Below are positions 1 to 64,000 of a DNA stretch of 64,000 bases, piece after piece. Source of the DNA: Dehalococcoidia bacterium (GTDB lineage Bacteria; Chloroflexota; Dehalococcoidia; Lucifugimonadales; GCA-2712585); the NCBI GenBank assembly GCA_965247585.1, contig CBDFHC010000004.1, positions 66,554 through 130,553 of the forward strand. Direction: 5' to 3'. The position numbers were made by a program, and so were the translations under genes. Within the stretch, counting starts at the first letter, position 1. Each line of letters starts with the position of its first letter. The notes below the pieces were generated by a model. It ran no database searches. It saw only the letters and a program-made list of their open reading frames with translations, and was not told where the DNA came from.

Positions 1-123
1 TCAGTGCCGGAGGAGAGGGCAGACCGGTTGCTGGAGGAGCTGCTGGGCGCCGGGCAGACGGACACGGTGGTGGTAGGCGAGGTGGGAAAGGTCGGAGGGC
101 CGGTAATAGAGGTGCTGCCCTAA
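1..123 (+). CDS. 3' end of a CDS entering from upstream of the window (function unresolved)
   Basis: Frame is open from base 1 to TAA at 121-123 (...VVVGEVGKVGGPVIEVLP*). Convergent with thiS and overlapping its stop. Forty residues are too few to assign a family. Confidence 0.4.
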   Translation, partial: SVPEERADRLLEELLGAGQTDTVVVGEVGKVGGPVIEVLP

Positions 124-323
124 CCGCCGCCGACGGGGCGGACGATCTCGACGACGTCACCCTGGCGAAGGACCACGGCGCCGAAGTTCTCCTTGTCTAG
201 CACCTCGCCGTTGTGACCAACGGCGACGAACTTTATGTTTACCTCCAGGCTCTGAAGGAAATCCAGGAGGCCGGTGGGGCCGGGCAGCTCCCGAGGCTTT
301 CCGTTTACGGTGAGGGTGATCAT
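120..323 (-). CDS. thiS: Sulfur-carrier protein ThiS
   Basis: 67 aa starting MITLTVNGK and ending in the diagnostic C-terminal GG (VRPVGGG). ATGA overlap with the thiE stop. I trimmed the track ORF (120..383) to the internal ATG at 323. Confidence 0.85.
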   Translation of the reverse strand: MITLTVNGKPRELPGPTGLLDFLQSLEVNIKFVAVGHNGEVLDKENFGAVVLRQGDVVEIVRPVGGG

Positions 324-991
324 GTTGATGCGGTCCTCCGGCTGGCGGGCTGCAAGTGCCAGGAGCGGGAAATACGTTCCCACAACTCGGCGGCGGCTTG
401 TTTCGGGTTTGGCGAAGACAAGATTGCGCTTATGACTGCCACGCCGGAGGCTCCGGCGTCTATCACCTGAGGGGCGTTAGAGGGACCGATGCCACCGATG
501 CCAAGGACCGGGGCGGCGGACTTTGCGGCGAGGGACTCGATGAGTTCGACGCCGGTGGGGGCGGCGTCAGGGTGGGAGCGGGTTGAATATACGGCACCGG
601 CTATGAGGTAATCGGCGCCGTCTTGCAAGGCGGCGAGGCCGCCCTGGACGCTGTGGACGGACCTACCGATGAGGAGACGTTGGCCGGCGAGATGTCGGGC
701 AGCGGTGGTGGTCATTGCGGTTTCCCCCAGGTGGACGCCGTCCGCACCGGAGGCCAAGGCCACGTCCACGCGTTCGTTCACAAAGAGGAGCGCCCTTCCC
801 TGAATAATGCGCTTAAGCTGCATCGCAAGGTCGAGGAGGGTTCCGCCCGGCAGGTCTTTCTCCCGAATCTGGACCATATTTACGCCGCCGGAAACGGCCT
901 CCGAAACGGTTTCCACCAAGGATTCTATGCCGGTAAGCGCTCGGTCGGTCACCAGGCAGAGGACGGGGCGAGGAAGACGAGGGGCGGTCAT
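320..991 (-). CDS. thiE: Thiamine-phosphate synthase ThiE
   Basis: 223 aa with ThiE-like motifs (LCLVTDR, VQIREKD, GADGVHLG, IGGIG). Lies directly between thiG and thiS. Confidence 0.85.
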   Translation of the reverse strand: MTAPRLPRPVLCLVTDRALTGIESLVETVSEAVSGGVNMVQIREKDLPGGTLLDLAMQLKRIIQGRALLFVNERVDVALASGADGVHLGETAMTTTAARHLAGQRLLIGRSVHSVQGGLAALQDGADYLIAGAVYSTRSHPDAAPTGVELIESLAAKSAAPVLGIGGIGPSNAPQVIDAGASGVAVISAILSSPNPKQAAAELWERISRSWHLQPASRRTAST

Positions 992-1783
992 TTAGCCCGA
1001 GGTGGAGACGGGTTGAGGAACGTCCTGGGTGGGGCTGCTGGGGGCGGCGTAAGGGCGTTGGGAGATTCGGCCGGCCAGGTAGGCATTTCGGCCGGCCTGG
1101 ACGCCGAGCTTGAATGCCTGAGCCATGAGGACGGGATCGTTGGCCTGGGCTATGGCAGAGTTGACGAGAACAGCGTCGGCGCCCAGCTCCAGGGCCTGGG
1201 AGGCCTCGGAGGGGACGCCCAGGCCGGCATCGACGACCACGGGGACGCCGGCCTGCTCGACGATCATACGGATTTCCTCGACGGTGTGGATGCCCTGGCC
1301 GGAGCCGATGGCGGAGCCCAGGGGCATAACGGTGGCGCAACCCACCTGCTCCAGGCGGAGGGCCAGCACGGGGTCCGCGTGGATGTATGGCAGGACGACG
1401 AAGTCTTCCTTGACGAGGATCTCGGCGGCGCGGAGGGTCTCACCGCCGTCCGGAAAGAGGTACTTGGGGTCCGGGATGACCTCCAGCTTGACCCAGTTGG
1501 AGCCGGTGACGGAGCGGCCAAGCCGGGCGACGAAGAGGGCCTCTTCCATGGTACGGCTGCCGGCGGTGTTGGGGAGGATGGTGTACTTGGTCCAGTCCAG
1601 GTAGTCGAGGATAGTCTTCTCGTTGGGGTTGTCCAAGTCGAGGCGTCGGATGGCGACGGTGACCATATCGGCGCCGGAGGCCTCAATGGCGTTAACCATG
1701 TCGTCCATGGTGCGGAACCGGCCGGTGCCGGCGATAAGGCGGGAGCGCATGCGCTTGCCCGCGATCTCCAGATGATCTTCCAT
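992..1783 (-). CDS. thiG: Thiazole synthase ThiG
   Basis: 263 aa with ThiG signatures ([34 protein letters not shown]). SD ggggaggt lies upstream of the ATG. First gene downstream of the TPP riboswitch. Confidence 0.9.
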
Positions 1784-1798
1784 GCCTACCTCCCCTGG

Positions 1799-1829
1799 AA
1801 AAGAAAACCGTCAGGAAGCTTCCTGACGG
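1799..1829 (-). terminator. Riboswitch expression-platform terminator (attenuator) upstream of thiG
   Basis: On the minus strand: ccgtcaggaagcttcctgacgg, a perfect 9-bp stem, followed by ttttctttt. Sits between the TPP aptamer and the thiG SD/ATG. Confidence 0.7.
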
Positions 1830-1849
1830 ACTAAGGAGGGCCGAGAGGC

Positions 1850-1945
1850 CTGGTGATCCCTGCGCCGGAATTACCCGGATCAGGTTCGGACGGTCGCCCC
1901 GCAGCTCCGGGGCCTCTCAGCCTGAAGAATCAAGCTCCCGTCAGG
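1850..1945 (-). promoter_or_regulatory. TPP (THI-box) riboswitch aptamer
   Basis: The minus strand reads ...gggagc...ggctgagagg...gaacctgatccgggtaattccggcgcaggga. This matches the conserved CUGAGA and ACCUGAUCNGGNUAAUNCCNGCG cores of the TPP aptamer. Positioned 5' of thiG-thiE-thiS. Confidence 0.85.
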
Positions 1946-2008
1946 TCTGACTATGTTACTAAGAAAAAGGTTAGCATGGAAAGGAAGGGCGGTCAACGGG
2001 CGTGGTAG

Positions 2009-2236
2009 TTCTGAGGGACACTTTCAGACTCCCGGCACATTCCTGTGCTGTAAGCAAGATGAACTATTTCGGTGCCGATCAGCGAGGGCGAAGCGTTAGC
2101 CGCTCCTAAGGGCTACAAATCTAAGGTTGGTGGTTCCCACCCATTCGCCCCGGAGGGTTTTTAGATGTTTCTCTGGGGGACACCCTCAGACTCCCGGCAG
2201 GGAATCCAGGTTCCCTGCACTCTCCTGTGTGGTTGG
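2009..2236 (+). repeat. Intergenic repeat cluster 1 (degenerate B, A, B)
   Basis: Module key (+ strand consensus). A: ..gcgatggg..gccacgacgaaggactgcaaatcacaggttggtggtgcccacccacccgcccaggaaggttttt. B: ttctgagggacaccctcagactcccggcag-[variable hairpin 2]-ctgcactcccc. C-left: gtgctctccc..cccagattcttcgatcctcacgggc.gactcagaatgacatgg. C-mid: gcggtatgggctcgtccttcgagagcctcaggatgagcgggttggaggcgtaggaggc. C-right: ttattttcataggaatgacatgacttgtgcggacgctcaacgcgggg. D: cccctcttaatctccccctatcgagggggagagaatttt. E: caaggtgctatcgcaccttatcgaccatccccctgaccctcttcc. E2: tgtccaggaagggggaagaaaaacgaa. F: cgagggaatcccgcatgccggttgcgaccggcaccaccagggacgaa. G: gtgaacaaattgagc..acagcgatagtgggcgc. This cluster: degenerate B 2009-2052, A 2064-2162, B 2168-2236. 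Confidence 0.9.
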
Positions 2237-2486
2237 TGCAAATTTTTGGCAGGGGTCCCCCTTTCAAAAGATGGGCAGTTCATTTTTGAGGCCCTGGCGG
2301 GCGCGATGGCCGAAGGCGAAGGGGTGGAAGGTAGGCGAAAGCGCCTGCGCAGTGATTGACGGTCTGGGAGGCTCTAATTACACTCCCCCCTTAACTGTTA
2401 GGCCGACGGGGCGGGCAACGGTTGACGGTGTTGTGCCGCCGTACTGGGATAGCCACGGATAACCGCGCCTGGGAAGGAAGCTGATC

Positions 2487-3557
2487 ATGAAGTTCGGGTT
2501 GATGTACGAGATCCAGATACCGGAACCCCACTACCCGGGGATAGAGCAGGACAGGTACAAGCAGGTACTGGCGCAGGTGGAGCTGGCGGACGAGGTGGGG
2601 TTCGACTACTTCTGGACGGTGGAGCACCACTTCCTGCGGGAGTTTTCGCATTGCTCGGCGCCGGAGGTGCTGTACGGGGCGGTGTCGCAGATAACGAAGC
2701 GGATCCGCATCGGCCACGCGGTGGCGCTGCTGCCGAGCCAGTACAACCATCCGGTGAGGGTGGCGGAGAGGGCGGCGGTGCTGGACATACTGTCGGACGG
2801 GCGGATGGACCTGGGTACGGGGCGGTCGACGACGCTGATAGAGATGGACGGTTTCGAGGTGAACCCGGAGGAGACGAGGGCACAATGGGAGGAGGCGGTG
2901 ACGATGATTCCGCGGATGTGGACGGAGGACCCGTTTTCGCACGAGGGGAAATATTTCAACGTGCCGCCGAGGTCTGTGATACCGAAGCCGGTGCAGAAGC
3001 CGCACCCGCCGATGTGGGTGGCGTGCAGTCAGCCGGACAGCTTCCGCGTGGCGGGGGAGATGGGGTTGGGGGTGCTGTGTTTCACGCTGGGGGGACACGA
3101 GCAGCTTAAGGAGCGGGTGGACATCTATCGGGAGGCGGTGAAGCACGCGCACCCGGTAGGGTCGTTTGTGAACGACCAGGTGGCGGCGCTGTGCGTTATC
3201 CACTGCGGGGAGGACGATGAGGATGCGCGGCGGACGGCGGGGCCGGAGGGGGCGTGGTTTGTAAATATGGCGGGCAAGCTGTACAAGCCGTGGCAGGGAA
3301 GGGATGTGCCGCAATCTTACAAGTTCGCGGTGGACGCGGTGCAGCAGGAACGGGTGGAGGCCACGGTGGAAGACCACCTGCGTTCCGGGGCGTTCGTGAT
3401 GGGGGACCCGGACACGGTGATTAAGGGGTTGAAGGGTTACCAGGAGGCGGGGATAGACCAGGTGCTGTGTTTCATGCAGATGGGGAACCTGGCCCATCAG
3501 CGGATTATGGACTCGATCAAGCTGTTCGGGCGGCACGTGATTCCGTACTTTCAGTAG
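2487..3557 (+). CDS. LLM-class (luciferase-like) flavin-dependent oxidoreductase
   Basis: 356 aa. The N-terminus MKFGLMYEIQ and the overall pattern are typical of luciferase-like monooxygenases. SD ggaagg precedes the ATG. Confidence 0.85.
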   Translation: MKFGLMYEIQIPEPHYPGIEQDRYKQVLAQVELADEVGFDYFWTVEHHFLREFSHCSAPEVLYGAVSQITKRIRIGHAVALLPSQYNHPVRVAERAAVLDILSDGRMDLGTGRSTTLIEMDGFEVNPEETRAQWEEAVTMIPRMWTEDPFSHEGKYFNVPPRSVIPKPVQKPHPPMWVACSQPDSFRVAGEMGLGVLCFTLGGHEQLKERVDIYREAVKHAHPVGSFVNDQVAALCVIHCGEDDEDARRTAGPEGAWFVNMAGKLYKPWQGRDVPQSYKFAVDAVQQERVEATVEDHLRSGAFVMGDPDTVIKGLKGYQEAGIDQVLCFMQMGNLAHQRIMDSIKLFGRHVIPYFQ

Positions 3558-3578
3558 AGGGAGCGTGCTGCATATCGA

Positions 3579-3835
3579 GTTCTGAAGGGCATCCTCAGAC
3601 TCCCAGCAGCACCAGCCTGGTCCTGTGCACCCCTCCTGTACGGTTGGCTACAAAGGGCGGGGTGGTTTTTGCCGGGGTAGTCTGCCACTGCGATGGGCGC
3701 CGCCATGACGTAGGAGTTGAAATCACAGGTTGGTGGTACCCACCGTCCCACCCAGTAAGGTTCATAAAGAATATTTTGAGGGACACCCTCAAACTCCCGG
3801 CAGGGAACCCAGGTTCCCTGCACCCTCCTGTGGGG
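3579..3835 (+). repeat. Intergenic repeat cluster 2 (B variant, A, B)
   Basis: B variant 3579-3647, A 3716-3762, B with the cagggaaccc/ggttccctg hairpin 3773-3835. Starts 22 nt after the stop of the preceding gene. Confidence 0.9.
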
Positions 3836-3919
3836 GGTGTGGTAGAGCCGGTTTGGGCAATTTTTGAATCCATGGTTTAGAATGTGCGAAAGCAACCAAG
3901 CGAATTAGAGGAGGGCCTT

Positions 3920-4828
3920 ATGGGAGGCGTGAACCAGCTAGGGTATCTGGGGATAGGCGTTAGCGACGTGGGTGAGTGGGAGAGGTATGCGCAGGATATC
4001 TTGGGACTGCAGGTGAGCGAGAGGGGAGAAGATGGCACCCTATTTCTGCGGATGGACGAGTATCACCATCGAATCGCAGTGCATCCCGGTGGTGACGACG
4101 ATTTGGCTTACGCGGGCTGGCAGGTGACGACGGAGAGCGAGCTGTTGGAGGTGGCGAACCGGCTGAAGGCGGATGGAGTGCCGATGCGCGAAGGGAGCGA
4201 CGCGGAAGCAAAGGAGCGCCGGGTGGCAGGATTGATTAAGGTTGCGGACCCGGACGGCATTGCGGTGGAGATTTTCTACGGACCGCTGATGAACTTCGAC
4301 GAGACGTTCAGATCTCCGCGGCCGATCTCCGGATTCGTGACGGGGGAGCAGGGGCTAGGCCACATAGTGCTGTGCACCGAAGACCTGGAGAAGGGGCTTC
4401 ATTTCTATCGGGACCTGCTGGGCATGAGGATAAGCGATTTCATCAAGCCGAACCTGCCCTCGGGCCAGGAGATGACGCTGGCGTTCTTCCACTGCAATCC
4501 AAGGCACCACTCGCTGGCGCTGATGCCGCCGAGGGGCAAGAAGATGCTGCACTTCATGCTGCAGCTCGAGTCGATTAACGACGTAGGGATGACGTTCGAC
4601 CTGTGCCGGGACCAGGGGGTCCCGAAGCTGCGAGGTCTGGGGAGGCACACCAACGACCATATGTTGTCGTTCTACATGGGAACGCCGTCGGGGTTTGAGG
4701 TGGAGTACGGATGGGGGGCGCGAACGGTGGATGACAGCACGTGGCAGGTGCAATGGCAGACTACGGGCAGCATATGGGGACACCGTCCGGTGGAGCCGCA
4801 GGGCGCCAAGGACCCGATCCCGGCTTAA
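3920..4828 (+). CDS. Extradiol ring-cleavage dioxygenase (VOC superfamily, BphC / catechol 2,3-dioxygenase-like)
   Basis: Two-domain VOC pattern (LGYLGIGVSDVGEWERY..., GLGHIVL, FHCNPRHHSLAL, LHFML). I moved the start to the ATG at 3920, which follows SD gaggaggg; the track ORF starts at 3884. Confidence 0.8.
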   Translation: MGGVNQLGYLGIGVSDVGEWERYAQDILGLQVSERGEDGTLFLRMDEYHHRIAVHPGGDDDLAYAGWQVTTESELLEVANRLKADGVPMREGSDAEAKERRVAGLIKVADPDGIAVEIFYGPLMNFDETFRSPRPISGFVTGEQGLGHIVLCTEDLEKGLHFYRDLLGMRISDFIKPNLPSGQEMTLAFFHCNPRHHSLALMPPRGKKMLHFMLQLESINDVGMTFDLCRDQGVPKLRGLGRHTNDHMLSFYMGTPSGFEVEYGWGARTVDDSTWQVQWQTTGSIWGHRPVEPQGAKDPIPA

Positions 4829-4850
4829 CGGACTTTAGAATGACGTTTGA

Positions 4851-4883
4851 GGGAGGGGCGACTATCGCCCCTCCCTTTGTTTT
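4851..4883 (+). terminator. Intrinsic terminator after the dioxygenase gene
   Basis: gggaggggcga-cta-tcgcccctccc (11-bp perfect stem) followed by tttgtttt, 23 nt after the stop codon. Confidence 0.8.
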
Positions 4884-4893
4884 GGGGTGATTT

Positions 4894-5420
4894 GCCGTTG
4901 CTATGGGTGGTTGCTCCTAAGGGTTACAAATCGAGGGTTGGTGGTTCCCACCATCCCACCCAGGAAGGTTTTACAAAGTTTTACTGAGGTACACCCTCAG
5001 ACTCCCGGCAGAGGAGCACAGCCCCTCTGCACTCCCCCTTTCTGCGTGCGCTTCAAGAGACGATGTGTCTAGTTTCGAGGGAATCCCGCATGCCAGTTGC
5101 GACCGGCAGCACCAGGGAAGAAAACGCTAGGCTGGTGGTAGAAGTGGGCGCGAAGGTTGGATGTGCTCTCCCACCACACCCAGATTCTTCGATCCTCACG
5201 GGCCGACTCAGAATGACATGGCGGGGGGGCGGAATGCGGTATGGGCTCGTCCTTCGAGAGCCTCAGGATGAGCGGGTTGGAAGCGTAGGAGGCTTATTTT
5301 CATAGGAATGACATGACTTGTGCGGACGCTCAACATGCGATCAGGTGGCGCTGAAAATACTGACGGAGTAAAAAGTTCACAAACTCAGGAGGGGCTTTGG
5401 CTCTCTGCACTCCCTCTTTT
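4894..5420 (+). repeat. Intergenic repeat cluster 3 (A, B, F, C-left, C-mid, C-right, B hairpin-2 tail): one of the longest composites
   Basis: A 4894-4972; B 4979-5043; F 5073-5122; C-left 5143-5222; C-mid 5230-5294; C-right 5295-5345; B-tail about 5377-5412. The 10-mer gaatgacatg occurs at 5211-5220 and again at 5306-5315, bracketing C-mid. Confidence 0.9.
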
Positions 5421-5510
5421 CGGCAGGGAGCGGGTTGACCTTGAAGATAGGGGCTGCTACGTTCACGCCGGTCTTGGAAGGGGAGAGAAGCCAGCAACAG
5501 GGAGTAGAGT

Positions 5511-6257
5511 ATGAGACTTGAAGGAAAGGTAGCGCTGATCAGCGGGGGCGCCCGAGGGATGGGGGCGGTGGAGGCCAGGCTGTTCGCCAAGGAGGGAGCG
5601 AAGGTGGTGATTGGGGACGTTTTGGCGGAGGGGGAGGAGACGGCGGCGGAGATAAACGGCGCAGGAGGCTCGGCGCACTTCGTGAGGCTGGACGTGACCA
5701 GCGAGGATTCGTGGGGGGAGGCTGTGGGGGAGACGGTGCGTCGCTTCGGCAGACTGGATATTCTGGTGAACAACGCGGGGATACTGCGGCGCGGCCCGAT
5801 AGAAGAGGCCACGGAGAGCACGTGGGACGAGGTGCTGGCGGTAAACGCCAAGGGGGTGTGGCTAGGAACCAAGGCGGTGATGCCGGAGATGCGGAAGGCG
5901 GGGGGAGGTTCAATAGTGAACATCTCTTCGATGGCGAGCCACACGGCCAGGGCGGGGAGCTCGGTGTACGCGGCGTCCAAGGGGGCGGTCCGCATTTTCA
6001 CCAAATCGACGGCGATAGAGGGAGCGAAGGACGGGATCAGGGCCAACTCGGTACACCCGGGGGTTATCGAGACGCAGATGATTGCCGACATGCTGAACAA
6101 CGAGGATTACCGGCAGGAGCAGGTGGACCGGATTCCGCTGAGGCGAGTCGGGACGGCCGAGGACGTGGCCAATGGAGTGCTGTACCTGGCATCGGACGAG
6201 TCCTCTTACGTAACTGGGTCGGAGCTGGCGATTGACGGGGGGTTGCTGGCCCAGTGA
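5511..6257 (+). CDS. Short-chain dehydrogenase/reductase (SDR) family oxidoreductase
   Basis: 248 aa with the glycine-rich NAD(P) motif SGGARGMG, the NNAG motif and the catalytic YAASK. SD agggag precedes the ATG. Confidence 0.9.
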   Translation: MRLEGKVALISGGARGMGAVEARLFAKEGAKVVIGDVLAEGEETAAEINGAGGSAHFVRLDVTSEDSWGEAVGETVRRFGRLDILVNNAGILRRGPIEEATESTWDEVLAVNAKGVWLGTKAVMPEMRKAGGGSIVNISSMASHTARAGSSVYAASKGAVRIFTKSTAIEGAKDGIRANSVHPGVIETQMIADMLNNEDYRQEQVDRIPLRRVGTAEDVANGVLYLASDESSYVTGSELAIDGGLLAQ

Positions 6258-7738
6258 CGGGCCGACGCGTGATGAAAGGCAACGAGATCGGGCCGTACTC
6301 ATCGGCGACGGAGATGCTGGCGGCGCTGGAGTCGGGGGGCGTGTCGTCGGTGGAACTGCTGGAGCTTCATTTGAAGCGGATAGAGAAGCTGAACCCGGCG
6401 CTGAACGCCATAGTGACGCCGGACTTCGAGAACGCCAGGAAGACAGCGGCGGAAGCGGACGCGGGGCAGGCCCGGGATGAAACCGCGCCGCTGTTGGGGC
6501 TGCCTATGACGATCAAGGACTGCATTGACGTGAAGGGGCTGCGGGGAACGGCGGGGCTGGAAGCGCACCGGGAGAGGAAACCGGAGGCGGACGCGCCGGT
6601 GACGGCATCGGTTCGAGCGGCGGGGGCGGTGATAATGGGGAAGACGAACGTGCCACCGAACGCTGCGGACTGGCAGTCGAACAACCCAGTGTTCGGGCGG
6701 ACGAACAATCCGTGGGACTTGAGCCGGACGCCGGGGGGCAGCACGGGGGGAGGGGCGGCGTCGCTGGCGGCGGGGCTGACACCGCTGGAGCTGGGGAGCG
6801 ACGTTGGAGGGTCGATCCGGATACCGGCGGCGTTCTGCGGGGTGTACGGGCACAAGCCCAGCGAGACGGCGGTGCCCAAGAGTGGACACTTTCCAGGGTT
6901 TCCGCGGCCGAATCCCGGGGTGACGATGCTGGTGCTGGGGCCGCTGGCGCGGAGCGCCCAGGACCTAGAGCTGGCTTTGGACGTGGTGGCGGGGCCGGAT
7001 GTGGGAGAGGATGTGGGGTGGCGGCTCCAGATTCCTCCGGCGAGGCACGACCGGCTTTCGGAGTACCGGGTGGCAGTATTGCCGGCCATCAACTGGCTGC
7101 CGGTGGACTCGGAGATCCAGGAGTCGTTAGAGGGGCTGGCGGGGGCGCTGGGGAGGGCGGGGGCGAGGGTGGAGGAAGCGCAGCCGGAGGGGTTCGGGGA
7201 CATGCGTCGGCACCACGAACTGTACACGTCGACGCTTTCGCGCATCAGCTCGCTGAGGGAGACGGAGGCGAGACGGACACGGATGGCGGAGAGCATGCGA
7301 AGCCGGGGAGGGATGTTTGGGGAGGCGATGGCGCGGGGGATGGGGGCGACGGCTTCGGGCTATGTGTCATGGCTGTCGGCGCGGGAGGGGTTCAGGGAAG
7401 CGTACCGGGAGTTTTTCCGAGGGTGGGACGTGCTGCTGGCGCCGATAACCGTAGTACCGCCGTTCCCGCACACGGACGCCCGGTGGCCGGAGCGGCGGTT
7501 GGATGTGAACAACGAATCGGTGGAGTACGGGCTGCAGACGGTGTATCCGGGGGTGGCGACGTTCTGCGGACAGCCGGCCACGGCGTTCCCCTGGGGCCAG
7601 ACACGGAGCGGGCTGCCGATTGGGTTGCAGGCGATAGGGCCGTACCTGGAGGACCGGACGAGCATTCGATTCGCGGAGCTGGTGTCGCGGGAGTTCGGTG
7701 GGTTTCAGGCGCCGCCGGGGTATGGCGGCGGGTGGTAA
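6254..7738 (+). CDS. Amidase (amidase-signature family), copy 1
   Basis: AS-family motifs: MTIKDCIDVKG (catalytic Lys region), GGSTGGGAASLAAG and GSDVGGSIRIPA. The GTG at 6254 overlaps the SDR stop; an in-frame ATG at 6272 is an equally plausible start. Confidence 0.85.
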   Translation: MTGRRVMKGNEIGPYSSATEMLAALESGGVSSVELLELHLKRIEKLNPALNAIVTPDFENARKTAAEADAGQARDETAPLLGLPMTIKDCIDVKGLRGTAGLEAHRERKPEADAPVTASVRAAGAVIMGKTNVPPNAADWQSNNPVFGRTNNPWDLSRTPGGSTGGGAASLAAGLTPLELGSDVGGSIRIPAAFCGVYGHKPSETAVPKSGHFPGFPRPNPGVTMLVLGPLARSAQDLELALDVVAGPDVGEDVGWRLQIPPARHDRLSEYRVAVLPAINWLPVDSEIQESLEGLAGALGRAGARVEEAQPEGFGDMRRHHELYTSTLSRISSLRETEARRTRMAESMRSRGGMFGEAMARGMGATASGYVSWLSAREGFREAYREFFRGWDVLLAPITVVPPFPHTDARWPERRLDVNNESVEYGLQTVYPGVATFCGQPATAFPWGQTRSGLPIGLQAIGPYLEDRTSIRFAELVSREFGGFQAPPGYGGGW

Positions 7739-7814
7739 GAGGGCTGTCCGGCGAGTGAGTCCGTTCACCGGGGGCGTGCTAGAATAGCGCCATCCGATAG
7801 CTTCGAGGTGCAAT

Positions 7815-8246
7815 ATGACGATTCCCGGAAAGCCTCCAGTGCCCACGGACCTGGTACACCACATTGGGATTGCGGTCTCAGACCTGGACGCGAGCATCAA
7901 GTTTTACCAGGAGCTGTTCGGGCTGGAGCCGGGCCCAATTATTGAACGGGAAGACGTGCAGGTGCGGGGATGTTTCATTCCGGTGGGGGACACGAACCTG
8001 GAGCTGCTTGAGAGCACAAGCCCGGACGGCGTCATTGCGATGCATATCAGCAAACGTGGCGAGGGGTTGCACCACGTGTGCTTTGAGGTGGACGACGTTG
8101 GGGAGAAGCTGAAGAGTTTGGACGAACTGGGGATAGACCTGCTGGACAAGGTGCCAAAGCGAGGGCTGGCAGGGGGTCTGATTGGGTTTCTGCACCCCTC
8201 GGCGGCGCGAGGGGTGTTAATAGAGTTGGCGCAGCACGAGCATTAG
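7815..8246 (+). CDS. mce: Methylmalonyl-CoA epimerase-like VOC family protein
   Basis: 143 aa. HHIGIAVSDLDASIKFYQELFG and GEGLHHVCFEVDD match the epimerase subgroup of glyoxalase/VOC proteins. SD gaggtg. Confidence 0.7.
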   Translation: MTIPGKPPVPTDLVHHIGIAVSDLDASIKFYQELFGLEPGPIIEREDVQVRGCFIPVGDTNLELLESTSPDGVIAMHISKRGEGLHHVCFEVDDVGEKLKSLDELGIDLLDKVPKRGLAGGLIGFLHPSAARGVLIELAQHEH

Positions 8247-8255
8247 GATATAGGT

Positions 8256-8376
8256 CCCTCATCCCCCTCGGTCCCCCTTCTCCGGAGTAGAAGGGGGAAG
8301 AAAAACGAAGTTCTGAGGGACACCCTCAGACTCCCGGCAGGGAACCCAGGTTCCCTGCACCCTCCTGTACGGTTGG
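8256..8376 (+). repeat. Intergenic repeat cluster 4 (E2-like, B)
   Basis: cccccttctccggagtagaagggggaagaaaaacgaa, then B 8310-8376 with hairpin 2 gcagggaaccc/ggttccctgc at 8337-8358. Confidence 0.9.
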
Positions 8377-8422
8377 AGCATAAAGACGCCCTGGGGTAAG
8401 AATTCTCTATAGAGTTTATGGG

Positions 8423-9610
8423 CTAGGAGGCGCGCTGGAAGATGGTGGCGACGCCCTGGCCGCCGCCAACGCACATGGTGACGAGGCCGAATTCCTGATC
8501 ACGTAGCTCTAGCTCTTCCAGGAGCTTGACGGTCATGATGGCGCCGGTGGCGCCGACGGGGTGGCCCAGGGAGATGCCGCTGCCGTTGACGTTGGTCTTG
8601 TCCGGGTCCATGTCCAGCTCGCGGATGCAGTAGAGGGCCTGGGAGGCGAATGCCTCGTTGAGCTCAATGAGGTCAATGTCGTCCATAGACATGCCGGCCT
8701 TCGCCAGGGCCTTTCGGACGGCGGGGATGGGGCCGATGCCCATGACGGCGGGCTCCACGCCGGCGACGCCGCGGGCGTGCCAACGGAGCCGGGGACGGAT
8801 GCCCAACTCTTTGGCCTTATCCGCGGACATGATGACCACGGCGGCGGCGCCGTCATTAATGGTGGAGGCGTTGCCGGCGGTGACGGTGCCGCCTTTTTTG
8901 AAGGCGGGGGAAAGCTGGGACAGACGTTCCAGGGTGGTGTCCTCCCTGGGACCTTCGTCGTTGGAGACGACGACGGGGTCGCCGCGGCGCTGCGGGACGG
9001 AGATGTCCGTTATCTGGTTGGCGAAACGGCCGGCGTTGACGGCGGCCACGGCACGCTGGTGGCTGATGACGGCGAGCTGATCCTGGTCCTCACGGGAAAC
9101 GCCGAAGCGCTCGGCGACGTTCTCGGCGGTGACGCCCATGTGGTAGAGGTTGACGGGGCAGCCGAGGCCCTTGATGAGGCTATCGGTGAGAACGGCGTCG
9201 CCGAGGCGAAGGCCGTCAAAGCGGGCCTTGTAGTCGACCATATAGGGGGACTGACTCATATTCTCGGTGCCGCCGGCGACGGCGATGTCCACCTCGCCGG
9301 TCTTAATGAGCTGGGCGGCCATGTTGATGGCCTCCAGGCCGGAGGAGCATTGGCGGTTGATAGCGATGGTGGGGATTTCGGCGGGGATGCCCGCGGCGAG
9401 GGAGGCGAGCCTGGCGGCGTAGCCGGACTCGGCGGTCTGGAGGGCGTTGCCGAGGACCACCTCATCTACCTGGTCGGGGCGTAGGTCAACCTGGGCCAGG
9501 GCTGCCTTGATGGCGAGGGCACCGAGGTCTGAGGCGGAGATGTCTTTGAATGCGCCTCCGAACCTACCGACGGGGGTACGCGCCCCACTGACGATTACGG
9601 CCTCTTGCAT
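8423..9610 (-). CDS. Acetyl-CoA C-acetyltransferase (thiolase II)
   Basis: Starts MQEAVIVSGARTPVGRFGG. Active-site Cys context NRQCSSGLEAI and C-terminal CVGGGQGVA. SD gggagg precedes the ATG at 9610. The track ORF extends to 9886 through repeat sequence, so I trimmed it. Confidence 0.9.
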   Translation of the reverse strand: MQEAVIVSGARTPVGRFGGAFKDISASDLGALAIKAALAQVDLRPDQVDEVVLGNALQTAESGYAARLASLAAGIPAEIPTIAINRQCSSGLEAINMAAQLIKTGEVDIAVAGGTENMSQSPYMVDYKARFDGLRLGDAVLTDSLIKGLGCPVNLYHMGVTAENVAERFGVSREDQDQLAVISHQRAVAAVNAGRFANQITDISVPQRRGDPVVVSNDEGPREDTTLERLSQLSPAFKKGGTVTAGNASTINDGAAAVVIMSADKAKELGIRPRLRWHARGVAGVEPAVMGIGPIPAVRKALAKAGMSMDDIDLIELNEAFASQALYCIRELDMDPDKTNVNGSGISLGHPVGATGAIMTVKLLEELELRDQEFGLVTMCVGGGQGVATIFQRAS

Positions 9611-9744
9611 TGGTTTCCTCCCAGGTTGGTGGGTGATTGGTTGGCTGGTTTGGCGCCGGCTGCCACCGGTAGCCTGGCTTCTGGTGACGGGGCGGGGTCT
9701 AGAGGAACGATACCAGAGGTTCAGTTGGGGGGCAATGAGGGAAG

Positions 9745-10013
9745 CCTGAGGGACACCCTCAGTCTCCCGGCAGAAGGGATCTGCCCCTCTGCACTCCCCG
9801 TTAACGGGTCTGCTTAATTGAACGGAAAAGGCTTTCTCGAGGGAATCAGCGGTGGCGCAGGGTGTTGTCACCACAAAGGGTTGCAAATCGAAGGTTGGTG
9901 GTGCCCACCCACTCGCCCGGATGGTTTTTAAAGTTGTTTCTGAGGAACACCCTCAGTCTCCCGGCAGAAGGGATCTGCCCCTCTGCACTCCCCGTTAGCG
10001 GGTCTGCTTAATG
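9745..10013 (+). repeat. Intergenic repeat cluster 5 (B, A, B)
   Basis: B 9745-9815, A 9848-9930, B 9937-10013. The two B copies share the same hairpin 2 (cagaagggatctgcccctctg) and nearly the same 3' tail (ttaacg vs ttagcg), consistent with a local duplication. Confidence 0.9.
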
Positions 10014-10029
10014 TGACGGACAGGGCATT

Positions 10030-11184
10030 CTAGAGGGGTTCCGCGGCGCGCTGGAGGGCGCGTTGGGGGGTCATTTCATGGAGGATGGGGTGGGCGTGCC
10101 GATGGACGAGGAGATTGGTGAGTACCTGGGCGATGAAGGCGGATAGGAGGAAGCCGTTGCTGCTGGCGGCGGCCATATAGACACCACTGACATCACCAAC
10201 GTAGCCGAGTATAGGGACGCGGCCAGGGGTACCGGCGCCGCAGCCAGCGGCGACCTCGGCGATCTGGAACTTGAGGCCGGGGAAGATTTTGCGAACGCGC
10301 TGTAGGAGCCACTCCTTACCATCTTCGGTGGGGCGAGCGTCGAAGCCGGTGTCGTCGTGCTTGCTGCCCAGGTGCATAAGACCATCGACGCGGTGGACCA
10401 TGTTGGTCTCCATCCAGCGGACGGCGCAGCCGAGGGGAGGGCCTTCCGGCTGGAGGTGGAGCTTTTGGAGGGGGTAGGGCCCGATGGGGAGGGAGACGCC
10501 GAGCCAGCGCTGGAGGGCGTCGCCGCCCCAGGCGCCCATGGCCATGACGGCAGTATCGCAGGGGACCACGTCGCCGCCGGCCAGCCGGACGCCGGTGAGC
10601 CGGTCCGAGGCGGTGTCCAAACCAACGGCCTCGCCGTTTACCAACCGGGCACCGTGGCGGGATGCGGCGTGGGAGAGGGCGTTGGTGAAGAGGTAGGGGT
10701 CCAACTGCATGCAATCGTGGTGGAGCATACCGCCGAGGATTTCCGGAGAGAGGCGGGAGTCCAGGTCTTGTGCGGTCCTGGCATCGACCCACTCGACGCG
10801 GAGACCGGCGTCCCGGAGTTCATCAGTAAAGCTACGGGTCTGCCGGACCTCGTCTTCGTCCATGGCGGCATAGAGGTAACGGACGTCCTGTTCGCGGAAG
10901 TCCTGACCTGAGTCGGCTTTGATTTCTGGCAGCCAGCGGCGAAAAAGGGCGAGGCTTTCGACACCCATGTCGGTCTGAAACTGGCCGTAGGTGTGGGTGG
11001 CGGGCTGGACGTTGCCAGCGGAGGCGCCGGAAGCCTCGGAGGCGACGCCCTTGCGTTCGATGACGGTTACGGGGACCCCTTCTTTTGAGAGGCGGTAGGC
11101 GAGGAAACAGCCGATGACGCCGCCGCCGATGATGGCGACGTTTCCGAGGTCAGTGTTGGGGGTAGGAGGTGTTGGAGTTGCCAA
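10030..11184 (-). CDS. FAD-dependent oxidoreductase (DAO / glycine-D-amino-acid oxidase-like), copy 1
   Basis: 384 aa with an N-terminal Rossmann motif VAIIGGGVIGCFLAYRL. TTG start preceded by SD ggagg. Confidence 0.8.
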   Translation of the reverse strand: MATPTPPTPNTDLGNVAIIGGGVIGCFLAYRLSKEGVPVTVIERKGVASEASGASAGNVQPATHTYGQFQTDMGVESLALFRRWLPEIKADSGQDFREQDVRYLYAAMDEDEVRQTRSFTDELRDAGLRVEWVDARTAQDLDSRLSPEILGGMLHHDCMQLDPYLFTNALSHAASRHGARLVNGEAVGLDTASDRLTGVRLAGGDVVPCDTAVMAMGAWGGDALQRWLGVSLPIGPYPLQKLHLQPEGPPLGCAVRWMETNMVHRVDGLMHLGSKHDDTGFDARPTEDGKEWLLQRVRKIFPGLKFQIAEVAAGCGAGTPGRVPILGYVGDVSGVYMAAASSNGFLLSAFIAQVLTNLLVHRHAHPILHEMTPQRALQRAAEPL

Positions 11185-11212
11185 GGGTTAGCCTCCGGTT
11201 GGTGTTTGGTTT

Positions 11213-11297
11213 GGAGGGAAAGGTTTTCGAAGTTTTTCTGAGGGACACCCTCAGGCTCCCAGCAAAGGGGCATGACCCCTCTGCACTCCCCTTTCAT
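11213..11297 (+). repeat. Intergenic repeat cluster 6 (A 3' tail, B)
   Basis: ggagggaaaggttttcgaag, then B (tttttctgagggacaccctcaggctcccagcaaaggggcatgacccctctgcactcccc). Ends 8 nt before the aminotransferase stop codon. Confidence 0.85.
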
Positions 11298-11304
11298 CAG
11301 CCTG

Positions 11305-12666
11305 CTAAGCGATAGAGAGCTCCGTTTCCAGCTCACCCAGGACCTGGTCAAGGGCGTTAACGATGCGGTCTATCTCGTCACGCCGGACGCAAAGAGGCGG
11401 GGCGATGACGATGCATCCCTTGGGGCGCAGTATGAGGCGGTGCTGACGGAACTTCTCAGCCAGCCGGTTTTCGACCTTCATCTCGGCGGGGAAGCGTTCT
11501 TTGGTGTGGCGGTCCTTGACGATTTCCACGGCGGTGAGGAGGCCCAGGCCGCGAACGTTGCCAATGATGGGATGGTCCGGTTCCAGGGAGTGGAGCTGTT
11601 CCAGGAGGTAGGCGCCCATGAGGGCGGCGTTCTCCACCAGGTTTTCATCTTCAATGATTTTGAGGTTGGACAGGGCGGCGGCGGCGGCCACGGGATGGCC
11701 GCCGAAGGTGAGGCTCATGGGGAAGATGTTTTCGGGGCCGGCGAAGGCGTCGGAAACGTGGCGGCCCACGATGGCGGCGCCCACGGGCAGGTAGCTGCTG
11801 ACCATCCCCTTGGCGACAGCCATGATGTCCGGGACGACGTCCCAATGTTCGACGCCGAACATTTTGCCAGTGCGCCCGAAGCCGGTGACTATTTCGTCAG
11901 CGATGAGGATGACGCCGTACCTGTCACATATCTGACGCAGCATGGGCCAGTACTCGGGACCAGGGACGGACACGGCGTCCAGGGGCCGGTCAGAGCAGAT
12001 GGGCTCTGCGATGACGGCGGCGACGGTTTCCGCGCCGTGGAAGAGGATGAGGTCCTCGACGGCCTGGGCGCACCTGACTGCGACCTCCGACGGGTTGTCG
12101 CCGCCCAACTCGCAGCGGTAGGAATTGGGTTGAGGGGCGTGGAGGATGCCGGGAGGGGCGGGCTCGAAGTCTGACAGGCCGCCGGTGCCCCCGAGCCAGG
12201 TGGTGATGCCCATGGCGCCGTGGTAGGAGCCCTTGCGGCTGATGATCTTGTAGCGGCCGCCTTCGCCGCGGCGCTTGTGGTAGGCGCGGGCGATCTTGAT
12301 GGCGACCTCGTTGGCCTCGGAGCCGCCGGTGACCAGCCAACTTCGCTCCAAGTTGCCGGGGGTGAGCTGGGCCAGCTTTTCGCAGAGAGCGGCCACGGGA
12401 GGAGTGGTGGTGTATTTGGGGGCGAAGGTGATCTTGAGCATCTGCTCCAAGGCGGCGTCGGCGATCTCGTGGCGGCCGTAACCGGCGCTGACGTTGATGT
12501 AGCCGCCGTTGACGTCCATCCAGGTGTTGCCGTCAGAGTCCGTGACGTCGAGACCATGGCCTTCGACGATGATGATGGGGTCGCCTTCTTCGGCCATCTG
12601 GAGCCAGTCACGGGAGTGCATCCAGTTGTGCGCCAGGGATGAGCGCCGCAGGGCTTCGGTGTCCAT
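11305..12666 (-). CDS. Class-III (omega) aminotransferase, paralog 1
   Basis: PLP-fold type I class III pattern ([22 protein letters not shown]). I moved the start to the ATG at 12666 (MDTEAL), preceded by SD gaggaag. Confidence 0.85.
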
Positions 12667-12721
12667 TTTTTCTTCCTCTACGAAGGTTGGCAAACCTGTG
12701 CGTGGTTGGGATTGAATAGAC

Positions 12722-14098
12722 TTAGGTGATGCTCAATTCTTGCTCCCAGTCACCGATGGCGCCGTCTATGGCGGCGGCGATCTGGTCCACGTCCTCGCGG
12801 GTAGTGCAGAGGGGAGGGCCGAGGTATATCTTGCCGCGAGTGGCGTGGAGGATGAGGCGGCGCTGCTGGAACTTCTCGTTGAGCCGGTCACAGACCTGAG
12901 CCTGGTCAGCAAAGGGGCTTCTGTTCTGTTTGTCGCTCACGAGGTCAATTCCCATGAAGAGGCCCAGACCGTCGACGTTGCCCATGGTGGGGTGGTCTTC
13001 CGACATATCCTGAAGCTGTTGTTTGAAGTAGGCGCCAACCTGGGCGGAGTTCTGCACCATGCCCTCGGTTTCGATGATTTCGATGTTCTTCAGGGCAGCG
13101 GCGGCGGTGACGGGGTGGCCGCTATGGGTGACGGCCATCATGAGTTGGTTGCCGGGGCCGCCGAAGACATCAGCGATTTCTTCGCTAACGATGGTGCCGG
13201 AGATGGGGAGGTAGCTGCTGCTGATGCCCTTGCCGACGGTCATGATGTCCGGGACGACGCCCCAGTGTTCCATGCCAAACATTTTGCCGGTGCGGCCGAA
13301 GCCGGTGATAACCTCATCAACGATCATAACGACACCGTAGCGGTCACAGATGTCACGAATCATGGGCCAGTACGCTTCGCCGGGCACGGCAGATCCGGAG
13401 GGCTGGGCGACGGGCTCGCCGATGAAGGCGGCCACGGTCTCTGGCCCTTCCTCCAGTATCAGCTTTTCCACGGCCTGGGCGCACCGGACGGCGCATTCAG
13501 ATGGGGACTGGCCTCCCATCTCACAGCGGTAGGGATTGGGATGGGGGGCGTGGAGCATGCCGGGGTACTGGGGCTCGAAGTCAGCCTGGCCGAAGTTGGA
13601 GGAGCTTTCACCCAGCCACATGGTCTGTCCGAGGGCGCCATGGTAGGAACCGCGGCGGCTTATGACTTTGTACCGGGTGGGCTGTCCGCGGCGCTTATGG
13701 TATGCGCGGGTGATTTTCAGGGCGGTCTCGTTGGCCTCAGAGCCGCCGCAGTTGAGGAAGGTCCTGGAAAGGCTGCCGGGGGTAATGTCAGCGAGCTTCT
13801 GGCAGAGCTGGATGACGGGTGCGGTGGTAGTGCCGTTAGGGAAGAATGTGACCTGCTTAAGCTGCTCATAGGCGGCGTATGATATCTCGTCCCGGCCATA
13901 GCCCACGTTGACGGAGTAGTAGCCGCCACAGGCATCGATCCAGGTGTTGCCCAAGGAGTCGGTGACGCGGATTCCCTTACCTTCGACGATGACCAAGGGA
14001 TCGCCGGTCTCGGCCATCTGGGTCCAGTCCTTGTTATGGAACCACTGGTATTGGAGGGCGGACTGTCGGATTGCCTCGGTGTCTATAGGTGAGGCCAT
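12722..14098 (-). CDS. Class-III (omega) aminotransferase, paralog 2
   Basis: 458 aa, collinear with the neighbouring paralog (roughly half the residues identical by eye). [15 protein letters not shown] motif. SD gaggag. Confidence 0.85.
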   Translation of the reverse strand: MASPIDTEAIRQSALQYQWFHNKDWTQMAETGDPLVIVEGKGIRVTDSLGNTWIDACGGYYSVNVGYGRDEISYAAYEQLKQVTFFPNGTTTAPVIQLCQKLADITPGSLSRTFLNCGGSEANETALKITRAYHKRRGQPTRYKVISRRGSYHGALGQTMWLGESSSNFGQADFEPQYPGMLHAPHPNPYRCEMGGQSPSECAVRCAQAVEKLILEEGPETVAAFIGEPVAQPSGSAVPGEAYWPMIRDICDRYGVVMIVDEVITGFGRTGKMFGMEHWGVVPDIMTVGKGISSSYLPISGTIVSEEIADVFGGPGNQLMMAVTHSGHPVTAAAALKNIEIIETEGMVQNSAQVGAYFKQQLQDMSEDHPTMGNVDGLGLFMGIDLVSDKQNRSPFADQAQVCDRLNEKFQQRRLILHATRGKIYLGPPLCTTREDVDQIAAAIDGAIGDWEQELSIT

Positions 14099-14164
14099 GG
14101 TGTTTGCTCCTCAGGTTGTTGGATGGACGCGACTTTGATTGCCATGTGATCTCCAAGGCAATCA

Positions 14165-14400
14165 GTGATAGCGATTGGTCTCGGCACCACGAAGGTCTCC
14201 AAATCACAGGTTGGTGGTGCCCAACCACCCGCCCAGTAAGGTCTTATTTTAAGTTCTGAGGGACACCCTCAGACTCCCGGCAGAAGGGCTCTGCCACTCT
14301 GCACTCCCCGTTTTGGGGCTTAGCAAGTTGATGAGTAGATGGAAAAGAGAGGCTGAGGGAACCCCCTCTTAATCTCTCCCTCGATAGGGGGAGATGATTT
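14165..14400 (+). repeat. Intergenic repeat cluster 7 (A, B, D)
   Basis: A 14165-14243, B 14251-14318 (hairpin 2 at 14280-14302), D hairpin 14362-14400. Confidence 0.9.
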
Positions 14401-14430
14401 GGCGAAAGGATTCGTATAGTCAAAGAGAGA

Positions 14431-15156
14431 CTAACAGGTTGGGGGCGTTATGTCTTGCGCCGCGGAGAGGGCGGCCTCGGGGTCGCGGGCGCGAAGGGAG
14501 AACATTTCCATACGGGGTCTGTAAAGCTGGACGAGACGGCGCAGCTCGACCAGGGGTTGGGGGTGCTCGTCGACGCGAAGGTCAACGCGGGGGAAGGAGT
14601 CAGAGGCGTAGACCAGCAAAGCGGCGGAGTGGTAGGGGGTGCTATCGCGGGCCTCGCCGCCAGCGTCCTGTCCGGCGTCGATGGAGTCAAGAAGGCGGTC
14701 TTCCAGGTCGGCGGCTTCGGTGGCCTGGAAGGCTCGGGCCATGGCCTGAACTACCTGCTCACCGGCCAGGGCGTTGCCCATGGCGACGAAGTTGGGTCCG
14801 GTGACGTGGCCGGCCCAGGGGCCGTTGAAGGAACCGGTGCGGGCGGCGGAGGCACCGTCGCGGTCGACGACGCCAAGCTGCCGACGCTCGATATGGGGGT
14901 CGCTGGCTTCCAACTCGGCGATGACGCGAGATGCGGAGTAGCCGAGGTCCATGAGGCGAAGGGCGAAGGGGCCGAGGCGGGGGTCGGTGGCGGCCTGGGT
15001 GGAGACGGCGCCGACGAGAGGGCGAACGTAGGGGCAGCGAGAGCCGACGCAAAGATCGCTGGTGGTGATGGCGATGCCGAGCATGCCGGTGCGGTGGCAA
15101 CGTCCGATGATGGAAAAGGTATGGGACTCAACGCCTATTTCGAATTGCAAGGGCAA
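14431..15156 (-). CDS. DUF1028 family protein (Ntn-hydrolase-like)
   Basis: HTFSIIGRCHRTGMLGIAITTSDLCVGSRCPYVRPLVGAVSTQA matches the DUF1028 N-terminal pattern (TFSI...G.GVA..S....VG.......GAV.TQA). The TTG at 15156 lies immediately after SD gggagg, so the TTG at 15150 may be the real start. Confidence 0.65.
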   Translation of the reverse strand: MPLQFEIGVESHTFSIIGRCHRTGMLGIAITTSDLCVGSRCPYVRPLVGAVSTQAATDPRLGPFALRLMDLGYSASRVIAELEASDPHIERRQLGVVDRDGASAARTGSFNGPWAGHVTGPNFVAMGNALAGEQVVQAMARAFQATEAADLEDRLLDSIDAGQDAGGEARDSTPYHSAALLVYASDSFPRVDLRVDEHPQPLVELRRLVQLYRPRMEMFSLRARDPEAALSAAQDITPPTC

Positions 15157-15174
15157 CCTCCCGGAAGGGTATGG

Positions 15175-16428
15175 CTATGGTGCGGCGGCACCGCAGTGCT
15201 CCAGGGCGGTGAGGGCGTAGACCCTGGTAGCCTGGACCATTTCGTTAATGTGGGCATAGCAGTCGTCTTCATCGGGTCCACCGCGGACGGTGCCGGGGCC
15301 GTAGATAAGGCAGGGGATGCCGGCGTTCCAGAGATGACAGGTATCGTTGGAGGAGTAGGAGTTGGGGAGGACGGCGCCGATAGCCCTGGGCGGCTGTCCG
15401 GTGACTTCGCGGTGGCAGCGGGCGACAAGCTGGACGATGGGCGAGTCGACGGGGACGTCCAGGGGGTCCATAACGAGGCGCCGACGGCCTTTGAAAAAGT
15501 CCGGCGGTGGTATTTCGATGTCGTAGCGGAGGTCCGGGTCGGCGGCGGCCAAGGGGTCCAGGGTCCGCCGGATGTCGGCGACGATGTTCTCGACGGTCTG
15601 CCCCGGGAGGAAATGGACGTCCACCAGGATGGTGCAGAGGTCAGGGATGTAGGGGGGCTCTACCAGGACGTAGTCCTGGCCCCGGCCGCCGATGACGCTG
15701 CCGACGTTTAGGCGGGGGAGGTCGGGGAGGTCCGGGCGAGGCGTGTATGTGAAGTCGACGTTCTGTAGGGCCTGGATGACGCCGGTCATTTTTCCCACGG
15801 CGTTGACGGTGCCTTGAAGGCGGCTGATGTGGCCGGTGACGCCGAATACGTGGACGGCCATGTGGACGATGCCAGCGTGGACGGTGGCCAAGTTTCCGAG
15901 GCCGAAGGGCTCGGCGACGACGGCGGCATCGGTGCGGAAGCCGGACTGCATGAGGTGGTAGGTGCCCTCGCCGCCCTGGGTCTCGCCGACGACGCAGGCG
16001 ACCACCAGGTCTCCAAGGAGCCGGACCGGGGACTGTCGGACGGCCTCGGCGGCCATGATGATGCTGGCGAGTCCGGCCTTCATATTCTGGACGCCGTGGC
16101 CGTATAGGCGGTCGCCTTCGACGGTGGGGGTCCACGGGTCGCGGGTCCAGCGCATGGTGAGGGCGTTGATATCTGTGTGGCCGTTGAGCATGAGGCTGGG
16201 GCCTTCCGCGACGCCGGGGAGGGTGGCGATGACTTGCAAGCGGCCAGGTTCAACTTCCTGGAGGTCCACCATGTAGCCCCGTTCATTGAAGAAACGATCG
16301 AGGAAGCGGGCCACGGGGGTCTCGTCCGGCTTGAAGCTGGGAATGCGAATCAGGTCGGAGGCCAGGGATACGATGGAGTCACGGTCGACGTGGGCCAGCA
16401 CGGATTCTTTGAGGGCAAGGTCCGCCAC
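15175..16428 (-). CDS. M20 family metallopeptidase / deacylase (ArgE/DapE-like)
   Basis: M20-like pattern (LMLNGHTDIN, ACVVGETQGGEG, dimerisation-domain region). I trimmed to the GTG at 16428 (VADLALKES...); the track ORF to 16623 runs toward the upstream repeat cluster. The start is uncertain. Confidence 0.7.
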   Translation of the reverse strand: MADLALKESVLAHVDRDSIVSLASDLIRIPSFKPDETPVARFLDRFFNERGYMVDLQEVEPGRLQVIATLPGVAEGPSLMLNGHTDINALTMRWTRDPWTPTVEGDRLYGHGVQNMKAGLASIIMAAEAVRQSPVRLLGDLVVACVVGETQGGEGTYHLMQSGFRTDAAVVAEPFGLGNLATVHAGIVHMAVHVFGVTGHISRLQGTVNAVGKMTGVIQALQNVDFTYTPRPDLPDLPRLNVGSVIGGRGQDYVLVEPPYIPDLCTILVDVHFLPGQTVENIVADIRRTLDPLAAADPDLRYDIEIPPPDFFKGRRRLVMDPLDVPVDSPIVQLVARCHREVTGQPPRAIGAVLPNSYSSNDTCHLWNAGIPCLIYGPGTVRGGPDEDDCYAHINEMVQATRVYALTALEHCGAAAP

Positions 16429-16620
16429 GGTGGTCTCCCAATGCGAAAGAGATTGGCCGCCAAACTGTGGAGTGGATTCTAGCCACGGGGCGTAGCAGTG
16501 TCCATTGGTTGGGAAGTGGGGCTCGCATGTGCCGGTGGGCGAGGATGAGTTAGAATGGGCGAATTGACCCCTGCCGGAGGATTTCACGAAGTATGCAGGC
16601 ATTACGCTGGGTATCACCAT

Positions 16621-16876
16621 CACAAATGATCAAAGGTTGGTGGTGGGCTGCCGCCCCGAAACGGATTTGAAAAGGCAATTCTGAGGAAGGCCCGCGGAGC
16701 TTGTGAACAAATTAAGCCAGAACAGCGACAGTGGGCGCCATCGTAGGAGATGTTCTCCCCCCCCACCCAGATTCTTCGTTCCTCACGGGCGAACTCCGAA
16801 TGACATGGTGGGTGGCGGAATCCGGTATGGGCTCGTCCTTCGAGAGCCTCCGGATGAGCGGGTTGGAGGGGTAGAA
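16621..16876 (+). repeat. Intergenic repeat cluster 8 (A variant, truncated B, G, C-left, C-mid)
   Basis: Contains caaaggttggtggtgggc, attctgaggaagg, gtgaacaaattaagcc..acagcgacagtgggcgc, cccagattcttcgttcctcacgggcgaactccgaatgacatgg and ccggtatgggctcgtccttcgagagcctccggatgagcgggttggagg. Confidence 0.85.
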
Positions 16877-17016
16877 CGGTTAGGGTTGGCGGTGGCAGCG
16901 CGCTCCAGATTTACGTTGGTTCAACGGGCTGGGCATTGCCCCAGATGAGTGGTAACAAGAGCGCAGAAGGTCCATTTTCGAAGCAATCCGGCATAGTGGA
17001 GGGTACAGCCAGCCCA

Positions 17017-17135
17017 CAGGACTGCAAATTGCAGGTTGGTGGTACCCACCCAGGAAGGTTTTTAAAAGTTTTTCTGAGGGACATCCTCAGACTCCCGGCA
17101 GAGAGGGCTATCCCCCTCTGGACTCCCCGTAGAGG
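17017..17135 (+). repeat. Intergenic repeat cluster 9 (A, B)
   Basis: ggactgcaaattgcaggttggtggtacccacccaggaaggttttt, then B with hairpin 2 cagagagggctatccccctctgg. Confidence 0.9.
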
Positions 17136-17209
17136 GCATTTCAAGTAGATGCAAGGTGCTATTTGCGAAGCTGCTGAGGAACGCGGCACGTTCCAGAAAA
17201 AGATGAGGA

Positions 17210-17605
17210 ATGGAGGATGAACAGATGGCGATTGTAAGGGTATACACGGGAGAGGACGGGCAATCACATTTCGAGGATGTAGTGCCGGAGTTCGGGGAGG
17301 CGGACAAGGGGCCGGCGGACCGTTGGGCGCTAGACGCTCAGAAGGTAATTCACGAGGCCAGCGGCACGTTGGCGAGGAGGTTCGATCCGGCACGGTCGAA
17401 CCCGTGGCACCACGCGCCGGGGAGGGCGGTGGTGTTTACATTACAAGGGTCGGTGGAGATTGAGGTTGGATACGGCACGAAGCGGGTAATGGGGCCGGGA
17501 GACATTCTGATTGCCGAGGACATGACGGGACAGGGGCATTACACGCGGGAAGTGGGAGGCGAAGCGCGGGTATCCATATTCGTGCCGATGAGGGACCCGG
17601 ATTAG
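17210..17605 (+). CDS. Cupin-domain protein (small, function unknown)
   Basis: 131 aa ORF in the local codon style with a beta-barrel-like C-terminal half (VVFTLQGSVEIEVGYG...GDILIAEDMTGQGHYTR). The family call rests on pattern only. An alternative start MAIVRVY is 5 codons downstream. Confidence 0.5.
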   Translation: MEDEQMAIVRVYTGEDGQSHFEDVVPEFGEADKGPADRWALDAQKVIHEASGTLARRFDPARSNPWHHAPGRAVVFTLQGSVEIEVGYGTKRVMGPGDILIAEDMTGQGHYTREVGGEARVSIFVPMRDPD

Positions 17606-17678
17606 GGTTGGATTTGAGGAAGCAGCAATGGCGATGGGTGTTTCGGCTGCGAGGAGTATGAAAATGGCAGGCGGTTCG

Positions 17679-17980
17679 CACCCCTCTTAATCTCCCTCTC
17701 GATAGGCGGAGAGAATCTTTCATTGTCGACGCAATCCCACATGCCGGTTACGACCGGCACCACCAGGGACGAACATTTCGGCTGGGAGATTCCACCTGTA
17801 CGGAGGAAGACCTATTTCGGTGCCGCTCAGCTAGGGCGAAAGGTTGCGTGCTCCTAAGGGCGACAAATCAGAGGTTGGTGATGCCCACTCACCCGCCCAG
17901 GAAGGTTTTTAAAATGTTTTTCTGAGGGACACCCTCAGACTCCCGCCAGAGAGGGTACGCCCTCTCTGGACTCTCCCCGA
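17679..17980 (+). repeat. Intergenic repeat cluster 10 (D, F, long A, B)
   Basis: D 17679-17722, F 17735-17775, A with 5' extension 17812-17908, B 17917-17980 with a perfect 10-bp hairpin 2 ccagagaggg-tacg-ccctctctgg (17946-17969). Confidence 0.9.
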
Positions 17981-18022
17981 AAAGGTCATCTTAAAATGCT
18001 GGCGACGCTATATTCGAGGCAA

Positions 18023-19186
18023 TCAGAGAAAGCGCTCGGGGCGGTAGGGCTGGAGCATCTCGACGCGGGCGCCGTCCAGGAGCTCGATGGCGGCTAGCTC
18101 ACCGACCAGTGGGGCGAGGGTAACGCCACTGTGCATGAGGGCCAGGTAGAGGTTGGGGACGCGCTGAGTGAAGCCGAGGACGGGAAAGCCATCGGCGGGC
18201 ATGGGGCGGAAGCCCAGGGGAACGGGGACGGCGGTGGCGGTGGCCAGGGCGGGGAGGAAGTGGACGGCCGAGTTTAGCAGGCGGTCGGCGTGCTGCTGGG
18301 AGTCGTCGCGGCGGAGGCTCTCCTGGGAGCCCTCGCCGATCATGACGATGCCGTCGTTGCCCTGGCGCAGGTGGATGCCGAAGTCGTTGCCAGCCAAGGC
18401 GGGGGTGTGAATGACGGCCACGGTTTGCAACACCCGGGGCTGGGGGTCGGTCCGCACGGTGACGCCAGGGCTCTCTTCCTGGGGAACGGTGACGCCAGCC
18501 ATGGCGGCTAGACGGGTGGTCTGGACGCCGGCGGCGAGGACTAGGGCGTCGCAGGGAACATCGCCGTTGGGGGTCTGCACCGAGGCCACGTGGGGGGTGG
18601 AAGCGCCGGAGGGGGCGAGACGCAGGCCCGTGACGGGGGTATTCGGGTGGATGGTTGCGCCACGAGCCACGGCGTCTTCCAGGCAGGCGCTAACGACCAA
18701 GGGAGGGTCCACCTGGCCATCTATGTCTCCCAGGGCGCCGAGAGAGACGGAGCCGGGGGCGAGGCCGGGCTCCAGCCGTCGCATCTCCGACTCGTCTACG
18801 ATGCGTGAGGGATAGCCGCGAGCCTGGAGTTGGGTGACGCGCTGGGCTATCTCTTCGGCGTCACGGGAGTTGCCAGCCCAGCGCAAGTCACCACCCCACC
18901 GCAGGCCGACGTTCCGGGGGAGGCGACGGGCGAAGCGGTCCCATACATCCATGGAGCGGCGGTTGAGGTCGTGGTAGGCGGCGGGCTCCTTGCCGAAGGA
19001 GTTGATCCAGGCGAAGGAGTGGCTGGACGCGCCGGCGCCGGGGGATGCGGCGTCGAGCACAGTAATCCTGGCACCGCGGCGGGCCAGGTGGAAGGCGATG
19101 GAGGCGCCAACGATGCCTGCGCCCGCCACGACGATATGGGGAGGGTTGCCTACTTTTTCTGGACCTATTCCTGTTGTCATGATCAT
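18023..19186 (-). CDS. FAD-dependent oxidoreductase (DAO family), copy 2
   Basis: 387 aa with an N-terminal dinucleotide-binding motif IVVAGAGIVGASIAFHLARRG. No obvious SD upstream. Confidence 0.8.
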   Translation of the reverse strand: MIMTTGIGPEKVGNPPHIVVAGAGIVGASIAFHLARRGARITVLDAASPGAGASSHSFAWINSFGKEPAAYHDLNRRSMDVWDRFARRLPRNVGLRWGGDLRWAGNSRDAEEIAQRVTQLQARGYPSRIVDESEMRRLEPGLAPGSVSLGALGDIDGQVDPPLVVSACLEDAVARGATIHPNTPVTGLRLAPSGASTPHVASVQTPNGDVPCDALVLAAGVQTTRLAAMAGVTVPQEESPGVTVRTDPQPRVLQTVAVIHTPALAGNDFGIHLRQGNDGIVMIGEGSQESLRRDDSQQHADRLLNSAVHFLPALATATAVPVPLGFRPMPADGFPVLGFTQRVPNLYLALMHSGVTLAPLVGELAAIELLDGARVEMLQPYRPERFL

Positions 19187-19300
19187 CCCGTGGGAGGGTT
19201 TGGATTACGTGCCACGATAGCTTGGGTGGGCCGGCACAACACCTACCGGATATGTAATTGACGGGCCGATTCCCTTGTTAAGTCGAGCGCCCAGGGACTA

Positions 19301-19359
19301 CGCGGTATGGGCTCGTCTTTCGAGGGCCTCAGGATGAGCGGGTTGGAGGCGTAGGAGGC
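19301..19359 (+). repeat. Intergenic repeat cluster 11 (solo C-mid)
   Basis: cgcggtatgggctcgtctttcgagggcctcaggatgagcgggttggaggcgtaggaggc. Confidence 0.85.
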
Positions 19360-19447
19360 ATGGAGATCGCTACAAACAGCACTCTTATCCAACTTTCAGC
19401 CGCGAATCAATTGGTCGTGGGACACGATTATGGGCGTGAGCGGCCGC

Positions 19448-19912
19448 CTAGGCGAAGCGATTCTTGGCCCAGCCCTCATCGAACGGAGTGCGGAAGACGC
19501 GCTTGGAGCTCTTGCTCTTAAACTTCCACTTGCCATCGACGCGGACGTACTCCTCGTTGTCAATGCCGGCCATCCAGTGAGCCTTTCCATCATCGGCCAA
19601 AGTGCATGGGATGAGGCTGAGCCAGCGGCCCCAGGCGGTGTCGCCGTTCACTTCGATATGGGAGTTGGTGTTGTAATGGACAACGAATGTGATGGCGTTT
19701 CCGGCGCTCTTAAAATAGGCGCGGATGGCCTCCCGCCCCTCTATGATGGGAGAGCCTACAGCCTCCCATGTAGCGTCCTCAGTAAACATTTCGGCGATGG
19801 GGTCGGCCTGGTAGTTGTCATCGGCGAGGGCGCCGTAGTCGGCTTTGAGATTGCGGATGGCCTCGATGTCTTCGAGGGCCTGAATACGGGCCTCCAGGTC
19901 TTGAGCAGCCAT
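19448..19912 (-). CDS. SnoaL-like / NTF2-fold protein
   Basis: 154 aa. The N-terminal helix plus the cone-shaped alpha+beta pattern (IRNLKADYGALADDN..., FTEDATWEA) is typical of SnoaL_4/NTF2-like proteins. SD ggaaggtg. Confidence 0.65.
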   Translation of the reverse strand: MAAQDLEARIQALEDIEAIRNLKADYGALADDNYQADPIAEMFTEDATWEAVGSPIIEGREAIRAYFKSAGNAITFVVHYNTNSHIEVNGDTAWGRWLSLIPCTLADDGKAHWMAGIDNEEYVRVDGKWKFKSKSSKRVFRTPFDEGWAKNRFA

Positions 19913-20005
19913 GTTTCACCTTCCTGCTTGTGGTTCAGGGGATTTTAGCAGGGAGGGCGCGGCGGGGGTAGCGGAGGGGTGGGAGGGGAGTTGGCTCGGC
20001 AGGGG

Positions 20006-21346
20006 TTAGATGGGAGGGGTGAGGGTGACGCCGAGGGCGGCTTCGCACCAAGAGGCGGCGGCGAGGAGACGGTCTTCGGCGAAGGGGGAGGCGGCGAGAT
20101 GGATTCCCAAGGGCAGGCCGGAGGCGGCGAGGCCGGAGGGGATGGTGATGACGGGGAGACCGGCGGATGTCCAAGGTCCCTGAAACATGGGGTTACCAGT
20201 GCTGGTGATTTCGCCGGGGGCGGCGGTGGGGGTGGAAGGGGTGAGGATGACGTCCGCCCTGGCGGTCATGTCCTGGACGTGGGTGATGAACTGGCGGCGG
20301 CGCTCCTGGGCCCGGGCATAAGAGAGGCCGTCCACCTCGAAGCCGCTAGCGATCATGCCTCGTATCTTGGGCTGGTAGTCCATGGCCTGCCGCTCGTACA
20401 TGGGCTGGTGGAAGGAGGCTGCCTCGGTGGTGAGGATGGTGAACTGGTCCACATAGGACTGGTCGAAGTCGGCGGGCGAGGTGACCTCTTCGACGTGGGC
20501 GCCGGCGCGCTCTAGCAGGCGCACCATTTCGGCGGTGTGGTCCCGGGTCTCCTGATCGGCATGGTTGTGGAAGTAGCCCTTGAGCACACCGATGCGCGGC
20601 GACGCTGGGTCCTTTATGGCGGCCATGTAGTCTGGCACCGGGAGGGTTGATGACATGTAGTCCTGGGGATCGTGGCCGGCGGTGGCCTGAAGCAGGAGGG
20701 CGATGTCCTCGACGGTGCGGGCCATCCAGCCGACGGTGTCGAAGGACCATGCGAGGGGGACGACGCCGTGGCGGCTGACGCGGCCGAGGGTGGGCTTGAT
20801 GCCGACGACGCCGTTGTAGGAGGCGGGCCGCAGGACGGAGCCGACGGTCTGGGAACCGAAGGCGAGGGGGCACATGCGGGCGGCGACGGCGGCGGCGGAG
20901 CCGCTGCTGGAGCCACCGGGGGTGTGGGCGGCGTTCCAAGGGTTGCGAGTGGGGGAGGGGTCCAAGGCGGCGAATTCGGTGGTGACGGCTTTGCCCAGGA
21001 TGACCCCACCAGCGGCCCTGGTGGCAACGACGGTGGTGGCATCGTAATCCGGGACGAAATCGGCGTAGACCTTGGAGCAGGCAGTGGTGGGGACGCCGGC
21101 GACGTGGTAGATGTCTTTGAAGCCGACGGGTATGCCGTGGAGGGAACCAGGGGAGGAGAGGTCGTCGCCTCGCTGGCGGGCCTCGGAGAGGACGGCCTCG
21201 CGATCGATATGGACCCAGGCGTGGAGCTTGGGCTCCAGGGCGTCTATTCGAGCCAGGAAGGATTCGGCAAGCTCCAGGGGCGAGAGCTCCCTGTTGCGAA
21301 TGAGTCGGACGGCCTGTGCAGCGGAAAGCTCATAAGGTTCTGCCAT
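20006..21346 (-). CDS. Amidase (amidase-signature family), copy 2
   Basis: Starts MAEPYELSAAQAVRLIRNRELSP. Motifs GFKDIYHVAG, GGSSSGSAAAVA, GSQTVGSVLRPA. SD aggagg precedes the ATG at 21346. The track ORF to 21544 runs into repeat module A and was trimmed. Confidence 0.9.
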   Translation of the reverse strand: MAEPYELSAAQAVRLIRNRELSPLELAESFLARIDALEPKLHAWVHIDREAVLSEARQRGDDLSSPGSLHGIPVGFKDIYHVAGVPTTACSKVYADFVPDYDATTVVATRAAGGVILGKAVTTEFAALDPSPTRNPWNAAHTPGGSSSGSAAAVAARMCPLAFGSQTVGSVLRPASYNGVVGIKPTLGRVSRHGVVPLAWSFDTVGWMARTVEDIALLLQATAGHDPQDYMSSTLPVPDYMAAIKDPASPRIGVLKGYFHNHADQETRDHTAEMVRLLERAGAHVEEVTSPADFDQSYVDQFTILTTEAASFHQPMYERQAMDYQPKIRGMIASGFEVDGLSYARAQERRRQFITHVQDMTARADVILTPSTPTAAPGEITSTGNPMFQGPWTSAGLPVITIPSGLAASGLPLGIHLAASPFAEDRLLAAASWCEAALGVTLTPPI

Positions 21347-21483
21347 GGGGTCCCTCCTAGAGGCTGATGGTGGCGGTCGCATGGTGCGGTGTTGGTGCTG
21401 ATGACCGCCTTTAAAGGCTTTCCTAAGGTAGCGATGGCCCATACTGTTGTCAAACGGCGAGGCCGATGACGGGGGAATCAGAC

Positions 21484-21628
21484 ATGGCGATGGGTATCGC
21501 CACGACGAAGGACTGAAAATCGAAGGTTGGTGGTTCCCACCCACCCGCCCAGGAAGGTCTTATAAAGAAGTTTGAGGGACACCCTCAAACTCCCGGCAGA
21601 AGGGCTCAGCCCTTTTGCACTCCCCGTA
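21484..21628 (+). repeat. Intergenic repeat cluster 12 (A, B)
   Basis: A 21484-21560 (ggcgatgggtatcgccacgacgaaggactgaaaatcgaaggttggtggttcccaccc...). B 21569-21628 (hairpin 2 cagaagggctcagcccttttg). Confidence 0.9.
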
Positions 21629-21717
21629 ACACAGCTCATGACCGAATGTTTGGACTGGGACAGGTAGAGCTATCGGTAGCCAGTGAGACCCGGAGTGGCA
21701 GTTAGGTTGGAGCGGGT

Positions 21718-21746
21718 TTGACACCTTATTCGACGGGAGATAGGCT
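21718..21746 (+). promoter_or_regulatory. Candidate sigma70-like promoter for the phosphotriesterase-family gene
   Basis: ttgaca (21718-21723), a 17-nt spacer, then taggct (21741-21746), about 70 nt upstream of the GTG start. This is a motif match only. Confidence 0.25.
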
Positions 21747-21816
21747 TCGGATGCCTGTCGGGCAATGGATTTTGAAGGGCGGCCCGTAGGAGAGGACGAT
21801 AAATCAGGAGGCTACT

Positions 21817-22884
21817 GTGGCGGGAAGAGGCATGGCCGGGAAGATCCAGACGGTACTAGGGGCGATAGAGCCGGAGGGGCTGGGGGTGACGCTGACGCAT
21901 GAGCACCTGCTGATAGACCTTTCAGTGAGCGCAAGGCAGGAGTCGGCGGCCAGCGCCCGGGAGTTCTACGAAAAGCCGGTTTCAATGGAGACGCTGGGCC
22001 GGATTAAGTACTACGGGGCGGCGAACGAGGACAACAGCCATCTGTTCGACGTGGAGACGGCGATTAGGGAAGTGGAGCTGTACAAGCAGTACGGGGGCGA
22101 CTCGCTGGTGGACGCGACGAGCGTTGGGATAGCCAGGGACCCGATAGGGCTGGCGCGGATCTCGCGGGCCACGGGGGTGAACGTGATTATGGGGGCGTCG
22201 TATTACGTAGCCGCGGCGCACCCCAGCGACATGGACGCGCGAACGGAGGCGGAGATAACGGAGGAGATTGTGAGGGACGTGTTGGAAGGGGCGGACGGAA
22301 CGACGGTGAAGGCGGGGGTTATAGGCGAAATCGGGTGCTCTTGGCCGCTGGATGAGAACGAACGGAAGGTGCTGCGGGCTTCGGCGAGGGCACAGCGGCT
22401 GACCGGAGCGCCGGTGTTGATCCACCCGGGGAGGGACGAGACCTCGCCGCTGGAGATAATCGAGGTGCTGCGGGAGGCGGGAGGGGAGCTGGAGCGTACG
22501 ATAATTGGGCACCTGGACCGGACGGTGTTCCAGCACGAAACGCTGCTGAAGATTGCCCAGTCAGGCTGCTATATGGAGTGGGACCTGTTTGGTAGAGAGG
22601 AGTCGTACTACTCGCTGAACCCGAACATAGACATGCCCAGCGACGCGAAGAAGATGGACGACATTGCGTGGATAAGCGGGGAAGGGTACGGGGACAAGGT
22701 GGTGGTAGCGCACGATATCTGCTCCAAGCACCGGCTGGAAACATACGGAGGCCACGGCTACTACTATATCCTGGAGCATATAGCGCCGCGGATGCGTAAG
22801 AGGGGCTACTCCGAGGAGGCGGTGCGGAAGATTCTGGTGGAGAATCCCAGGAGTGTACTGACGTTCGCAGAGGGGACGGGGTAG
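21817..22884 (+). CDS. Phosphotriesterase-related protein (PTER / amidohydrolase superfamily)
   Basis: 355 aa. GVTLTHEHLLIDL carries the metal-binding HxH of the phosphotriesterase family. GTG start 6 nt after SD aggagg. Confidence 0.85.
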   Translation: MAGRGMAGKIQTVLGAIEPEGLGVTLTHEHLLIDLSVSARQESAASAREFYEKPVSMETLGRIKYYGAANEDNSHLFDVETAIREVELYKQYGGDSLVDATSVGIARDPIGLARISRATGVNVIMGASYYVAAAHPSDMDARTEAEITEEIVRDVLEGADGTTVKAGVIGEIGCSWPLDENERKVLRASARAQRLTGAPVLIHPGRDETSPLEIIEVLREAGGELERTIIGHLDRTVFQHETLLKIAQSGCYMEWDLFGREESYYSLNPNIDMPSDAKKMDDIAWISGEGYGDKVVVAHDICSKHRLETYGGHGYYYILEHIAPRMRKRGYSEEAVRKILVENPRSVLTFAEGTG

Positions 22885-22900
22885 GGGTGGTTACACATAG

Positions 22901-22962
22901 GATTTGAGGGACACCCTCAAACTCCCGGCAGGGAACCTAGGTTCCCTGCACTCTTCTGTAGG
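22901..22962 (+). repeat. Intergenic repeat cluster 13 (solo B)
   Basis: gatttgagggacaccctcaaactcccggcagggaacctaggttccctgcactcttctgtagg, starting 17 nt after the stop codon. Confidence 0.9.
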
Positions 22963-23099
22963 CCCAGGGTTGGAAACAACCGACAATCTGTTCTTGGAAG
23001 AATCAGAGGAATAGTGTGGGCCTCACGGCACGCCAATTTGGCAAGTGAGTGGATAACTCCTTCGTCATAGGCCGAGTCACACGATGGAATATGAGGGGG

Positions 23100-23648
23100 T
23101 TAGGTGGGGAGGAGGGGGGCGACGCCCTCTGGCAGCTCCACCTCGAAGGCGTTGAGGTACTGGGCGACCAGGAGGTAGTGGCCGATGAGGCCAGTTACGT
23201 CTATGATGCCCTGCTCGCCAAAGCGGTCCTTGACGGCGTTGAAGGTCTGGCCAGTGACGGCGTGGTCTCGCAGCAGCTCCTGGGCGTAGCGGACCAGTAG
23301 CGCTTCGTCGCCGGAGAGGCCAGCGGGGGCGGTGCCATCCGTGAGGGCCTGGATAGTGGGCTCGGAGACGCCGGCCTCGCGGGCCAGGCGCGCGTGGGCG
23401 GTGAAGGCGTACTGGGCGCGGGCCTCCCGGGTGGCGGTGAGGATGACGACTTCTTTGAGGGCGTTGTCCATTTCGCACTCGAAGCGAAGGTAAGAGCCGG
23501 TGGCGCCGATGCGGGCGGCGAGCTTGGGGCTGTGGAGCATGACGCCGTAGGGTCCGGCGGCGCGGCCCCGTTTTTCAACAATCTGGTCGAAATAGGGCTG
23601 ATCTTCGGGCTTGAGCTGGTCCCGAGTGATGGAAGGTATGCGTGGCAT
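23100..23648 (-). CDS. Carboxymuconolactone decarboxylase (AhpD-like) family protein
   Basis: 182 aa. The N-terminus MPRIPSITRDQLKPEDQPYFDQI and the two-repeat helical pattern are typical of CMD-family proteins. SD aggagg. Last gene of the amidase-pair operon. Confidence 0.65.
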   Translation of the reverse strand: MPRIPSITRDQLKPEDQPYFDQIVEKRGRAAGPYGVMLHSPKLAARIGATGSYLRFECEMDNALKEVVILTATREARAQYAFTAHARLAREAGVSEPTIQALTDGTAPAGLSGDEALLVRYAQELLRDHAVTGQTFNAVKDRFGEQGIIDVTGLIGHYLLVAQYLNAFEVELPEGVAPLLPT

Positions 23649-23714
23649 TGGTTGCCTCCTAGGATGGGATTAGGGCTGGGGGTATCTGATGGGTCCCCGG
23701 TCCCGCGTCGGGAG

Positions 23715-25130
23715 TTACAGGGGCGGGCGGCGTTGGTGCCATTCGGTGGCGGCTTCGTAACCGGCGGCGGCGCGGAAGACGGTGACTTCATCGAAGGGCC
23801 TGCCGCCGATGTGGAGGCCGATGGGGAGGTTGTTGGAGGTGAAGCCGCAGGGGATGCAGATGGCGGGGAGGGCGGCGAGGGCGTGAAGGGTGGTGTAGGA
23901 GCGGGCGCCAAACTGGCGTTGGACGACGTCGTCGGTGCTGTCGAAGGGCCTTTTATCCGCGGCGATCTCGGGGGCGGGCCCGCTGCCGGGAGAGACCAGG
24001 ACGTCCACGGACTTCATGGCCTGCATCATTTGCTGTCGAAGGAGACCGCGGGCCTTCTGGGCGGTGAGGTGCCAATCAGCGGGTATGAGGGCGCCGGCCT
24101 GGAGGCGCATCCTGGTGGCGGCGTCGTATAGGTCCGAGCGGTTGCGGAGGTTGTCACGGTGGACGGCAGCGGCGTCGGTATCGAGGATGGCGATGGCGAT
24201 GGGGGCGGCCAGGGGCGCCAGGGGTATGGAGACGCGGTGCACAGATGCGCCCAATTCAGCAAATGTGGTGAGGGACTTTTCGATGGCTTCGTGGACCTCG
24301 GGGTCGTTGAGGCCAGGCTCCATCATCTCCTGGATGTAGCCGACGCGGAGCCCGTGGACGCCTTTATTCAAATCGGATGTGAAGTCGGGCACCGAGACGG
24401 TGGCGCTGGTGGGGTCGAGGGGGTCGTGGCCGGCGATAGCGTTCAAGATGAGGGCGCAGTCTTCCACGGTGCGGGCGAGGGGGCCAGCGATGTCCAGAGA
24501 CCAGGAGCCGGCCAACATGCCGTAGCGGCTGACTCGCCCGTAGGTGGGCCGAAGGCCGGCGACGCCGGACATGGCGGCGGGCAGGCGCACGGAACCTCCG
24601 GTGTCCTCGCCGATGGTGGCGGTGGAGAGAGAGGCGGCCACGGCGATGCCTGAACCAGCGCTGGACATGCCGGGATTCCTGTTCCGGTCCCAGGGGTTCC
24701 GGGGCTGGCCGTATGGGTGCTCCCGGGTGCCGCCAAGGGCAAATTCGGCCATGTTCAGCTTGCCCAAGAGGACGACGCCGGCTTCTTTAAGCTTTCTTAT
24801 AAGGGTGGAGTCTACGTCCGGCACGAAGTCAGCGAGGAGCCGGGAGCCGCCGGTGGTGAGGATGCCCCTGGTCCAGAACTGGTCCTTGACGGCCATGGGG
24901 ACGCCGTGCAGCGGACCTTTGCTGTGGCCGCGTTGGATTTCATCCTGGGCGGCGCGGGCGGAGGCGAGGGCGTCATCGGCGGTGAGGGTGATGAAGGCGC
25001 CCAGTGAGACGTCATATTGTTGAATTCGGTCCAAGTAAGCCTGGACGACTTCGACGGGAGTCAGGTCCCCTGAGGCGTACAGGCGTGCGAGGGCGGCGAT
25101 GGTCCAGGTGGTGGGTCCGGTGGCAGCCAT
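23715..25130 (-). CDS. Amidase (amidase-signature family), copy 3, paired with a GatC/AtzG-like small protein
   Basis: Starts MAATGPTTWTIAAL. Motifs MAVKDQF, a variant Ser-rich loop PGMSSAGSGIAVAA, and GEDTGGSVRLPA. Its ATG at 25130 is 1 nt from the stop of the small ORF at 25132. Confidence 0.9.
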   Translation of the reverse strand: MAATGPTTWTIAALARLYASGDLTPVEVVQAYLDRIQQYDVSLGAFITLTADDALASARAAQDEIQRGHSKGPLHGVPMAVKDQFWTRGILTTGGSRLLADFVPDVDSTLIRKLKEAGVVLLGKLNMAEFALGGTREHPYGQPRNPWDRNRNPGMSSAGSGIAVAASLSTATIGEDTGGSVRLPAAMSGVAGLRPTYGRVSRYGMLAGSWSLDIAGPLARTVEDCALILNAIAGHDPLDPTSATVSVPDFTSDLNKGVHGLRVGYIQEMMEPGLNDPEVHEAIEKSLTTFAELGASVHRVSIPLAPLAAPIAIAILDTDAAAVHRDNLRNRSDLYDAATRMRLQAGALIPADWHLTAQKARGLLRQQMMQAMKSVDVLVSPGSGPAPEIAADKRPFDSTDDVVQRQFGARSYTTLHALAALPAICIPCGFTSNNLPIGLHIGGRPFDEVTVFRAAAGYEAATEWHQRRPPL

Positions 25131-25131
25131 A

Positions 25132-25350
25132 CTAGGCACCTTCCTCCACGGGGAATAGGGGCAGGGGCTCCACCTGGCTGAGGTCCAAGGACTCCAGCTT
25201 GCGAAGCTCGCGCTGTAGGGCGGCAAGGCGGAAGGTAACCTCGTCCAACTCGGAGTCGTGGATGGAAAGGCCGACCAGCCGAGCGAGGCTGAGGATGTCT
25301 TCCCGGGTTATGTCGTTGGAATTGAGGGGCGAATTTGAGGATGCCATCAC
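25132..25350 (-). CDS. GatC/AtzG-like small subunit (72 aa)
   Basis: ITREDILSLARLVGLSIHDSELDEVTFRLAALQRELRKLESLDLSQVEP follows the N-terminal pattern of GatC (I..EEV..LA.LARL.I.EEE...F..QL..I......L...D...VEP). It lacks the C-terminal half of GatC. Immediately 5' of amidase copy 3. Confidence 0.7.
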   Translation of the reverse strand: MMASSNSPLNSNDITREDILSLARLVGLSIHDSELDEVTFRLAALQRELRKLESLDLSQVEPLPLFPVEEGA

Positions 25351-25447
25351 CAGTCCTTGAAGGAAAGTTCAGCGGATATTCCGGATAGGTTTTAGACCAA
25401 AGTCTGCGGAGATCAGGGGATCGAGAGGCTGGCAAAGGTTTCATAGA

Positions 25448-26881
25448 TCAAGCCAGACCTGCTACTTCGGGGAAGCGGCCCTGGAAGCCTGACACCTGCT
25501 CGTAGCCGTGGGCGACACGGAAGAGGAGGGCTTCTTTGAAGGCGCCGCCGATGAGCTGGAGTCCGATGGGGAGACCGGCTGAGTTGAAGCCACAAGGGAC
25601 TGTGATGGCGGGGAGGCCGGTGGCGTTGTGGACGCTGGTGTTCCTTGATACCTCGCCGGATCCGGGGCCACGGACCTGGAAACTACGGCCTCCCAGGGTG
25701 AAGGTTTCGGCGTCAATACGGGGAGCTACGACAGGCGATGTAGGGGTGACCAGGAAGTCAACCTGTTGCAGGATGCGGGCATGCTCCTCTTTGAGAAGGC
25801 GCTGGGCTTTTAGGGCCTTGGAGTAGTCCACGGCGCGGATGTACTGGCCGGCCAAAACGCGGTAGAGGACGGTGGGGCCGTAGTCCTTACGGTGGGTCTT
25901 AATGTAGGGCTCGTGGGCCACCAGGCTGTCGACGATGGCGACGCTACGGATGGCGGCGGCGTATTCCAAGGTGGGAATAGAAACGTCGACTGGTTCAGCG
26001 CCCAGCTCCTCCAGGGCGGCGATGGCCCTTCGCACGGAGGACTCAACCTCGGGGTCCACCAGATCGAAATGAAAGTTTGAGGGGATGCCCATCTTGAGGC
26101 CGCGGAGGCCCTGACCCAGGGCGGCGGTGTAGTCCGGCACTGGGACGGGGACGGTGCTGGGGTCCAGGGGGTCGTGGCCAGCTATGGCCTGAAGCACCAG
26201 TGCGCTGTCAGCGACGCTGCGAGTCATGGGGCCGATGTGGTCACCGTTGAAGCTGGTAACAAGGAGGCCACGCTGGCTGACGAGGCCGAAGGTCTGCTTG
26301 AGACCTACGACGCCGCAAAAGGTGCCGGGTAGCCGCACGGAGCCGCCGAGGTCTGTGCCCAGGGAGGCGAAGGTGACGCCGGCGGCGACGTTGGCACCGC
26401 CCCCACCGCTGGAGCCGCCGGGGACGTGGTCCAGGTCCCATGGGTTATGGACGGCGCCGTAGTGAAGGTTGTTAGAGGTGACGCCGGCGGCAAACTCTTC
26501 CAGGTTCTCTTTGCCAATGACGATGGCCCCAGCGTTTTGGCAGAGGGTGACGACCTGGGCGTCATAGTCGGGGACGTAATCGGGGAGGGCCACGGAGCCG
26601 ACAGTGGTGCGGATTCCGGCGGTGGCCATGTTGTCTTTGATGCCGATGGGGATGCCGTGGAGGGGGCCCAGGTATTCGCCGCGCATGAGGGAGTCTTCCA
26701 ACTCCCGGGCGCGCTGCCTGGCCTGGCCGCCGAGGATGGTGATGAAGGAATTGAGCTTGGGCTGCATGCGCTCGACGTGGGCCAGGGCGGCGTCGATGAG
26801 CTCAACGGGGGAGACGTCCCGGTTCCGAATTTTGGGCGCCAACTCCTGGATGGTCAGCTTGAGCAAATTGGTGTCAGGCAT
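25448..26881 (-). CDS. Amidase (amidase-signature family), copy 4, paired with a GatC/AtzG-like small protein
   Basis: 477 aa. Motifs IGIKDNMATAG, GGSSGGGGANVAAG, GTDLGGSVRLPG. Its ATG overlaps the small ORF's stop (TGATG). Confidence 0.9.
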   Translation of the reverse strand: MPDTNLLKLTIQELAPKIRNRDVSPVELIDAALAHVERMQPKLNSFITILGGQARQRARELEDSLMRGEYLGPLHGIPIGIKDNMATAGIRTTVGSVALPDYVPDYDAQVVTLCQNAGAIVIGKENLEEFAAGVTSNNLHYGAVHNPWDLDHVPGGSSGGGGANVAAGVTFASLGTDLGGSVRLPGTFCGVVGLKQTFGLVSQRGLLVTSFNGDHIGPMTRSVADSALVLQAIAGHDPLDPSTVPVPVPDYTAALGQGLRGLKMGIPSNFHFDLVDPEVESSVRRAIAALEELGAEPVDVSIPTLEYAAAIRSVAIVDSLVAHEPYIKTHRKDYGPTVLYRVLAGQYIRAVDYSKALKAQRLLKEEHARILQQVDFLVTPTSPVVAPRIDAETFTLGGRSFQVRGPGSGEVSRNTSVHNATGLPAITVPCGFNSAGLPIGLQLIGGAFKEALLFRVAHGYEQVSGFQGRFPEVAGLA

Positions 26882-27075
26882 CAGGACTCGTCTCCTTCCT
26901 GGACCTTGAGGAGCCGGGATGACATGACGCTGGAGAGGTCCAGGTTGTCCAGCGACCGGATGGCGGAGACGTAGCCGCGGACCTCCGGCAGAACAAGTTC
27001 GAGCTCTTCATCAGAAACTTCGATTCCGTGGAACTCGCGGGCGATGGCCTTGAGGGTTTCCTTGGAGACTTCCAT
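26881..27075 (-). CDS. GatC/AtzG-like small subunit (64 aa)
   Basis: VSKETLKAIAREFHGIEVSDEELELVLPEVRGYVSAIRSLDNLDLSSV shows the same GatC-like N-terminal pattern. Its stop overlaps the start of amidase copy 4 by 1 nt. Confidence 0.65.
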   Translation of the reverse strand: MEVSKETLKAIAREFHGIEVSDEELELVLPEVRGYVSAIRSLDNLDLSSVMSSRLLKVQEGDES

Positions 27076-27223
27076 GTCGTCACCTCATGTGGACTAGACG
27101 GGCGATGGAATGGAGGGAGGGGCTGCGTGCGGCGGAGTATAGCACGGAAGGTCCGAGCTTCTCCCCAGCGCCTTTTTTAGAAAGGGGACCGGTGAGGGCG
27201 AGAGGTTTGTCTGCTGCTGAGGT

Positions 27224-27499
27224 CTGCCAATCAAGGGTTGGTGGCGCCCACCTGCTCCAACGGCTGGGACGAAGGCGGTATGTGCTGGTCCTTCCCCTCG
27301 ACAAGGTCAGGATAAGCTTGGCCTCAGGGTGAGCAGGCCGGAGGCGTAGGAGGCTTGTTTTCATAGGAATGACATTTCTTGTTCGGACGCTCAACGCGGG
27401 GCAATGTGACGCATAAAAGCGGGCGAAACCAAAAACTGACGGCCTCTCAGACTCCCGGCAGCCACCACTCAGGTTCCCCGCACCTTCTTGTTTGGTTGG
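27224..27499 (+). repeat. Intergenic repeat cluster 14 (A variant, C-mid variant, C-right, degenerate B)
   Basis: Contains ccaatcaagggttggtggcgcccacc, ggtatgtgctggtccttcccctcgacaaggtcaggataagcttggcctcagggtgagcaggccggaggcgtaggaggc, ttgttttcataggaatgacatttcttgttcggacgctcaacgcgggg and ctcagactcccggcagccaccactcaggttccccgcac. Confidence 0.85.
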
Positions 27500-27616
27500 T
27501 CTTCGCCCTGCGCAGGGTGCGCTTTTCCAAAGCCCGGGCTGTCCCTTTGGGGGAGGAAGGTGTGTTGTTGGGAAGTGAGCGGAGGCACGGAAATAGCACC
27601 TAGGGTAGTAGCTACG

Positions 27617-27646
27617 TTGACTAGGGGTTACGGGCGAAACTAGACT
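27617..27646 (+). promoter_or_regulatory. Candidate sigma70-like promoter for the amidohydrolase gene
   Basis: ttgact (27617-27622), an 18-nt spacer, then tagact (27641-27646), about 78 nt upstream of the ATG at 27724. This is a motif match only. Confidence 0.25.
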
Positions 27647-27723
27647 ATCGCTATTCAGTAGTCGTGCCCGGGCCGGAGTAGAGCGGTCCGCCAGGGCGCG
27701 GCGGTGTTCGACGGAGGGCGGTC

Positions 27724-28842
27724 ATGACAGTAACGCAGGTTATCTCAGCGGACTCGCACGTGCTGGAGCCGTCAGAGATTTACGTGGAGCGGATGGCGCC
27801 CGAGTACCGGGACAAGGCGCCGCGCGTGGTGCGGAACCCGGGGGACCGGGAAGGCGAGTTCTGGACGTTCGAGGAGCGGCCACTGTTGACGGCGGTGGAG
27901 GGGTTTTTCGCAGGGCCAAGCCGGGACAGCTACGACGAGATAGCGGAGCACCTGAGGACGGCGCGATACGAGGACCGGCTGCCGGGGTCTTATGACCCGG
28001 CGGCACGGTTGAAGGATATGGAGAAGGATGGCACATACGCGGAAGTGATGTACCCGACGTACCCGCTGGGGTTGTTCACGGTCAAGGACGGGGGGCTACA
28101 ACGGGACCTGTTCCGAGTGTACAACGACTGGCTGGCGGAGTTTTGCGCATACGCGCCGGAGCAGCTGGTGGGACTGGGGCTGGTCTCTATCTGGGACGTG
28201 GAGGCGGCGGTGTTGGAGGTGCGGCGGTGCGCCAAGATTGGGCTGAAAGGGGTGGTGATAGTGGCTTATCCACCGGAGGAGCTGGGCTACAACCAGCGGA
28301 TGTACGACCCGCTGTGGGCCGAGGCAGAAGCGAACGGAACGCCGATTAGCCTGCACGCGTTCACCGGGTTCGGAATTGAGGACTCGACGGAGCATCCACG
28401 TTACCGGCACGCGTGCCTGCACCATGCGGCGCAGCGGTCGTTGACGCAGATAATCTATTACGGGGTATTCGACCGATTTCCAGCGTTGAAGATAGTGCTG
28501 GCGGAATTCGACATTGGGTGGGTGCCGCACTACTTGTGGCTGGCGGACGACAAGTACCGGATGAGGCACGAGAACCCGGAGATTACACCCAAGAAGAAAC
28601 CCAGCGAGTATTTTCGGGCAAACGTATTCGCCGATTTTATTGACGACCCCATAGGGCTGAAGAACACAGACATCATTGGCGAGGACAACTACATGTGGTC
28701 CAACGACTACCCGCACTGGGAGAGTAGCTGGCCGCGGTCTCAGGAGTATATAGAGCGTAACTTCCAGGGGGTGTCCGAGGAGATAAGACGGAAGATCACC
28801 AGGGACAATGCGGCGAAGCTTTACGGGCTGTCGGTGGGGTAA
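27724..28842 (+). CDS. Amidohydrolase-2 family metal-dependent hydrolase (ACMSD-like)
   Basis: 372 aa. The N-terminal ISADSHVLEP metal-binding motif and overall TIM-barrel hydrolase pattern fit this family. SD ggaggg. Confidence 0.8.
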   Translation: MTVTQVISADSHVLEPSEIYVERMAPEYRDKAPRVVRNPGDREGEFWTFEERPLLTAVEGFFAGPSRDSYDEIAEHLRTARYEDRLPGSYDPAARLKDMEKDGTYAEVMYPTYPLGLFTVKDGGLQRDLFRVYNDWLAEFCAYAPEQLVGLGLVSIWDVEAAVLEVRRCAKIGLKGVVIVAYPPEELGYNQRMYDPLWAEAEANGTPISLHAFTGFGIEDSTEHPRYRHACLHHAAQRSLTQIIYYGVFDRFPALKIVLAEFDIGWVPHYLWLADDKYRMRHENPEITPKKKPSEYFRANVFADFIDDPIGLKNTDIIGEDNYMWSNDYPHWESSWPRSQEYIERNFQGVSEEIRRKITRDNAAKLYGLSVG

Positions 28843-28858
28843 GAGGTGTGGAGGTATT

Positions 28859-29305
28859 GCGCGGTATGGGCTCGTCCTTCCCTTCGACTAGCTCAGGATA
28901 AACTTGCCTCAGAACTTGTGAACCAATTGAGCTGGGACAGCGCTAGTGGGCGTCAGGATTGGACACGTAGAGAGGGTTGCGAATCACAGGTTGGTGGTGC
29001 CCACCCACGACCACCCAGTGAGGTTTAATTTCTGAGGGACACCCTCAGACTCCCGGCAGAAGGGCTGCGCCCCTCTGCACTCCTCCTAGTTGGGCGCAGA
29101 TAGACTAGAGACGGCGCTATTTACATTGGAATGACATGGCTTATGTGGAGGTTCAACGCGGGGAAATGAGACGCTGAAAAAGCCGACGAAGCCAAAAACT
29201 CACAGGGCCTCAGGATGAGCGGGTTGGTGGCGCAGAGGAGCGGGTATCGGACGGCGGTTCTCACGCCCTCTTAATCTCCCCCTATCGAGGGGGTGAGAAT
29301 TTTCG
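28859..29305 (+). repeat. Intergenic repeat cluster 15 (C-mid variant, G, A, B, C-right, C-mid fragment, D)
   Basis: Starts 17 nt after the stop codon. G 28917-28953, A 28975-29027, B 29028-29095, C-right-like 29110-29190, C-mid fragment 29205-29235, D hairpin 29262-29305. Confidence 0.9.
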
Positions 29306-29342
29306 TATCTTAAGGGGCATTAATTACAGAGAAGGATGAACG

Positions 29343-29756
29343 ATGTCAGAGGAGAACAAGGCCCTTTTTCGCAGTTTCATAAACGACTGCATAAACAAAA
29401 AGGACGCGGCGGCGATTGACCGGCTGATTGCGCCGGACATGGTGGACCACAACCCGATGCCGGGACAAGAGCAGGGGGCGGAAGGAATGAAGGCGATGAT
29501 GACCATGTTTTTCGCCGCGTTCCCGGACATGTCGGTGACGATTGATCAGATTGTTGGGGAGGGGGACCTGGTGGTGGGGCGAATGACGACCAGCGGGACG
29601 CACAAGGGCGAAATGATGGGGATTCCGGCCACGGGCAAAAAGGTGACGTTCACCGAGATGCATATGGTGCGGATAGTGAACGGCAAGGCAACGGAGCACT
29701 GGGGCAACGCCGATGACCTGGGGATGATGCAGCAGCTAGGGGTGATAGAGGGCTAG
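29343..29756 (+). CDS. Ester cyclase / SnoaL-like polyketide cyclase family protein
   Basis: 137 aa. NKALFRSFINDCINKKDAAAIDRLIAPDMVDHNP and GKATEHWGNADDLGMMQQLG are typical of the ester-cyclase subgroup. Confidence 0.8.
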   Translation: MSEENKALFRSFINDCINKKDAAAIDRLIAPDMVDHNPMPGQEQGAEGMKAMMTMFFAAFPDMSVTIDQIVGEGDLVVGRMTTSGTHKGEMMGIPATGKKVTFTEMHMVRIVNGKATEHWGNADDLGMMQQLGVIEG

Positions 29757-29770
29757 TAAGGGTAAGAATA

Positions 29771-29835
29771 GTTTCTGAGGGACTCCCTCAGCCTCCCGGC
29801 AGGGAACCCAGGTTCCCTGCACCCTCCTGTTTGGT
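29771..29835 (+). repeat. Intergenic repeat cluster 16 (solo B)
   Basis: gtttctgagggactccctcagcctcccggcagggaacccaggttccctgcaccctcctgtttgg, lying between convergent genes. Confidence 0.9.
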
Positions 29836-29861
29836 GGCGTAGGTTTTCGAAATGGGTGAAG

Positions 29862-31046
29862 CTAAGCGCGGGCTTCTGCCTTTCGGAAGGCGGGGAGGAC
29901 CTTCTCGCCCATGAGCTCTATGGAGCGCATCACCTTTTCGTGGGGGATGGTCTCGGTCTGCATGAGCATGATGAGCTGGTCGACGCCGATGTCCTCGTAC
30001 TGCTTGATGGACTGGATGCAGCTTTCCGGGTTGCCGGCGACGATGACGGCGCGCTCCCAGAGGGTCTTGGCGTCCATCTGGGCGAAAGCGGCGCGGGCGG
30101 CACTGGGTCCTGAATCCAAGGTGATTCCCACCTCTTCGGCGCGCTCCTTGTGCTCCGCATCGGACTGACGGATCCAGCGAGCGAAGTCGGCCTGGAGGTG
30201 ATCGGGGACGCCGCCCCAAGCGCCGAGGAGGTCTTCGTAGACGCCGATGCGGTCTCGGACGTAGGGCTTGTCCGGGCCGAAGAAGGTCTTCAGCGACAGG
30301 GCGGCGAGCTCCTTGGCGGCGGTGTCATCTTCGTCACAATAGGCGATGGTGTTGTTGGCCCACTGCTCGTTGACGAAGGCGCCCACTGGAGTGGCGTTGC
30401 GGATGTTCTGGTGATAGGTCTTGACGTGCTCAGCCAGGATGGATGGGGCGTTGGAGGAGGAGGAGAGAACGCCGAGGCCTTTTTCGGCGGCGAGGGCGTA
30501 GGTGGAGGCCTGCTGGCAGGCGAGCCACATAGGGGGATGGGGCTTCTGGACGGGCTTGGGCAACACCTTGCGCGGGGGGACGTTCCAGAACTTGCCCTCC
30601 CAGGAGAACTCGTCTGACTGCCATATTTGGGGGATCATGGAGATGGACTCCTGCCACAGGTCCCGGGTGTCACGGGGGTCCACGCCCATGCCGGTCTGCT
30701 CGTAGGCGCTGGAGCGTCCGGAGCCGAAGTCGACGCGGCCGTCGGTGAGCTGGTCGACCATGGCGACGCGCTCGGCGACACGGACGGGGTGGTGGTAGGG
30801 TAGGATGGAGACGCCGAAGCCGATGCGGATGCGTTTGGTGCGCTGGCTGAGGGCGCCCATGAGGACCTCGGGGCAAGGGGAGGCGGAGAAGCCAGTGAGG
30901 AAGTGGTGCTCGACGAACCAGAGGTAGTCGAACCCGACGCGGTCGGCCAGCTCGCACTGGTCCAGGGTCTCTTTGTAGAGGAGGTTTTCGTCGACGTGAC
31001 CGTTGGTCATGGCGCGCTGGGTCTCATATAGCAGGCCAAATTTCAT
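29862..31046 (-). CDS. LLM-class (luciferase-like) flavin-dependent oxidoreductase, copy 2
   Basis: 394 aa. N-terminus MKFGLLYETQ, collinear with the LLM protein at 2487. SD aaggagg. Confidence 0.85.
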   Translation of the reverse strand: MKFGLLYETQRAMTNGHVDENLLYKETLDQCELADRVGFDYLWFVEHHFLTGFSASPCPEVLMGALSQRTKRIRIGFGVSILPYHHPVRVAERVAMVDQLTDGRVDFGSGRSSAYEQTGMGVDPRDTRDLWQESISMIPQIWQSDEFSWEGKFWNVPPRKVLPKPVQKPHPPMWLACQQASTYALAAEKGLGVLSSSSNAPSILAEHVKTYHQNIRNATPVGAFVNEQWANNTIAYCDEDDTAAKELAALSLKTFFGPDKPYVRDRIGVYEDLLGAWGGVPDHLQADFARWIRQSDAEHKERAEEVGITLDSGPSAARAAFAQMDAKTLWERAVIVAGNPESCIQSIKQYEDIGVDQLIMLMQTETIPHEKVMRSIELMGEKVLPAFRKAEARA

Positions 31047-31261
31047 CTGTTTTCCTCCTTGGGCGAATGGGGGGCGCGGCGCTCAGTATAGTCTACCGGT
31101 TCCCGTCTAGGAAGAATGGTGGCACCGAGGGGCCAGCCGGCACGGTGCTGCTTTGGATATAATTGGGGTCTATCTACAGGGGTATGAAGTCTGCCAAATA
31201 TGCCAGGCCCAGTGGCAGTCAGGTTTTGCGGTGGGTATGGGACGGGAGATTGACCCATTGC

Positions 31262-31408
31262 GAAGGGTATCGCAACCACAGGGGTCTCAAAATTGGAGGT
31301 TGGTGGTTCCCACCATCCCGCCCAGGAAGGTTTTTGAAATGTTTTTCTGAGGGACACCCTCAGACTCCCGGCAGCCACCACCCAGGTTCCCTGCACCTTC
31401 CTGTGTGG
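31262..31408 (+). repeat. Intergenic repeat cluster 17 (A, B)
   Basis: A 31262-31335. B 31343-31408 carrying the arm-less hairpin-2 variant gcagccaccacccaggttccctgc (31371-31394). Confidence 0.9.
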
Positions 31409-31454
31409 CGGGCAACAGAAGAAGAGTCGGTCCTATTTTCGAGAGGTTAAGACT

Positions 31455-33434
31455 ATGAAGACACGGATCAGACTGGACATTGAGATAAGGGAGGCTTTCG
31501 CGGAGGGGGCCGGGTTCGGGGAGGCGGGACCGTACGAGAAGCTAGAGGGCTGGGTGCATTTCGCGGTGGACCCGGAGGCGGCGGAGAACGCGATGGTGGT
31601 GGACATTCAGAATGCGCCGCAGAACGGCGACGGGCTGGTGGAGTATTCGACGGAGTTCTGCATCCTGAAACCGGCGGTGCTGAGCAAGGGAAGCCGGCGG
31701 CTGGTATTCGACGTGTGCAACCGGGGGAATAAGCGGCTGCTGCAGTACTTCAACGACGCGCCGCAGGTGGACCGGCCCACCACGCTGGAAGATGCGGGCA
31801 ACGGGTTCCTGATGCGCCGAGGGCACACGGTGGTGTGGTGCGGGTGGCAGGGTGACGTCCGGCCGGTGGAGGGCCGGATGACGATGAAGGTGCCCACGGC
31901 CACGGAGAACGGCAAGGAGATCACGGGCCCGGTGCGGATGGAGTACGTCCCTTCGGAGGAAGGAACTGTAAGCGTGCCGCTGAGCGGCAACGACCACACG
32001 GCGAGCTACGAGACAGTGTCGCTAGATACGTCGGGGGCGAGGCTCACGTACCGGCATTACCCATACGACCAGCGAATCGAGATACCGCCGGAGGAGTGGC
32101 GGTTCGCGGAGGTGGGGGACAGGGGCAAGCCCGAGCCGTCAAGCAGACATTGCTACTTGCCTTCGGGGTTCAGGCCGGGTTGGATTTACGAGCTAGTGTA
32201 CACGGGGAAGAACCCCACGGTGTTGGGGCTGGGTTTCCTGGCGGTGCCGGACCTGGTCTCTTTTTTACGCCATGCGGCGGTGGACGACGAGGGCACGACC
32301 AATCCCCTGCGTGACGAGGGCATTCAAATGGAGAAGGCGTATGCGTGGGGGATATCGCAGAGCGGGCGCTACCTGAGAGAGTTTGTTTACCGGGGCTACA
32401 ACCTGGACGCGGAGGGCAGCAAGGTGTTCGACGGGGTGTGGCCGCACGTGGCGGGGGCGGGGCGGGTTTGGCTGAACGGGCGGTTCGCGCAGCCGGGGCG
32501 GTACCCGTGCCAGCAGACCAACCACACGTATCCGTCGGACCAGTTCCCGTTCGCCTATTCGACGACGACGGACCATCACACCGGGAAGACGGACGGGATA
32601 ATGAAGCGTCCGGAGAGCGACCCGTTGCTGTTCCACACGCAGACATCCGCGGAGTACTGGGAGCGCAGAGGGTCGCTGGCGCACACGGACACGCAGGGGA
32701 ACGACGTGAAGGCGCCGGAGAATGTGCGGTTGTATCACTACACCGGGGCGCAGCACAGCAACCAACCGGGCGACCCGCCGGAGATTGGGCCGCACCGGTA
32801 CCCGACGAACCCGCTGAACGTGACGCCGATACACCGGGCGTTGCTGGACGCGTTGGATGCCTGGGCGACCCACGGGACTGCGCCGCCGGAGAGCCGGATT
32901 CCTTCGCGCGCCGACGAGAGCCTGGTGCCGACGGAGGTGGCGGGGACGAGGTTCCCCGGCATACCGGGAGTGACCAGCCCGAATGAGGGGAGCCGGCTGT
33001 ACGTGCAGGACCACGGTCTGGAATTCGAGAAGGGGATTGTATCCAAGGAGCCGACGGAGGAGGACCTGACGCGGGAGTACGTGGCGCTGGCGCCGCAGGT
33101 GGACGGGGACGGAAACGACGCGCCGGGGGTGAGGACGCCGGACGTTTCGGCGCCGCTGGCGACGTACACGGGGTGGAATTACCGGCCCAAGGAGTGGGCG
33201 GAGAATTCGCTGGACGACTTGAAGGGGAGCTACTTTCCGTTCGCGAAGAGCGAAGCGGAGCGGCGGCGTAGCGGGGACCCAAGGCTGTCTTTGGAGGAGC
33301 GGTACGGCACGCGAGGGCGGTATGTGAGGAATGTGGCAGCGGCGGCGGAACGGATGGTTGCGGAGCGGCTGCTGCTGGAGGAGGACGCGGACCGGTACGT
33401 AGAGCGGGCGATGAGGGAGGAGGGGCTGGGTTGA
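31455..33434 (+). CDS. Large conserved protein resembling the alpha/beta-hydrolase-domain (Abhydrolase_10-like) family; function unknown
   Basis: 659 aa with SD gagagg. The N-terminal pattern (F.EG..FG.AGPYEKL.G.VHFAVDP ... VEYS.EF.ILKP ... DV.NRGNK) recalls proteins annotated as alpha/beta hydrolase domain-containing. The assignment is from memory of the family pattern, not a search. Confidence 0.5.
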   Translation: MKTRIRLDIEIREAFAEGAGFGEAGPYEKLEGWVHFAVDPEAAENAMVVDIQNAPQNGDGLVEYSTEFCILKPAVLSKGSRRLVFDVCNRGNKRLLQYFNDAPQVDRPTTLEDAGNGFLMRRGHTVVWCGWQGDVRPVEGRMTMKVPTATENGKEITGPVRMEYVPSEEGTVSVPLSGNDHTASYETVSLDTSGARLTYRHYPYDQRIEIPPEEWRFAEVGDRGKPEPSSRHCYLPSGFRPGWIYELVYTGKNPTVLGLGFLAVPDLVSFLRHAAVDDEGTTNPLRDEGIQMEKAYAWGISQSGRYLREFVYRGYNLDAEGSKVFDGVWPHVAGAGRVWLNGRFAQPGRYPCQQTNHTYPSDQFPFAYSTTTDHHTGKTDGIMKRPESDPLLFHTQTSAEYWERRGSLAHTDTQGNDVKAPENVRLYHYTGAQHSNQPGDPPEIGPHRYPTNPLNVTPIHRALLDALDAWATHGTAPPESRIPSRADESLVPTEVAGTRFPGIPGVTSPNEGSRLYVQDHGLEFEKGIVSKEPTEEDLTREYVALAPQVDGDGNDAPGVRTPDVSAPLATYTGWNYRPKEWAENSLDDLKGSYFPFAKSEAERRRSGDPRLSLEERYGTRGRYVRNVAAAAERMVAERLLLEEDADRYVERAMREEGLG

Positions 33435-33451
33435 ATATCAAGGTTGTGAAC

Positions 33452-34020
33452 GGTATCTCCACCACGACGCCCTTGAATTCACAGGTTGGTGGTTCCCGCC
33501 ATCCCGCCCCGGAAGGTTTATTTCTAAGGGACACCGTCAGACTCCCGCCAGAGAGATTGTGAATAAATTGACGTGGCACAAAGGTAGTGGGCGCAGGGGT
33601 TGGATGTGCTCTCCCGTCGCTACCAGATTCCTCAATCCTGACGCACGGACTCGGAATCCATCATGTTGGCCTCCAGCACCAGGGAGGATGACAAAAGAGT
33701 GGCGGCTATCATCCATGGTGACCGGTATAGCTACTACAAAGGATTGCAAATCACAGGCTGGTGGTTCCCACCGTCCCGCCCCGGAAGGTTTAAGAAACGA
33801 ATTTCTGAGGGACACCCTCAGACTCCCGCCAGAGGGGGATGGCCCCCTCTGGACTCCCCCTTAGTAGGCGCAGGTTGAGTAGGGACGGTGCTATGTTCAT
33901 AGGAATGACGTGTCTTGTGCGGACGTTCGGCGCCCGAACATGCAACGCTGGAAACATGGAAGAAGGCAAGAATTCACAAATTCAGAGGGAGTCTCGCCCT
34001 CTGCACTCCCCCGTTGGGGC
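33452..34020 (+). repeat. Intergenic repeat cluster 18 (A, truncated B, G, C-left variant, F-like, A, B, C-right, B hairpin-2 tail)
   Basis: About 570 bp made almost entirely of modules. Truncated B/G junction at 33541-33575 (actcccgccagagagattgtgaataaattgacg). Second B 33801-33870 has a perfect hairpin 2 ccagaggggg-atgg-ccccctctgg (33829-33852). Confidence 0.9.
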
Positions 34021-34078
34021 TAACCTTGTTGGGGGGAGGACTATGAGCCGGGTTGTTTTTGAGGCGAGAGCGGCATAG

Positions 34079-35167
34079 ATGGGGGAGAGTACATTTCGAT
34101 ACATATTGCACGCCGACCTGGACGCGTTCTATGCGTCGGTGGAGCAGCGGGACAACCCGGAACTGAAGGGGAGGCCAGTGGTGGTGGGCGGGGCACCGGA
34201 GTCGCGGGGCGTGGTGGCGGCGGCGAGCTACGAGGCGCGGGAGTACGGGGTGAGGTCGGCGATGCCGATGGCGACGGCGGTGCGGCTTTGCCCGGAGCTA
34301 ATGCGGGTGTCGGCGCACTTCGACCGGTACCGAGAGGTGTCGCGCCAGATCATGGCGCTGTTCCGGGAGGTGACGCCGCTGGTGGAGCCATTGTCGCTGG
34401 ACGAGGCGTACCTGGACATCAGCAACACGGTGGCACCGGAGGAGGTGGAGGAAACGGCCCGGGGGCTTAAGGAAAGTGTGCGCCGGGTGACGGAGCTGGC
34501 GGTGACGATCGGAGGGGGAACGTCCAAGAGTGTGGCGAAGATAGCGTCACAACTGGGGAAGCCGGACGGACTGTTGCTGGTGCCAGCAGGGGAGGAGCCG
34601 GGGTTCCTTTCGCCGCTGGAGGTCGGGATGCTGTGGGGGGTGGGGCCGAAGACCGCGGAGTCGCTGGAGCGGCACGGAATCCTGACCATTGGCGACGTGG
34701 CGGAGTGCGAGGAGGAATGGCTGCGGCAGAACTTCGGCAAGCGGGGCCCGGAGTTGAAGGATCGGGCGCTGGGTATAGACCCCAGCCCGGTGTCGCCGCA
34801 CCGTGACACGAAGTCTGTGAGCTCGGAGACGACGATGGCGACGGACGTGGACGACGAGGCGGAGCTTCGAGGGATTGTGGAGGAGTTGTCGCGGGACGTG
34901 GCGGGGAGCCTGCAGCAGAAGGGGCTGAAGGGGAAGACGCTGTCAATAAAGCTGCGGCTCTCGGACTTCACCACGTTCACGCGGCAGACGAGGCTGGGGA
35001 CGCCGACCAACGATTTCGGGGTGATGTACCGCGGGGCGTACGCGCTAATGAGGAAGGAGCTGACGCCGGGCCGGAGGTTCCGGCTGGTGGGGGTGGGGAT
35101 GAGCAACTTCCGGGAGGAGTACCAGCTATCGTTGTTGGGGGAGGGGGATGGGATGGTGCAGTCGTAG
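34079..35167 (+). CDS. dinB: DNA polymerase IV (Y-family, DinB)
   Basis: 362 aa. HADLDAFYASVEQRDNPELKGRPVVVGG and SLDEAYLD are the canonical DinB/UmuC motifs. Confidence 0.9.
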   Translation: MGESTFRYILHADLDAFYASVEQRDNPELKGRPVVVGGAPESRGVVAAASYEAREYGVRSAMPMATAVRLCPELMRVSAHFDRYREVSRQIMALFREVTPLVEPLSLDEAYLDISNTVAPEEVEETARGLKESVRRVTELAVTIGGGTSKSVAKIASQLGKPDGLLLVPAGEEPGFLSPLEVGMLWGVGPKTAESLERHGILTIGDVAECEEEWLRQNFGKRGPELKDRALGIDPSPVSPHRDTKSVSSETTMATDVDDEAELRGIVEELSRDVAGSLQQKGLKGKTLSIKLRLSDFTTFTRQTRLGTPTNDFGVMYRGAYALMRKELTPGRRFRLVGVGMSNFREEYQLSLLGEGDGMVQS

Positions 35168-35168
35168 G

Positions 35169-36143
35169 ATGGCGACGCTAGTCACAGGCGGAGGCGGATT
35201 TGTTGGGGCGAATATTGTAAAGGCGCTGGCCGAGAACGGGCACTCGGTGCTGTCGGTGGACATCGAACCGGCGGGGGAGTTGGTGCGGACATATTTGGCG
35301 CCGTGGCGGGAGCGGGTCAGGTGGAAGCAGGAAGATGTTATGTCGCTGGACTTCTTGGAAAGCGTGGCCAAGGGGCAGTCCGTAGAGAAGATTGTGCACG
35401 CGGCAACTTACACCGTACACGACGACGCGCTGGAGAAGTCGGACAGCCGCCGCGTGGTGGAGACCAATATCATGGGTACGCTAAACGCGCTGGAGTTGGC
35501 GCGTCGGTTGAAGGTGAAGCGGTTCCTGTACGTGAGCACCGCCGGGGTGTACGAGGGAGTGAGGACAGAGAAAGAGTTTCTGAAGGAAGAGTTGCCGCTG
35601 GACTCCCGGGCGCTGTATCGGGCGACCAAGTACGCCGGGGAGCTGCTGACGCGGAGGTATGGGGAGCTGCACGGTTTCGAGACTGTGAGCGTCCGGTTTG
35701 GGAATTTGTATGGGCCGATGGAGAGGATGACGCCGTACCGGTCGTTGATGTCGGTGCCGTACCACTGGACGGGCAGCGTTGTGAGAGGCGAACCGATACG
35801 GGCACTGCCGGACCGGTATGGCTTCGACATGACCTACGTGCTGGACGTTGCTGAAGCGATTCGTTTGTTGCTGGACGCGCCGGTGCTGGAGCACCCGGTG
35901 TACAACGTTGCCGCGGGCCGGGTGTTACATCTGCGGGATATGGTGGAGGCGATACGCGAGGCGTTACCGGAGGTTAAGTTCCAGGAGCCGTTGCCGGAGG
36001 AGGAAGGGCAGTCGGTGTCCATTGCCAAGGCGTTGGACGGCAGCAGGATCAGGGACGAGCTGGGGTGGGAGCCCCGGTACGACGTTGTCGCCGGGCTGCG
36101 CGACTACCTGGAGTGGCGGCGGGGGTTTCCGGTGGGGCATTAG
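35169..36143 (+). CDS. NAD-dependent epimerase/dehydratase family protein (extended SDR)
   Basis: Starts MATLVTGGGGFVGANIV (GxxGxxG) and carries the catalytic YRATK. I moved the start to the ATG at 35169, 2 nt after the dinB stop; the track ORF starts at 35148. Confidence 0.85.
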   Translation: MATLVTGGGGFVGANIVKALAENGHSVLSVDIEPAGELVRTYLAPWRERVRWKQEDVMSLDFLESVAKGQSVEKIVHAATYTVHDDALEKSDSRRVVETNIMGTLNALELARRLKVKRFLYVSTAGVYEGVRTEKEFLKEELPLDSRALYRATKYAGELLTRRYGELHGFETVSVRFGNLYGPMERMTPYRSLMSVPYHWTGSVVRGEPIRALPDRYGFDMTYVLDVAEAIRLLLDAPVLEHPVYNVAAGRVLHLRDMVEAIREALPEVKFQEPLPEEEGQSVSIAKALDGSRIRDELGWEPRYDVVAGLRDYLEWRRGFPVGH

Positions 36144-36167
36144 GTGTGGGTCGCCACTATTTTAATG

Positions 36168-36510
36168 GATAACAAATCGCAGGTTGGCGCTTTCCACCAT
36201 CCCGCCCAGTAAGGTTGAAAAAACTAAGTTCTGAGGGACACCCTCAAACTCCCGCCAGAGAGTTTGTGAGTAAATTGAGCTGATACAGCGATAGTGGACG
36301 CTAAAGTTGGAGTTGCTTACCCTACCCAACCCAGATTCCTCGATCTTGACCCACGGACTCGGAATCGATCATGTTGGCGTCCAGCACCAAGGAGGGTGAA
36401 AAGAGAGTGGCGTGTGCAGCCCCTCTTAATCCCCCCCTCCATAGGGGGAGAGAATTTTGCTATTTTCATAGGATTGACGTGACTTGTTCGGCTCCTTGGA
36501 CAACGACGAC
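36168..36510 (+). repeat. Intergenic repeat cluster 19 (A, truncated B, G, C-left variant, F-like, D, C-right)
   Basis: Same module order and the same truncated-B/G junction (36248-36282, actcccgccagagagtttgtgagtaaattgagc) as cluster 18. Confidence 0.9.
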
Positions 36511-36567
36511 GGAGCGCCGAAACGGTTGGAGCAGGGCAAAGTTAACCGGCTAATAAGCGGGCAGACG

Positions 36568-37974
36568 TTAGTCCACGGGGGGGCGGCGGTAGCCGCCGAT
36601 GCGGTCTTCCAGGGCTTTGGCGGCGCGGAGGACGGTTAGCTCATCAAAGTGGCGGCCGACGAGCTGGACGCCGATGGGGAGGCCATCAGAGCTCATGCCG
36701 AAGGGCACCGACATGGCGGGGGAGCCGGTGAGGTCCCAGGGCATGGTGGCACGGAGGGCGTGTCGGCTGGGCATCTCTTGCCCCTCGATGGAGAAGCTCC
36801 GCTGCTCGTGGGGGTAGGCGGGCATGGGGACTGTGGGGCAGAGGAAGAGGTCATAGCGGGTGAACCATTCGGCGACACCTTGCTTTAGGGCGTCCCATTT
36901 CAGGTTGGCCTCAAGGTAGTCGTTGAAGTCTTGGGGCGGGCTTTCTACGTAGCGGGTGCGGAGGAGGTTAGTGAGGTCCGCCTCGCGGCCCTGGACGATA
37001 GGCAGCAGGGCCTGCTTGCCCTCGGTGAGGTAGGTGACGGAGGAGATGAAGCTGGAATCGTTCTCCAGCATGGCAGGAATTTCAGTCTGCTCCACACTGA
37101 GGCCGGCGTCTTTCAGCGCCTGGGCGGCCTGGGCGACGGCCTGCTGAACCTCTGGGTCGGTGGGCAGGCCCATGGTGGGACTCCAGCCGACCTTGAGGCC
37201 GGAAAGCGAGACGTCCAGGTCCATATAGTCGGGGACTGGGACGGGGGGAGCGAAGGTATCGAGGCCGTCAGGGCCGGCGGTGATGGAAAGCTCCAGGGCG
37301 ACGTCGGCGACGGTGCGGGCCATGGGGCCGACGTGGATGGCGCGGAGGATGGCCTGGGGGAGGATGTGGGTGTAGGGGACGCGTCCCAGGGTGGGCTTGA
37401 GGCCGGCGAGGCCGCAGAAGGAGGCGGGCTGCCGGATGGAGCCGCCCAGGTCAGTGCCGACGCCCAGGGGGGAGAGGCCGCAGGCGAGGGCGGAAGCCTC
37501 GCCGCCGCTTGAGCCGCCCGTGGTTCGAGCCGGGTCCCAGGGGTTGGGGGTGAGGCCCCAGAGGAGGTTATCGGTCTGCCACCAGAGGGCGAACTCAGGC
37601 ATGTTGGTCTTGCCCAGGAGTATGCCGCCAGCGTTCTTAAGGCGGGTGTAGAGGGTAGCGTCGACGTCGGAGACGTACTCGTCGAAGAGCCTGGAGCCCA
37701 GGGTGGTGCGCATACCGGCCACCTGTACGCAGTCCTTCAGCGTGTAGGGGACACCATGGAGAGGGCCGAGGTTGTCGCCGCGCATAAGGGCGGCCTCGGC
37801 TTCTTTCGCCTGTGACAAAGGGTCTTCGGCGAAGATGACGATAGCGTTGAGCCTGGCGTTCAGGGCGTCAATGCGGTCGAGATGGGCCTGGACGACTTCG
37901 ACAGGAGAGAGCTGTTTGGTTCGAATCTTTTGGGCCAGCTCAACGGCGGGGGTGTAGTGGATTTCCTGAGTCAT
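36568..37974 (-). CDS. Amidase (amidase-signature family), copy 5
   Basis: 468 aa. Motifs YTLKDCVQVAG, GGSSGGEASALACG, GTDLGGSIRQPA. SD aaaggag. Its start lies 16 nt downstream of the soxB-like stop, so it is probably the last gene of the amine-oxidation cluster. Confidence 0.9.
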   Translation of the reverse strand: MTQEIHYTPAVELAQKIRTKQLSPVEVVQAHLDRIDALNARLNAIVIFAEDPLSQAKEAEAALMRGDNLGPLHGVPYTLKDCVQVAGMRTTLGSRLFDEYVSDVDATLYTRLKNAGGILLGKTNMPEFALWWQTDNLLWGLTPNPWDPARTTGGSSGGEASALACGLSPLGVGTDLGGSIRQPASFCGLAGLKPTLGRVPYTHILPQAILRAIHVGPMARTVADVALELSITAGPDGLDTFAPPVPVPDYMDLDVSLSGLKVGWSPTMGLPTDPEVQQAVAQAAQALKDAGLSVEQTEIPAMLENDSSFISSVTYLTEGKQALLPIVQGREADLTNLLRTRYVESPPQDFNDYLEANLKWDALKQGVAEWFTRYDLFLCPTVPMPAYPHEQRSFSIEGQEMPSRHALRATMPWDLTGSPAMSVPFGMSSDGLPIGVQLVGRHFDELTVLRAAKALEDRIGGYRRPPVD

Positions 37975-37989
37975 GGTTGCTCCTTTGGG

Positions 37990-39207
37990 TTAGTGGAGGG
38001 CGGCGGAGGAAGCGGCGCCTTTTTCGTTGACGAGACGGGAGTCGTCGAAGCGGGTGATATCGAAGGGCTTGATGAGGTCAGGGGTCTTGCCGGTGTCTAT
38101 AAGCTCGGCCATGGACTTGCCGGCGATGGGGCCGGACTTGAAGCCGTAGGTGCCCCAGCCGCAATTGAGGAGAAAGCCATCAATGCCGGGGACGGGCCCC
38201 ATGATAGGGGCGTAGTCCGGGGTCATGTCACATAGGCCGGTCCAGTGTCGAAGGACGTTGACCTTAGAAAGGGAGGGGAACATCTTGAGGGCGTGGGAGA
38301 CGAGATCTTCCAGCCGAGGGTGGGTAGACCTGACATTGTAGGCGGGGTAGTGGTCCACCGCGCCGCCGACCACCAGCTCGCCGCGGTCTGTCTGGTAGAC
38401 GTAGACGTGGAGGTTGGTGGAGGAGACGCCGGTCTTCAAGAAGGGTTTGAGGGGCTCAGTGACGAACGCCTGGAGGGGGTGGGTGACGATGGGGAGCTGG
38501 ATGTCCAGCATGGCGGCGATGGTAGATGACCAGGCGGCGGTGCAGTTGAGGACGACGCCGGCCTGAACATCGCCGCGGCTGGTGTGGACGCCGGTGACGC
38601 GGCCGTTGCTTCGGAGAAAGCCGGTGACCTCGGTGTGGGGGTGCACCTGGGCGCCCATTGCGTCGACGGCGCGGGCATAGCCCCAGACCACGGCGTCGTG
38701 GCGGATGACGCCGGCGGGGGGGTGGTAGAGGGCGGCCAGCACCGGGAGGTCCTGGCCCTCCCGCATGTCCAGCGGGGGGGCCATACGCTTGATTTCATCG
38801 GGGCCGATAATTCGGCTATCCACACCCATGGCGCGGTTGAACTCGGCGCGGATTCGGGCGGCGTAGATGGCGGACTCGGTGTGTGCCAGCTCCAGTCTGC
38901 CGAACTGGCTGAAAAGGAGGTTGTAGTCCAGCTCCTGGGCCAGGTCTTCGTAGAGCTTAAGACTCTCGTAGAAGAAGGGGATGCCCTGAGGAGTGACGTA
39001 GGTGGCGCGGAGGATGGCAGTGGAGCGGGCACTGGCGCCGCCGCCCAGGTAGCCCTTGTCCAGGAGGGCGACGTTGGTGATGCCGCGCTTGGCGAGGTAG
39101 AAGGCGGTGGCGAGGCCGTGGACGCCAGCGCCGATTATGAGAACGTCATAGTGACCTTTCAGGTCGTGGTGGCGCCACATTTTCTCTTTTCTAAATAGGC
39201 GGAACAT
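37990..39207 (-). CDS. soxB: Sarcosine oxidase beta-subunit family FAD oxidoreductase (N-methylglutamate dehydrogenase MgdA-like)
   Basis: 405 aa. YDVLIIGAGVHGLATAFYLAKRGITNVALLDKGYLGGGASARSTAILRA matches the SoxB N-terminus. An alternative ATG lies 9 codons in. Confidence 0.85.
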   Translation of the reverse strand: MFRLFRKEKMWRHHDLKGHYDVLIIGAGVHGLATAFYLAKRGITNVALLDKGYLGGGASARSTAILRATYVTPQGIPFFYESLKLYEDLAQELDYNLLFSQFGRLELAHTESAIYAARIRAEFNRAMGVDSRIIGPDEIKRMAPPLDMREGQDLPVLAALYHPPAGVIRHDAVVWGYARAVDAMGAQVHPHTEVTGFLRSNGRVTGVHTSRGDVQAGVVLNCTAAWSSTIAAMLDIQLPIVTHPLQAFVTEPLKPFLKTGVSSTNLHVYVYQTDRGELVVGGAVDHYPAYNVRSTHPRLEDLVSHALKMFPSLSKVNVLRHWTGLCDMTPDYAPIMGPVPGIDGFLLNCGWGTYGFKSGPIAGKSMAELIDTGKTPDLIKPFDITRFDDSRLVNEKGAASSAALH

Positions 39208-39254
39208 GGGTTTATTGGGAGGGTCCTAACGGACCCTTTCGACCAATTCCTTCA

Positions 39255-39308
39255 AAATTCCGCCAAAGAGGGCTATGCCCTCTCCGGACTCTCCCGATTT
39301 GCTCAGAC
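39255..39308 (+). repeat. Intergenic repeat cluster 20 (degenerate B)
   Basis: ccgccaaagagggctatgccctctccggactctcccgatttgctcag. This is a hairpin-2 region related to the copy at 17097 and a tail related to 45531. It sits inside the operon, between the soxG-like and soxB-like genes. Confidence 0.7.
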
Positions 39309-39311
39309 AAT

Positions 39312-40031
39312 CTAGGTTCCATTTAGGTGGTTGATTGAATCCAGGCCGACGGGTCTGACGCCGTCCGGGGGGGCGGCGTGGAGGAGGGCATCCCAGAGGT
39401 ACTCGCCGAAGTCGCGGGTCACGTATAGCTGGAAGGCAGGGAGGCCGCCCAGGTCGTTGCGGAAGATGAGTAGATGGACCTCGGCGGCCTTGCATTGGGC
39501 GCAAGCGCCGTTTGGGAAGACGGACGGGTCAAGGTCCAGCTCCACTAGCCGGGAAAGGAAGCGATGGGAGCGAGGGCCGGCGACGAGCAAACCGGCCAAG
39601 GAGGAGGTCTGGTCCACCAGGTGGGCGCAACCGTCCAACTGTGGCTGGAGCGCTTCCGTGGCGGCATGCACCTGGGTGGGGGGAGTAAGGAGCAGGGCTT
39701 CGTCGTAGGAGAGGCCGAGGGCGGTGAGGCCGTCGATGGCGGCACCGTCGCCGGTGGGGAGGACGGCGGGCTGGGATGAGCCAACGCGCAGCGGCGCGGG
39801 GAGGCTTAGGGTTGAGGTGAGCAGGCCAAGAGCGTGGTCACCCTGGAGATCAAGCTTCCCGTAGTGGCTGATGTCACAGATGCCGCCGGAATGTTGGAGC
39901 ACTTCCAGGTCATCTTCCAGCGAGGCGTATGCGGAGGGGAGATGCCAGCCGTGGTGGTCAGCCAAGGTGGCGCCGGCGGCACGGTGGGCGTGATGCATGG
40001 CAGAGCGTTTAAGGGGTGGTGCTATGGGCAT
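39312..40031 (-). CDS. soxG: Sarcosine oxidase gamma-subunit / GcvT-like folate-binding protein (MgdD-like)
   Basis: PLKRSAMHHAHRAAGATLADHHGWHLPSAY matches the GcvT/SoxG N-terminal pattern (LKR.PL...H...GA.....GW..P..Y). I trimmed to the ATG at 40031 because the track ORF extension translates repeat C-mid. No SD is visible upstream. Confidence 0.75.
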   Translation of the reverse strand: MPIAPPLKRSAMHHAHRAAGATLADHHGWHLPSAYASLEDDLEVLQHSGGICDISHYGKLDLQGDHALGLLTSTLSLPAPLRVGSSQPAVLPTGDGAAIDGLTALGLSYDEALLLTPPTQVHAATEALQPQLDGCAHLVDQTSSLAGLLVAGPRSHRFLSRLVELDLDPSVFPNGACAQCKAAEVHLLIFRNDLGGLPAFQLYVTRDFGEYLWDALLHAAPPDGVRPVGLDSINHLNGT

Positions 40032-40040
40032 TTGTTGGCT

Positions 40041-40467
40041 CGCGGTATGGGTTCGTCCTTCGAGGGCCTCAGGATGAGCGGGTTGAAGCGGCGGTTGGGG
40101 AATAGGATTGCTCCAGATAATCGAGCGGGAGAGGGCAGGCTGGAGTGGAATGAACGACACGGGATGCCGGGGTGGGACTTGCTCTCCCCCCACACCCAGA
40201 TTCTTCGAACCTCACGGACGGACTCAGAATGACATACAAACTGTCTGGAGCGTGGATATGGTGACGCGGGAAGGGTTAAGGGAGCCGTAGGGGATTTTAT
40301 CGAGGCAATCGGCCATGGCGATGGGGATAGCCACGACGAAGGACTGCAAATCACAGGTTGGTGGTGCCCACCCACCCGCCCAGGGAGGTTTCTAAAAGTT
40401 TTTCTGAGGGACACCCTCAGACTCCCGGCAGCCACCACCCAGGTCCCCTGCACCCTCCTGTGCGGCG
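40041..40467 (+). repeat. Intergenic repeat cluster 21 (C-mid, C-left, A, B) inside the operon
   Basis: C-mid 40041-40092, beginning 10 nt upstream of the soxG-like ATG. C-left 40175-40240, A 40313-40392, B 40399-40467 (arm-less hairpin-2 variant). Confidence 0.9.
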
Positions 40468-40503
40468 GTATGGATTGGAAGGGGACGGGGGTAATCATTG
40501 GGT

Positions 40504-43428
40504 TCATTCGCGGAGACGCTTCCCTTCGGGGTCGTAGGCGGGAGCGTCGCGGACGGTGGCGGGAGCGGTGCGGCCGTTGACCTGGATTTGCAGGGTGGTG
40601 CCATCTTCGGCCATATCGGCTGGCACCCAGGCCAGGCCGAATCCTTTGCCCAGGGTGGAGCTGAAGCGGGAACTGGTGACTTTGCCGACGGGTAGGCCAT
40701 CTTTCATTATAGGAACGCCGTCGGCGGGGATTTCGCCGTTGTCCATGACGAAGCCTACCAGCTTGTCGCGCAGGCCGCGGTCCTGGACGGCCTTGAGGGC
40801 GCTGCGACCGATAAAGTCTTCCTTATCGAAGCGGACGGCCCAGGACATGTCGGCCTCGAGGGGGTTGGAGACGACGTCGGTGTCCTGGCCAGGGATGATG
40901 TGCTTCTTCTCGAGGCGGAGGACGCGCTGGGCCTCGACGCCGAAGGGCATGATGCCGAACTCGCCTCCGGCGTCCATGAGGGCGTCCCAGAGGTGTTCAC
41001 CGTATTCCGAGGGGACGTGAATCTCCCAGCCGGTCTCGCCGACGAAGCCGATGCGCATCAGGATGGCAGGGACGCCGGCAACCTCCCCCGATGCGCTGCT
41101 CATGTAGCGGAAGGCGTCGGTGGTGAGGTCGACATCTGTGAGCTTGCGGAGGGTGTCCCGGGCGTTGGGGCCGGCGACGTTGATGGCGGCGAACCCCGGG
41201 GTGAGGTTGGTGACGTGGACGCACTTGCCGGTGCCCGCGCTCCACCAGCGGAACCACTGCTCCACCAAGTCTATGTTGCCGGTGCCGGTGGTGACGTAGT
41301 AGCGGTCCTCGGCCAGACGAGTGACGGTGCCATCGTCCAGGATGACGCCGGCGTCTGAGCAGATCATTCCGTAGCGGACCCTACCGACGCGCAGGTTAGA
41401 GAAGTGGTGGGTGTAGACCCGGTCCATGAGCCAGGGGGCGTCCTGTCCCTGGACGTCCAGCTTCCCCAAGGTGCTGACGTCAATGATGCCGACGCGCTCC
41501 CTAACGGCGCGGATTTCGTCTTCGGGAGGGCCGTAGGAGTGGGGGCGTTTCCACTCGCCGATCTCCACCATTTTGGCGCCCATCTCGACGTGGCGGTGAT
41601 GGATTGCGGTGAAGCGGAAGGGGAGGTGACCAGGCCCGGCGATGACGCCCATGGGCACGGGCTGGGCCGGTGGCCGGGAGGTGGTGGCGCCGGTGTCCGC
41701 CATGGACCTGCCAGTATCCACGGCGCAGATGCCGGCGAAGGCCTTGAGGCACATTTTGCCCTGGCAAGGCCCCATGGAGGTGGTGCTGTAACGTTTGAGG
41801 GTCTGAACCTCGTCGAAACCCTCCTCGATGGCCCAGTGGAGGTCTTTTTCGGTGACGTCCTCACAGACGCAGACGAATTTTTTACCCTGGGACTCAGGGA
41901 CAACGAGGTTGTGGCCAGCGGACAGGTTGGTGCGGTAGCTCCGCACCTTGTCAGATAGCTCGGCTTGTAAGGTGGCAAGCTCCTCGGCGGCGTGGCCGTC
42001 AGGGCCGTTTGCCAGGACAGAAAGGGCTTGGAGAGCTGCCAGCTTCCCCTGGCTGATGGCGATGTCAACGTTATGTATGCCGGTGACCTCTCCGGCGGCG
42101 TAAAGGCCGTCCTCCAAGAGGTGCGGAACGGACTCCCCAAGAAGGTCGTCATAGGCGAGGCGAGAGTCGCCCTGGGCGATGAGGGCGGTGGCGGGGTCGA
42201 AGCCGGCAGCGACGGCGATGAAATCGCAGCGGACGGTGGTCTGATCGCCAGTGAGCGCGCCGTCGTCGAGGCGAGCCAGAAGCGCCGCCGAAACACGCTT
42301 GACGCCGCGAGGCCGCCGGATGGTGTAGGGGGCGAGAACATCAACGCCGCGGGCGCGAAGGTCGTCTCGAAGCTGGGAGGGAACGTCGGGCGAACGGGAG
42401 TCGGCGACGGCGGAGACGGTGACACCGGCGTCGAGTAGCTCCAGGGCGGTTGCGAGACCCTGGTCATTGTTGGTGACGACGACGCCACGGCGACCGGGGG
42501 AGACGCCGTAGAGGTTGACCAACCTGAGGGCGGCGGAGCTGAGGATGATGCCCGGTATGTCGTTGTTGGGGAAGACCAACGGGACTTCCTGTGTGCCGGT
42601 GGCGACGACCAGGCTCTTGAAGCGGAGCTTGACCATCTCGGCGCCGCAGTTGACGCCCAGCAAGTTGCCTTCATAGAGGCCGTAGGCGGAGGCGTTGGAA
42701 AGGAGGGTGAGGTTGGGGAGGTCTTGCAACTGTTGGGCCAAGCGTCGGGCGATTTTATATCCCGGTTCGCCGCCGTGGTCACCAGCATCGGTGACGGGGC
42801 GGGTTAGGGCGAGGAGGTGACCGCCGATGGACGGCTGGTCGTCTATGAGGACGACGCGGAGGCCGCCGGTGGCGGCCTGGAGGGCGGCGGCGCAGCCGGC
42901 GGGGCCGCCGCCGACGACTGCTACGTCAGTGAAGAGGTTCCGGTTCTGGTACCCGGTCTCGTCCCGGGTGTCTGGACCAACTTTGCCGAGGCCGGCGAGA
43001 CGGCGGATGACGGGCTCGGCCAGGCGCCAGAGGAATTTAGGCTTGATGAGGGTCTTGTAGTAGAAGCCAACGGGGAGGAAGCGGTCCATGCGGTCGAGGA
43101 ACGAAAGGGCATCATGCTCCGGGGATGGCCAGGCGTTCTGGTGGTGAACCAGGGCGCCCTGTTCGGCGGTACGGGTACAGGTCCGGACGTTGGGCGTACC
43201 GTCCACGTTCATGAGGCAGTTGGGACATCGACCGGTGCAGCAGAGCGGCCCGCGGGGGCGGTGGTACTTGAAGCTTCGGCTGAGGATGTCTATACCGGAG
43301 GCGTACAGGGCGGAGGCGATGGTGTCGCCATGGAAGGCGGAAACAGACTTGCGGTTGTAGGAGAAGGTGACGACCTGGGAGCGGTCAATAGCCTGGGAAG
43401 GATGAGGGGGCAGCCGGTAGCCTGTCAT
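40504..43428 (-). CDS. soxA: Sarcosine oxidase alpha-subunit family protein (MgdC-like)
   Basis: 974 aa. N-terminal Cys cluster (CCTGRCPNCLMNVDGTPNVRTC), a central FAD/NAD Rossmann region (VAVVGGGPAGCAAAL) and a C-terminal GcvT-like aminomethyltransferase domain. Confidence 0.9.
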   Translation of the reverse strand: MTGYRLPPHPSQAIDRSQVVTFSYNRKSVSAFHGDTIASALYASGIDILSRSFKYHRPRGPLCCTGRCPNCLMNVDGTPNVRTCTRTAEQGALVHHQNAWPSPEHDALSFLDRMDRFLPVGFYYKTLIKPKFLWRLAEPVIRRLAGLGKVGPDTRDETGYQNRNLFTDVAVVGGGPAGCAAALQAATGGLRVVLIDDQPSIGGHLLALTRPVTDAGDHGGEPGYKIARRLAQQLQDLPNLTLLSNASAYGLYEGNLLGVNCGAEMVKLRFKSLVVATGTQEVPLVFPNNDIPGIILSSAALRLVNLYGVSPGRRGVVVTNNDQGLATALELLDAGVTVSAVADSRSPDVPSQLRDDLRARGVDVLAPYTIRRPRGVKRVSAALLARLDDGALTGDQTTVRCDFIAVAAGFDPATALIAQGDSRLAYDDLLGESVPHLLEDGLYAAGEVTGIHNVDIAISQGKLAALQALSVLANGPDGHAAEELATLQAELSDKVRSYRTNLSAGHNLVVPESQGKKFVCVCEDVTEKDLHWAIEEGFDEVQTLKRYSTTSMGPCQGKMCLKAFAGICAVDTGRSMADTGATTSRPPAQPVPMGVIAGPGHLPFRFTAIHHRHVEMGAKMVEIGEWKRPHSYGPPEDEIRAVRERVGIIDVSTLGKLDVQGQDAPWLMDRVYTHHFSNLRVGRVRYGMICSDAGVILDDGTVTRLAEDRYYVTTGTGNIDLVEQWFRWWSAGTGKCVHVTNLTPGFAAINVAGPNARDTLRKLTDVDLTTDAFRYMSSASGEVAGVPAILMRIGFVGETGWEIHVPSEYGEHLWDALMDAGGEFGIMPFGVEAQRVLRLEKKHIIPGQDTDVVSNPLEADMSWAVRFDKEDFIGRSALKAVQDRGLRDKLVGFVMDNGEIPADGVPIMKDGLPVGKVTSSRFSSTLGKGFGLAWVPADMAEDGTTLQIQVNGRTAPATVRDAPAYDPEGKRLRE

Positions 43429-43435
43429 TGTGCGG

Positions 43436-43699
43436 TCAGGCGTCCAGGCCCTGAGGCCAGAAGGTGCGGTCTATGCGGTTGGTGACGGAGTCTCGGTCCG
43501 CCATGAGCCAGCGGCGGCAGCCGTACTTGTGGTACCACCACTCGCACTGGACCGCAGCTTGGTTGGCGCGGTAGTAGAAGTATTTGGTCCAAGTATCCTC
43601 GGGAGCGTCAGGGGCAGGGCGGGTCTGGACCTCGCCGCCGAAGGTGAAGTCATAGGCGCTGCGTTCGCCGCAGTTGGGACAGGTGAGCAAGAAGGCCAG
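43436..43699 (-). CDS. soxD: Sarcosine oxidase delta-subunit family protein (MgdB-like)
   Basis: LLTCPNCGERSAYDFTFGGE matches the SoxD zinc-ribbon N-terminus (CP.CG.R...EF.Y.G). I propose a CTG start at 43699, 6 nt after SD aggaga. The track ORF (to 43780) would overlap the upstream gene's 3' end by 64 nt. The start codon is uncertain. Confidence 0.7.
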   Translation of the reverse strand: MAFLLTCPNCGERSAYDFTFGGEVQTRPAPDAPEDTWTKYFYYRANQAAVQCEWWYHKYGCRRWLMADRDSVTNRIDRTFWPQGLDA

Positions 43700-43716
43700 G
43701 GGTTGTCTCCTGTGCC

Positions 43717-45075
43717 CTAAAAGAGGGTGAGGTAGCGGTCGATTTCCCAGGTGGAGACCTGGCGATGGTAGTCGCGCCACTCCTGCTCTTTCAAGGCGGC
43801 AAACTCGTCGTAGATGGGACCTAGGGCGCTCTGCACCACGGGGTCACCGCGCAGCTCCTGAAGCGACTCTTGGAGGCTCTGAGGGAGGAGCCGAATGCCG
43901 CGGCGCTGGATTTCGTCCAAGTCCAGGGCGTAGAGATTGCCCAGATTGGCCGCTCCGGGGTCCAGCTTGCGCTGAACGCCGTCCAGCCCGGCGGTGAGGT
44001 AGGCGGCGAAGGCGAGATAGGGGTTGCAGCCAGCGGAGATGGTGCGGTCTTCCAGGTGGCCGGGGCCGGCGGTACGGATCATCTGGGTGCGGTTGTTGTC
44101 GCCATAAGAGATGAAGGCTGGGGTCCAGAGGAAGCCGGAGCGAGAGCCCATGAGGGCAGGACCCACCTGGAGGCGTTTGTAGCAGTTTACAGTTGGGGAG
44201 TTGACGGCGCAGAGGGCAGGAGCGTGGTCCAGGATGCCGCCGATGAAGTGGTAGGCGGTCTGGGAAAGGCCCAAGCCCTGGGGATCGTTGTCGTCCAGGA
44301 ATAGGTTGTCGCCGGTTTCAGCGTCGGCGACGTGGAAGTGGATGTGGCCGGCGCTGCCGGTGCGGTTGGCGAAGGGCTTGGGCATGTGGGTGGCGATGGC
44401 GCCGAATTTTCGCGCCACCTGGCTAGTCATCATTTTAAAGAAGGTGTAACGATCGGCGGTGACCAGGGCGTCAGCGTAGTGGAAATTGATCTCATACTGG
44501 CCATTGGCGTCCTCATGGTCCGACTGGTATACGCCCCAGCCCAGGCCATTAAGACCGTCCATCATCTCCCGGAGATAACCCATGACGCCGGAGATGCCTT
44601 TAAAGTCATAGCAGGGTTTTTCCAGGGAGTCGGTATCGGCGGGGTCCCAGACGGAGATACCGCCGTTGCCGTCCCGGGTGACGAGAAAATGCTCTGGCTC
44701 AATGCCTACGTTGAAGACGAAGCCCCGGGCACGCGCATCAGAAAGGACGCGCTTCAAGTTCTGGCGGGGGCAGTAGGGGTGTGGAGCGTCGTCCACGAAG
44801 AGGTCGCTGGCGAAGCGGGCCACCTGGGGGTCCCAGGGAAGAGGGGTGTAGGTGTTTAGGTCGACGCGGGCCACCATGTCATGGGAGTGGGGCCCCTGGC
44901 CCATGCCGTGGAGCGCGCCGCCGGCGAAACCGGCGCCGGAATCAATAACGTCATCGAAGTGGGCGACGGGAACGAGCTTGACCTTGGGTGCGCCGTGGAT
45001 ATCGACGAACTGGGTGAGGAGGTATTCGACGCCGTCGTCATTCATCTGACGTCGGAGTTCTTCTCTGGTGGGCAT
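43717..45075 (-). CDS. Glutamine synthetase family protein, gamma-glutamylmethylamide synthetase (GmaS)-like
   Basis: 452 aa with a GS catalytic-domain pattern. It sits between the NMG-synthase-like genes and the sarcosine-oxidase-like genes, as in known N-methylglutamate pathway clusters. Confidence 0.75.
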   Translation of the reverse strand: MPTREELRRQMNDDGVEYLLTQFVDIHGAPKVKLVPVAHFDDVIDSGAGFAGGALHGMGQGPHSHDMVARVDLNTYTPLPWDPQVARFASDLFVDDAPHPYCPRQNLKRVLSDARARGFVFNVGIEPEHFLVTRDGNGGISVWDPADTDSLEKPCYDFKGISGVMGYLREMMDGLNGLGWGVYQSDHEDANGQYEINFHYADALVTADRYTFFKMMTSQVARKFGAIATHMPKPFANRTGSAGHIHFHVADAETGDNLFLDDNDPQGLGLSQTAYHFIGGILDHAPALCAVNSPTVNCYKRLQVGPALMGSRSGFLWTPAFISYGDNNRTQMIRTAGPGHLEDRTISAGCNPYLAFAAYLTAGLDGVQRKLDPGAANLGNLYALDLDEIQRRGIRLLPQSLQESLQELRGDPVVQSALGPIYDEFAALKEQEWRDYHRQVSTWEIDRYLTLF

Positions 45076-45136
45076 GGTAGTTAGGGTCCCTCCCTTCTGC
45101 CTAGGCTGAGGTTTGTTGATGAACCTTGGAGGTGAG

Positions 45137-45545
45137 CAAGGTGCTCTCGCACCTTATCGACCATCCCCCTAACCCTCTTCCTGTCCAGGAAGGGGGAAGA
45201 AAAACGAATTCTCTGAGGGACACCCTCAGACTCCCGGCAGGGAACCCAGGTTCCCTGCACCCTTCTAGATTATCAACGGGGTCAAGTTACTTTAGAATTG
45301 TCGCACTCTTAATCCTAGGTTTCGGCAAGGTGCTATCGCACCTTATCGACCATCCCCCTGACCCTCTTCCCGGCAGGGAACCCCTCTCTTAATCCTAGGT
45401 TTCGGCAAGGTGCTATCGCACCTTATCGACCATCCCCCTGACCCTCTTCCTGTCCAGGAAGGGGGAAGAAAAACGAATTCTCTGAGGGACACCCTCAGAC
45501 TCCCAGCAGAAGGGCTCTGCCCCTCTGCACTCTCCGATTTGCTGC
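45137..45545 (+). repeat. Intergenic repeat cluster 22 (E, E2, B, tandem E x2, E2, B) inside the operon
   Basis: E copies at 45137-45181, 45327-45370 and 45407-45450. A near-perfect 80-bp tandem unit sits at 45306-45370 and 45386-45450. B 45208-45272 (cagggaaccc class) and B 45476-45545 (cagaagggc class). Confidence 0.9.
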
Positions 45546-45688
45546 TCCACAGTACCTGAATAGTGCAATTCTCGAGGGGATTGGTCATGGTGCAGGGTAT
45601 CGGAGGCACAGAGGACCGAAGACTTTCAAAGGGCTTATGCGGTTGATCATTGCTATCAATACAACAATAGTTACGGAGCGAAGCGAGG

Positions 45689-46993
45689 CTAGTCCCAGCC
45701 GAAGACTTTTTCGGTGCCGACGAGGGGAACGCGGGCCATGGCAGAGGCTTCCAGGGTGAGGGCAGCCAAGTCCTCGGGCTCCAGGCTGTGGACGTCGCTC
45801 TTGCCGAGGGAGCGGGTGATGAGGGCCAACTCCATGGTCATGGAGTTTAGGAAGTTGGCGACGCGCTGGGCACCTTCGTCCGGGTCCAGCCGTTTCTCAA
45901 GCTCCGGGTCCTGGGTGGTGATACCCACGGGGCACATGCCGGTCTGGCAGTGGTGGCAGGAACCGGCCTTGACGCCGACTTCCTTCTCATAGTCGGCCTC
46001 TGGGATGTCACGGTTGCAGTTGAGGGCGATGAGGGCGGCGATACCGATGGCTACAGCGTCGGCGCCCAAGGCGAGGGCTTTAGCGACGTCGGCGCCGCTA
46101 CGGATGCCACCGGAGGCGATTAGGGTGACTTGGCCGCTGAGGCCAATCTCCCGGAGGGCCTGGCGGGCGAGGACGATGGCGGGAACGGTAGGGATGCCGC
46201 TGTGGTCCAGGAGCACTTCGGCGGAAGCGCCGGTGCCGGCGAGCATGCTATCGATGACGATGGCGTCGGCGCCGGCCTTGGCGGCGAGCTTGACGTCGTC
46301 CTTGACGCGGCATGCGCCCAGCTTGATTTGGATGGGGACGCGCCAATCAGTGGCCTCACGGAGCTGCTCGATCTTCATACCAAGGTCATCGGGGCCAAGC
46401 CAGTCGGGGTGGCGGGTGGGGCTGCGCTGGTCGATGCCGGAGGGCAGGTCGCGCATTTCAGCGATATGGTCGAGGACCTTGACGCCCATGAGCAGACCGC
46501 CGGTGCCGGGCTTGGCGCCCTGGCCAACGCAGATCTCTATGGCGTCAGCAGTGGCGAGGTGGTGTGGGTTGAGGCCGTAGCGGCTGGGGAGCACCTGGTA
46601 GATGAGCTTTTTGGAAGCCTCGCGCTCGGCCGGGAGCATTCCGCCGTCGCCGGTGCAGGTGGCGGTGCCGGCCATGGTGGCGGCCTTGCCCAGGGCCACC
46701 TTGGCGTTGCGAGAGAGGGCGCCGTAGCTCATGCCGGTTATATAAATGGGGGTGTCAATCTCCAAGGGCTGCTCGGCGTAGCGGTGGCCGATGACGGTGG
46801 CGGTGCTGCACTTTTCCTTGTAGCCTTCCAAGGGAAAGCGAGTGAGTCCGGTAGATAGGAAGGTAAGGTCATCAAAGTGGGTGACCTTCTGGAAGGTGCT
46901 GAGGCCGCGGATGCGGTAGCGGCCCAGGTCCGCTTTGGCATGGATGTCTTCGATGGTCCAGGGAGACCATATTTGGCTGCTGCCGGTCACCAT
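45689..46993 (-). CDS. FMN-binding glutamate-synthase-family protein (GltB domain-2 like; NMG synthase MgsC-like)
   Basis: Starts MVTGSSQIWSPWTIEDI. TIM-barrel FMN/Fe-S region (GDGGMLP, GQGAKPGTGG, ASGGIRSG, CHHCQTGMCPVGITTQ). I trimmed to the ATG at 46993 with SD ggagg; the track ORF extends to 47275. Confidence 0.85.
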   Translation of the reverse strand: MVTGSSQIWSPWTIEDIHAKADLGRYRIRGLSTFQKVTHFDDLTFLSTGLTRFPLEGYKEKCSTATVIGHRYAEQPLEIDTPIYITGMSYGALSRNAKVALGKAATMAGTATCTGDGGMLPAEREASKKLIYQVLPSRYGLNPHHLATADAIEICVGQGAKPGTGGLLMGVKVLDHIAEMRDLPSGIDQRSPTRHPDWLGPDDLGMKIEQLREATDWRVPIQIKLGACRVKDDVKLAAKAGADAIVIDSMLAGTGASAEVLLDHSGIPTVPAIVLARQALREIGLSGQVTLIASGGIRSGADVAKALALGADAVAIGIAALIALNCNRDIPEADYEKEVGVKAGSCHHCQTGMCPVGITTQDPELEKRLDPDEGAQRVANFLNSMTMELALITRSLGKSDVHSLEPEDLAALTLEASAMARVPLVGTEKVFGWD

Positions 46994-47039
46994 GCGTCGA
47001 CGCCTCCGGGGAAGTGGTTGTCTAAGATGGAATAGGCCA

Positions 47040-47723
47040 CTAGATGACTCTCTTTTCGTGGCGCTCCAGGGAGTCGAAGTGATAGAGACGTTTTGCGGAT
47101 ACGATCTTCTTGAAGGACTTCCTTTCGGTGACGCCGTGGCGGTCGAGGGCGCTCCAAACGCAGAGAAGGTCGTCTTCGGTGGGGACCTCCAACTTGGCGT
47201 CGCTGCCGAGGGAGCCGATTTCGCCAGCGACGTAGATGACGCCCTCGTACATGGAGTCGCCGACGCCTTCGCCAACGTCGCCGCAGACGATTATGGTGCC
47301 TTTCTGCATCATGAAGCCGGTGACGAAGCCAGCGTTACCCTGGATGATGAGGGTGCCGCCTTTCATGGAGATACCGGCGCGAGCGCCGGCGTTGCCGCCG
47401 ACGAAGACCTCACCGCCGCGGATGGTGGAGGCAACAGAAGCGCCGGCGCTGCCGGAGAGGGAGATCTTGCCGCTCATGAGGTTGTCGCCGAGGGCCCAGC
47501 CGGCGTTGCCGTGGATTTTGACGTCGCAGCCGTCCATAAGGCTGGCGCAGAAATAGCCGACGCTGCCCTCAAAGGTGATTTTAGATGGGTTCAGGATTCC
47601 GACGGCCAGGTTGTGGCGAGCCTGGGGGTTGAGCACCCGAATCTCTTCGTCCTTTTGTGCCAGCTCCTTGATACGGGTGTTGACCTGGCGAGTGGTGAGG
47701 GAGGAGGCGTCTAGATCGCCCAA
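47040..47723 (-). CDS. GXGXG-motif protein (glutamate synthase C-terminal-domain like; MgsB-like)
   Basis: 227 aa with repeated GxxG beta-helix motifs (GNAGWALGDNL, GSAGASVAS, GGNAGARAG, GNAGFVTG, GDVGEGVG). The TTG start overlaps the upstream gene's end. Confidence 0.85.
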   Translation of the reverse strand: MGDLDASSLTTRQVNTRIKELAQKDEEIRVLNPQARHNLAVGILNPSKITFEGSVGYFCASLMDGCDVKIHGNAGWALGDNLMSGKISLSGSAGASVASTIRGGEVFVGGNAGARAGISMKGGTLIIQGNAGFVTGFMMQKGTIIVCGDVGEGVGDSMYEGVIYVAGEIGSLGSDAKLEVPTEDDLLCVWSALDRHGVTERKSFKKIVSAKRLYHFDSLERHEKRVI

Positions 47724-48625
47724 GTCATGACCTTTGACTCCTGGGGATCGGTCCGTTCAATCTCGTCCGGGAAGATGCTGCGGAGGGCGACTTCCTCCGA
47801 GGCGAGGGCGATAACGTCATCGGTCTCCATGAGCACCAGGGGCTTGGCGGCCCACCGGTCCTTGGCGACGCCGAGGCCGTCTTTGGTGGAGACGAGGTAG
47901 GTGAAGGTGCCGTCCAGGTCTTTCTGGGAGTCTCCCAGGGACTCTTGGAGGGAGGCGCCACGGGACAGGCGGTCGGCCAGGTAAACGGCGATGAGCTCGG
48001 AGTCGTTTCCGGTCTGGAAGCGGTGACCCATGTCCATGTAGTCGCGCTTCATACGGTGGTAGTTGGTGAGCTGGCCGTTGTGGACGACGGTTATGTCAGG
48101 GAAGGGATAGGCCCAGAAGGGGTGGGCGTGGGTAATGTCAACGCGGCTCTCGGTGGCCATGCGTACGTGACCGATCCCGTGGGTGCCGGTCATGGCGGAG
48201 ACGTGGTGCCTGCGCTCCAAGGCGGCGCCGGTGCCCACGTCTTTGACGACTTCGGAGCAGTGGCCGATGCTGTGGAGCTCGACGCCGTCGATGTCCATGA
48301 GGTGCTGGGCCAGTTCCCGAGTCTCGCCCTCGAAGTTGATGGCGAGGCGGAGGTACTCGTCCACGGCGCTACGGTGGGCAATGACACCGCCGCGGGCAGC
48401 GACCAGCTCATCCACGCGTCGGAAGCGGTCCTGATAGTCGCCGGAGGGATCAGACCAGATGCGAACGATGAGGTCAGCGTTGACGGCTTCGCCACAGACG
48501 GTGACGCCGGTGGAGTCCATGCCTCTGTGGGCCATGGCGTCCATCATTTTAACAAGCTGCGCGCCGACGGGCGCCAGGTGACCCGCGCCGGACTTTTTAT
48601 AGAGGATTCCGCCGATACCGCACAT
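47711..48625 (-). CDS. Class-II glutamine amidotransferase (GltB domain-1 like; MgsA-like)
   Basis: Starts MCGIGG, giving the N-terminal nucleophile Cys directly after Met. I trimmed the track ORF (to 48679) to this ATG, which follows SD ggag. Confidence 0.85.
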   Translation of the reverse strand: MCGIGGILYKKSGAGHLAPVGAQLVKMMDAMAHRGMDSTGVTVCGEAVNADLIVRIWSDPSGDYQDRFRRVDELVAARGGVIAHRSAVDEYLRLAINFEGETRELAQHLMDIDGVELHSIGHCSEVVKDVGTGAALERRHHVSAMTGTHGIGHVRMATESRVDITHAHPFWAYPFPDITVVHNGQLTNYHRMKRDYMDMGHRFQTGNDSELIAVYLADRLSRGASLQESLGDSQKDLDGTFTYLVSTKDGLGVAKDRWAAKPLVLMETDDVIALASEEVALRSIFPDEIERTDPQESKVMTWAI

Positions 48626-48816
48626 GCTAGACTCCGGATTTGAGGTGCCCCGGTGAACGTCCAAGGGGTAGTCTAGCACAGCCCCGAATTGGGTGGTAGA
48701 CGATGGGGAAGGAGAGCAGCGGTTGGCAGGGGAAGCGAGCTTGGATAAGATGGAGCAGGCGTGAAGCGGTTCCGTGAAACGGCTGCGCCAGAGATACTAC
48801 TAAAAGGAAGCAGGCG

Positions 48817-49704
48817 ATGGAGAGAGATTTTGTAGGGTACGGCCCGAATCCGCCGCGGACGGAGTGGCCAGACGGAGCGCGGATAGCAATCTCGCTGGCG
48901 CTGGCGTACGAGGAGGGGTCCGAGTATTCGCTGCTGGACGGGGACCCGCACCGGGAGCCGACGGGGGAGGTGACTTCGCCGGTGGCAACGAGCGAACGGG
49001 ACCTGGTGAGCGAGTCGTTCTTCGAATATGGGAGCCGGGTAGGGGTGTGGAGGCTGTTGGACGTGCTGGAGGAGAACCAGGTGAAGGGGACGTGGTTCTG
49101 CACGGGGCTGGCGCTGGAGCGGAACCCGCAGGTGGGGAGGGAGATTGTACGGCGAGGCCACGATATTGTGGGACACGGGTACCGGTGGGTGGAGGTGTTC
49201 AAGATGGACCGGGACGCGGAGCGGGAGGACATGCGGAAGGCGGTGGAGGCGATTGAGCGAATTACCGGAGAGAGGCCGCTGGGGTGGCACAACCGGTACG
49301 CGCACAGCGTGAACACCCGGGAGCTGGTGGTGGAGGAGGGAGGGTTCCTGTACGACAGCAATGCGTATAACGACGACATACCCTATTTTGTGACGGTGTC
49401 CGGGAAGAAGTGGCTGATAGTGCCGTACTCGTTCGATACGAACGACGGCAAGACGTACCGGGGGTCGCTCGGGGTGGCGGAGTACTACAAATCGCTGGTG
49501 GATACGTTCGACCGGCTGTACGAAGAGGGGGCGACGCGGCCGAAGATGATGTCAGTGGGGATTCACCCAAGGGTGACAGGGCGGCCAGGGAAGGCAAAGG
49601 TACTGGGACAGTTCATCCAGTACGCGAAGAGCCACCCGAAGGTGTGGTTCGCGCGGAGGGGCGATATTGCCAAGTGGTGGTGGGCACAGTACGGGCAGGG
49701 CTAG
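48817..49704 (+). CDS. Polysaccharide-deacetylase-fold protein, PuuE-type allantoinase-like
   Basis: RDFVGYGPNPPRTEWPDGARIAISLALAYEEGSEYSLLDGD closely follows the PuuE N-terminal pattern. SD aaggaag. Confidence 0.65.
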   Translation: MERDFVGYGPNPPRTEWPDGARIAISLALAYEEGSEYSLLDGDPHREPTGEVTSPVATSERDLVSESFFEYGSRVGVWRLLDVLEENQVKGTWFCTGLALERNPQVGREIVRRGHDIVGHGYRWVEVFKMDRDAEREDMRKAVEAIERITGERPLGWHNRYAHSVNTRELVVEEGGFLYDSNAYNDDIPYFVTVSGKKWLIVPYSFDTNDGKTYRGSLGVAEYYKSLVDTFDRLYEEGATRPKMMSVGIHPRVTGRPGKAKVLGQFIQYAKSHPKVWFARRGDIAKWWWAQYGQG

Positions 49705-49848
49705 AGGGAATCGCCCACGGCTGTTGAGACCGGCGCCACCAGGGACGAAAAACCAGGGTTACATTTCACCACCTGCTCATCTGGACCGATGGAAAGCGGT
49801 ATGGGCTCGTCCTTCGAGAGCCTCAGGATGAACGGGTTGGATGTGTAG
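49702..49848 (+). repeat. Intergenic repeat cluster 23 (F, C-mid)
   Basis: F begins at the stop codon of the preceding gene (tagagggaatcgcccacggctgttgagaccggcgccaccagggacgaa). C-mid 49796-49848. Confidence 0.85.
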
Positions 49849-49916
49849 TCATGGTGAATTAGGACGGACTGGAAGCATATTTTCGGGAAAGTTCAAGGGA
49901 AGCGAGGGGTGAAAGC

Positions 49917-51581
49917 ATGGCTCGAATGACCGGACGGCGAGCGCTGATGGAGATGCTCCGGGCGGAAGGCGTGGAGTACGTATTCGGGAACCCGGGCACA
50001 TCAGAGAGCCCAATCATGGAGGCGCTGGAGCACTACCCCGAAATACGGTACGTGCTGGCGACGCAGGAGGGGGTGGCGATGGGGATGGCGGACGGGCTGG
50101 CCACGGCGACGGGGAAGCCGTCATTCGTCAATCTGCACATAGAGACGGGGCTGGCGAACGGAATCAGCCTGCTGCAACACGCCATGGACGGGGGGACGCC
50201 GCTGGTGCTGACGTCAGGGAATAAGGACATACGAGGGCTGGCGGAAGGGCGGACGGAGCTGCCCGAATTGACGAAGCTGTTCACCAAGTGGAGTGTGGAA
50301 GCGACGCACGCGGAGCAGGTGCCGGGGGTGCTGCGGCGGGCGTTCACGGAGGCGAAGACGCCACCGATGGGACCAGTGTTCGTGGGGTTCTCGGCGAACG
50401 CGCTGGACGACGAAGGGGAGATGGAGATTGTGGCGTCGGGCAAGAGCTATGGGCAGACGTCGCCGGACCCAAGCGCGGTGGAAGCGGCGGCGGAGATCTT
50501 GGCCAGCGCGTCCAACCCGTACATGGTAGTGGGGGACCGGCTGGCGCAGTCGGGAGGAGCGGAGGAGGCGGTGCGGCTGGCGGAGTTGGTGGGGGCGAAG
50601 GTGTACGCGGCGACGTACGGGCAGATGAATTTTCCCACGGGGCACCCGCAGTTCATGGGAAGGTTTAACCCGGGGATGCCGGGGTCGCGGGAGCTGCAGG
50701 CGCCTTCGGACGCGGTGGTGGCGGTGGGGGTGAACGTTTTCCCCGGGTTTTTCCACTTCACTGGGAGGTATTTGACCGCCGACACCAAGCTGATTCACGT
50801 GGACTCGGCGTTGCGGGAGATAGGGAAGAGCGAGCCGACGGACGTGGGGATTCACGGGGACCCGAGGGCGGCGCTGCGGGAAATGGCGGCGGCGGTGGAG
50901 GAGCGGATGCCGGGGCGGGCGAAGGACTTGACGAAGGCGCGGCGGGCGACCATTGGGGAGGAGAAGGCGACGCAGAAGGCGTCGCGGGAGAGCCGGGCGA
51001 GGGAGCGGTGGAAGCAGCGTCCGATGCCGCCAGAGCGGATGATGTACGAGCTAGCCCAGGCGATGCCGAAGGACGGCATTATAGTAGACGACTCGATCTC
51101 ATCTAAGGACGCGCTGCACGGGGCGCTGGAGTTCAACGAGCCGGGCAGTATCTACGGCGAGCGGGGCGGGGCGCTAGGGTGGGGTATGGGAGGGGTGATG
51201 GGGGTTAAGCTGGCGAATCCCGGCAGGCCGGTGGTGGGGGTGCTGGGGGACGTCACGGCGATGATGACGGTGCAGGGGCTGTGGACGGCGGCGAACGAGG
51301 GAATTCCGGCGGTGTGGGCGATCTGCAACAACGCGTCGTACCGGATCCTGAAGCTGAACATGGACAGGTACCAGCGGCACATGCTGGGAGTGGAGGCGCC
51401 GCAGAGCAAATATATAGGGATGGACTTCCCAATGCCGTTGAACCTGGCGGGGATGGCGGAGGCGATGGGGGTGTACGGAAAGACGATTGATAACCCGGAG
51501 CAGATTGGCCCGGAGCTTAGGCGAGCGTTGGACTCGGGAAAGCCGGCGATGCTGGACGTAGTGATTGATGGGGCAGTGTAA
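49917..51581 (+). CDS. Thiamine-diphosphate-dependent enzyme (acetolactate synthase / benzoylformate decarboxylase-like)
   Basis: 554 aa. N-terminal pyrimidine-binding domain (VFGNPGTSE) and C-terminal TPP motif (GDVTAMMTVQGLWTAANEGIPAVWAICNN). Confidence 0.85.
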   Translation: MARMTGRRALMEMLRAEGVEYVFGNPGTSESPIMEALEHYPEIRYVLATQEGVAMGMADGLATATGKPSFVNLHIETGLANGISLLQHAMDGGTPLVLTSGNKDIRGLAEGRTELPELTKLFTKWSVEATHAEQVPGVLRRAFTEAKTPPMGPVFVGFSANALDDEGEMEIVASGKSYGQTSPDPSAVEAAAEILASASNPYMVVGDRLAQSGGAEEAVRLAELVGAKVYAATYGQMNFPTGHPQFMGRFNPGMPGSRELQAPSDAVVAVGVNVFPGFFHFTGRYLTADTKLIHVDSALREIGKSEPTDVGIHGDPRAALREMAAAVEERMPGRAKDLTKARRATIGEEKATQKASRESRARERWKQRPMPPERMMYELAQAMPKDGIIVDDSISSKDALHGALEFNEPGSIYGERGGALGWGMGGVMGVKLANPGRPVVGVLGDVTAMMTVQGLWTAANEGIPAVWAICNNASYRILKLNMDRYQRHMLGVEAPQSKYIGMDFPMPLNLAGMAEAMGVYGKTIDNPEQIGPELRRALDSGKPAMLDVVIDGAV

Positions 51582-51604
51582 CATGAAGAGAATCACCCTT
51601 TCCG

Positions 51605-51752
51605 GCGGGTATGAGCACCGCAGAGGACTGCGAAGCACAGGTTGGTGTTTCCCACACACGACCACCCAGTGAGGTCGAATTTCTGAGGGACACCCTCAGA
51701 CTCCCGGCAGAAGGGCTGTGCCCCTCTGCACTCCCCCTAGTTGGGCGCAGAT
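51605..51752 (+). repeat. Intergenic repeat cluster 24 (A, B)
   Basis: Shares its subfamily with cluster 15 (cacgaccacccagtgaggt ... ctagttgggcgcagat). B hairpin 2 at 51707-51729. Confidence 0.9.
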
Positions 51753-51903
51753 GGTACAGGACAGGAACCTGAACGTGCACACTTACAACGAGGAGCTGGC
51801 GAACCAGCTATATGGCAGGTCGGCGGGGTAGGTCCCGGCGCTGCGGAGGCTTGTTGGGGAGTTGGAGGGCGACGAGGAGGGAGGAGAGCCGGTCTGAGTG
51901 AAA

Positions 51904-52314
51904 CTACGGTCGGAACCAATTCTCCACGAGAAGCTCCGGCACACGGCTGAAGTGGCGGACGTTTCCCGTGACCACCGTAAGTCCGTGCGCCAGTGCGATG
52001 GCGGCGATGCGGATGTCAGAGTCACCGATGGGGGTGCCGGCGCGGGCCAGTCCGGCCCTAATCTCACCGTAGAGCTGAGCGGACGAGGTGTCGAAGGGGA
52101 GCACAGGAAGATTCGCCAGGACCTCGTTTTCTATCTTACTGATTGCCTCTGGGTCCCTGGCTTCCACTCGAAAGGCACCATAATAGAGCTCGCCCACAGT
52201 GATGGAAGAGGTAAACTGCAACTGGGCAGGCACGCTGACCAGCCTATTTCTAAGAATGGGAGAAGGCGAGCGGTGGGAGAGGTTAATAAGAATGTCGGTG
52301 TCGAGAAGGTACAT
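51904..52314 (-). CDS. vapC: PIN-domain ribonuclease toxin (VapC-like)
   Basis: 136 aa. MYLLDTDILI provides the first acidic PIN residue, with later conserved acidic positions. Its ATG overlaps the antitoxin stop (TAATG). Confidence 0.85.
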   Translation of the reverse strand: MYLLDTDILINLSHRSPSPILRNRLVSVPAQLQFTSSITVGELYYGAFRVEARDPEAISKIENEVLANLPVLPFDTSSAQLYGEIRAGLARAGTPIGDSDIRIAAIALAHGLTVVTGNVRHFSRVPELLVENWFRP

Positions 52315-52604
52315 TACTCCTCTAGGTTGACCGGTCTCCCAAGGTCCTCCTCACGGCTACGGTAGATATCCTCAACCAGTTCATCAAGCACATCGTCACC
52401 GACGTCGCGCCATAAGCCCACCAAGGCGAGGGCGCCCCGGGGCGGCCTGGGGTTAGCGCGGTAAAGCTCTAGGAATTGCAGGTCTTCCATGCTTACCAGA
52501 GCGGCCGTGGGCTTGCCTCGCTTCTCGATGACGATGCGCTCTTTGCCGTAGGCGGCTCGGGCTACGAGGTCAGATAGCTGGGCTTTGGCTTGGGCCGCAG
52601 GCAC
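52314..52604 (-). CDS. Phd/YefM-type antitoxin
   Basis: AQAKAQLSDLVARAAYGKERIVIEKRGKPTAALVSMEDLQFLE is the typical Phd/YefM N-terminal fold pattern. GTG start at 52604; an upstream CTG is possible. Confidence 0.75.
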   Translation of the reverse strand: MPAAQAKAQLSDLVARAAYGKERIVIEKRGKPTAALVSMEDLQFLELYRANPRPPRGALALVGLWRDVGDDVLDELVEDIYRSREEDLGRPVNLEE

Positions 52605-52640
52605 TTTGTTCAGATTCGTTATGACCCCGCTTATTGGTCG

Positions 52641-52652
52641 AATTGGCCAATT
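52641..52652. promoter_or_regulatory. Perfect 12-bp palindrome, candidate antitoxin operator
   Basis: aattggccaatt lies 37-48 nt upstream of the antitoxin start. Type II TA operons are commonly autoregulated through palindromic operators. Confidence 0.3.
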
Positions 52653-52675
52653 GGACCAAGTATATCATCACCGGG

Positions 52676-52790
52676 GAATCAGCTATAGCGATGGGTAGTG
52701 TCACCACGAAGGGCTGAAATTCGAAGGTTGGTGGTGCCCGCTCCCCTTCGAGGGCCTTCGGATGAGCGGGCATGGAGGGCTGAAGGTTTT
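52676..52790 (+). repeat. Intergenic repeat cluster 25 (A fused to the C-mid 3' part)
   Basis: gaatcagctatagcgatgggtagtgtcaccacgaagggctgaaattcgaaggttggtggtgccc joined to gctccccttcgagggccttcggatgagcggg. Confidence 0.85.
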
Positions 52791-53009
52791 ATTTTTAGGC
52801 GAATTTCTTGAGCTGAACCGGCAGATGTGCGTACCGGCAGGGTATCCGGGGTATCGGGTGTTTGCTAAGATGTCCGCGCCCTATAGGGAACGGGCAGGGT
52901 TGAAAGACAGTAGAGGCCGGCGGCGGGGCCAGCACCCAAAGAGGTGCGGCGGAAGACTATGACGATGGCACCAGCTAAAAAGCCGGTCCGATGTTGGAGG
53001 TAGCCGAAG

Positions 53010-54131
53010 ATGAACGGTGAGACGGCGGAGGTAGTTATTGTTGGGGGAGGGATTGTGGGGGTGAGCACGGCGTACCTGCTGGGGAAGGCGGGGGTGAAGG
53101 GCGTGGTGGTGGAGCGGGACTCGATTGGGAGCCATGCTTCGGGGTTTGCGTATGGGGGGATTGGGGGTAGCGGGGTGCCGGAGCCGATGGCCCCGATTGG
53201 CCGGGAGGGGTGGAAGCTGCATAACGAGTTCGCCAAGACGCTGCCGGAATCCACGGGGATAAATTTTGATTTCCGGTACAGGTCCTCTATGTACTTGGCG
53301 TTTAACCAAGCGGAGGTTGACGGGCTAAAGGCGTCGCTGCCGTGGCGGCTAGGGGAGCCGGGAGCCAAGATTCGGTGGCTCAGCGGCGATGAGGCGCGGA
53401 AATTGGAGCCACGGGTTTCGCCGGAGGCCATTGGGGCGCTGGTGGACGAGTTGCAGGCAGACCTGGAACCGTACCGGCTTAGCCTGGCATTGACGCAAGA
53501 GGCGGAGAAGCTGGGGGCCACGGTGCGGCACGGAAACGTGAAGGGTCTGAAGAGGCAAGGCCGGAAGGTGACGGCGGTGGTGCTGGAAAGCGGGGAGATA
53601 GCGTGCGACCGGGTGGTGCTGGCGATGGGGCCGTGGAGCGCGGAGGCGTCGGAGTGGCTGGGGGTGCCGATCGAGATTAGGCCGCTGAAGGGTCAGATAC
53701 TGCGGCTACAGGCGCCGGGTGCGCCGGTGCAGTGCTCGGTTGGATGGTCGGGGAATTACGCGATCACCAAACCGGACGGGCTGCTGTGGGCGGGCACCAC
53801 GGAGGAGGAAGTGGGGTTTGACGAGAACCCCAGCAGCGAGGCGCGGGACAATATCATGGCGTCGGTGATCAAGACGATGCCGTTCATGATAGACGCTCGG
53901 CTGGCGCAGCATACGGCGTGTCTGCGTCCGCTGGCGTCGGACGGCGTGCTAGTGCTTGGAGAGGCGCCGGGATGGGAGGGTGTTTACGTGGGAACAGGAG
54001 CGGGGCGGCAGGGCATCCGGTTGGGGCCCGGTATGGCGCGGGTGATTGTGGACTTGATTACAAAAGGGAGCACCGATCTGCCGATTAAGGCGTTTGACCC
54101 AGGGCGGTTTGCGACGTCCCCAATTGGCTAG
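53010..54131 (+). CDS. FAD-dependent oxidoreductase (DAO family), copy 3
   Basis: 373 aa with the N-terminal motif VVIVGGGIVGVSTAYLLGKAG. SD ggaggt. Confidence 0.8.
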   Translation: MNGETAEVVIVGGGIVGVSTAYLLGKAGVKGVVVERDSIGSHASGFAYGGIGGSGVPEPMAPIGREGWKLHNEFAKTLPESTGINFDFRYRSSMYLAFNQAEVDGLKASLPWRLGEPGAKIRWLSGDEARKLEPRVSPEAIGALVDELQADLEPYRLSLALTQEAEKLGATVRHGNVKGLKRQGRKVTAVVLESGEIACDRVVLAMGPWSAEASEWLGVPIEIRPLKGQILRLQAPGAPVQCSVGWSGNYAITKPDGLLWAGTTEEEVGFDENPSSEARDNIMASVIKTMPFMIDARLAQHTACLRPLASDGVLVLGEAPGWEGVYVGTGAGRQGIRLGPGMARVIVDLITKGSTDLPIKAFDPGRFATSPIG

Positions 54132-54156
54132 TTGATCCGAAGGCCGCCGTCAGGGG

Positions 54157-55881
54157 CTAGCGGGCTATGGCGTAGCCTTCGCGACGGCTGTCAGCGCCGG
54201 CGCGGAGGATGCCACGGTCGTGGTCGACTTCTATGGCGGCGAGGTTGCCAGCCTTGACGGCCCAATCATCCCAGACTTCGACGCGGTGGCCACGGCGTTC
54301 AAGCTCGGCGACGACGGCAGGGTCGATGCGACCTTCCAAGGTGACGAGTCCGGGGCTGTAGGCGTGGGGCCAGAAGGAGCCCGGGTAGCTGGAGGTGGCA
54401 AAGCGGGGAGCTTCAATGGCCTGCTGGGGGTCCATGCCGAACTCGACGATGTTGATGAACATTTCGGCCATGGCCTGACATTGGATGTCGCCTCCGGGGG
54501 TGCCGAAGGGCATCCAGGGCCGGCCGTTCTTGAAGGCCAGGGCGGGGTTGGGGGTGAGGCGGGGCCGCTTACCGGGGGCCAGGGCGCTGGGATGGGAGGG
54601 GTCCAGCCAGGACTGGTTGCCGCGAGACGAGAGGATGAAGCCGAGGCCGGGAACGATAGGGGTGCCGCCGAAGCCATCACTGGGGGTGGCTGAGAAGGCG
54701 TTGCCCCAGCGATCGACGGCGCAGGTGTAGCTGGTGTCTTCGCCCAGGCCGCCGGGGGCGGCGGCGGGTTGGGGCATTGCACCTACGGATCGGGCACCAG
54801 GCTGGAAGGCCCAAGGGTCGCCGGGGGTGGGCATTTCGGGGCAGGCGCGGCGGGGGTCCACCGCGGCGCGTCTAGATTCGGCGAAGGCCTTGGATAGGAG
54901 GCCGGCCATGGGAACGTCGACGAACTCCGGGTCGCCGTAGTAGGCATGACGGTCGGCGAAGGCGAGCTTGAAGGCCTCCAGCAATGTGTGGATGTAGTCA
55001 GCGCTGAGGTAGCCCATGCTTCGAAGGTCAAAGCCCTCCAGCAGGTGGAGGAACTGGATGAGCAGGGGACCCTGGCACCAGGGGCCGCAGGTGGCGACGT
55101 CTATGCCCTTGTAGCTGCCCCACTGAGCGGGCTCCAGCTTGACGCGGAAGGAGGCCATGTCTTCCATGGTGAGGAGGCCGCCCTGCTCCCGGCAGAAGCG
55201 GACCATCTCCTGGGCCAGCTCACCTTTGTAGAAGAAGTCACGGACAGCACGGATGGCGGCCTCGCGGCCGCTAGAAGCGGCGGCGCGCTCGACATCTATC
55301 AAGCGGCGGAAGGTGTTGGCCAGGTCTTTCTGGACCAGGACGTCGCCGACCTGGGGGGCGACGCCGTTGGGCATGAAGACGTAACGGCTGGAGGGCCAGG
55401 GAAGTCCCCCGGCGATGTACTGGCTAAGGAGGTGCGGCACAGGGAAGCCATCTTCGGCGAGTTGAAGGGCGGGGGTAACGGCCTGCTCGAAGGACATGGT
55501 GCCGTAGAGCTCAAAGGCGGTGAGCCAGGCATCGGCGGCGGAGGGAGTGACGGTACGGAGGATGCCCTCGGGGAGGTCGCCGCCGTGGTGTCGCTGGAAG
55601 AATTCGATGGAGGCGGCGCGAGGCCAGCGACCCAAGCCGCTAATGGTAACGGTCTCGTTCTTTTCGGCGTGGTGGAGGATGATGGGGGCAACGCCGCCGA
55701 AGCTGGTCCACTGGGGAAAGACGACGTTGATGGCGATGCCGGATGCGACGCCGGCGTCGATGGCGTTACCGCCCTCTTCGAGGATGCGGAAGCCGGCGGT
55801 GGCGGCGTGGTAGTGACCAGCGGAAACGGCGTGGGTGACGCCCATAATAGCGGGTTTGAAGGATGTGAGGCCCAGGGCCAT
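54157..55881 (-). CDS. Gamma-glutamyltransferase family protein
   Basis: 574 aa. GGT-family pattern including the autoprocessing/nucleophile Thr context (GEDTSYTCAVDRWGNAFSATPS) and the C-terminal GADSRREG. SD ggaggtg. Confidence 0.85.
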   Translation of the reverse strand: MALGLTSFKPAIMGVTHAVSAGHYHAATAGFRILEEGGNAIDAGVASGIAINVVFPQWTSFGGVAPIILHHAEKNETVTISGLGRWPRAASIEFFQRHHGGDLPEGILRTVTPSAADAWLTAFELYGTMSFEQAVTPALQLAEDGFPVPHLLSQYIAGGLPWPSSRYVFMPNGVAPQVGDVLVQKDLANTFRRLIDVERAAASSGREAAIRAVRDFFYKGELAQEMVRFCREQGGLLTMEDMASFRVKLEPAQWGSYKGIDVATCGPWCQGPLLIQFLHLLEGFDLRSMGYLSADYIHTLLEAFKLAFADRHAYYGDPEFVDVPMAGLLSKAFAESRRAAVDPRRACPEMPTPGDPWAFQPGARSVGAMPQPAAAPGGLGEDTSYTCAVDRWGNAFSATPSDGFGGTPIVPGLGFILSSRGNQSWLDPSHPSALAPGKRPRLTPNPALAFKNGRPWMPFGTPGGDIQCQAMAEMFINIVEFGMDPQQAIEAPRFATSSYPGSFWPHAYSPGLVTLEGRIDPAVVAELERRGHRVEVWDDWAVKAGNLAAIEVDHDRGILRAGADSRREGYAIAR

Positions 55882-55978
55882 GGGGCACCTCCAACGGGTT
55901 TCTTAAGCGGGATGACAGCAGGCACAGCATACCGGGTTTCGCGCGATTGCTCTACCCGGTGGAGCGAAGGCGGAGGGT

Positions 55979-56143
55979 TCAGCGGGCTACCAGAACGATG
56001 ACCACGACGACAACGGCGATGATGGCCAACATCATGACGAGGCAAGTGAGACGGAACATCATTTTCTGGATGGTTAGGGGGAGGAAGATGATGGTCATTG
56101 GGAGCTTCATCAAGCGTATGAGTAGCCCAACCAGAGAAAACAC
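55979..56143 (-). CDS. Possible small two-helix membrane protein (54 aa)
   Basis: A GTG at 56143 lies 4 nt after SD gagaggtga. It encodes VFSLVGLLIRLMKLPMTIIFLPLTIQKMMFRLTCLVMMLAIIAVVVVVIVLVAR, which is very hydrophobic. The region has lower GC than its surroundings. No homology was recognised. Confidence 0.3.
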   Translation of the reverse strand: MFSLVGLLIRLMKLPMTIIFLPLTIQKMMFRLTCLVMMLAIIAVVVVVIVLVAR

Positions 56144-56259
56144 CCGCTCACCTCTCTTATTTTTGGTTGCCGAAGGGCGGGCCTTCGGCCGACCGGAGGG
56201 CAAACCTTAAACCCAGAGCGATACGGATGTCCAGGGTGGAGGGGGAGAAGAATTAGCAG

Positions 56260-56408
56260 CGGGGGATGGCGTTGCTACCACGAAGGACTGCGAATCACGG
56301 GATGGTGGTGCCCACCGTCCCACCCAGAAATGTTTTTAAAAGCGAATTTCTGAGGGACACCCTCAGACTTCCGGCAGGGAACCAGGGTTCCCTGCACCCT
56401 CCTGCAGG
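56260..56408 (+). repeat. Intergenic repeat cluster 26 (A, B)
   Basis: A 56260-56340 (ggggatggcgttgctaccacgaaggactgcgaatcacgggatggtggtgcccacc...). B 56346-56408. Confidence 0.9.
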
Positions 56409-56459
56409 GCGCGTTATCGGAACCCTAGGCTAGGGAGGTTTCGTACCCGACGGCGGAGG

Positions 56460-57710
56460 CTAAGCGGTCCCGCCCCCTTTTACGATGCGGCCTCCCTGGA
56501 TGACGATGGGGATTTTCTTTTCGTCCTGGAGGACGGTTATGTCTTCCAGAGGGTTGCCGTCGACGACAATGATGTCAGCCAGCTTGCCCTCTTCCAGGGT
56601 GCCGATTTCGTTGCCCATGCCGACGAGGTTGGCGTTGGTCTTGGTGGCGGAGATGATGGCCATGGCGGGGCCCATGATGGCGGCCTTGAGCTCCAGTTCC
56701 AGGGCCTTTCGGTTGGCATCGGGGCCGTAGACATCGGAGCCTGAGGCGACGTTGACGCCGACGGCGATGGCAATTTCGACGCTCTGGGGAGCGCGGCCCT
56801 TGGCGAGGTTGATCTTGTCAAGCGTGGTCTGAGGAGTGCCGCCTTCGACGGTGTGCTTCGACTTAAGCTCGTAGACGGAGAGGGTGGGCACCAGGTACAT
56901 GTCAGCCTCTTTCATTAGGTAGGCGGACTCTTCATCCAGGAAGTTGCCGTGCTCAATGCTGAGGATGCCGGCCTGGACGCAGTTTTTGATGCCCTCTGGG
57001 ACGTATACGTGGGCCATGACGGGCTTGCGGACGACGCGGGCCTCATAGACGATGGCGGCCAGCTCCTCGACGGTGTACTGGGGGGCGTCCAGTGGGTCCG
57101 TGGGGGAGGCGGCGCCACCACCTGCCATGACCTTTATCTGGTCGGCGCCGGTGCGGAGCTGCTCTCGGGCCGCCTGGCGGACCTGGGGAACGCCGTCCGC
57201 GATGGCGGGGGGCGGCATGAGGGGGTGCCAGCGGCCGCAGGGGTCCGAGCGGTCGTGTCGCTGCCGCATGTCGCCGTGGCCTCCGGTCTGGGAGATGAAG
57301 GCGTTGGCGACGAACATGCGGGGGCCGGGGATGAGGCCGCGCTCGACTGCGAGCTTGAAGCTCCAGTCGCAGCCACCGGCGTCGCGGACGGTGGTGTAGC
57401 CGTACATGAGGGTATCCTTGATCATCCGGGCGACGGAGTAGGCGTAGACGGCGCCGGGGTGTTTGTTCTCGGTATCGGCGGCGAGGTTCTCCTCGGGGAA
57501 GGCGACGTGGGCATGAGCGTCGATGAGGCCGGGGAGGATGGTCTTGCCGGTGGCGTCGATAACGGTGGCGCCGCGGGGCGCGGAGACCTGGGAGGCGGGG
57601 CCGACTGCCTTGATACGGTCGCCCTCGATAACGAGGGTGCCGGGGCCGTAGGGGTCACGTCCGGTGCTGTCAAATATGGTGGCGTTTTCTAGGACTAGGG
57701 TGTCGGCCAT
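56460..57710 (-). CDS. Amidohydrolase family protein (metal-dependent hydrolase)
   Basis: 416 aa. GLIDAHAHV metal-binding motif with later HV/HG and D residues in TIM-barrel order. SD gggagg. Confidence 0.85.
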   Translation of the reverse strand: MADTLVLENATIFDSTGRDPYGPGTLVIEGDRIKAVGPASQVSAPRGATVIDATGKTILPGLIDAHAHVAFPEENLAADTENKHPGAVYAYSVARMIKDTLMYGYTTVRDAGGCDWSFKLAVERGLIPGPRMFVANAFISQTGGHGDMRQRHDRSDPCGRWHPLMPPPAIADGVPQVRQAAREQLRTGADQIKVMAGGGAASPTDPLDAPQYTVEELAAIVYEARVVRKPVMAHVYVPEGIKNCVQAGILSIEHGNFLDEESAYLMKEADMYLVPTLSVYELKSKHTVEGGTPQTTLDKINLAKGRAPQSVEIAIAVGVNVASGSDVYGPDANRKALELELKAAIMGPAMAIISATKTNANLVGMGNEIGTLEEGKLADIIVVDGNPLEDITVLQDEKKIPIVIQGGRIVKGGGTA

Positions 57711-57935
57711 GGTGGACCTCCCGATGGGGTTGGGGTGGGTGGGTTCCAGTGCGGTTGGAGTATAGCAGGTGGGGGTGGGGTGGGGAGGGAAAGGGGGGCT
57801 TTGGTATCATCTAAGCTCATGAGGTTTTGGATGGTATAGCAAGCTGCGGAATCCTTTGGTGCCACTATATTAATGGCTTTTGGACATGGGCAAGACGGGG
57901 CGCTCCGACGATGTTGAAAAAATTCAGAATTCAGG

Positions 57936-58364
57936 ATGACGGTAATTGTTGTCGTCGCTGTTGGAACGCTCATTTGCGGAGTATATTGTGACCCGCAGTT
58001 TGAGTCCGTTGAGTGGACTGTGGTGAACAATACAGCTATTCCGATTGGAGGGTTTCTAAACGGTGTAGCGAGCGGTCCGATTCTTCCACCTGGGGGAGAT
58101 GGCGGATTCATCCGCGGCGCGCCGGACAAGGCTCAACAGGGCGAGACAAGATACATTTTCAGGGCTCTTGAGTTCGTTCTGGGCGAAGGCCTGCTAGCAG
58201 GTCCGGGCGGCACTGGGCATATGGGAAAGTTGGTGTTTTGCAGGGAATACACGTGGAATGAAATGGAGGCGATGGAGTTTAAGATAGTCGTAACGCAGAA
58301 TATTCCTGGGGCGGTGCACTACGTCGAAGGGGAGCCGTGTCCGGTGGCGAACGAGCAGGGGTGA
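57936..58364 (+). CDS. Hypothetical protein with a hydrophobic N-terminus (secreted or membrane-anchored), lower-GC island
   Basis: 142 aa starting MTVIVVVAVGTLICGVYC. No family recognised. Visibly lower GC than the flanking genes. Weak SD. Confidence 0.4.
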   Translation: MTVIVVVAVGTLICGVYCDPQFESVEWTVVNNTAIPIGGFLNGVASGPILPPGGDGGFIRGAPDKAQQGETRYIFRALEFVLGEGLLAGPGGTGHMGKLVFCREYTWNEMEAMEFKIVVTQNIPGAVHYVEGEPCPVANEQG

Positions 58365-58383
58365 CATTGCCCATTAAAGCTAC

Positions 58384-58707
58384 GTGATCCGGACCTGTGG
58401 GCAACTTTGGCGCGGACAAGAAGTTCACCTGGCAGCGACTGGAGGGGAGGCTGGGGAGGTTGACGCGATTGTTGAACGTGGCGGCCTGCTGGACCTGGTT
58501 GAAATCAAGACTGGTAGTTTGGCCCATCTCCGCGGGGAACACCTCGAGCAGCAATTGAGTGTATTATCTGACTACGCAGAAGAGCACATTGACGAATTCA
58601 CCGGCCAGAAGATACTTGTGATACACGGGTACCTGAAGCCGACGGTGAAACCACACGTCAAAAAATACACGGCCGACACAGGTTTCGAGGTGGTATATCT
58701 TCCATGA
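58384..58707 (+). CDS. Orphan Rhs-associated C-terminal module with a PD-(D/E)xK nuclease-like core (possibly frameshifted)
   Basis: GEVDAIVERGGLLDLVEIKTG matches the D...(D/E)xK core of YraN/Hjc-like restriction-endonuclease-fold proteins. Nucleotides 58399-58446 are about 80% identical to the Rhs core tail at 59688-59735, but that tail is read in a different frame from this ORF. Confidence 0.45.
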   Translation: MIRTCGQLWRGQEVHLAATGGEAGEVDAIVERGGLLDLVEIKTGSLAHLRGEHLEQQLSVLSDYAEEHIDEFTGQKILVIHGYLKPTVKPHVKKYTADTGFEVVYLP

Positions 58708-59561
58708 AGCCTATCTGGTACACCCGTACATTTCTGGAAAGCGACCGTATTTCTCGAATGGGCATGGAACGCTATATCGGCATTCTGTTGAATCGCGGCT
58801 GGCAGCCAGTTGTTGACTACGACACACCCTTCGGTACCGCAGAATTCTTAAAGCTAGATTCGGAGGTTCGGGGGTTAGAGACGGGCAGTCTAGATCAGGC
58901 AATTGAAGCGTCAGTTCAGCAGCAAGAAGCCTACATAGGGTTTGGGCGAAGCTTCCCCTTCGAAAGGGACGGCCAACAAAACGTATACCGAGTACTGTTG
59001 GATCTATTTGTAAAGCATTTTGATGCGCCCAAAGGGTTGGACAACGAAGAAGACTGTGAAACCGCCAAGCCATTTCTAGAGGTTGGATTTGATGTGGACC
59101 TCATCCAGTGGCAGGGTATACCGGGCGCCTATAAAGAGATTTACGAGTTGAGTTGCACGATGTTTGAGTCGTTAAACCCCCTCTACGGATTCGGAGATGG
59201 GTCTGATTTAGAGTACATGGGACTTGGGATGTGTGATGGGCCATCGTATCCCGAAATCCTAGGAGACACACGGCCACCTATATTCTGGCTCAACTACTTT
59301 ACGAAAAAGCACTTGGAGATAATAGGTGAAAACCGGGTCCTTGAGTGTGCCGAGGTTGAGGTGAGGGAATATGAGACCGGGGGGACCTCTCTGTTCTTGG
59401 GCTATCCGTTGAGCTTCTATCCGATCAGTGGCTGGACTCCGAGTAAAGGCGAATGGGTCGGTGAGGAGGATTACGAGATAAGAATTATTGAAAGCCTTAA
59501 TCTGAGAAGTTGGTGGGTGCCAGATAAGCATCCGTTGTTGATGAAACACCCGTACCTGTGA
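58704..59561 (+). CDS. Candidate cognate immunity protein (285 aa, no family recognised)
   Basis: ATGA overlap with the preceding toxin-like ORF indicates translational coupling. Acidic cytoplasmic protein with lower GC. The call is positional only. Confidence 0.35.
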   Translation: MKPIWYTRTFLESDRISRMGMERYIGILLNRGWQPVVDYDTPFGTAEFLKLDSEVRGLETGSLDQAIEASVQQQEAYIGFGRSFPFERDGQQNVYRVLLDLFVKHFDAPKGLDNEEDCETAKPFLEVGFDVDLIQWQGIPGAYKEIYELSCTMFESLNPLYGFGDGSDLEYMGLGMCDGPSYPEILGDTRPPIFWLNYFTKKHLEIIGENRVLECAEVEVREYETGGTSLFLGYPLSFYPISGWTPSKGEWVGEEDYEIRIIESLNLRSWWVPDKHPLLMKHPYL

Positions 59562-59562
59562 T

Positions 59563-59826
59563 TTGGTGGCGACGCTGCGCTATTTCCATCAGGACCACTT
59601 GGAGAGTTCCAGCGTGGCGACGGACAGCACCGGAGCGTCGGTGGGGACGCAGACGTACAAGCCGTTTGGGGAGACTCGCACGTCCACGGGCAGCTTTGGC
59701 ACTGACAAGAAGTTCACGGGGCAACGGCTGGACGGCACGGGGCTCTACTTTTACAACGCTCGGTACTATGACGCAACGCTGGGCAGGTTTGTGGGGGATA
59801 GCCCCCGCCGATTCCCCGAAAAGTGA
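59563..59826 (+). pseudogene. Truncated Rhs/YD-repeat core C-terminal fragment
   Basis: RYFHQDHLESSSVATDSTG...TYKPFGE...KKFTGQRLDGTGLYFYNARYYDATLGRFVGDSP is the conserved end of the Rhs core (YYHxDHLGS ... GLYYYGARYYDPxLGRFxSxDP). It begins abruptly 1 nt after the preceding stop and ends at a stop that abuts a module-B hairpin. There is no N-terminal core and no toxin domain. Confidence 0.8.
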
Positions 59827-59866
59827 CGGCAGAGGGGCCAGCCCCTCTGCACTCCCCGGATTTTGG
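59827..59866 (+). repeat. Intergenic repeat cluster 27 (B hairpin-2 tail only)
   Basis: cggcagaggggccagcccctctgcactccccgg with a perfect 9-bp stem gcagagggg/cccctctgc (59829-59850). Directly abuts the stop of the Rhs fragment. Confidence 0.8.
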
Positions 59867-59994
59867 GGACGTATCAGAAACGGACGCTGCTTAGGCGTAG
59901 ACCGAGCCGGAGGGCGGGATTTATAGTAGGATATACGGTGCCTGGGCTTCGAGTGTCTCTCGGGCCGGGCGTTACTTATTAGAGAGGTGTTTTG

Positions 59995-62358
59995 ATGGCG
60001 GACTACGAGCCAAATGTGGTTCTTGCCACAAGGAAGTATGACGTTGTTGGTACTCGGCCCATCCGGCACGACGGCGCGGATAAGGTGACGGGGGCGGCGA
60101 AGTATGGCGCGGACTATAATCCCACGCTACTGCTGTATGGAGCAGTGCTCCGGAGTCCGCACGCCCACGCGAAAATAAAGTCGATCGACGTTAGCGCAGC
60201 GGAGGCGCTGCCCGGGGTTCACGCGGTGGTGACGCACCGGGATTTCCCGGGACGGCACCAGGACGCCATGGGCATCGCTTCCAGCGTGGTTGACAGGATC
60301 GGGGACCAGGTTAGGGCCAAGCTCGAAGTACCGTTGTCAGTGGAGGTTCGGAGCGAGACTTCCGTTGGCTTGCAACGGCAGCGGGACAATGTGCTGGCGA
60401 GCAGCAAGGCGCTGTATAAGGGCCAGCAGATCGCCGCGGTGGTGGCGGACAGCCTGCACACAGCCGAGGAGGCGGTGTCGCTGATAAAGGTGGGCTATGA
60501 GGTGCTTCCCTCGGTGCTGACAGCGCCGGAGGGAGCCAAGGACGGCGCACCGTTGCTCCATGACGACTTGAAGACCACGGAGCTGGGCGAGGAGACGGAG
60601 AAGCACAGCAACCTGGCGACGCATTTCAAGCACACGTTGGGTGACGTAGAGAAGGGGTTCGCGGAGGCGGATGTGGTAGTGGAGCACGAGTTTAACACGG
60701 CGACGGTACACCAGGGGTACATCGAACCGCACAACGCCACGGCGATGTGGAACAAGGACGGCCGGGTGAGCGTGTGGTGCAGCACGCAGGCGCCTTTCGA
60801 GGTTAGGGACTCGATGTCGGACCTGCTGGAGTTGCCTGTTTCGAAGATCAGGATCACGCCAATGGAGATAGGCGGCGGGTTCGGCGGGAAGATAAACGTG
60901 TACCTGGAGCCGTTGGCGGCGATGCTGTCTAAGAAGACCGGGAGACCTGTAAAACTGACGATGCCCCGAACGGCGATATTCGAAGGGACTGGTCCGACAT
61001 CGGGGTCCTACGTTCGGGTGAAGATAGGGGCGAAGAAGGACGGGACGCTGACGGCGGGACAGGCGTACCTGGCCTACGAGGCGGGGGCGTATCCGGGGGC
61101 GCTGGTGGACGCCGGGGCGCTGTGCGTTTACGCGGCTTATGAGATACCGAACCAGGAGATAGACGGATACGACGTGGTGGTGAACAAGCCGAAGGTGGCG
61201 GCGTACCGGGCGCCGGGAGCGCCGAACGCGGCGTTCGCGACGGAGTCTGTGATGGACGATCTGGCGGAGAAGCTGGGAATGGACCCGCTGGAGTTTCGGC
61301 TGAAGAACGCAGCAAAAGAAGGGACGCGGCGCGCGGTGGGACCAACGCACCAGAAGATAGGGGTGGTGGAGGTGTTGGAGGCGATGAAGGACCACGACCA
61401 TTGGAACTCGCCGCTGGAGGGCCCGAACCGGGGCCGGGGCGCGGCGGTTGGGTATTGGTTCAACATTGGGCTGCCTTCGAGCTGCACGATAAGCGTGGAG
61501 AAGGACGGAACGGTGTCGCTGGTGGAGGGGAACCCGGACATCGGCGGGACGAGGGCATCGCTGGCGATGCAGGCGGCGGAGGTGCTGGGAATTCGGGCGG
61601 AGGATGTGATGCCGACGGTGGTGGATACGGACCTGACGGGTTTCACGGCGCTGACGGCGGGAAGCCGTACGACGTTCGCGACGGGTTGGGCGGCGTACGA
61701 GGCGGCGCAGGGTGTAAAGGCGCAGATGATAGCCCGGGCGGCAACGATATGGGAAGTGGACGCCGACTCGGTGGAGCTGAAAAGCGGGACGTTCCAATCT
61801 AAGACGGACCCGGAGCTAAAGATGGGGTTCAAGGAGCTGGCGGGCCAGCTTCTGGAAACCGGAGGGCCGATTGTTGGCAGCGGCACGGTGAACCCATCGG
61901 GCGTGGGAGGCTCGGCCTCTGGGATGATAATTGACGTGGAGGTGGACCCGGAGACGGGGAAGGTGGAGGTGCTGCGGGTGACCGCGGTGCAGGACGCGGG
62001 GAAGGCGGTGCACCCCAGCTACGTGGAGGGTCAGATGCAGGGCGGCAGCGTGCAGGGAATAGGCTGGGCGCTGAACGAAGAGTATTACTACAACGACGCG
62101 GGCGAAATGGTCAACGGGTCGTTCCTGGACTACCGGATACCGACGTCGCTGGACCTGCCAATGATAGACACGGTGATAGTGGAGGTGCACAACCCCGGGC
62201 ACCCATACGGGGTGCGTGGGGTGGGGGAGGCATCGATAGTGCCGCCGCTGGGAGCGGTGGCGAACGCGGTGAAGAACGCGATTGGAACTAGGATTACAGA
62301 CCTGCCGATGAACCCGGGCGCGGTGCTGGAGGCGCTGTGGAAGAAGGAAGGGAAGTAA
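59995..62358 (+). CDS. Xanthine dehydrogenase / aldehyde oxidase family molybdopterin-binding (large) subunit
   Basis: 787 aa. a/b-hammerhead region (LPGVHAVVTHRDFPG), the GGGFGGK motif and C-terminal molybdopterin-binding domains. ATG at 59995, 5 nt after SD agagaggtg; the track starts at the TTG at 59992. Confidence 0.9.
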   Translation: MADYEPNVVLATRKYDVVGTRPIRHDGADKVTGAAKYGADYNPTLLLYGAVLRSPHAHAKIKSIDVSAAEALPGVHAVVTHRDFPGRHQDAMGIASSVVDRIGDQVRAKLEVPLSVEVRSETSVGLQRQRDNVLASSKALYKGQQIAAVVADSLHTAEEAVSLIKVGYEVLPSVLTAPEGAKDGAPLLHDDLKTTELGEETEKHSNLATHFKHTLGDVEKGFAEADVVVEHEFNTATVHQGYIEPHNATAMWNKDGRVSVWCSTQAPFEVRDSMSDLLELPVSKIRITPMEIGGGFGGKINVYLEPLAAMLSKKTGRPVKLTMPRTAIFEGTGPTSGSYVRVKIGAKKDGTLTAGQAYLAYEAGAYPGALVDAGALCVYAAYEIPNQEIDGYDVVVNKPKVAAYRAPGAPNAAFATESVMDDLAEKLGMDPLEFRLKNAAKEGTRRAVGPTHQKIGVVEVLEAMKDHDHWNSPLEGPNRGRGAAVGYWFNIGLPSSCTISVEKDGTVSLVEGNPDIGGTRASLAMQAAEVLGIRAEDVMPTVVDTDLTGFTALTAGSRTTFATGWAAYEAAQGVKAQMIARAATIWEVDADSVELKSGTFQSKTDPELKMGFKELAGQLLETGGPIVGSGTVNPSGVGGSASGMIIDVEVDPETGKVEVLRVTAVQDAGKAVHPSYVEGQMQGGSVQGIGWALNEEYYYNDAGEMVNGSFLDYRIPTSLDLPMIDTVIVEVHNPGHPYGVRGVGEASIVPPLGAVANAVKNAIGTRITDLPMNPGAVLEALWKKEGK

Positions 62359-62383
62359 GGGCGTTAGCTTAAGGAAACGCGAG

Positions 62384-62421
62384 GGCCCGGTCCGCTGAGG
62401 CGGGCCGGGCCTTTTGTTTTT
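62384..62421 (+). terminator. Intrinsic terminator after the molybdoenzyme gene
   Basis: ggcccggtccgc-tgag-gcgggccgggcc (12-bp stem including one G-U pair) followed by ttttgttttt, 26 nt after the stop. Confidence 0.85.
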
Positions 62422-62427
62422 GGAGGG

Positions 62428-63028
62428 GGTCTCTGGGGGGCACCCTCGGAATTACTGCAGGGGATCCAGGTTTTCTGCACCGTCCTGCGCGGTGGTAATT
62501 GTTTGTAAGGTGAGCCGCAAAGGGTTGCGAATCGAAGGTTGGTGGTTCCCACCGTCCCGCCCCGGAAGGTTATTATGAATTACTGAGGGACACCCTCAGA
62601 CTCCCGGCAGGGAACCTAGGTTCCCTGCACCCTCTTGTTTGACGGTTCTTCATAGACTGGTTGGGGCTATTGACGAAACGATCGTCCCCGGAGGGAGTGA
62701 GCGATGCCACGACGCGTGGAAATTCAGGATTGGAATCCCAAGCGGGCGCCGCGGTAGGACTTGCTCTCCCCCCGCACCCAGATTCTTCGATCCTCGCGGG
62801 CGGACTCGGAATGACATGGTGGGGTCGGAATGCGGTATGGGCTCGTCCTTCGAGGGCCTCAGGATGAGCGAGTTGGAGGCGTAGCAAGCTTATTTTCATA
62901 GGAATGACATGTCTTTTGCGAGCGTTGAACGCGGGCCAATGTGACGCTGAAAAGAACGAAGAAGTCAAAAACACAGGCTCTCAGGATGATCGGGAATGGG
63001 AGGCCGAAGGTAATTTTTCATAGCAAGG
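62428..63028 (+). repeat. Intergenic repeat cluster 28 (degenerate B, A, B, C-left, C-mid, C-right, C-mid fragment): long composite
   Basis: Degenerate B 62428-62493, A 62510-62572, B 62578-62645, C-left 62755-62820, C-mid 62829-62890, C-right 62891-62950. The 10-mer gaatgacatg at 62809-62818 and 62902-62911 brackets C-mid, as in cluster 3. Confidence 0.9.
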
Positions 63029-63113
63029 GCGGCTATAATGGACACGGTTGTGAGGTGGACTCAAGGCGAGGAAGCGGTCTTGCAGGAAGAGCCCGGTGAG
63101 AAAGGAAACAGTG

Positions 63114-64000
63114 ATGAGCGAGAAGAAGATTGGGGTGGCGGCGATGGGAGGAGACGCGAAGAAGGTGCTGTCCCGGATTCAGGAGATGGAGCGTAGGGGG
63201 ATTGAGGTGGCGTGGCTGACGACGGGGGGCGCGGGCGTGGACGGTATGTCGATATTCGCGGCGGCGGGGGCGACCACGGAGCAGATTTTGATGGGGACGT
63301 GTATTGTGCCCACGTTCCCGAGGCACCCGATTGTGACGGCGCAGCAGGTGCAGGTGATAGCCAGCCTGGCGCCAGGGCGGTTCCGGCTCGGGCTGGGGCC
63401 AAGTCACCGTCCGACGATGCAAGGGATGTTCGGTATTGATTTCCACACGCCGCTGACGAACCTGAGGGAGTACGTTCACATTGTTCGGACGCTGCTGAAC
63501 GAAGGGTCAGTGGACTTTGACGGGAGCCACTACCACGCCCACGCGCGGATAGCGGCGCCGGTGCCTGACGTGCCGATAATGGCGTCGGCGCTGCGGACGG
63601 GGTCGTACGAGTTCTGCGGCGCGGAGGCGGACGGGGCGATAAGCTGGGTATCGCCGTACGAGTACTTACGGGACGAGGCGCTGCCGGCGATGCGCGCCGG
63701 GGCGGAGGCGCAGGGGAGAGAGACGCCGCCGCTGGTGGCCCACGTGCCGATCTGCGTGAGCACCAACGCGGAGGAGGTGCGGGCCGCGGCGCGGGAGCAG
63801 TTGGCCACTTACCCGCGACTGCCGTACTACGCGCGGATGTTCGCGGCGGCGGGGTTTCCCGAAGCGGTGGAGACGAACTCTTGGAGCGACGGGATGATTG
63901 ACGCGGTGGTGCTGCACGGATCGGAAGGAGAGGTGGCAGAACGGTTGAAAGGTCTATTCGAGTACGGAATTGGGGAGATCATAGCGCACGTGGTCTCGGT
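63114..64000 (+). CDS. LLM-class F420/flavin-dependent oxidoreductase, 3'-truncated by the window end
   Basis: My translation from the ATG at 63114 is open to the window end: MSEKKIGVAAMGG...CIVPTFPRHPIVTAQQVQVIASLAPGRFRLGLGPSH...VVLHGSEGEVAERLKGLFEYG. This is the typical pattern of LLM-class F420-dependent oxidoreductases. It is absent from the ORF track because no stop falls inside the window. Confidence 0.75.
   Translation, partial: MSEKKIGVAAMGGDAKKVLSRIQEMERRGIEVAWLTTGGAGVDGMSIFAAAGATTEQILMGTCIVPTFPRHPIVTAQQVQVIASLAPGRFRLGLGPSHRPTMQGMFGIDFHTPLTNLREYVHIVRTLLNEGSVDFDGSHYHAHARIAAPVPDVPIMASALRTGSYEFCGAEADGAISWVSPYEYLRDEALPAMRAGAEAQGRETPPLVAHVPICVSTNAEEVRAAAREQLATYPRLPYYARMFAAAGFPEAVETNSWSDGMIDAVVLHGSEGEVAERLKGLFEYGIGEIIAHVVS

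Follow-up and report, generated by a model that had tools for sequence, protein, structure and literature searches.

Modular intergenic repeats of a single orientation follow the strand asymmetry of a marine SAR202 chromosome

All the repeat modules detected in a 64-kb stretch of chromosomal DNA from a marine SAR202 bacterium (hereafter, the window), which is part of a 1.12-Mb contig, read in the same direction, and the direction of these repeats follows the strand asymmetry of the chromosome. This polarity, together with the unusually strong strand bias, suggests a spread of the repeats that keeps pace with DNA replication. A strand-specific, replication-coupled spread is retained, tentatively, as their best explanation. 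A literature search turned up neither an account of such repeats nor one of strand skew in SAR202.

Results

Census and polarity of the repeats

Profile HMMs for nine module types were run with nhmmer on both strands of the window (E<=0.01). The + strand gives 90 matches, i.e., A 21, B 32, C 10, E 4, F 6, G 6, H 3, I 4 and M0 4. On the - strand, the only matches are self-matches of the stems of I and M0, which are palindromic, and no faint reverse copies are found in the window with these profiles at a relaxed E<1. A first, sequence-only reading had described the repeats as lying in one orientation. This observation is confirmed: the three cores that it quoted are present in 25, 18 and 7 copies when up to 3 mismatches are allowed; the + strand holds every one of these and the - strand none (0 to 0.06 expected from shuffles). 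The rescan of the window for comparable reverse-orientation copies finds 90 of 90 modules on the + strand and 0 reversed. The claim of more than 70 module instances is thus borne out, but that of 28 clusters has to be lowered to 27.

The 27 clusters (Table 1) are strictly intergenic and cover 6.1 kb, i.e., 9.5% of the window, with a density of about one cluster per 2.4 kb. The elements are 60-550 nt long. Since the order of modules recurs (A-B-H-F-C-G), the independent unit is the cluster and not the module; the location of 27 clusters out of 27 on the + strand has P = 1.5e-8. When the window is compared with itself by BLASTN, 586 HSPs are direct and 2 inverted, the latter stemming from two paralogous luciferase-like genes that lie on opposite strands. 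Modules chained head-to-tail, and tandem arrays, are seen in the window and in its relatives alike.

It must be noted that the orientation of the repeats is independent of transcription in the window, as first proposed. The clusters are flanked by -/- genes (8), +/+ genes (7), convergent genes (6) or divergent genes (6), and the right-hand neighbour of module B lies on the opposite strand in 13 cases and on the same strand in 13. The presence of genes on both strands is supported by codon-position GC and by Pfam; the coding lengths first given (about 24 kb on the + strand and 33 kb on the - strand) become about 18 kb and 30 kb, respectively, with the present gene list.

Strand asymmetry and distribution among relatives

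Genes of the + strand have a GC skew of +0.44 at third codon positions, and those of the - strand one of −0.51 (coding strand), thus one DNA strand, i.e., the + strand, is G-rich at synonymous sites whatever the direction of transcription. The 90 modules of the window are all on this G-rich strand. GC skew is used here as a proxy for replication direction, which the strand asymmetry probably marks. Among 12 independent related marine contigs, module orientation agrees with the sign of the GC3 skew in 11 (P = 0.003), and every contig is internally uniform. The exception is contig L049, where A-B lies on the strand opposite to the G3-rich one. In other Dehalococcoidia MAGs, skew was rejected as a replication proxy: it is uninformative there because it is weak and confounded with coding-strand bias.

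The net GC skew of the modules is about 0, and that of module B is −0.17, i.e., opposite to the genomic trend. The modules run counter to the genomic skew, therefore passive compositional survival cannot explain their orientation.

The operons recur in the syntenic relatives L060 and L061, where spacers measure 12-220 nt, modules are absent and the skew is weak; the repeats are thus a lineage-specific invasion that co-occurs with skew. The GlnA operon lies on the C-rich strand in the window and on the G-rich one in the SAG relative. The window copies are short, non-coding, multi-copy and missing from the orthologous sites of relatives, as MITEs are.

Structure of the modules

Module B is the most conserved part of the repeats, its core being conserved base for base across many species. 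It is made of two covarying stem-loops (hp1 and hp2), each followed by the invariant tag ACTCCC; on the other strand, GGGAGT is found 5' of the stem. Compensatory changes affect 7 of the 14 pairs of hp1 and hp2, and the reference copy folds with z = −3.5 on both strands. The mismatches of hp2 on the B strand are A.C (36) vs. G.T (11), therefore the complement of B is the strand that keeps its pairing. A hairpin with an invariant flanking tag is a substrate of the type recognised in folded, single-stranded form.

In folding, modules A, F and G do not exceed shuffles; covariation is absent from module A, and no hairpin is supported at the left end of the A-B unit. The expression «hairpin-based», first applied to the whole family, is thus limited to B, M0 and I. 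The - strand of module A reads GGGCGGGTGGGTGGG, which by its letters is a predicted strand-specific G-quadruplex-type motif. A coding origin of module A was rejected: it lacks a consistent frame, and where long ORFs cover it, their start codons are artefactual, the Pfam domains starting about 90 residues in. Terminators were rejected as well, since no T-runs follow the stems on either strand and terminator-like sites are near the shuffle expectation.

A direct repeat of about 12 nt, CTATTTTCGAGG, recurs at both ends of the units, and the T-rich left flanks (..ATTT) are part of it. No clean target site or element boundary is definable for the units of the window.

Table 1. Repeat clusters of the window and reference copies of modules B and A. 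Cluster coordinates are those of nhmmer matches; all 27 clusters are on the + strand.
Feature	Position	Strand	Modules and context
Cluster 1	2005..2232	+	partial B, A, B; between thiG leader (- strand, TPP riboswitch) and + gene
Cluster 2	3578..3837	+	B, A, B; flanked by + and + genes
Cluster 3	4883..5420	+	full chain A-B-H-F-C-G-hp2, 538 nt
Cluster 4	8254..8372	+	M0-B; degenerate homologue of the TIR MITE of other Dehalococcoidia
Cluster 5	9744..10001	+	B, A, B; orthologous site of L051 also holds an A-B unit
Cluster 6	11231..11296	+	solo B; tail abuts stop codon of - gene 11305-12693
Cluster 7	14153..14401	+	A, B, I
Cluster 8	16596..17135	+	partial A, E, F, C, A, B
Cluster 9	17620..17980	+	partial A, I, H, A, B
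Cluster 10	19295..19361	+	solo C
Cluster 11	21468..21629	+	A, B
Cluster 12	22901..22962	+	solo B
Cluster 13	27187..27495	+	A, C, G, partial B
Cluster 14	28856..29303	+	C, E, A, B, G, C, I
Cluster 15	29768..29836	+	solo B; convergent genes on either side
Cluster 16	31242..31409	+	A, B; B variant with CCACCACC in place of hp2 5' arm
Cluster 17	33442..34018	+	A, B, E, F, A, B, G, hp2
Cluster 18	36122..36552	+	A, B, E, F, I, G
Cluster 19	39250..39301	+	solitary hp2 unit: stem-loop then ACTCTCC
Cluster 20	40033..40466	+	C, F, A, B; within - strand operon; spacer of 32 nt in L061
Cluster 21	45151..45542	+	M0-B, M0, M0-B; within glutamate synthase to GlnA operon; spacer of 28 nt in L061, one canonical TIR MITE in L062
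Cluster 22	49703..49853	+	H, C
Cluster 23	51587..51745	+	A, B
Cluster 24	52673..52777	+	A, C
Cluster 25	56250..56409	+	A, B
Cluster 26	59827..59864	+	solitary hp2 unit right after RHS-like gene fragment
Cluster 27	62430..62983	+	B, A, B, F, C, G
Module B, reference copy	14250..14318	+	hp1 CTGAGGG-ACA-CCCTCAG, tag ACTCCCG, hp2 GCAGAAGGGC...GCCACTCTGC, tag ACTCCCC, small third stem CCCC-GTTTT-GGGG
Module A, reference copy	40298..40400	+	conserved core AAGGACTGCAAATCACAGGTTGGTGGTGCCCACCCACCCGCCCAGGGAGGTTT; no supported structure past a 5-bp stem

Homologues of modules B and M0 in other Dehalococcoidia

In sequence, modules B and M0 are homologous to the inner part of a MITE of about 145 bp, found in many Dehalococcoidia MAGs and in the related loci L062 and L063. 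In these relatives, the MITE is bounded by TIRs (CAGGNTGCTGAAAAAC ... GTTTTTCAGCANCCTG) and by 4-bp YTAR target duplications, i.e., CTAG/CTAG, TTAG/TTAG, CTAA/CTAA and two imperfect pairs. From this homology, module B evidently descends from the core of a TIR/TSD MITE widespread in Dehalococcoidia. The TIRs and target duplications make the homologues of B DDE-type and not IS200/IS605-type elements; a 4-bp YTAR duplication is known for IS5-group elements. No autonomous partner was found, i.e., no related locus has a pair of TIRs 0.7-4 kb apart, and the IS630-like element of L062 was rejected as a partner, its ends being unrelated. The B core is absent from viral contigs.

In the window copies, no TIRs are found (the sole 16-mer with <=3 mismatches sits inside a gene) and no target-site duplications are seen. 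It may be added that cut-and-paste with identical ends could not sense orientation, and that the ancestral symmetric TIRs are absent from the window. In comparison with TIR MITEs (YTAR, DDE) and other bacterial MITEs, e.g., Correia elements, the window repeats share the homology of B and M0 to the MITE interior, but they lack TIRs and duplications, contain extra modules and are one-way, whereas symmetric-ended MITEs insert either way.

A contact of the transposase with the sliding clamp has been suggested in the case of Tn7 and of several IS families. The window repeats could still be DDE-type MITEs, the orientation of which would be fixed by a contact of this kind between transposase and replisome, in a very asymmetric replisome. 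The TIRs CAGGNTGCTGAAAAAC and matching YTAR duplications of the relatives argue for it, as does the replication-oriented bias reported for several DDE families, mainly in Firmicutes, which are also strongly skewed (PMC3971601). Nevertheless, this explanation is highly improbable, considering that TIRs and duplications are not recognisable in the window copies, that identical ends give the transpososome no orientation cue, and that the biases reported for DDE families are statistical and not of 90 out of 90.

In other Dehalococcoidia, the orientation of the MITE follows the neighbouring gene in 45 cases out of 52, the complement of B being sense right after stop codons. This REP-like location, and the covariation of hp1 and hp2, which fits RNA equally well, are consistent with an RNA route, i.e., RNA elements that would stabilise 3' ends, terminate transcription or act as small RNAs, or reverse-transcribed copies integrated with a strand bias at forks. 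Group II introns are known to retrotranspose with a lagging-strand bias. Very little probability is given to such a route: the TPP riboswitch is the sole Rfam match of the window, at the gathering threshold and at E<=1, so that the repeats match no family; no U-tract follows the stems on either strand; and no reverse transcriptase was seen. Moreover, no single RNA-level role fits, because in the window one and the same strand would be read in sense with + genes but in antisense with - genes.

Selection as the source of orientation

Orientation could also be set by selection and not by insertion: the repeats would serve or disturb a replication-polar process and reverse copies would be purged. 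This may concern, e.g., structures that only one of the template strands tolerates, or a polar signal for protein binding or architecture. Several results argue for it: (i) the core of B is conserved at base level across species; (ii) at the orthologous site of L051, the A-B unit is about 88% conserved next to a gene 83% identical, within a spacer that is unalignable, which points, on this alignment, to constraint or homogenisation and not to neutral junk; (iii) the core of A is conserved without a supported structure, like a protein-binding site, and its - strand has the putative G-quadruplex-type motif; (iv) the bias of 45 out of 52 in the orientation of the MITE relative to the neighbouring gene must come from selection because the ends of the MITE are symmetric. 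On the contrary, decayed reverse remnants are absent even at E<1, and close syntenic relatives do without any copy. Hairpin toxicity alone cannot pick an orientation, since perfect palindromes are strand-symmetric. Selection is thus considered unlikely, though with an appreciable probability.

KOPS and Chi are 8-mers distributed through genes and spacers with a weak statistical bias. The repeats resemble them by an orientation skewed with replication direction, but they are elements of 60-550 nt, exclusively intergenic, absent from close relatives and of exceptionless polarity. These differences weigh against selection for such a signal, and the KOPS/Chi-like role evoked in the sequence-only reading is unlikely, given the length and the strictly intergenic location of the elements.

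Search for a mobilising enzyme

The related loci considered in this search amount to about 0.45 Mb; tBLASTN covered the window and loci L001-L059 (about 0.37 Mb), with an IS200 TnpA and an E. coli RAYT sequence as queries. No Y1/RAYT-like gene was found with these queries in that set. Pfam detects no HUH, Y1, RAYT, TnpB or other transposase among the ORFs of the window, in agreement with what had been read from the sequence. The ORFs located beside B arrays in L001, L015 and L021 encode no transposases by Pfam, only housekeeping genes. The relatives L061-L063 carry unrelated DDE transposases.

The repeats might be ordinary elements derived from IS200/IS605 (PATEs) or REP/RAYT elements, a Y1 enzyme encoded elsewhere in the genome inserting them as ssDNA into the lagging-strand template. 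With IS200/IS605 and PATEs (Y1 HUH, ssDNA), they share a strict, replication-locked orientation (here by the skew proxy, i.e., the tie to strand asymmetry), a stem-loop with an adjacent short sequence as putative recognition site, the lack of inverted terminal repeats in the window copies and head-to-tail arrangements. In addition, the ratio of A.C to G.T mismatches in hp2 indicates pairing kept on the complement of B. They differ by the lack of a Y1 or TnpB gene in the sequences searched, by the hairpin-free left end of the A-B unit, by the TIRs and 4-bp duplications of the B homologues elsewhere, and in that no defined target of 4-5 nt could be established for the window repeats.

REPs are stem-loops with a GTAG or CGTC tag at one end (PMC3733652). 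As in REP/BIME and RAYT systems (PMC3733652, PMC6006769), the present repeats have short tagged GC-rich stem-loops, very dense in spacers, with mosaic modules, which are located just 3' of stop codons in relatives. However, instead of a stem-loop of 20-40 bp with GTAG or CGTC, the tag is ACTCCC on the B strand (GGGAGT on the other); units are always direct, i.e., the inverted pairing of BIMEs and REPINs is represented by zero copies and inverted doublets are absent; polarity is strict chromosome-wide; and no RAYT was found in the set searched. Taken together, a PATE or REP/RAYT origin is improbable. The IS200/IS605 affiliation first suggested is not demonstrated, no Y1 being found in the window and related loci and the homologues of B having TIRs and duplications.

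Discussion

The interpretation given in the sequence-only reading is partly supported. Strict chromosome-wide polarity is not known for other modular mosaic repeats, namely the BOX elements found in Streptococcus pneumoniae and the BIMEs of enterobacteria. The window repeats are like them in combining a few short module types variably in spacers, and unlike them in being strictly polar and unrelated in sequence.

The clusters are non-coding, non-autonomous elements of the MITE/REP kind that entered the spacers between genes in a single SAR202 lineage, where the copies have lost recognisable TIRs, gained modules A, C and E-I, and become chained head-to-tail. Strand-specific, replication-coupled spread would proceed as follows. 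Their propagation would be coupled to the replication fork in a strand-specific manner: one strand, exposed as ssDNA, would be recognised through a stem-loop and its adjacent tag in the fashion of HUH enzymes, and new copies would land in a single orientation relative to fork movement. We infer that insertion, and not selection, sets the orientation; the mobilising enzyme, absent from the window, presumably acts on ssDNA. Replication-oriented insertion is established for IS200/IS605 and statistically detectable in several other IS families (PMC6006769, PMC3971601).

The following observations are counted against replication-coupled spread: (i) the TIRs and 4-bp YTAR duplication of the B homologues are the signature of a double-strand DDE transposon; (ii) modules A, F and G are unstructured; (iii) no enzyme was found in the sequences searched and no clean boundary in the window units; (iv) contig L049 is an exception, and a relative has kept the A-B unit at the orthologous position.

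A more specific proposal, possible but doubtful, is that this SAR202 clade combines an unusually strong replication-type asymmetry (GC3 skew of about 0.45-0.5) with repeats derived from a TIR MITE that switched to strictly strand-polar spread through a putative agent acting on ssDNA or at the fork. In the case of such a switch, skew and repeats would both reflect an unusual replication regime, e.g., one template remaining single-stranded for long. Possibly, in comparison with relatives, compositional polarity and gene orientation stand in an inverted relation.

If polarity results from the insertion mechanism, the repeats would be a natural case of a short non-coding family with fork-coupled spread, in which polarity is complete and not statistical; the driver would be worth finding, and HUH enzymes with their guide-like hairpins are of biotechnological interest. 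If polarity results from selection, they would point to REP-like repeats having a function that is polar with respect to replication, a question that has long been open. In both cases, an extreme skew and polar repeats present in one clade and not in its syntenic relatives form a tractable comparative system, and the repeats may be used as markers of replichore orientation in fragmentary SAR202 assemblies.

Polarity of the repeats in the window

All intergenic repeats of the window read in one orientation, as the sequence-only reading had claimed: with up to 3 mismatches allowed, the three cores it quoted occur in 25, 18 and 7 copies on the + strand and in none on the - strand, where the shuffle expectation is 0 to 0.06. 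The self-comparison of the window gives 586 direct and 2 inverted HSPs, and both inverted ones come from two luciferase-like monooxygenase paralogues, one on each strand. Profile HMMs were built for nine module types, i.e., A, B and C (names of the sequence-only reading), E, F, G, H and I (our labels) and the new M0. They give 90 matches on the + strand (E<=0.01); matches on the - strand are limited to self-matches of the palindromic stems in I and M0, and a search relaxed to E<1 brings up no weak reverse copy in the window.

These matches group into 27 clusters, which together occupy 6.1 kb (9.5% of the window). The modules recur in the same order (chains in the table), therefore clusters, and not modules, are the independent events; + orientation in 27/27 clusters corresponds to P = 1.5e-8.

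Coordinates of modules and neighbouring features in the window and in related loci
Feature	Sequence	Position (strand)	Remark
Chain A-B-H-F-C-G-hp2	window	4883-5420	
Similar chains	window	28856-29303; 33442-34018; 62430-62983	
Solitary hp2+tag unit	window	39250-39301	cluster 19
Solitary hp2+tag unit	window	59827-59864	cluster 26
B variant	window	27460-27483; 31375-31398; 40432-40455	hp2 stem lost
A core	window	40355-40385	G3 tracts on complement
thiG	window	992-1783 (-)	
TPP riboswitch	window	1836-1951 (-)	Rfam RF00059, 57.7 bits
GATase/glutamate-synthase/GlnA operon	window	43717-48679	C-rich strand
GATase/glutamate-synthase/GlnA operon	L060	6726-11182	G-rich strand
PIN toxin and Phd/YefM antitoxin	window	51904-52604 (-)	bordered by clusters 23 and 24
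Low-GC island	window	57800-59900	GC 0.54
RHS/YD-like core fragment	window	59563-59826	...FTGQRLDGTGLYFYNARYYDATLGRF...
A-B unit	L049	1395-1532 (-)	
Gene	L049	56-1240 (+)	coding GC3 skew +0.21
CCCTTCGRCAGGCTCAGGACAGGC unit	L062	5900-6050; 9780-9990; 11350-11447	
CCCTTCGRCAGGCTCAGGACAGGC unit	L063	2760-2960; 6480-6640	
Tandem B-unit array	L015	311-715 (-)	
Tandem B-unit array	L001	4768-5100 (+)	
Tandem B-unit arrays	L037, L045		
Receiver fragments	L015	5837-6853	MITE at ~6509
B copies	OY762261.2	136, 184, 752, 1264 kb (+); 680, 816-928 kb (-)	

Gene content and transcriptional context

About 41 genes were delimited by codon-position GC and Pfam, 17 on the + and 24 on the - strand, so the earlier statement that genes lie on both strands holds. 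The set is one of catabolic paralogues typical of SAR202, with five amidases, five DAO oxidoreductases, luciferase-like monooxygenases, sarcosine oxidase and a glutamate synthase/GlnA-type operon; it also includes a toxin-antitoxin pair (PIN/Phd) and a DinB-like polymerase. This gene set contains no transposase, in agreement with the sequence-only reading. Clusters lie between -/- genes (8), +/+ genes (7), convergent genes (6) and divergent genes (6), and the right-hand neighbour of B is on the opposite strand in 13 cases and on the same strand in 13; the orientation is thus not tied to transcription, as had been proposed. RNA-based roles or RNA-based spread of the modules are judged very improbable.

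Cluster 1 lies directly beyond a TPP riboswitch upstream of thiG, in a divergent spacer. The toxin-antitoxin pair is an insertion between two genes that sit side by side in L060, a SAR202 SAG relative. The low-GC island contains ORFs with no Pfam match, as well as an RHS/YD-like fragment directly followed by a solitary hp2 unit; it is probably an orphan toxin/immunity-type module.

Structure of the modules

Module B is composed of a first stem-loop, hp1 (CTGAGGG-ACA-CCCTCAG), the tag ACTCCCG, a second stem-loop, hp2, the tag ACTCCCC and a small third stem. The hp2 stem (9-10 bp) starts with GCAG and finishes with CTGC, with a variable interior. In a set of 42 distinct B copies, drawn from the window and from other genomes, 7/14 predicted pairs show compensatory double changes (e.g., GCAGAGGGGC/GCCCCTCTGC vs. 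GCAATCCCGAC/GTCGGGATCTGC, GCAGGGAACC/GGTTCCCTGC and CCAGAGAGGG/CCCTCTCTGG), and the folding z is -3.5 vs. shuffles on both strands. Mismatches of hp2 on the B strand are A.C (36) and G.T (11), a hint that the strand that must fold is the complement of B, i.e., the - strand of the window; this evidence is weak because the copies are not independent. The B variant carries CCACCACC in place of the 5' arm of hp2 and so reads GCAGCCACCACCCAGGTTCCCTGC; it looks like a recombinant between ...CCCAGG of A and ...CCCAGGTTCCC of hp2.

For A, F and G, folding does not exceed the shuffle level, and no covariation is found in A, which has a 45-nt sequence-conserved core reading GGGCGGGTGGGTGGG on the - strand. 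The description of the family as hairpin-based is thus valid for B, M0 and I and not for the family as a whole. The complement of A cores contains four G3 tracts with 1-nt loops, a G-quadruplex-type motif confined to the C-rich strand. A, H and G have a common 5' head (CTATTTTC..GG.AAT) that is also present 3' of the tail of B, so the units appear bounded by a direct repeat of ~12 nt.

Strand asymmetry

The GC skew of the window is ~+0.2 throughout. At third codon positions (GC3), + genes have G 0.59 and C 0.23 (skew +0.44) and - genes, on their coding strand, G 0.20 and C 0.61 (skew -0.51); at synonymous sites the + DNA strand is therefore G-rich in genes of either direction. Such a pattern characterises a replication-type mutational asymmetry, here a very strong one, and we count the skew that accompanies the repeats among the strongest strand asymmetries met. 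The net GC skew of the modules is +0.005 and that of B -0.17, i.e., against the genomic trend, therefore the modules are young or constrained, and their orientation as a by-product of composition is ruled out.

In L060, 13/15 genes mark the strand of the GlnA operon as G-rich, and this strand carries 65% of the coding, the pattern expected of a leading strand. The same conserved operon lies on the C-rich strand of the window, which holds 58% of the genes (24/41) and ~63% of the coding bases. Either this segment has moved to the other replication strand or the clade has an unusual compositional polarity; no claim is therefore made on the template strand carrying the B reading.

Scanning metagenomes with an A-specific pattern gave 14 short marine contigs. 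Module orientation is uniform inside each, and it follows the sign of GC3 skew in 11/12 contigs with a scorable gene (P = 0.003); several of their genes reach a GC3 skew of +/-0.46, like the window. In the genuine exception, L049, the A-B unit is opposite to the G3-rich strand. Orientation had been predicted to correlate with replication polarity; in this nearest test the prediction survives, the coupling being to the G-rich strand and not directly to replication. On long contigs of other Dehalococcoidia MAGs the orientation of B is regional (e.g., OY762261.2).

Insertion history

The GlnA-like protein places the lineage in SAR202, with SAR202 SAG AD-804-J14 as best named relative. L060 (GC 47%) and a second syntenic relative, L061 (GC 62%), have the operons of the window in conserved order, with spacers of 12-220 nt, a weak GC3 skew and none of the nine modules; their strand asymmetry is only ~0.03-0.08. 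The spacer between glutamate synthase and GlnA is 28 nt in L061 vs. 613 nt in the window, and that between sarcosine-oxidase alpha and GCV_T 32 nt vs. ~500 nt. This shows the repeats to be insertions specific to the lineage, some of them within operons. In the clade of the window, dense polar repeats and extreme skew occur together. An A-B unit 3' of a DAO gene is common to the window and the related contig L051 (nucleotide identity 83% for the gene and ~88% for the unit, the rest of the spacer being unalignable), therefore copies are old enough to be shared; those shared are either constrained or homogenised.

Homologues of module B in other Dehalococcoidia

Many Dehalococcoidia/Chloroflexota MAGs, belonging to different species, contain the exact 28-mer of B and lack A and C. 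In them, B forms the inner part of a classical MITE of ~140-150 bp: terminal inverted repeat (TIR) CAGGNTGCTGAAAAAC, CCTTCGACCATCCCCC, stem CCCCCTTCCTGGCCAGGAAGGGGG, hp1+tag, hp2+tag and TIR GTTTTTCAGCANCCTG. Its flanks are matching 4-bp YTAR (CTAG/CTAG, TTAG/TTAG and CTAA/CTAA, plus two imperfect pairs); TIRs with such flanks are the signature of a DDE transposon. A 4-bp YTAR duplication is typical of IS5-group elements; conceivably, the duplication could be a 2-bp TA instead. No autonomous copy is present in the loci searched, and an IS630-like element of the relative L062 was rejected as partner since its ends are unrelated.

MITE orientation in other genomes tracks the neighbouring gene. 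The tail of B lies directly against the stop codon (CTA when read on the B strand) of unrelated opposite-strand genes, and in 45/52 cases the gene to the right of B is on the opposite strand, vs. 58% for non-flanking genes (P = 1e-5); the difference from the window (13/26) is significant (Fisher P = 0.0009). The main rival explanation of the polarity, selection for or against one orientation, draws on this ancestral bias, which must be selective, and on the strong conservation of the elements; we consider it rather unlikely.

L062 and a further relative, L063 (GlnA identity 79-80%), are without strand skew and have a few canonical MITEs, one of which occupies the junction corresponding to cluster 21. 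The M0-B copies of the window are degenerate versions of this MITE, and no recognisable TIR is left in the window. In both relatives hp1 and hp2 of the MITE enclose a unit of ~24 nt, CCCTTCGRCAGGCTCAGGACAGGC, in places tandemly repeated; this unit resembles module C (..CCTTCGAGRGCCTCAGGATGAGCGGG..). Other Dehalococcoidia MAGs contain tandem head-to-tail arrays of B units with a period of ~126-140 nt. In L015, two adjacent response-regulator receiver fragments on either side of a B-containing MITE may be one gene split by the insertion.

Possible mode of spread

The repeats thus form a lineage-specific, dense, modular, non-coding family whose core is inherited from a TIR MITE. Its polarity is complete, tied to the G-rich strand and independent of transcription. 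The best reading, a tentative one, is that in this clade the elements spread in a strand-specific manner, coupled to the replication fork. A single-strand, HUH-type reaction would be favoured over a DDE one by: (i) the stem-loop substrate with its invariant adjacent tag; (ii) the loss of TIRs; (iii) the head-to-tail chaining of copies; (iv) a polarity that is complete and not statistical. A transpososome acting on identical ends cannot sense orientation. Clamp-directed DDE insertion is improbable, the orientation biases of DDE families being statistical (PMC3971601). For IS200/IS605, coupling of orientation to replication is established (PMC6006769 and references therein); that the repeats strictly belong to IS200/IS605-PATE or REP/RAYT is doubtful. 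Fork-coupled spread itself is kept at a tentative level because no mobilising enzyme was found in the sequence examined, no element boundary or target site could be defined, structure is lacking in A, F and G, and the ancestry is of DDE type.

The observation is confirmed, and the interpretation given by the sequence-only reading is supported in part. No description of these repeats or of such a skew was found in the literature searched. The repeats are MITE/REP-like in kind, so not categorically new; they are a distinct variant, TIR-less, modular and strictly strand-polar, descended from a double-strand MITE and found together with a very strong strand asymmetry.

Follow-up and report, generated by a model that had tools for sequence, protein, structure and literature searches.

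The locus at 17917-17980 of the window, i.e., the whole 64-kb (64,000-nucleotide) stretch of Dehalococcoidia DNA analysed here, carries a pair of neighbouring hairpins that recurs along the same DNA. It raises the question of whether the second hairpin is held by its structure and not by its sequence and, if so, whether that structure matters in a DNA strand or in an RNA. A first-pass annotation, made from the letters of the window, had proposed the former and offered both a protein-recognised DNA hairpin and a structured RNA as readings. All its coordinates were checked and were correct (17917-17980, 8337-8358, 33829-33852, 31371-31394 and 40428-40451 included). The repeat, called module B, is made up of hairpin 1 (CTGAGGG-ACA-CCCTCAG), an ACTCCC spacer, hairpin 2 and an ACNCCCC tag, in that order. 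The parts of the focal copy, together with the module A found upstream of it, were placed as follows.

17813..17917, + strand: module A of the focal copy, with a variable stem, GAAGGACTGCAAATC, a hairpin GGTTGGTGG/CCACCCACC, CCAGGAAGG and an A/T-rich linker, from an alignment of 19 window copies
17922..17938, + strand: hairpin 1 of the focal copy, CTGAGGGACACCCTCAG, with a 7 bp stem and a 3 nt loop, nearly invariant across species
17939..17944, + strand: spacer or tag ACTCCC, at least 90% conserved; a similar ACNCCCC tag follows hairpin 2 (near-invariant columns 22-27 and 52-57)
17946..17969, + strand: hairpin 2 of the focal copy, CCAGAGAGGG-TACG-CCCTCTCTGG, a perfect 10 bp stem of the C-G closing-pair class
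17970..17977, + strand: 3' tag ACTCTCCC after the focal hairpin 2, at the end of the covariance-model match 17918-17977

Judged by its letters, module B looks like two tandem REP-like units of "palindrome plus tag", both with a C-rich tag.

A search of the window with the 17-mer core gave 26 matches at up to two mismatches, where 0.04 were expected. A covariance model of the hairpin 1 plus hairpin 2 structure (R1), built from 74 gap-free copies, located 28 module B copies in the window at E<5e-4, all of them on the + strand and at a density of about one copy per ~2.3 kb; the model matches on the - strand were palindrome echoes at the same positions as the + copies. Hairpin 2 was intact in ~22-23 of the 28. 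Two copies were truncated after GCCAGAGAG (33524 and 36231), and in two others (31347 and 40404) the left arm of hairpin 2 was lost, as had been described. The hairpin 2 with one A.C mismatch noted earlier at 51707-51729 was present, as was the one at 59829-59850, a site without hairpin 1; at 27458-27481 a degenerate hairpin 1 stood beside the hairpin 2 that had been taken for a recombinant. The copies other than the focal one are listed below.

2007..2044, + strand: degenerate module B copy whose hairpin 2 is short; model 32.5 bits
2169..2226, + strand: module B copy of class GGGAAT/GGTTCCC; model 59.1 bits
3578..3634, + strand: module B copy, degenerate; model 35.1 bits
3772..3829, + strand: module B copy, hairpin 1 closing pair T-A (compensated), hairpin 2 of class GGGAACC; model match
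4980..5038, + strand: module B copy of class GAGGAGC/GCCCCTC; model 71.4 bits
8309..8366, + strand: module B copy of class GGGAACC, with the widespread hairpin 0 type upstream; model match
9742..9800, + strand: module B copy, first of a tandem pair; model match
9936..9994, + strand: module B copy, second of the tandem pair (with 9742..9800); model match
11234..11292, + strand: module B copy, the sole window copy with a right terminal inverted repeat (TTTCATCAGCCTGCTA, at 11289); model match
14252..14310, + strand: module B copy; model match
17070..17129, + strand: module B copy, closing-pair half-step G.G (GGCAG...CTGGAC); model match
21568..21626, + strand: module B copy, hairpin 1 closing pair T-A; model match
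22900..22957, + strand: module B copy, hairpin 1 closing pair T-A; model match
27432..27489, + strand: decayed copy, hairpin 1 degenerate and hairpin 2 minus its left arm; model 16 bits
29028..29086, + strand: module B copy; model match
29771..29828, + strand: module B copy; model match
31343..31402, + strand: module B copy, hairpin 2 left arm replaced (GCAGCCACCACCCAGGTTCCCTGC); model match
33520..33570, + strand: module B copy, truncated within hairpin 2; model match
33801..33860, + strand: module B copy, CCAGAGGGGG/CCCCCTCTGG, perfect 10 bp; model match
36227..36290, + strand: module B copy, truncated within hairpin 2, hairpin 1 half-step C.A; model match
40400..40459, + strand: module B copy, hairpin 2 left arm replaced; model match
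45209..45266, + strand: module B copy, hairpin 0 type upstream; model match
45478..45536, + strand: module B copy, hairpin 0 type upstream; model match
51679..51737, + strand: module B copy, best model score in the window (84.5 bits)
56346..56403, + strand: module B copy; model match
59785..59858, + strand: hairpin 2 plus tag only (59829-59850), without hairpin 1; model match
62429..62486, + strand: module B copy, degenerate, with G.T-rich hairpin 2 pairing; model match
62579..62636, + strand: module B copy; model match

The repeat was also present in other genomes. The exact 23-mer formed by hairpin 1 and ACTCCC occurred in at least 85 stretches from at least 28 MAGs of the genome collection; among the matches listed, all belonged to Dehalococcoidia/Chloroflexota MAGs and none to the genome of the window. 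The best gene shared between the window and the matching MAGs was 74% identical in DNA, and the window has the gene content usual for a SAR202-like genome, with paralogous amidases as well as luciferase-like monooxygenases, FAD oxidoreductases, class-III aminotransferases and TPP enzymes. Complete MAG chromosomes among the carriers of the element include OY762261.2, OZ250142.1, OZ240219.1 and OZ253478.1. Model R1 gave 178 matches in 715 kb, and tandem arrays of the element were found at L018, L084, L083 and L077. With the other MAGs added, hairpin 1 plus ACTCCC stayed at least 90% invariant. The family is previously undescribed, with no match in Rfam or in a literature search: the Rfam 15 scan of the whole window at gathering threshold gave a TPP riboswitch elsewhere as its sole hit and none for the repeat, E-value scans of the focal copy and of the full unit (see below) gave chance-level matches only, and no specific description was found in the literature on Dehalococcoidia, Chloroflexi or SAR202 repeats (MITE, REP or palindromic).

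Pairing in hairpin 2 was then compared with its sequence. In the alignment of window copies (A4), 94.6% of the stem cells were paired, as compared with 84.6±0.8 when the 3' arms were dealt out randomly; changes on both sides of a pair were seen in 49 cells, against 15.2±3.7 in the shuffles (0/500), and among the 10 pairs of hairpin 2, 7 showed such double changes. When the register was shifted by 1-3 columns, at most 53% of the cells were paired. The second alignment (A2) combined the window with the other genomes in 140 distinct sequences, of which 93.4% of the stem cells were paired (86.9±0.3 in shuffles) and 109 cells carried double changes (14.3±3.4 in shuffles, 0/500), now at all 10 hairpin-2 pairs and with up to four Watson-Crick types per position; slid registers gave 61% or less. 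Since alignments fitted to a model lean towards structure, a gapless count was also made without the model, and 856 of 984 pairs (87%) in 112 distinct hairpins were Watson-Crick.

Hairpin 2 used at least six unrelated stems that shared a GCA...TGC base and the same position, with loops varying freely: AGGGGC/GCCCCT, ATCCCGAC/GTCGGGAT, GGGAACC/GGTTCCC, GCG/CGC, GGAGG/CCTCC and GAGAGGG/CCCTCTC. Several of these types coexisted within one genome. Single-pair swaps (G-C/C-G and C-G/T-A) also occurred; the coordinated closing-pair change from G-C to C-G that had been pointed out in the window was seen repeatedly there and again in two further MAGs (10 cells), half-steps being rare (8 cells unpaired). 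Hairpin 1 was paired in 99% of cells in the window and the other genomes, and its few changes included a compensated closing pair, C-G to T-A, in the window copies at 3776, 21572 and 22904 (with a half-step at 36231) and a compensated A-T to G-C change, CTGGGGG/CCCCCAG, in L067. One stem column (61/134) was uncompensated, with A.C in 61 copies, G-C in 56 and T.C in 12.

The window counts and the copies from ~28 other Dehalococcoidia MAGs agree in that the pairing of hairpin 2 is kept while its sequence changes. They support a constraint on structure and not on sequence, more strongly with those MAGs included, as counts that do not formally separate selection from palindrome-specific mutation. 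The idea of compensatory changes across classes held with a qualification: the single-pair swaps and the C-G closing pair stand, and most of the differences within the window are whole stems linked to the 3' tail. Class GGGAACC/GGTTCCC goes with tail ACCCTCCTGT and GAAGGGC/GCCCCTC with tail ACTCCCCGT, so the window alone amounts to a handful of independent events; the classes followed this tail and not the upstream module, with which a correlation had been put forward for testing. The window classes are therefore subfamilies of a mosaic element and differ mostly by whole stems and not by stepwise compensatory substitutions.

Without structural selection, the pattern would have to come from a few clonal subfamilies whose arm complementarity arose by template switching or gene conversion in quasi-palindromes, or was inherited from founders. 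The co-variation of hairpin-2 classes with the 3' tail in the window is in keeping with such an origin, as are the recurrence of the same classes across genomes as old subfamilies and the form of GGGAACC-CA-GGTTCCC, an almost loop-less perfect palindrome. We nevertheless consider it improbable, given that six or more unrelated stems occupy one geometry and position in ~28 MAGs, that loops are free while stems stay paired, that single-pair swaps occur with rare intermediates and that the sequence of hairpin 1 is held across species. The A.C or T.C mismatch left uncorrected at one position in more than half of the copies argues, in turn, against a general self-correcting mechanism.

Because hairpin 1 is conserved in sequence, beyond its pairing, and copies are present in nearly every intergenic region of the window, we also considered double-stranded binding sites, in which the 7-3-7 palindrome of hairpin 1 would be an operator to which a nucleoid protein or another dimeric DNA-binding protein attaches, with hairpin 2 as a second site of this type. 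This is very unlikely: hairpin 2 shifts to unrelated self-complementary sequences that one dimeric protein could not follow, and a symmetric site gives no reason to expect the strong orientation bias described below.

In the other genomes module B was found within a unit of ~147 bp (145-150 bp), bounded by 19-bp terminal inverted repeats (TAGCAGGSTGCTGAAAAAC...GTTTTTCAGCAGCCTGCTA); 30 full units were found in these MAGs. Their flanks read C|TAG...CTA|G, and the flanks that departed from CTAG agreed with each other as direct repeats (CTAA/CTAA once and TTAG/TTAG three times, i.e., four direct and no reverse-complement cases). This may be the mark left by a DDE transposase, a putative target duplication of 4 bp with the form YTAR (or centred on TA). 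The terminal TAG was the stop codon of the neighbouring gene in 8 cases, a reuse expected if TA-containing stop codons were favoured targets in a 63% G+C genome. In L021 an IS unrelated to the family interrupts one copy; this IS has ends of its own and is accompanied by a TTAAG duplication. Upstream of module B these genomes carry a third hairpin, hairpin 0, with a C-rich 5' arm and a varying sequence, often CCCCCTTCCTGG/CCAGGAAGGGGG, whose mean fold energy was -14.6 kcal/mol as compared with -9.8 kcal/mol for shuffles. Either strand of the full unit is predicted to fold as a closing stem with three hairpins; the closing stem showed no compensatory change in the full units, the ends being conserved in sequence. 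The element is non-coding, with indels between copies disrupting every frame, and readings as a small ORF or a Shine-Dalgarno site were rejected for that reason. Taken together, the inverted repeats, the flank repeats and the unit bounds identify the family as a MITE that carries three hairpins inside. In the window and the loci searched, no autonomous transposase whose ends match (CAGGSTGCTGAAAAAC) was found; the one transposase that recurs near copies, DDE_Tnp_1_4, differs in its ends (CCCGAATCCACCGAA) and was inserted into a copy. Recurrent neighbouring proteins were also inspected as mobilising enzymes and discarded, being only metabolic paralogues and an unrelated IS.

The position of the element relative to genes was determined by counting a single copy in each intergenic region, on gene calls based on codon-position G+C. 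The other genomes gave 55 tandem, 12 convergent and 3 divergent contexts. In the tandem ones, 43 copies were antisense, i.e., the mRNA carries the complement of module B as written here, and 12 were sense (p=3e-5); the bias persisted, with 27 antisense against 8 sense (p=0.002), when the most-sampled MAG was left out. Orientation was mixed even within 8-kb loci and unrelated to local GC skew (70/138), a comparison that is uninformative since the skew there was ~0. The commonest non-pair of hairpin 2 (61/140 copies) is an A.C as written here and becomes a G.U wobble on the complementary strand; outside that one hypervariable position a wobble test gave 35 A.C and 29 G.T, with no strand preference. 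REPs are likewise distributed behind tandem and convergent genes (PMC3733652). GC-rich hairpins situated behind genes would also be expected of intrinsic transcription terminators. We rejected that reading as extremely unlikely: a terminator combines a GC-rich hairpin with a direct U-run, and no T-run directly follows either hairpin on either strand; a terminator scan of 8-23 kb detected just 2 of ~10 copies, marginally, and window copies also lie in divergent promoter regions.

Our best explanation, held tentatively and at somewhat less than an even chance, is a mobile repeat whose insertions lie behind genes and are transcribed along with them; its hairpin 1 and tag would be read by sequence, and its hairpins 0 and 2 would only need to fold. 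Module B is the conserved core of these ~150-bp non-coding interspersed repeats in the intergenic regions of Dehalococcoidia (SAR202-like). Hairpin 1 with ACTCCC, held in sequence, would presumably be a protein recognition site, and hairpin 2 with ACNCCCC, like the upstream hairpin 0, would be held in pairing only. The element would spread as DNA; in most genomes it has 19-bp inverted repeats and a putative 4-bp YTAR/CTAG duplication, and it would insert mainly just behind genes, often re-creating their TAG stop codon. It would then be transcribed in the 3'-UTR or intercistronic RNA, mostly as the complement of module B as written here, and copies would persist if the multi-hairpin fold were kept, so that a stem could be exchanged or compensated, yet not disrupted. 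The RNA might act like REP, ERIC and Correia elements, as a structured block affecting 3'-end stability or processing. The covariation, the end repeats, the bias in position and orientation and the invariance of hairpin 1 across species are observed; a constraint acting on RNA, a protein reading hairpin 1 and a stabilising or processing role are what we infer. Against this explanation stand the closing stem, which is uncompensated, the wobble test, without strand preference outside one position, and the search of the window and the loci for an autonomous transposase with the same ends, which found none; the orientation bias could, moreover, stem from avoidance of a harmful sense orientation and not from an antisense function. 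Two further points against it come from the window itself, where tandem contexts were 4 antisense and 5 sense with all repeats on one strand, and where copies have no terminal inverted repeats, apart from one right end.

The version of the repeat in the window differs in its upstream part. Module A (~100 nt) stands in place of the left inverted repeat and hairpin 0, and the repeated A+B unit is ~157 bp long; three copies (8313, 45213 and 45482) keep the hairpin 0 type instead. The core of module A, AGGTTGGTGGTNCCCACC, gave ~19 specific matches on the + strand of the window and 2 weak ones (2-3 mismatches) on the - strand, in coding sequence, and no match among the 85 genome loci. Module A was found only in the lineage of the window's genome. 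Terminal inverted repeats were absent from the window copies except for the right end at 11289; a likeness of the A+B unit ends to inverted repeats was unconvincing on inspection (7/13 positions).

Gene contexts in the window were 4 divergent, 5 tandem-sense, 4 tandem-antisense and 8 convergent, and the orientation of the copies ignored the genes. Comparison of the window with itself by BLAST gave 285 direct repeat matches and 1 inverted one. The GC skew at third codon positions was +0.43 for + strand genes and -0.51 for - strand genes, i.e., the + strand is G-rich regardless of gene direction. A metagenome scan with the module A core gave mostly non-specific matches and 5 short related contigs; 4 of these fit an element oriented with the G-rich strand and 1 goes against it, too few to decide. 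The co-orientation in the window suggests that, in this genome, a strand-specific process operates at the level of DNA. Between the two readings offered at the outset, the orientation relative to genes in the other genomes favours a structured RNA, and the placement of all window copies on one strand favours a process at the DNA level.

Such a process could be of the REP or IS200 kind: the hairpins would fold as single-stranded DNA at the replication fork, and an HUH (RAYT-like) tyrosine transposase would read "hairpin plus tag" and mobilise the element strand-specifically, for which hairpin 2 would have to pair for binding. The palindrome with a conserved tag, twice in tandem, has the required form, and tandem arrays occur (L018, L084, L083 and L077). 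All 28 window copies and the 6 copies of a second repeat family, co-oriented with module B, lie on one strand of a window with extreme strand asymmetry, whatever the gene direction; the lack of inverted repeats and the single strand are as expected of an IS200/IS605-derived element (PATE), a type with hairpins near its ends, neither inverted repeats nor a duplication, and an orientation that follows the replication strand. The conserved internal mismatch could serve strand discrimination, as internal mismatches do in IS608 and attC. We still hold this account, the main rival, to be unlikely. The copies of the other genomes, unlike an IS200/IS605-derived element (PATE), have inverted repeats and a direct flank repeat, as is typical of DDE rather than Y1 transposons; within single 8-kb loci these copies occur in both orientations, and their orientation is unrelated to the local skew (70/138; skew ~0). 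Neither a GTAG nor a CGTC tag is present, and no Y1 gene occurred among the scanned window ORFs or the recurrent families near copies. A further scheme, to which we give a low probability, is that in the window's genome the family switched from DDE spread dependent on inverted repeats to a strand-specific mode of spread or retention that works through single-stranded DNA and is tied to replication, with hairpin 1 and its tag read by a conserved HUH-type or other hairpin-binding protein. If true, this replication-tied switch would explain two co-oriented repeat families amid a third-position GC skew of ~0.45 on one strand.

The closest known systems share some of these features. In REP, BIME and REPIN sequences, which RAYT tyrosine transposases mobilise, structure-preserving change is well known, and MITEs that fold in RNA are known too. 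The present repeat resembles REPs in its short, GC-rich palindromes that carry a conserved tag on one side, in its very high copy number, in its location between tandem or convergent genes downstream of coding regions and in its plausibly transcribed hairpins; it has the 20-40 bp imperfect palindrome at high copy number by which REPs are defined, and REPs also preserve pairing as their sequence drifts (PMC3733652). It differs from them in its tag (ACTCCC, or GGGAGT on the complement, and not GTAG or CGTC), in its two units being direct and not inverted, in being embedded in inverted repeats with a putative flanking duplication and in a core shared unchanged by many species, REPs being as a rule confined to a single one. 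No RAYT gene was seen in the window or the loci examined.

With DDE-type MITEs that have TA-centred targets (IS5/IS630-type, e.g. Correia) the repeat shares its length of ~150 bp, its non-coding nature, ~19-bp inverted repeats and the intergenic location; its putative CTAG/YTAR duplication would be a further likeness. Correia elements of Neisseria are MITEs transcribed into structured RNA that affects mRNA fate. Here, in contrast, the most conserved part is an internal hairpin and not the ends, the window copies are without inverted repeats and joined to a different upstream module, and the parent IS was not found in the window and loci searched. BOX of Streptococcus pneumoniae (boxA-boxB-boxC) and ERIC of enterobacteria are modular, reassorting intergenic families with predicted stable RNA folds; the modular build of module A or hairpin 0, hairpin 1 and hairpin 2 is similar, in unrelated sequences and another phylum. 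BOX and ERIC are not known to be strand-uniform. Integron attC sites and the end hairpins of IS200/IS605 are folded single strands recognised by structure, in which unpaired bases set the strand, with a strong orientation rule. Our repeat differs from these in having no R/L box, GTTRRRY core, cassette organisation or adjacent integrase or TnpA, and its putative flanking duplication and its inverted repeats do not fit.

The unusual features of this family are a 23-nt core that is identical in ~28 MAGs, a density of ~1 copy per 2.3 kb and a complete co-orientation under extreme strand skew. Dehalococcoidia of the SAR202 type are abundant, mostly uncultured bacteria of the ocean and of sponges, and their non-coding DNA is essentially uncharted. 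The repeat is a useful marker in them and a probable regulator of transcript fate, and the difference between a sequence-locked hairpin 1 and structure-locked hairpins provides a handle for finding the protein that reads it. Annotation is affected, since the ends of the element supply stop codons, and so is assembly, since the element forms tandem arrays. Finally, the strand-uniform repeats and extreme skew of the window's genome make it a testable case of replication-coupled repeat dynamics.

The interspersed repeats of the window (1-64000) were all co-oriented, self-BLAST giving 285 direct matches versus a single inverted one, which corresponded to a paralogous gene pair. A second repeat family, GGTATGGGCTCGTCCTTCGAGGGCCTCAGGATGAGCGGGTTGGA, was present in six copies, 6/6 on the positive strand; it is part of a unit of ~150 bp and has an imperfect palindrome of its own (GCTCGTCC...GGATGAGC).

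Copies of the second repeat family GGTATGGGCTCGTCCTTCGAGGGCCTCAGGATGAGCGGGTTGGA in the window
5238-5281, + strand
16824-16867, + strand
19304-19347, + strand
40044-40087, + strand
49798-49841, + strand
62834-62877, + strand

Strand asymmetry over the same 64,000 nt was extreme. GC skew ranged from +0.12 to +0.30 across all 2-kb bins, and at third codon positions it was +0.43 for positive-strand genes and -0.51, in coding sense, for negative-strand genes; the C-rich strand carries ~61% of the coding length. Skew was close to 0 in the related loci from other metagenome-assembled genomes (MAGs).

In several copies of module A, the ~100-nt module upstream of module B (hairpins 1 and 2), the negative strand reads GGGCGGGTGGGTGGG (e.g., 40373-40387; the corresponding positions of the focal copy are 17890-17904). 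As a sequence motif, this is of the G-quadruplex type, with four G3 tracts and 1-nt loops, and it is imperfect in the remaining module A copies. Another motif, TTCGAGGCAATCAG, located at 18013-18026, is recurrent: it lies both at the start of module A and downstream of module B, at a distance of ~50 nt, so that the units are flanked by a direct repeat. Its TCA at 18023-18025 forms the stop codon (TGA) of the negative-strand gene 18023-19204.

Features next to module B copies in the window
1836-1951, - strand, TPP riboswitch, exceeding the gathering score at 57.7 bits
51907-52664, - strand, gene pair of PIN-domain toxin and Phd/YefM antitoxin, adjoining the module B copy at 51679-51737

The riboswitch sits upstream of the negative-strand gene 992-1810, and two module B copies (2007-2226) lie directly beyond it. 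The region 57900-59830 has a low G+C content (0.54) and ORFs with atypical codon-position G+C and no Pfam matches; it stops at an isolated hairpin 2 (59829-59850) and may be acquired DNA.

In the other MAGs, the unit's terminal TAG (or CTA) served as the stop codon of the adjoining gene at eight element ends.

Loci with such a stop codon
L028, 939-1085, convergent gene pair, both genes terminating in the two termini of a single element
L013
L040
L045
L050
L067

One repeat copy (L021, 743-2599) was interrupted, within the A/T-rich linker separating the variable hairpin 0 from hairpin 1, by an IS of ~1.7 kb with a DDE_Tnp_1_4 transposase, ends CCCGAATCCACCGAA and a TTAAG duplication. Copies of this IS were 99% identical in L045, and related ones (77-88% identical) occurred in L016 and L024.

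The whole unit was also arrayed in tandem at four loci, some arrays taking in a stretch of flank.

Tandem arrays of the whole unit
L018, 641-1565
L084, 282-847
L083, 4474-4842
L077, 286-719

In the order listed, the first two arrays comprise 4-5 copies, at ~200 bp and at 169 bp respectively, the third has 3 copies at 155 bp, and the fourth has 4 at 126 bp. These arrays imply that the repeat is amplified by unequal recombination as well as by transposition.

Follow-up and report, generated by a model that had tools for sequence, protein, structure and literature searches.

Gene organization of the locus

The window (the whole stretch of DNA that was analyzed, 64 kb) contains two small open reading frames, each lying just upstream of an amidase-signature gene. 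On the minus strand the gene order is mini1, amidase A, mini2, amidase B and a gene of the carboxymuconolactone decarboxylase (CMD) family (Table 1). The 64-, 71-, 477- and 471-aa products are all exact gene products in public collections. A sequence-only reading of this DNA had placed ORFs of 64 and 72 aa 5' of the amidases, one joined by a TGATG junction and the other by a 1-nt gap, and our results confirmed both ORFs and both junctions. The start of mini1 is preceded by an AGGTGA-type ribosome-binding site, and its TGA and the ATG of amidase A have the A in common (1-nt overlap). The mini2 ORF also has a ribosome-binding site. It can start at the ATG at 25347 (71 aa) or at the GTG at 25350 (72 aa), and a single base separates its TAG from the ATG of amidase B at 25130. 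A GGAGGAAGG motif was found upstream of this ATG.

Table 1. Features of the mini-amidase locus (positions in the window).
Feature	Position	Strand	Description
mini1	26881..27075	-	64 aa; GatC-like miniprotein, truncated; amidase A small subunit (proposed)
amidase A	25448..26881	-	477 aa; amidase-signature hydrolase; clade SAR202/Dehalococcoidia-wide
mini2	25132..25347	-	71 aa; GatC-like miniprotein, truncated; amidase B small subunit (proposed)
amidase B	23715..25130	-	471 aa; amidase-signature hydrolase; variant loop PGMSSAGSG
CMD (carboxymuconolactone decarboxylase/AhpD-like) family gene	23100..23648	-	Pfam CMD match
Non-coding region, ~650 nt	27076..27723	.	between mini1 and divergent Amidohydro_2 gene

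The two miniproteins are homologous (32% identity over 60 aa, E 3e-7), and the two amidases share 40% identity. The pair had been described earlier as duplicated head to tail. The tandem, homologous cassettes were indeed observed, but a recent duplication was not borne out: the two cassettes fall into different amidase clades that diverged long ago, and either clade has a mini subfamily of its own.

The CMD-family gene, which had also been noticed before, is co-oriented with amidase B and lies 66 nt downstream of it (Pfam CMD, 27.4 bits against a cut-off of 23). It is possibly in the same operon. This synteny is kept only in one close relative (L001); isochorismatase, alpha/beta hydrolase and FAD oxidase genes were found downstream at other loci of the amidase-B clade. 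The non-coding region upstream of mini1 contains no ORF with family support and carries copies of the genome-wide intergenic repeat families D8 and D20 at 27320-27449. It is presumed to be the promoter region; a sigma-70 consensus scan of it gave no match on the minus strand.

Both miniproteins are homologues of GatC's N-terminal half

Both miniproteins had been said to carry the N-terminal pattern of GatC without its C-terminal half, and a profile search against GatC had been suggested as a check. Our results supported this claim. The mini family aligned with GatC at 98.5% probability (hhalign, E 3.4e-15), mini columns 4-56 corresponding to columns 3-55 of the 110 in the GatC alignment. When a 105-member profile of the family was searched against the PDB (hmmsearch), the GatC chains 3h0l_C, 4wj3_C and 2df4_C were retrieved at E 2.5-6e-6, matching GatC residues 1-55. 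A profile built from mini1 and mini2 recovered at least 185 protein clusters at 50% identity, mostly of 55-75 aa, across which the GatC-like helix-turn-helix pattern is kept. The same search also found canonical GatC proteins of 95-104 aa (E 1e-6 to 2e-4). At the level of predicted structure, the AF2 model of mini2 (pLDDT 84) consists of two helices and is confident over residues 11-60. In a fold search with this model against the PDB (Foldseek), ranks 1-7 were all GatC chains, and the AtzG chain 6c62_C appeared at rank 11 with a probability of 0.25.

The miniproteins end 1-10 residues past the LDLS-x-VEP region, and the C-terminal half of GatC (~40-50 residues) is missing. The full-length GatCs recovered in the comparison have 95-117 aa and all possess an F-x-V-P-K-V end, while the miniproteins have 60-75 aa. 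Individually, the window miniproteins fall short of the curated GatC models. mini2 matched TIGR00135 (gatC) weakly, at 16.2 bits (cut-off 47.1) over model positions 1-50 of 93; mini1 gave no match to this model, and neither miniprotein matched Pfam GatC (PF02686) at E<=0.1. Both minis are real genes that are conserved, and their homology to GatC is confined to its N-terminal half.

The miniproteins are coupled to amidases and conserved as peptides

The tight pairing proposed for the two genes was also observed in relatives. A mini gene lies directly upstream in 73/80 amidase-A orthologues, nearly all from Dehalococcoidia/SAR202 MAGs (67-76% identity across the 80 MAG loci), and in 60/74 of this clade the mini stop and the amidase start overlap by 1, 8 or 11 nt. 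Among the amidase-B relatives (49-97% identity), every one with upstream sequence has a mini upstream. A third amidase clade (L099-L106) is mini-bearing as well, and 4-nt overlaps are frequent in both groups. Downstream sequence was available for four further mini-family members, and in all four the mini is followed by an amidase start at a distance of 0-3 nt. The arrangement is that of AtzEG: a small GatC-related ORF that lies directly 5' of an amidase-signature gene, in the same orientation and in translational coupling with it. The mini subfamilies track the amidase clades.

An adjacent mini is absent from six close amidase-A relatives (L022, L036, L037, L060, L065 and L076), therefore the partner is not universally required in cis. 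For two of these, L036 and L037, the chromosome records also contain L017 and L016, respectively, which do have a mini. A small partner is missing altogether from several related amidase clades.

Stop/start overlaps of this kind are typical of translational coupling. Together with the mini-less paralogues and related clades, and with the lack of any significant match of the window miniproteins to curated models, they would fit small ORFs that are vestigial or serve purely as regulatory leaders, the peptide itself being functionless. However, purifying selection acts on the peptide (dN/dS has a median of 0.25, with dS ~1.26), its helix-turn-helix pattern persists across the mini clusters, the AF2 model is confident over most of mini2, and the mini subfamilies have diverged together with the amidase clades. 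We consider functionless leaders improbable.

Some amidase-A orthologues adjoin accD-, mrp- and tilS-like genes, which by sequence alone resemble housekeeping genes.

The two amidases lie outside the GatA clade

Both amidases match Pfam Amidase PF01425 (E 1.5e-111 for amidase A and 9.5e-112 for amidase B) with an intact Lys/cis-Ser/Ser triad, whose columns are invariant across all clades. Among the NCBIfam models, the top match was TIGR00132 (GatA), with 341.4 and 330.8 bits for the two amidases, below the cut-off of 481.1. The best stretch covered model positions 4-306, and the C-terminal half matched weakly. The scores were also below the cut-offs for NF006631 (AtzE family; 312 and 323 bits, cut-off 461) and TIGR02715 (295 and 318 bits, cut-off 425.75). 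In the PDB, the best sequence matches of both amidases were GatA structures (E 1e-80 to 1e-86, versus 1e-60 for AtzE).

A phylogeny with GatA and AtzE, also among the checks suggested earlier, was constructed by neighbor joining, a distance method, with limited sampling. The GatA clade was recognized from L114 and L121, in which the amidase gene is flanked by a full-length GatC upstream and by GatB downstream. This 17-member clade excluded both amidase A and amidase B with 99/100 bootstrap. The amidase A clade (100/100) and the amidase B clade (99/100) were each recovered outside it, and AtzE branched outside the GatA+A+B grouping.

The substrate (glutamine)-binding residues of GatA are Tyr309, Arg358 and Asp425 in S. 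aureus numbering (bioRxiv 10.1101/733030). At these columns, every sequence of the GatA clade has Y, R and D (17/17 for each). The Arg358 column is kept in both of our clades. In the amidase A clade, the Tyr309 column has become Arg and the Asp425 column Ser or Glu, although the alignment of this last column is ambiguous for amidase A, for which MAFFT gives Ser and HMMER gives Glu. The amidase B clade has A/F/Y in the Tyr309 column, and Asp425 is replaced by Arg in 12/12. A GatA-invariant YY is replaced in both amidases. The variant loop PGMSSAGSG pointed out before was confirmed in amidase B, and its whole clade shares the trait (G[M/E/A]SS[A/S]GS). Taken with the tree and the model cut-offs, the loss of the Tyr309 and Asp425 equivalents agrees with the earlier view that these amidases are not canonical GatA.

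Comparison with AtzE/AtzG and HpxX/HpxY

The sequence-only reading had assigned the pairs to the AtzE/AtzG type. In its architecture the locus does resemble AtzE-AtzG, the 1-carboxybiuret hydrolase of Pseudomonas sp. ADP (PDB 6C62): a gene for ~60-70 aa directly precedes that of a GatA-like amidase, and GatB is absent. As in AtzE, only the Arg is retained among the three substrate residues of GatA. [quoted passage not shown]

Family membership was not supported. By BLAST the miniproteins showed no significant similarity to AtzG, with a single 7-residue match at E 0.65, and the window miniproteins did not match Pfam AtzG-like PF13318, a model weakly matched by 7/105 mini-family members (best E 2e-5). 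The hhalign alignment of the mini family with AtzG was weak (74% probability, E 2.7e-5, 56 colinear columns). AtzG itself aligned with GatC at 2.9% probability, so the miniproteins are far closer to GatC (98.5%) than AtzG is. The amidases fall ~140 bits under the AtzE-family cut-offs. The atzG-atzE-atzH clusters of Proteobacteria differ as well, since here no atzH (DUF3225) gene comes after the pair and the host belongs to Chloroflexota.

A similar picture was seen for the HpxX/HpxY-type 'AtzE family amidohydrolase' pairs (NF033624, NF006631), whose function is taken from database names only. Like them, our pairs combine a small partner with an amidase in a nitrogen-catabolic cluster. Unlike them, the window miniproteins gave no match to HpxX (NF033624) even at E<=10, and the amidases are under the NF006631 cut-off; AtzG weakly matches the HpxX model. 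As far as these comparisons go, the pairs share the AtzE/AtzG architecture without being members of either family, and their sequences are nearer to GatCA than those of AtzEG.

Proposed function of the mini-amidase pairs

We think it likely that the pairs are stand-alone heteromeric amidases with a non-catalytic subunit derived from GatC. Each miniprotein would be a small subunit originating from the N-terminal, GatA-binding half of GatC and translated together with the following amidase through the overlapping or abutting stop and start. It most likely wraps the amidase, as the N-terminal helices of GatC do on GatA and AtzG does on AtzE, and this wrapping may stabilize or solubilize the enzyme. 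By analogy with these complexes, we infer both a physical mini-amidase complex and a stabilizing role for the miniprotein. The complexes would act as Ser-cisSer-Lys hydrolases that free ammonia from small amides. Because the miniproteins lack the GatB-contacting half of GatC and the amidases have lost two of the three glutamine-binding residues, they would be stand-alone hydrolases rather than glutaminase modules of a tRNA-dependent amidotransferase.

The ancestral role of GatA is the production of ammonia for a partner enzyme. The pairs might be ammonia-donating amidotransferase modules that channel ammonia to a synthetase as a partner other than GatB, and nitrogen-handling genes are abundant in the window (GS-like, GltB-like, GATase class II and aminotransferases). 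However, in the 80+80 loci the pair has no constant third companion gene, and the neighborhoods are highly variable. Moreover, the missing part of GatC is exactly the bridge to the partner subunit, and the characterized AtzEG merely hydrolyzes its substrate. Such modules are very unlikely.

It is still harder to credit that the pairs are the genuine, divergent GatC and GatA of the host tRNA-dependent amidotransferase with gatB elsewhere: an amidase-signature gene does follow a small gene immediately, in the order of gatC-gatA, the miniproteins are colinear with GatC residues ~3-55, the amidases are closest to GatA structures and to TIGR00132 and keep the K/cis-S/S triad and the Arg358 equivalent, and amidase-A orthologues are well conserved class-wide and sometimes stand beside housekeeping-looking genes, but the amidases fall ~140-150 bits under the GatA cut-off and outside the GatA clade, the Tyr309 and Asp425 equivalents are replaced in all members of the two clades, the miniproteins are without the GatB-contacting half of GatC including the F-x-V-P-K-V end, one operon holds two different such cassettes in tandem, and, as had been noted before, no gatB was found in the window (tblastn with the bona fide GatB of L114, best E 0.5).

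For the stand-alone amidases, the retained Arg358 equivalent suggests carboxylate-bearing amide substrates, an assignment that rests on three alignment columns. The second Arg, at the Asp425 position of amidase B, points to a substrate that is probably different from, and more anionic than, that of amidase A. An unstable carboxy-amide or ureido substrate, as proposed earlier, is speculation, for which the carboxylate hinted at by the retained Arg is the sole support.

Evolutionary and ecological context

In 2018, AtzG was reported to be an 'unexpected vestigial' remnant of GatC on which one amidase of a herbicide pathway depends, and AtzG-related clusters were described in Proteobacteria alone. 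An AtzG-like solution, in which a hydrolase derived from GatA may keep the front half of GatC as its chaperone-like subunit, is now seen in Chloroflexota. The two-subunit kind was thus already known from AtzE/AtzG, and what is new is most likely a separate, widespread lineage of such pairs.

More tentatively, and with somewhat less than even confidence, we suggest that the pairs represent a large radiation of two-subunit amidases, derived from GatCA and so far undescribed, with three or more clades on the amidase side and at least 185 clusters (50% identity) on the mini side. The mini family would be a possible GatC-AtzG intermediate and the amidase A pair perhaps a core enzyme. The conservation of the miniproteins with the amidase in nearly all of the 80 Dehalococcoidia/SAR202-type MAG loci found is in line with this. 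The proposed route from GatC to AtzG is supported by the alignments, in which the mini family profile gives 98.5% probability with GatC and 74% with AtzG, while GatC and AtzG themselves align at 2.9%. If the radiation is true, the mini family, which in sequence space lies between AtzG and the GatC of the transamidosome, may show how GatCA was repeatedly detached from GatB to give catabolic hydrolases, and the amidase A pair may be a class-wide enzyme with which abundant Chloroflexota of marine and sponge-associated origin scavenge organic nitrogen.

Both families escape the curated GatC, AtzG-like, GatA and AtzE models. Automated annotation may take the amidases for GatA and may overlook the small ORF or give it a wrong name, and such amidases may be insoluble unless they are co-expressed with their miniprotein. 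The enzymes sit in organic-nitrogen catabolic neighborhoods, and the MAG record titles of the relatives indicate marine samples (e.g. ALOHA, ETNP, SAR202).

Gene organization of the tandem cassettes

Each truncated GatC-like miniprotein, mini1 and mini2, is encoded directly 5' of its own amidase gene, and a mini-amidase pair is called a cassette here. The sequence-only reading had located these genes and described a TGATG overlap in one pair and a 1-nt gap in the other, which our analysis confirmed on the minus strand. The A of the mini1 TGA is the first base of the amidase A ATG, and the mini2 TAG is followed by one base and then by the amidase B start at 25130. A 100-nt gap separates amidase A from mini2. 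Public gene calls agree exactly, with products of 64, 71, 477, 471 and 182 aa. Scanning the operon for promoters and terminators gave only background-level signals, and the CMD-family gene was syntenic in the closest relative only.

mini1 and mini2 are homologous (32% identity, E 3e-7), and the two amidases share 40% identity. The tandem A+B order was restricted to close relatives (loci L001, L096 and L115). The pairs had been read as a head-to-tail duplication. The tandem itself stands, but it consists of two old paralogous cassettes placed side by side, not of a recent duplication.

Features of the window
Feature	Coordinates	Strand	Remarks
mini1	27075-26881	minus	64 aa; AGGTGA-type ribosome-binding site; ends in TGA
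Amidase A	25448-26881	minus	477 aa; Pfam Amidase, E about 1e-111
mini2	25347-25132	minus	71 aa from ATG; 72 aa using GTG one codon upstream
Amidase B	23715-25130	minus	471 aa; Pfam Amidase, E about 1e-111
CMD-family gene	23100-23648	minus	66 nt after amidase B
Third amidase	20006-21346	minus	no mini upstream
SnoaL_4 gene	19448-19912		after third amidase
DAO oxidase	18023-19186		after SnoaL_4 gene
250-aa ORF	48627-49379	minus	N-methylglutamate-like cluster
GATase class II	47711-48679	minus	N-methylglutamate-like cluster
Glu_synthase domain	45689-47275	minus	N-methylglutamate-like cluster
Glutamine-synthetase-like	43717-45075	minus	N-methylglutamate-like cluster
Sarcosine-oxidase-alpha-like	40504-43428	minus	N-methylglutamate-like cluster
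GCV_T	39312-40193	minus	N-methylglutamate-like cluster
DAO	37990-39207	minus	N-methylglutamate-like cluster
Fifth amidase	36568-37974	minus	no mini; end of N-methylglutamate-like cluster
TPP riboswitch	1836-1951	minus	Rfam RF00059, 57.7 bits
thiG	992-1783		downstream of TPP riboswitch
thiE	320-991		downstream of TPP riboswitch

The miniproteins are the N-terminal half of GatC

Taken singly, mini2 scored 16 bits against TIGR00135 gatC (cut-off 47), at model positions 1-50 only. mini1 had no match in family-model searches including this model, and neither mini matched Pfam AtzG-like or NCBIfam HpxX. A profile was built from mini1, mini2 and close relatives and used in an exhaustive search. At E<=1e-3 it gave 185 clusters, nearly all of 55-75 aa, and it recovered canonical GatC (95-104 aa) at E 1e-6 to 2e-4. 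The resulting 105-member alignment of short proteins matched the GatC chain in each of three solved GatCAB structures (E 2.5-6e-6), and every match spanned GatC residues 1-55. When the mini family was compared by hhalign with an alignment of 18 full-length GatCs, mini columns 4-56 aligned with GatC columns 3-55 of 110 (98.5% probability, E 3.4e-15).

The AlphaFold2 model of a mini contains two helices (residues 15-24 and 31-53; pLDDT 84). In a Foldseek search of the PDB with this model, the best seven hits were GatC chains, followed by yeast GatF, and AtzG (6c62_C) ranked 11. The C-terminal 40-50 residues of GatC are absent from the minis, including the F-x-V-P-K-V end present in every full-length GatC recovered here. 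The profile, hhalign, AlphaFold2 and Foldseek results therefore identify the minis as the N-terminal half of GatC, in agreement with the earlier description of a GatC N-terminal pattern lacking the C-terminal half.

The resemblance to AtzG, the small partner of the 1-carboxybiuret hydrolase AtzE, is distant. BLAST detected no significant similarity between the minis and AtzG, while hhalign gave a remote, colinear match of the mini family to AtzG (74% probability, E 2.7e-5). AtzG against GatC reached 2.9% only. On these hhalign figures, the mini family lies between GatC and AtzG in sequence space, much nearer GatC.

Two database proteins resemble fusions of the GatC N-terminal half with the GatA N-terminus. 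P0149 (143 aa) was rejected as a natural fusion, being a singleton fragment that most likely arose by frameshift or as an artefact of assembly. P0171 (212 aa) has a similar appearance. The relatives of both are ordinary 107-aa Acidobacteria GatC, so both fusions are probably such artefacts and not natural.

The amidases form clades outside canonical GatA

Both amidases fell under every NCBIfam cut-off. Amidase A and amidase B scored 341 and 331 bits against gatA (cut-off 481), and 312 and 323 bits against the AtzE family (cut-off 461). In a neighbour-joining distance tree of 103 amidases, which has limited sampling, the canonical GatA clade comprised 17 sequences whose neighbours are full-length GatC and/or GatB (bootstrap 99/100). 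Amidases A and B were placed outside it, as the sequence-only reading would have it, in separate clades with bootstraps of 100/100 and 99/100. Partner-less clades lay between the GatA, A and B clades, and AtzE was further out. Also as claimed, no gatB was found within the 64-kb window.

The Lys/cis-Ser/Ser triad is invariant in all clades. In S. aureus GatA (SaGatA), Tyr309, Arg358 and Asp425 bind the substrate (bioRxiv 10.1101/733030), and their equivalents are all invariant in the 17 GatAs, whereas clades A and B retain only the Arg. At the Tyr309 position, clade A has Arg and clade B varies. At the Asp425 position, clade A has Ser or Glu, depending on the alignment, and clade B has Arg in 12/12 sequences. 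The variant Ser-rich loop noticed earlier, PGMSSAGSG, is indeed present and is a trait of clade B as a whole (G[M/E/A]SS[A/S]GS), with the catalytic serines retained.

The miniprotein and amidase genes are coupled

Genomes and metagenomes were scanned with amidase A and amidase B as queries. The genome scan with amidase A gave 80 loci (67-76% identity), nearly all from Dehalococcoidia, SAR202 or Chloroflexota MAGs. A mini lay directly upstream in 73 of them, and stop/start overlaps of 1, 8 or 11 nt were observed in 60/74 pairs, which bears out the claimed tie between minis and amidase genes. The minis had a median pairwise dN/dS of 0.25 (dS about 1.26).

The metagenome scan with amidase B gave relatives from 97% to 30% identity. 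A mini2-type ORF was present in all those at >=49% identity that have upstream sequence. In another clade, at 41-45% (L099-L106), the minis measure 54-59 aa and the overlap is 4 nt. The loci at 36-41% were true gatC-gatA operons in which gatC encodes 95-117 aa, and in L114 and L121 a gatB lies downstream. In 4/4 further family members from the exhaustive search, the amidase began 0-3 nt after the mini. Clade A minis are of the ...S-x-R-L-L-R...E-G-G type and clade B minis of the ...V/I-E/Q-P-x-P/x-x-F-P type. The mini subfamilies track the amidase clades, and mini and amidase are therefore inherited together as one cassette.

Six close amidase A relatives had no adjacent mini, and two of them share a chromosome record with a mini-bearing copy. 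Several related amidase clades also have no small partner at all. Dependence on a mini is therefore not universal among related amidases. Some Dehalococcoidia chromosomes carry a pair of amidase-A-type genes of which only one has a mini upstream, namely OZ241919.1 (mini-less L036 and L017) and OY761541.1 (mini-less L037 and L016); the other four of the six mini-less relatives are L022, L060, L065 and L076. The mini-less copies group in a subclade of their own and are located after unrelated genes. They may use a mini in trans or have become independent of it.

Relation to GatCA and AtzEG, and proposed function

By the tests applied, the mini-amidase pair belongs to none of the GatC, GatA, AtzG and AtzE families. 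The pair derives from GatC/GatA, and its predicted mode of action resembles that of AtzE/AtzG; AtzE also has the same 'Arg only' pattern at the GatA substrate residues as clades A and B. The AtzE/AtzG-like architecture was supported, but the lineage is distinct from AtzEG and closer to GatCA. It occurs widely, in Chloroflexota as well as in metagenomes of soil and marine origin, and is best treated as one or more new families within a known kind, that of a GatA-like amidase with a small subunit derived from GatC.

A heteromeric amidase is the most likely product of each cassette. In it, the mini is presumably co-translated with its own amidase and would bind it as the GatC N-terminal helices bind GatA and as AtzG binds AtzE. 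AtzE without AtzG is insoluble (PMC6219798). Since the half of GatC that contacts GatB is missing, as are the residues that recognise glutamine, these enzymes are predicted to be stand-alone hydrolases, not amidotransferase subunits. The retained Arg suggests carboxylate-bearing amide substrates, and an additional Arg in clade B suggests one that is more anionic.

A shared neighbourhood was rejected as a substrate clue, the flanks of 160 related loci being highly variable. Among the genes there are housekeeping-like ones (accD-, mrp- and tilS-like, judged by sequence alone), one resembling a polysaccharide deacetylase, oxidoreductases of the GMC and Mo-hydroxylase types, and genes for isochorismatase and alpha/beta hydrolase. 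The surroundings of the cassettes in the window are organic-nitrogen genes, including five amidases, five DAO-family oxidases and two class-III aminotransferases. M20 peptidase, GGT, PTE and Amidohydro_2 genes, luciferase-like monooxygenases and an N-methylglutamate-pathway-like cluster are also present.

In two soil metagenome loci (L099, 2280-3901; L101, 4798-6419), a 59-aa mini and its amidase lie between two Rieske/LigXa-type oxygenase genes, with a Mo-hydroxylase, a LigB extradiol dioxygenase and a UbiD decarboxylase nearby. These surroundings resemble a catabolic cluster for aromatic or N-heterocyclic amides.

Other features of the window

The amidase to NTF2-fold gene order at 18023-21346 (minus) recalls atzE-atzH, and its synteny is retained in L001. 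The SnoaL_4 (NTF2-like) gene was rejected as an AtzH analogue: it had no DUF3225 match, and the preceding amidase has no mini. The N-methylglutamate-pathway-like cluster occupies 36568-49379 (minus). The TPP riboswitch lies upstream of thiG and thiE.

Short repeat families of several kinds occur in almost every intergenic region of the window (e.g. 2161-2232, 8301-8372, 22892-22963, 29763-29834, 45201-45272 and 56338-56409; 21466-21545; 27320-27449). In one, present in about 15 copies, a GC-rich hairpin follows the core TCTGAGGGACACCCTCAGACTCCCGGCAG; a second ends in CAGGTTGGTGGTNCCCACC, in 13 copies; D8, D11, D14 and D17 are additional families. The source genome carries a dense REP/MITE-like repeat system. 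G+C is about 0.63, and the GC skew, (G-C)/(G+C), is unusually large and uniform, at +0.12 to +0.30 in all 2-kb windows of 1-64000, whatever the gene strand.
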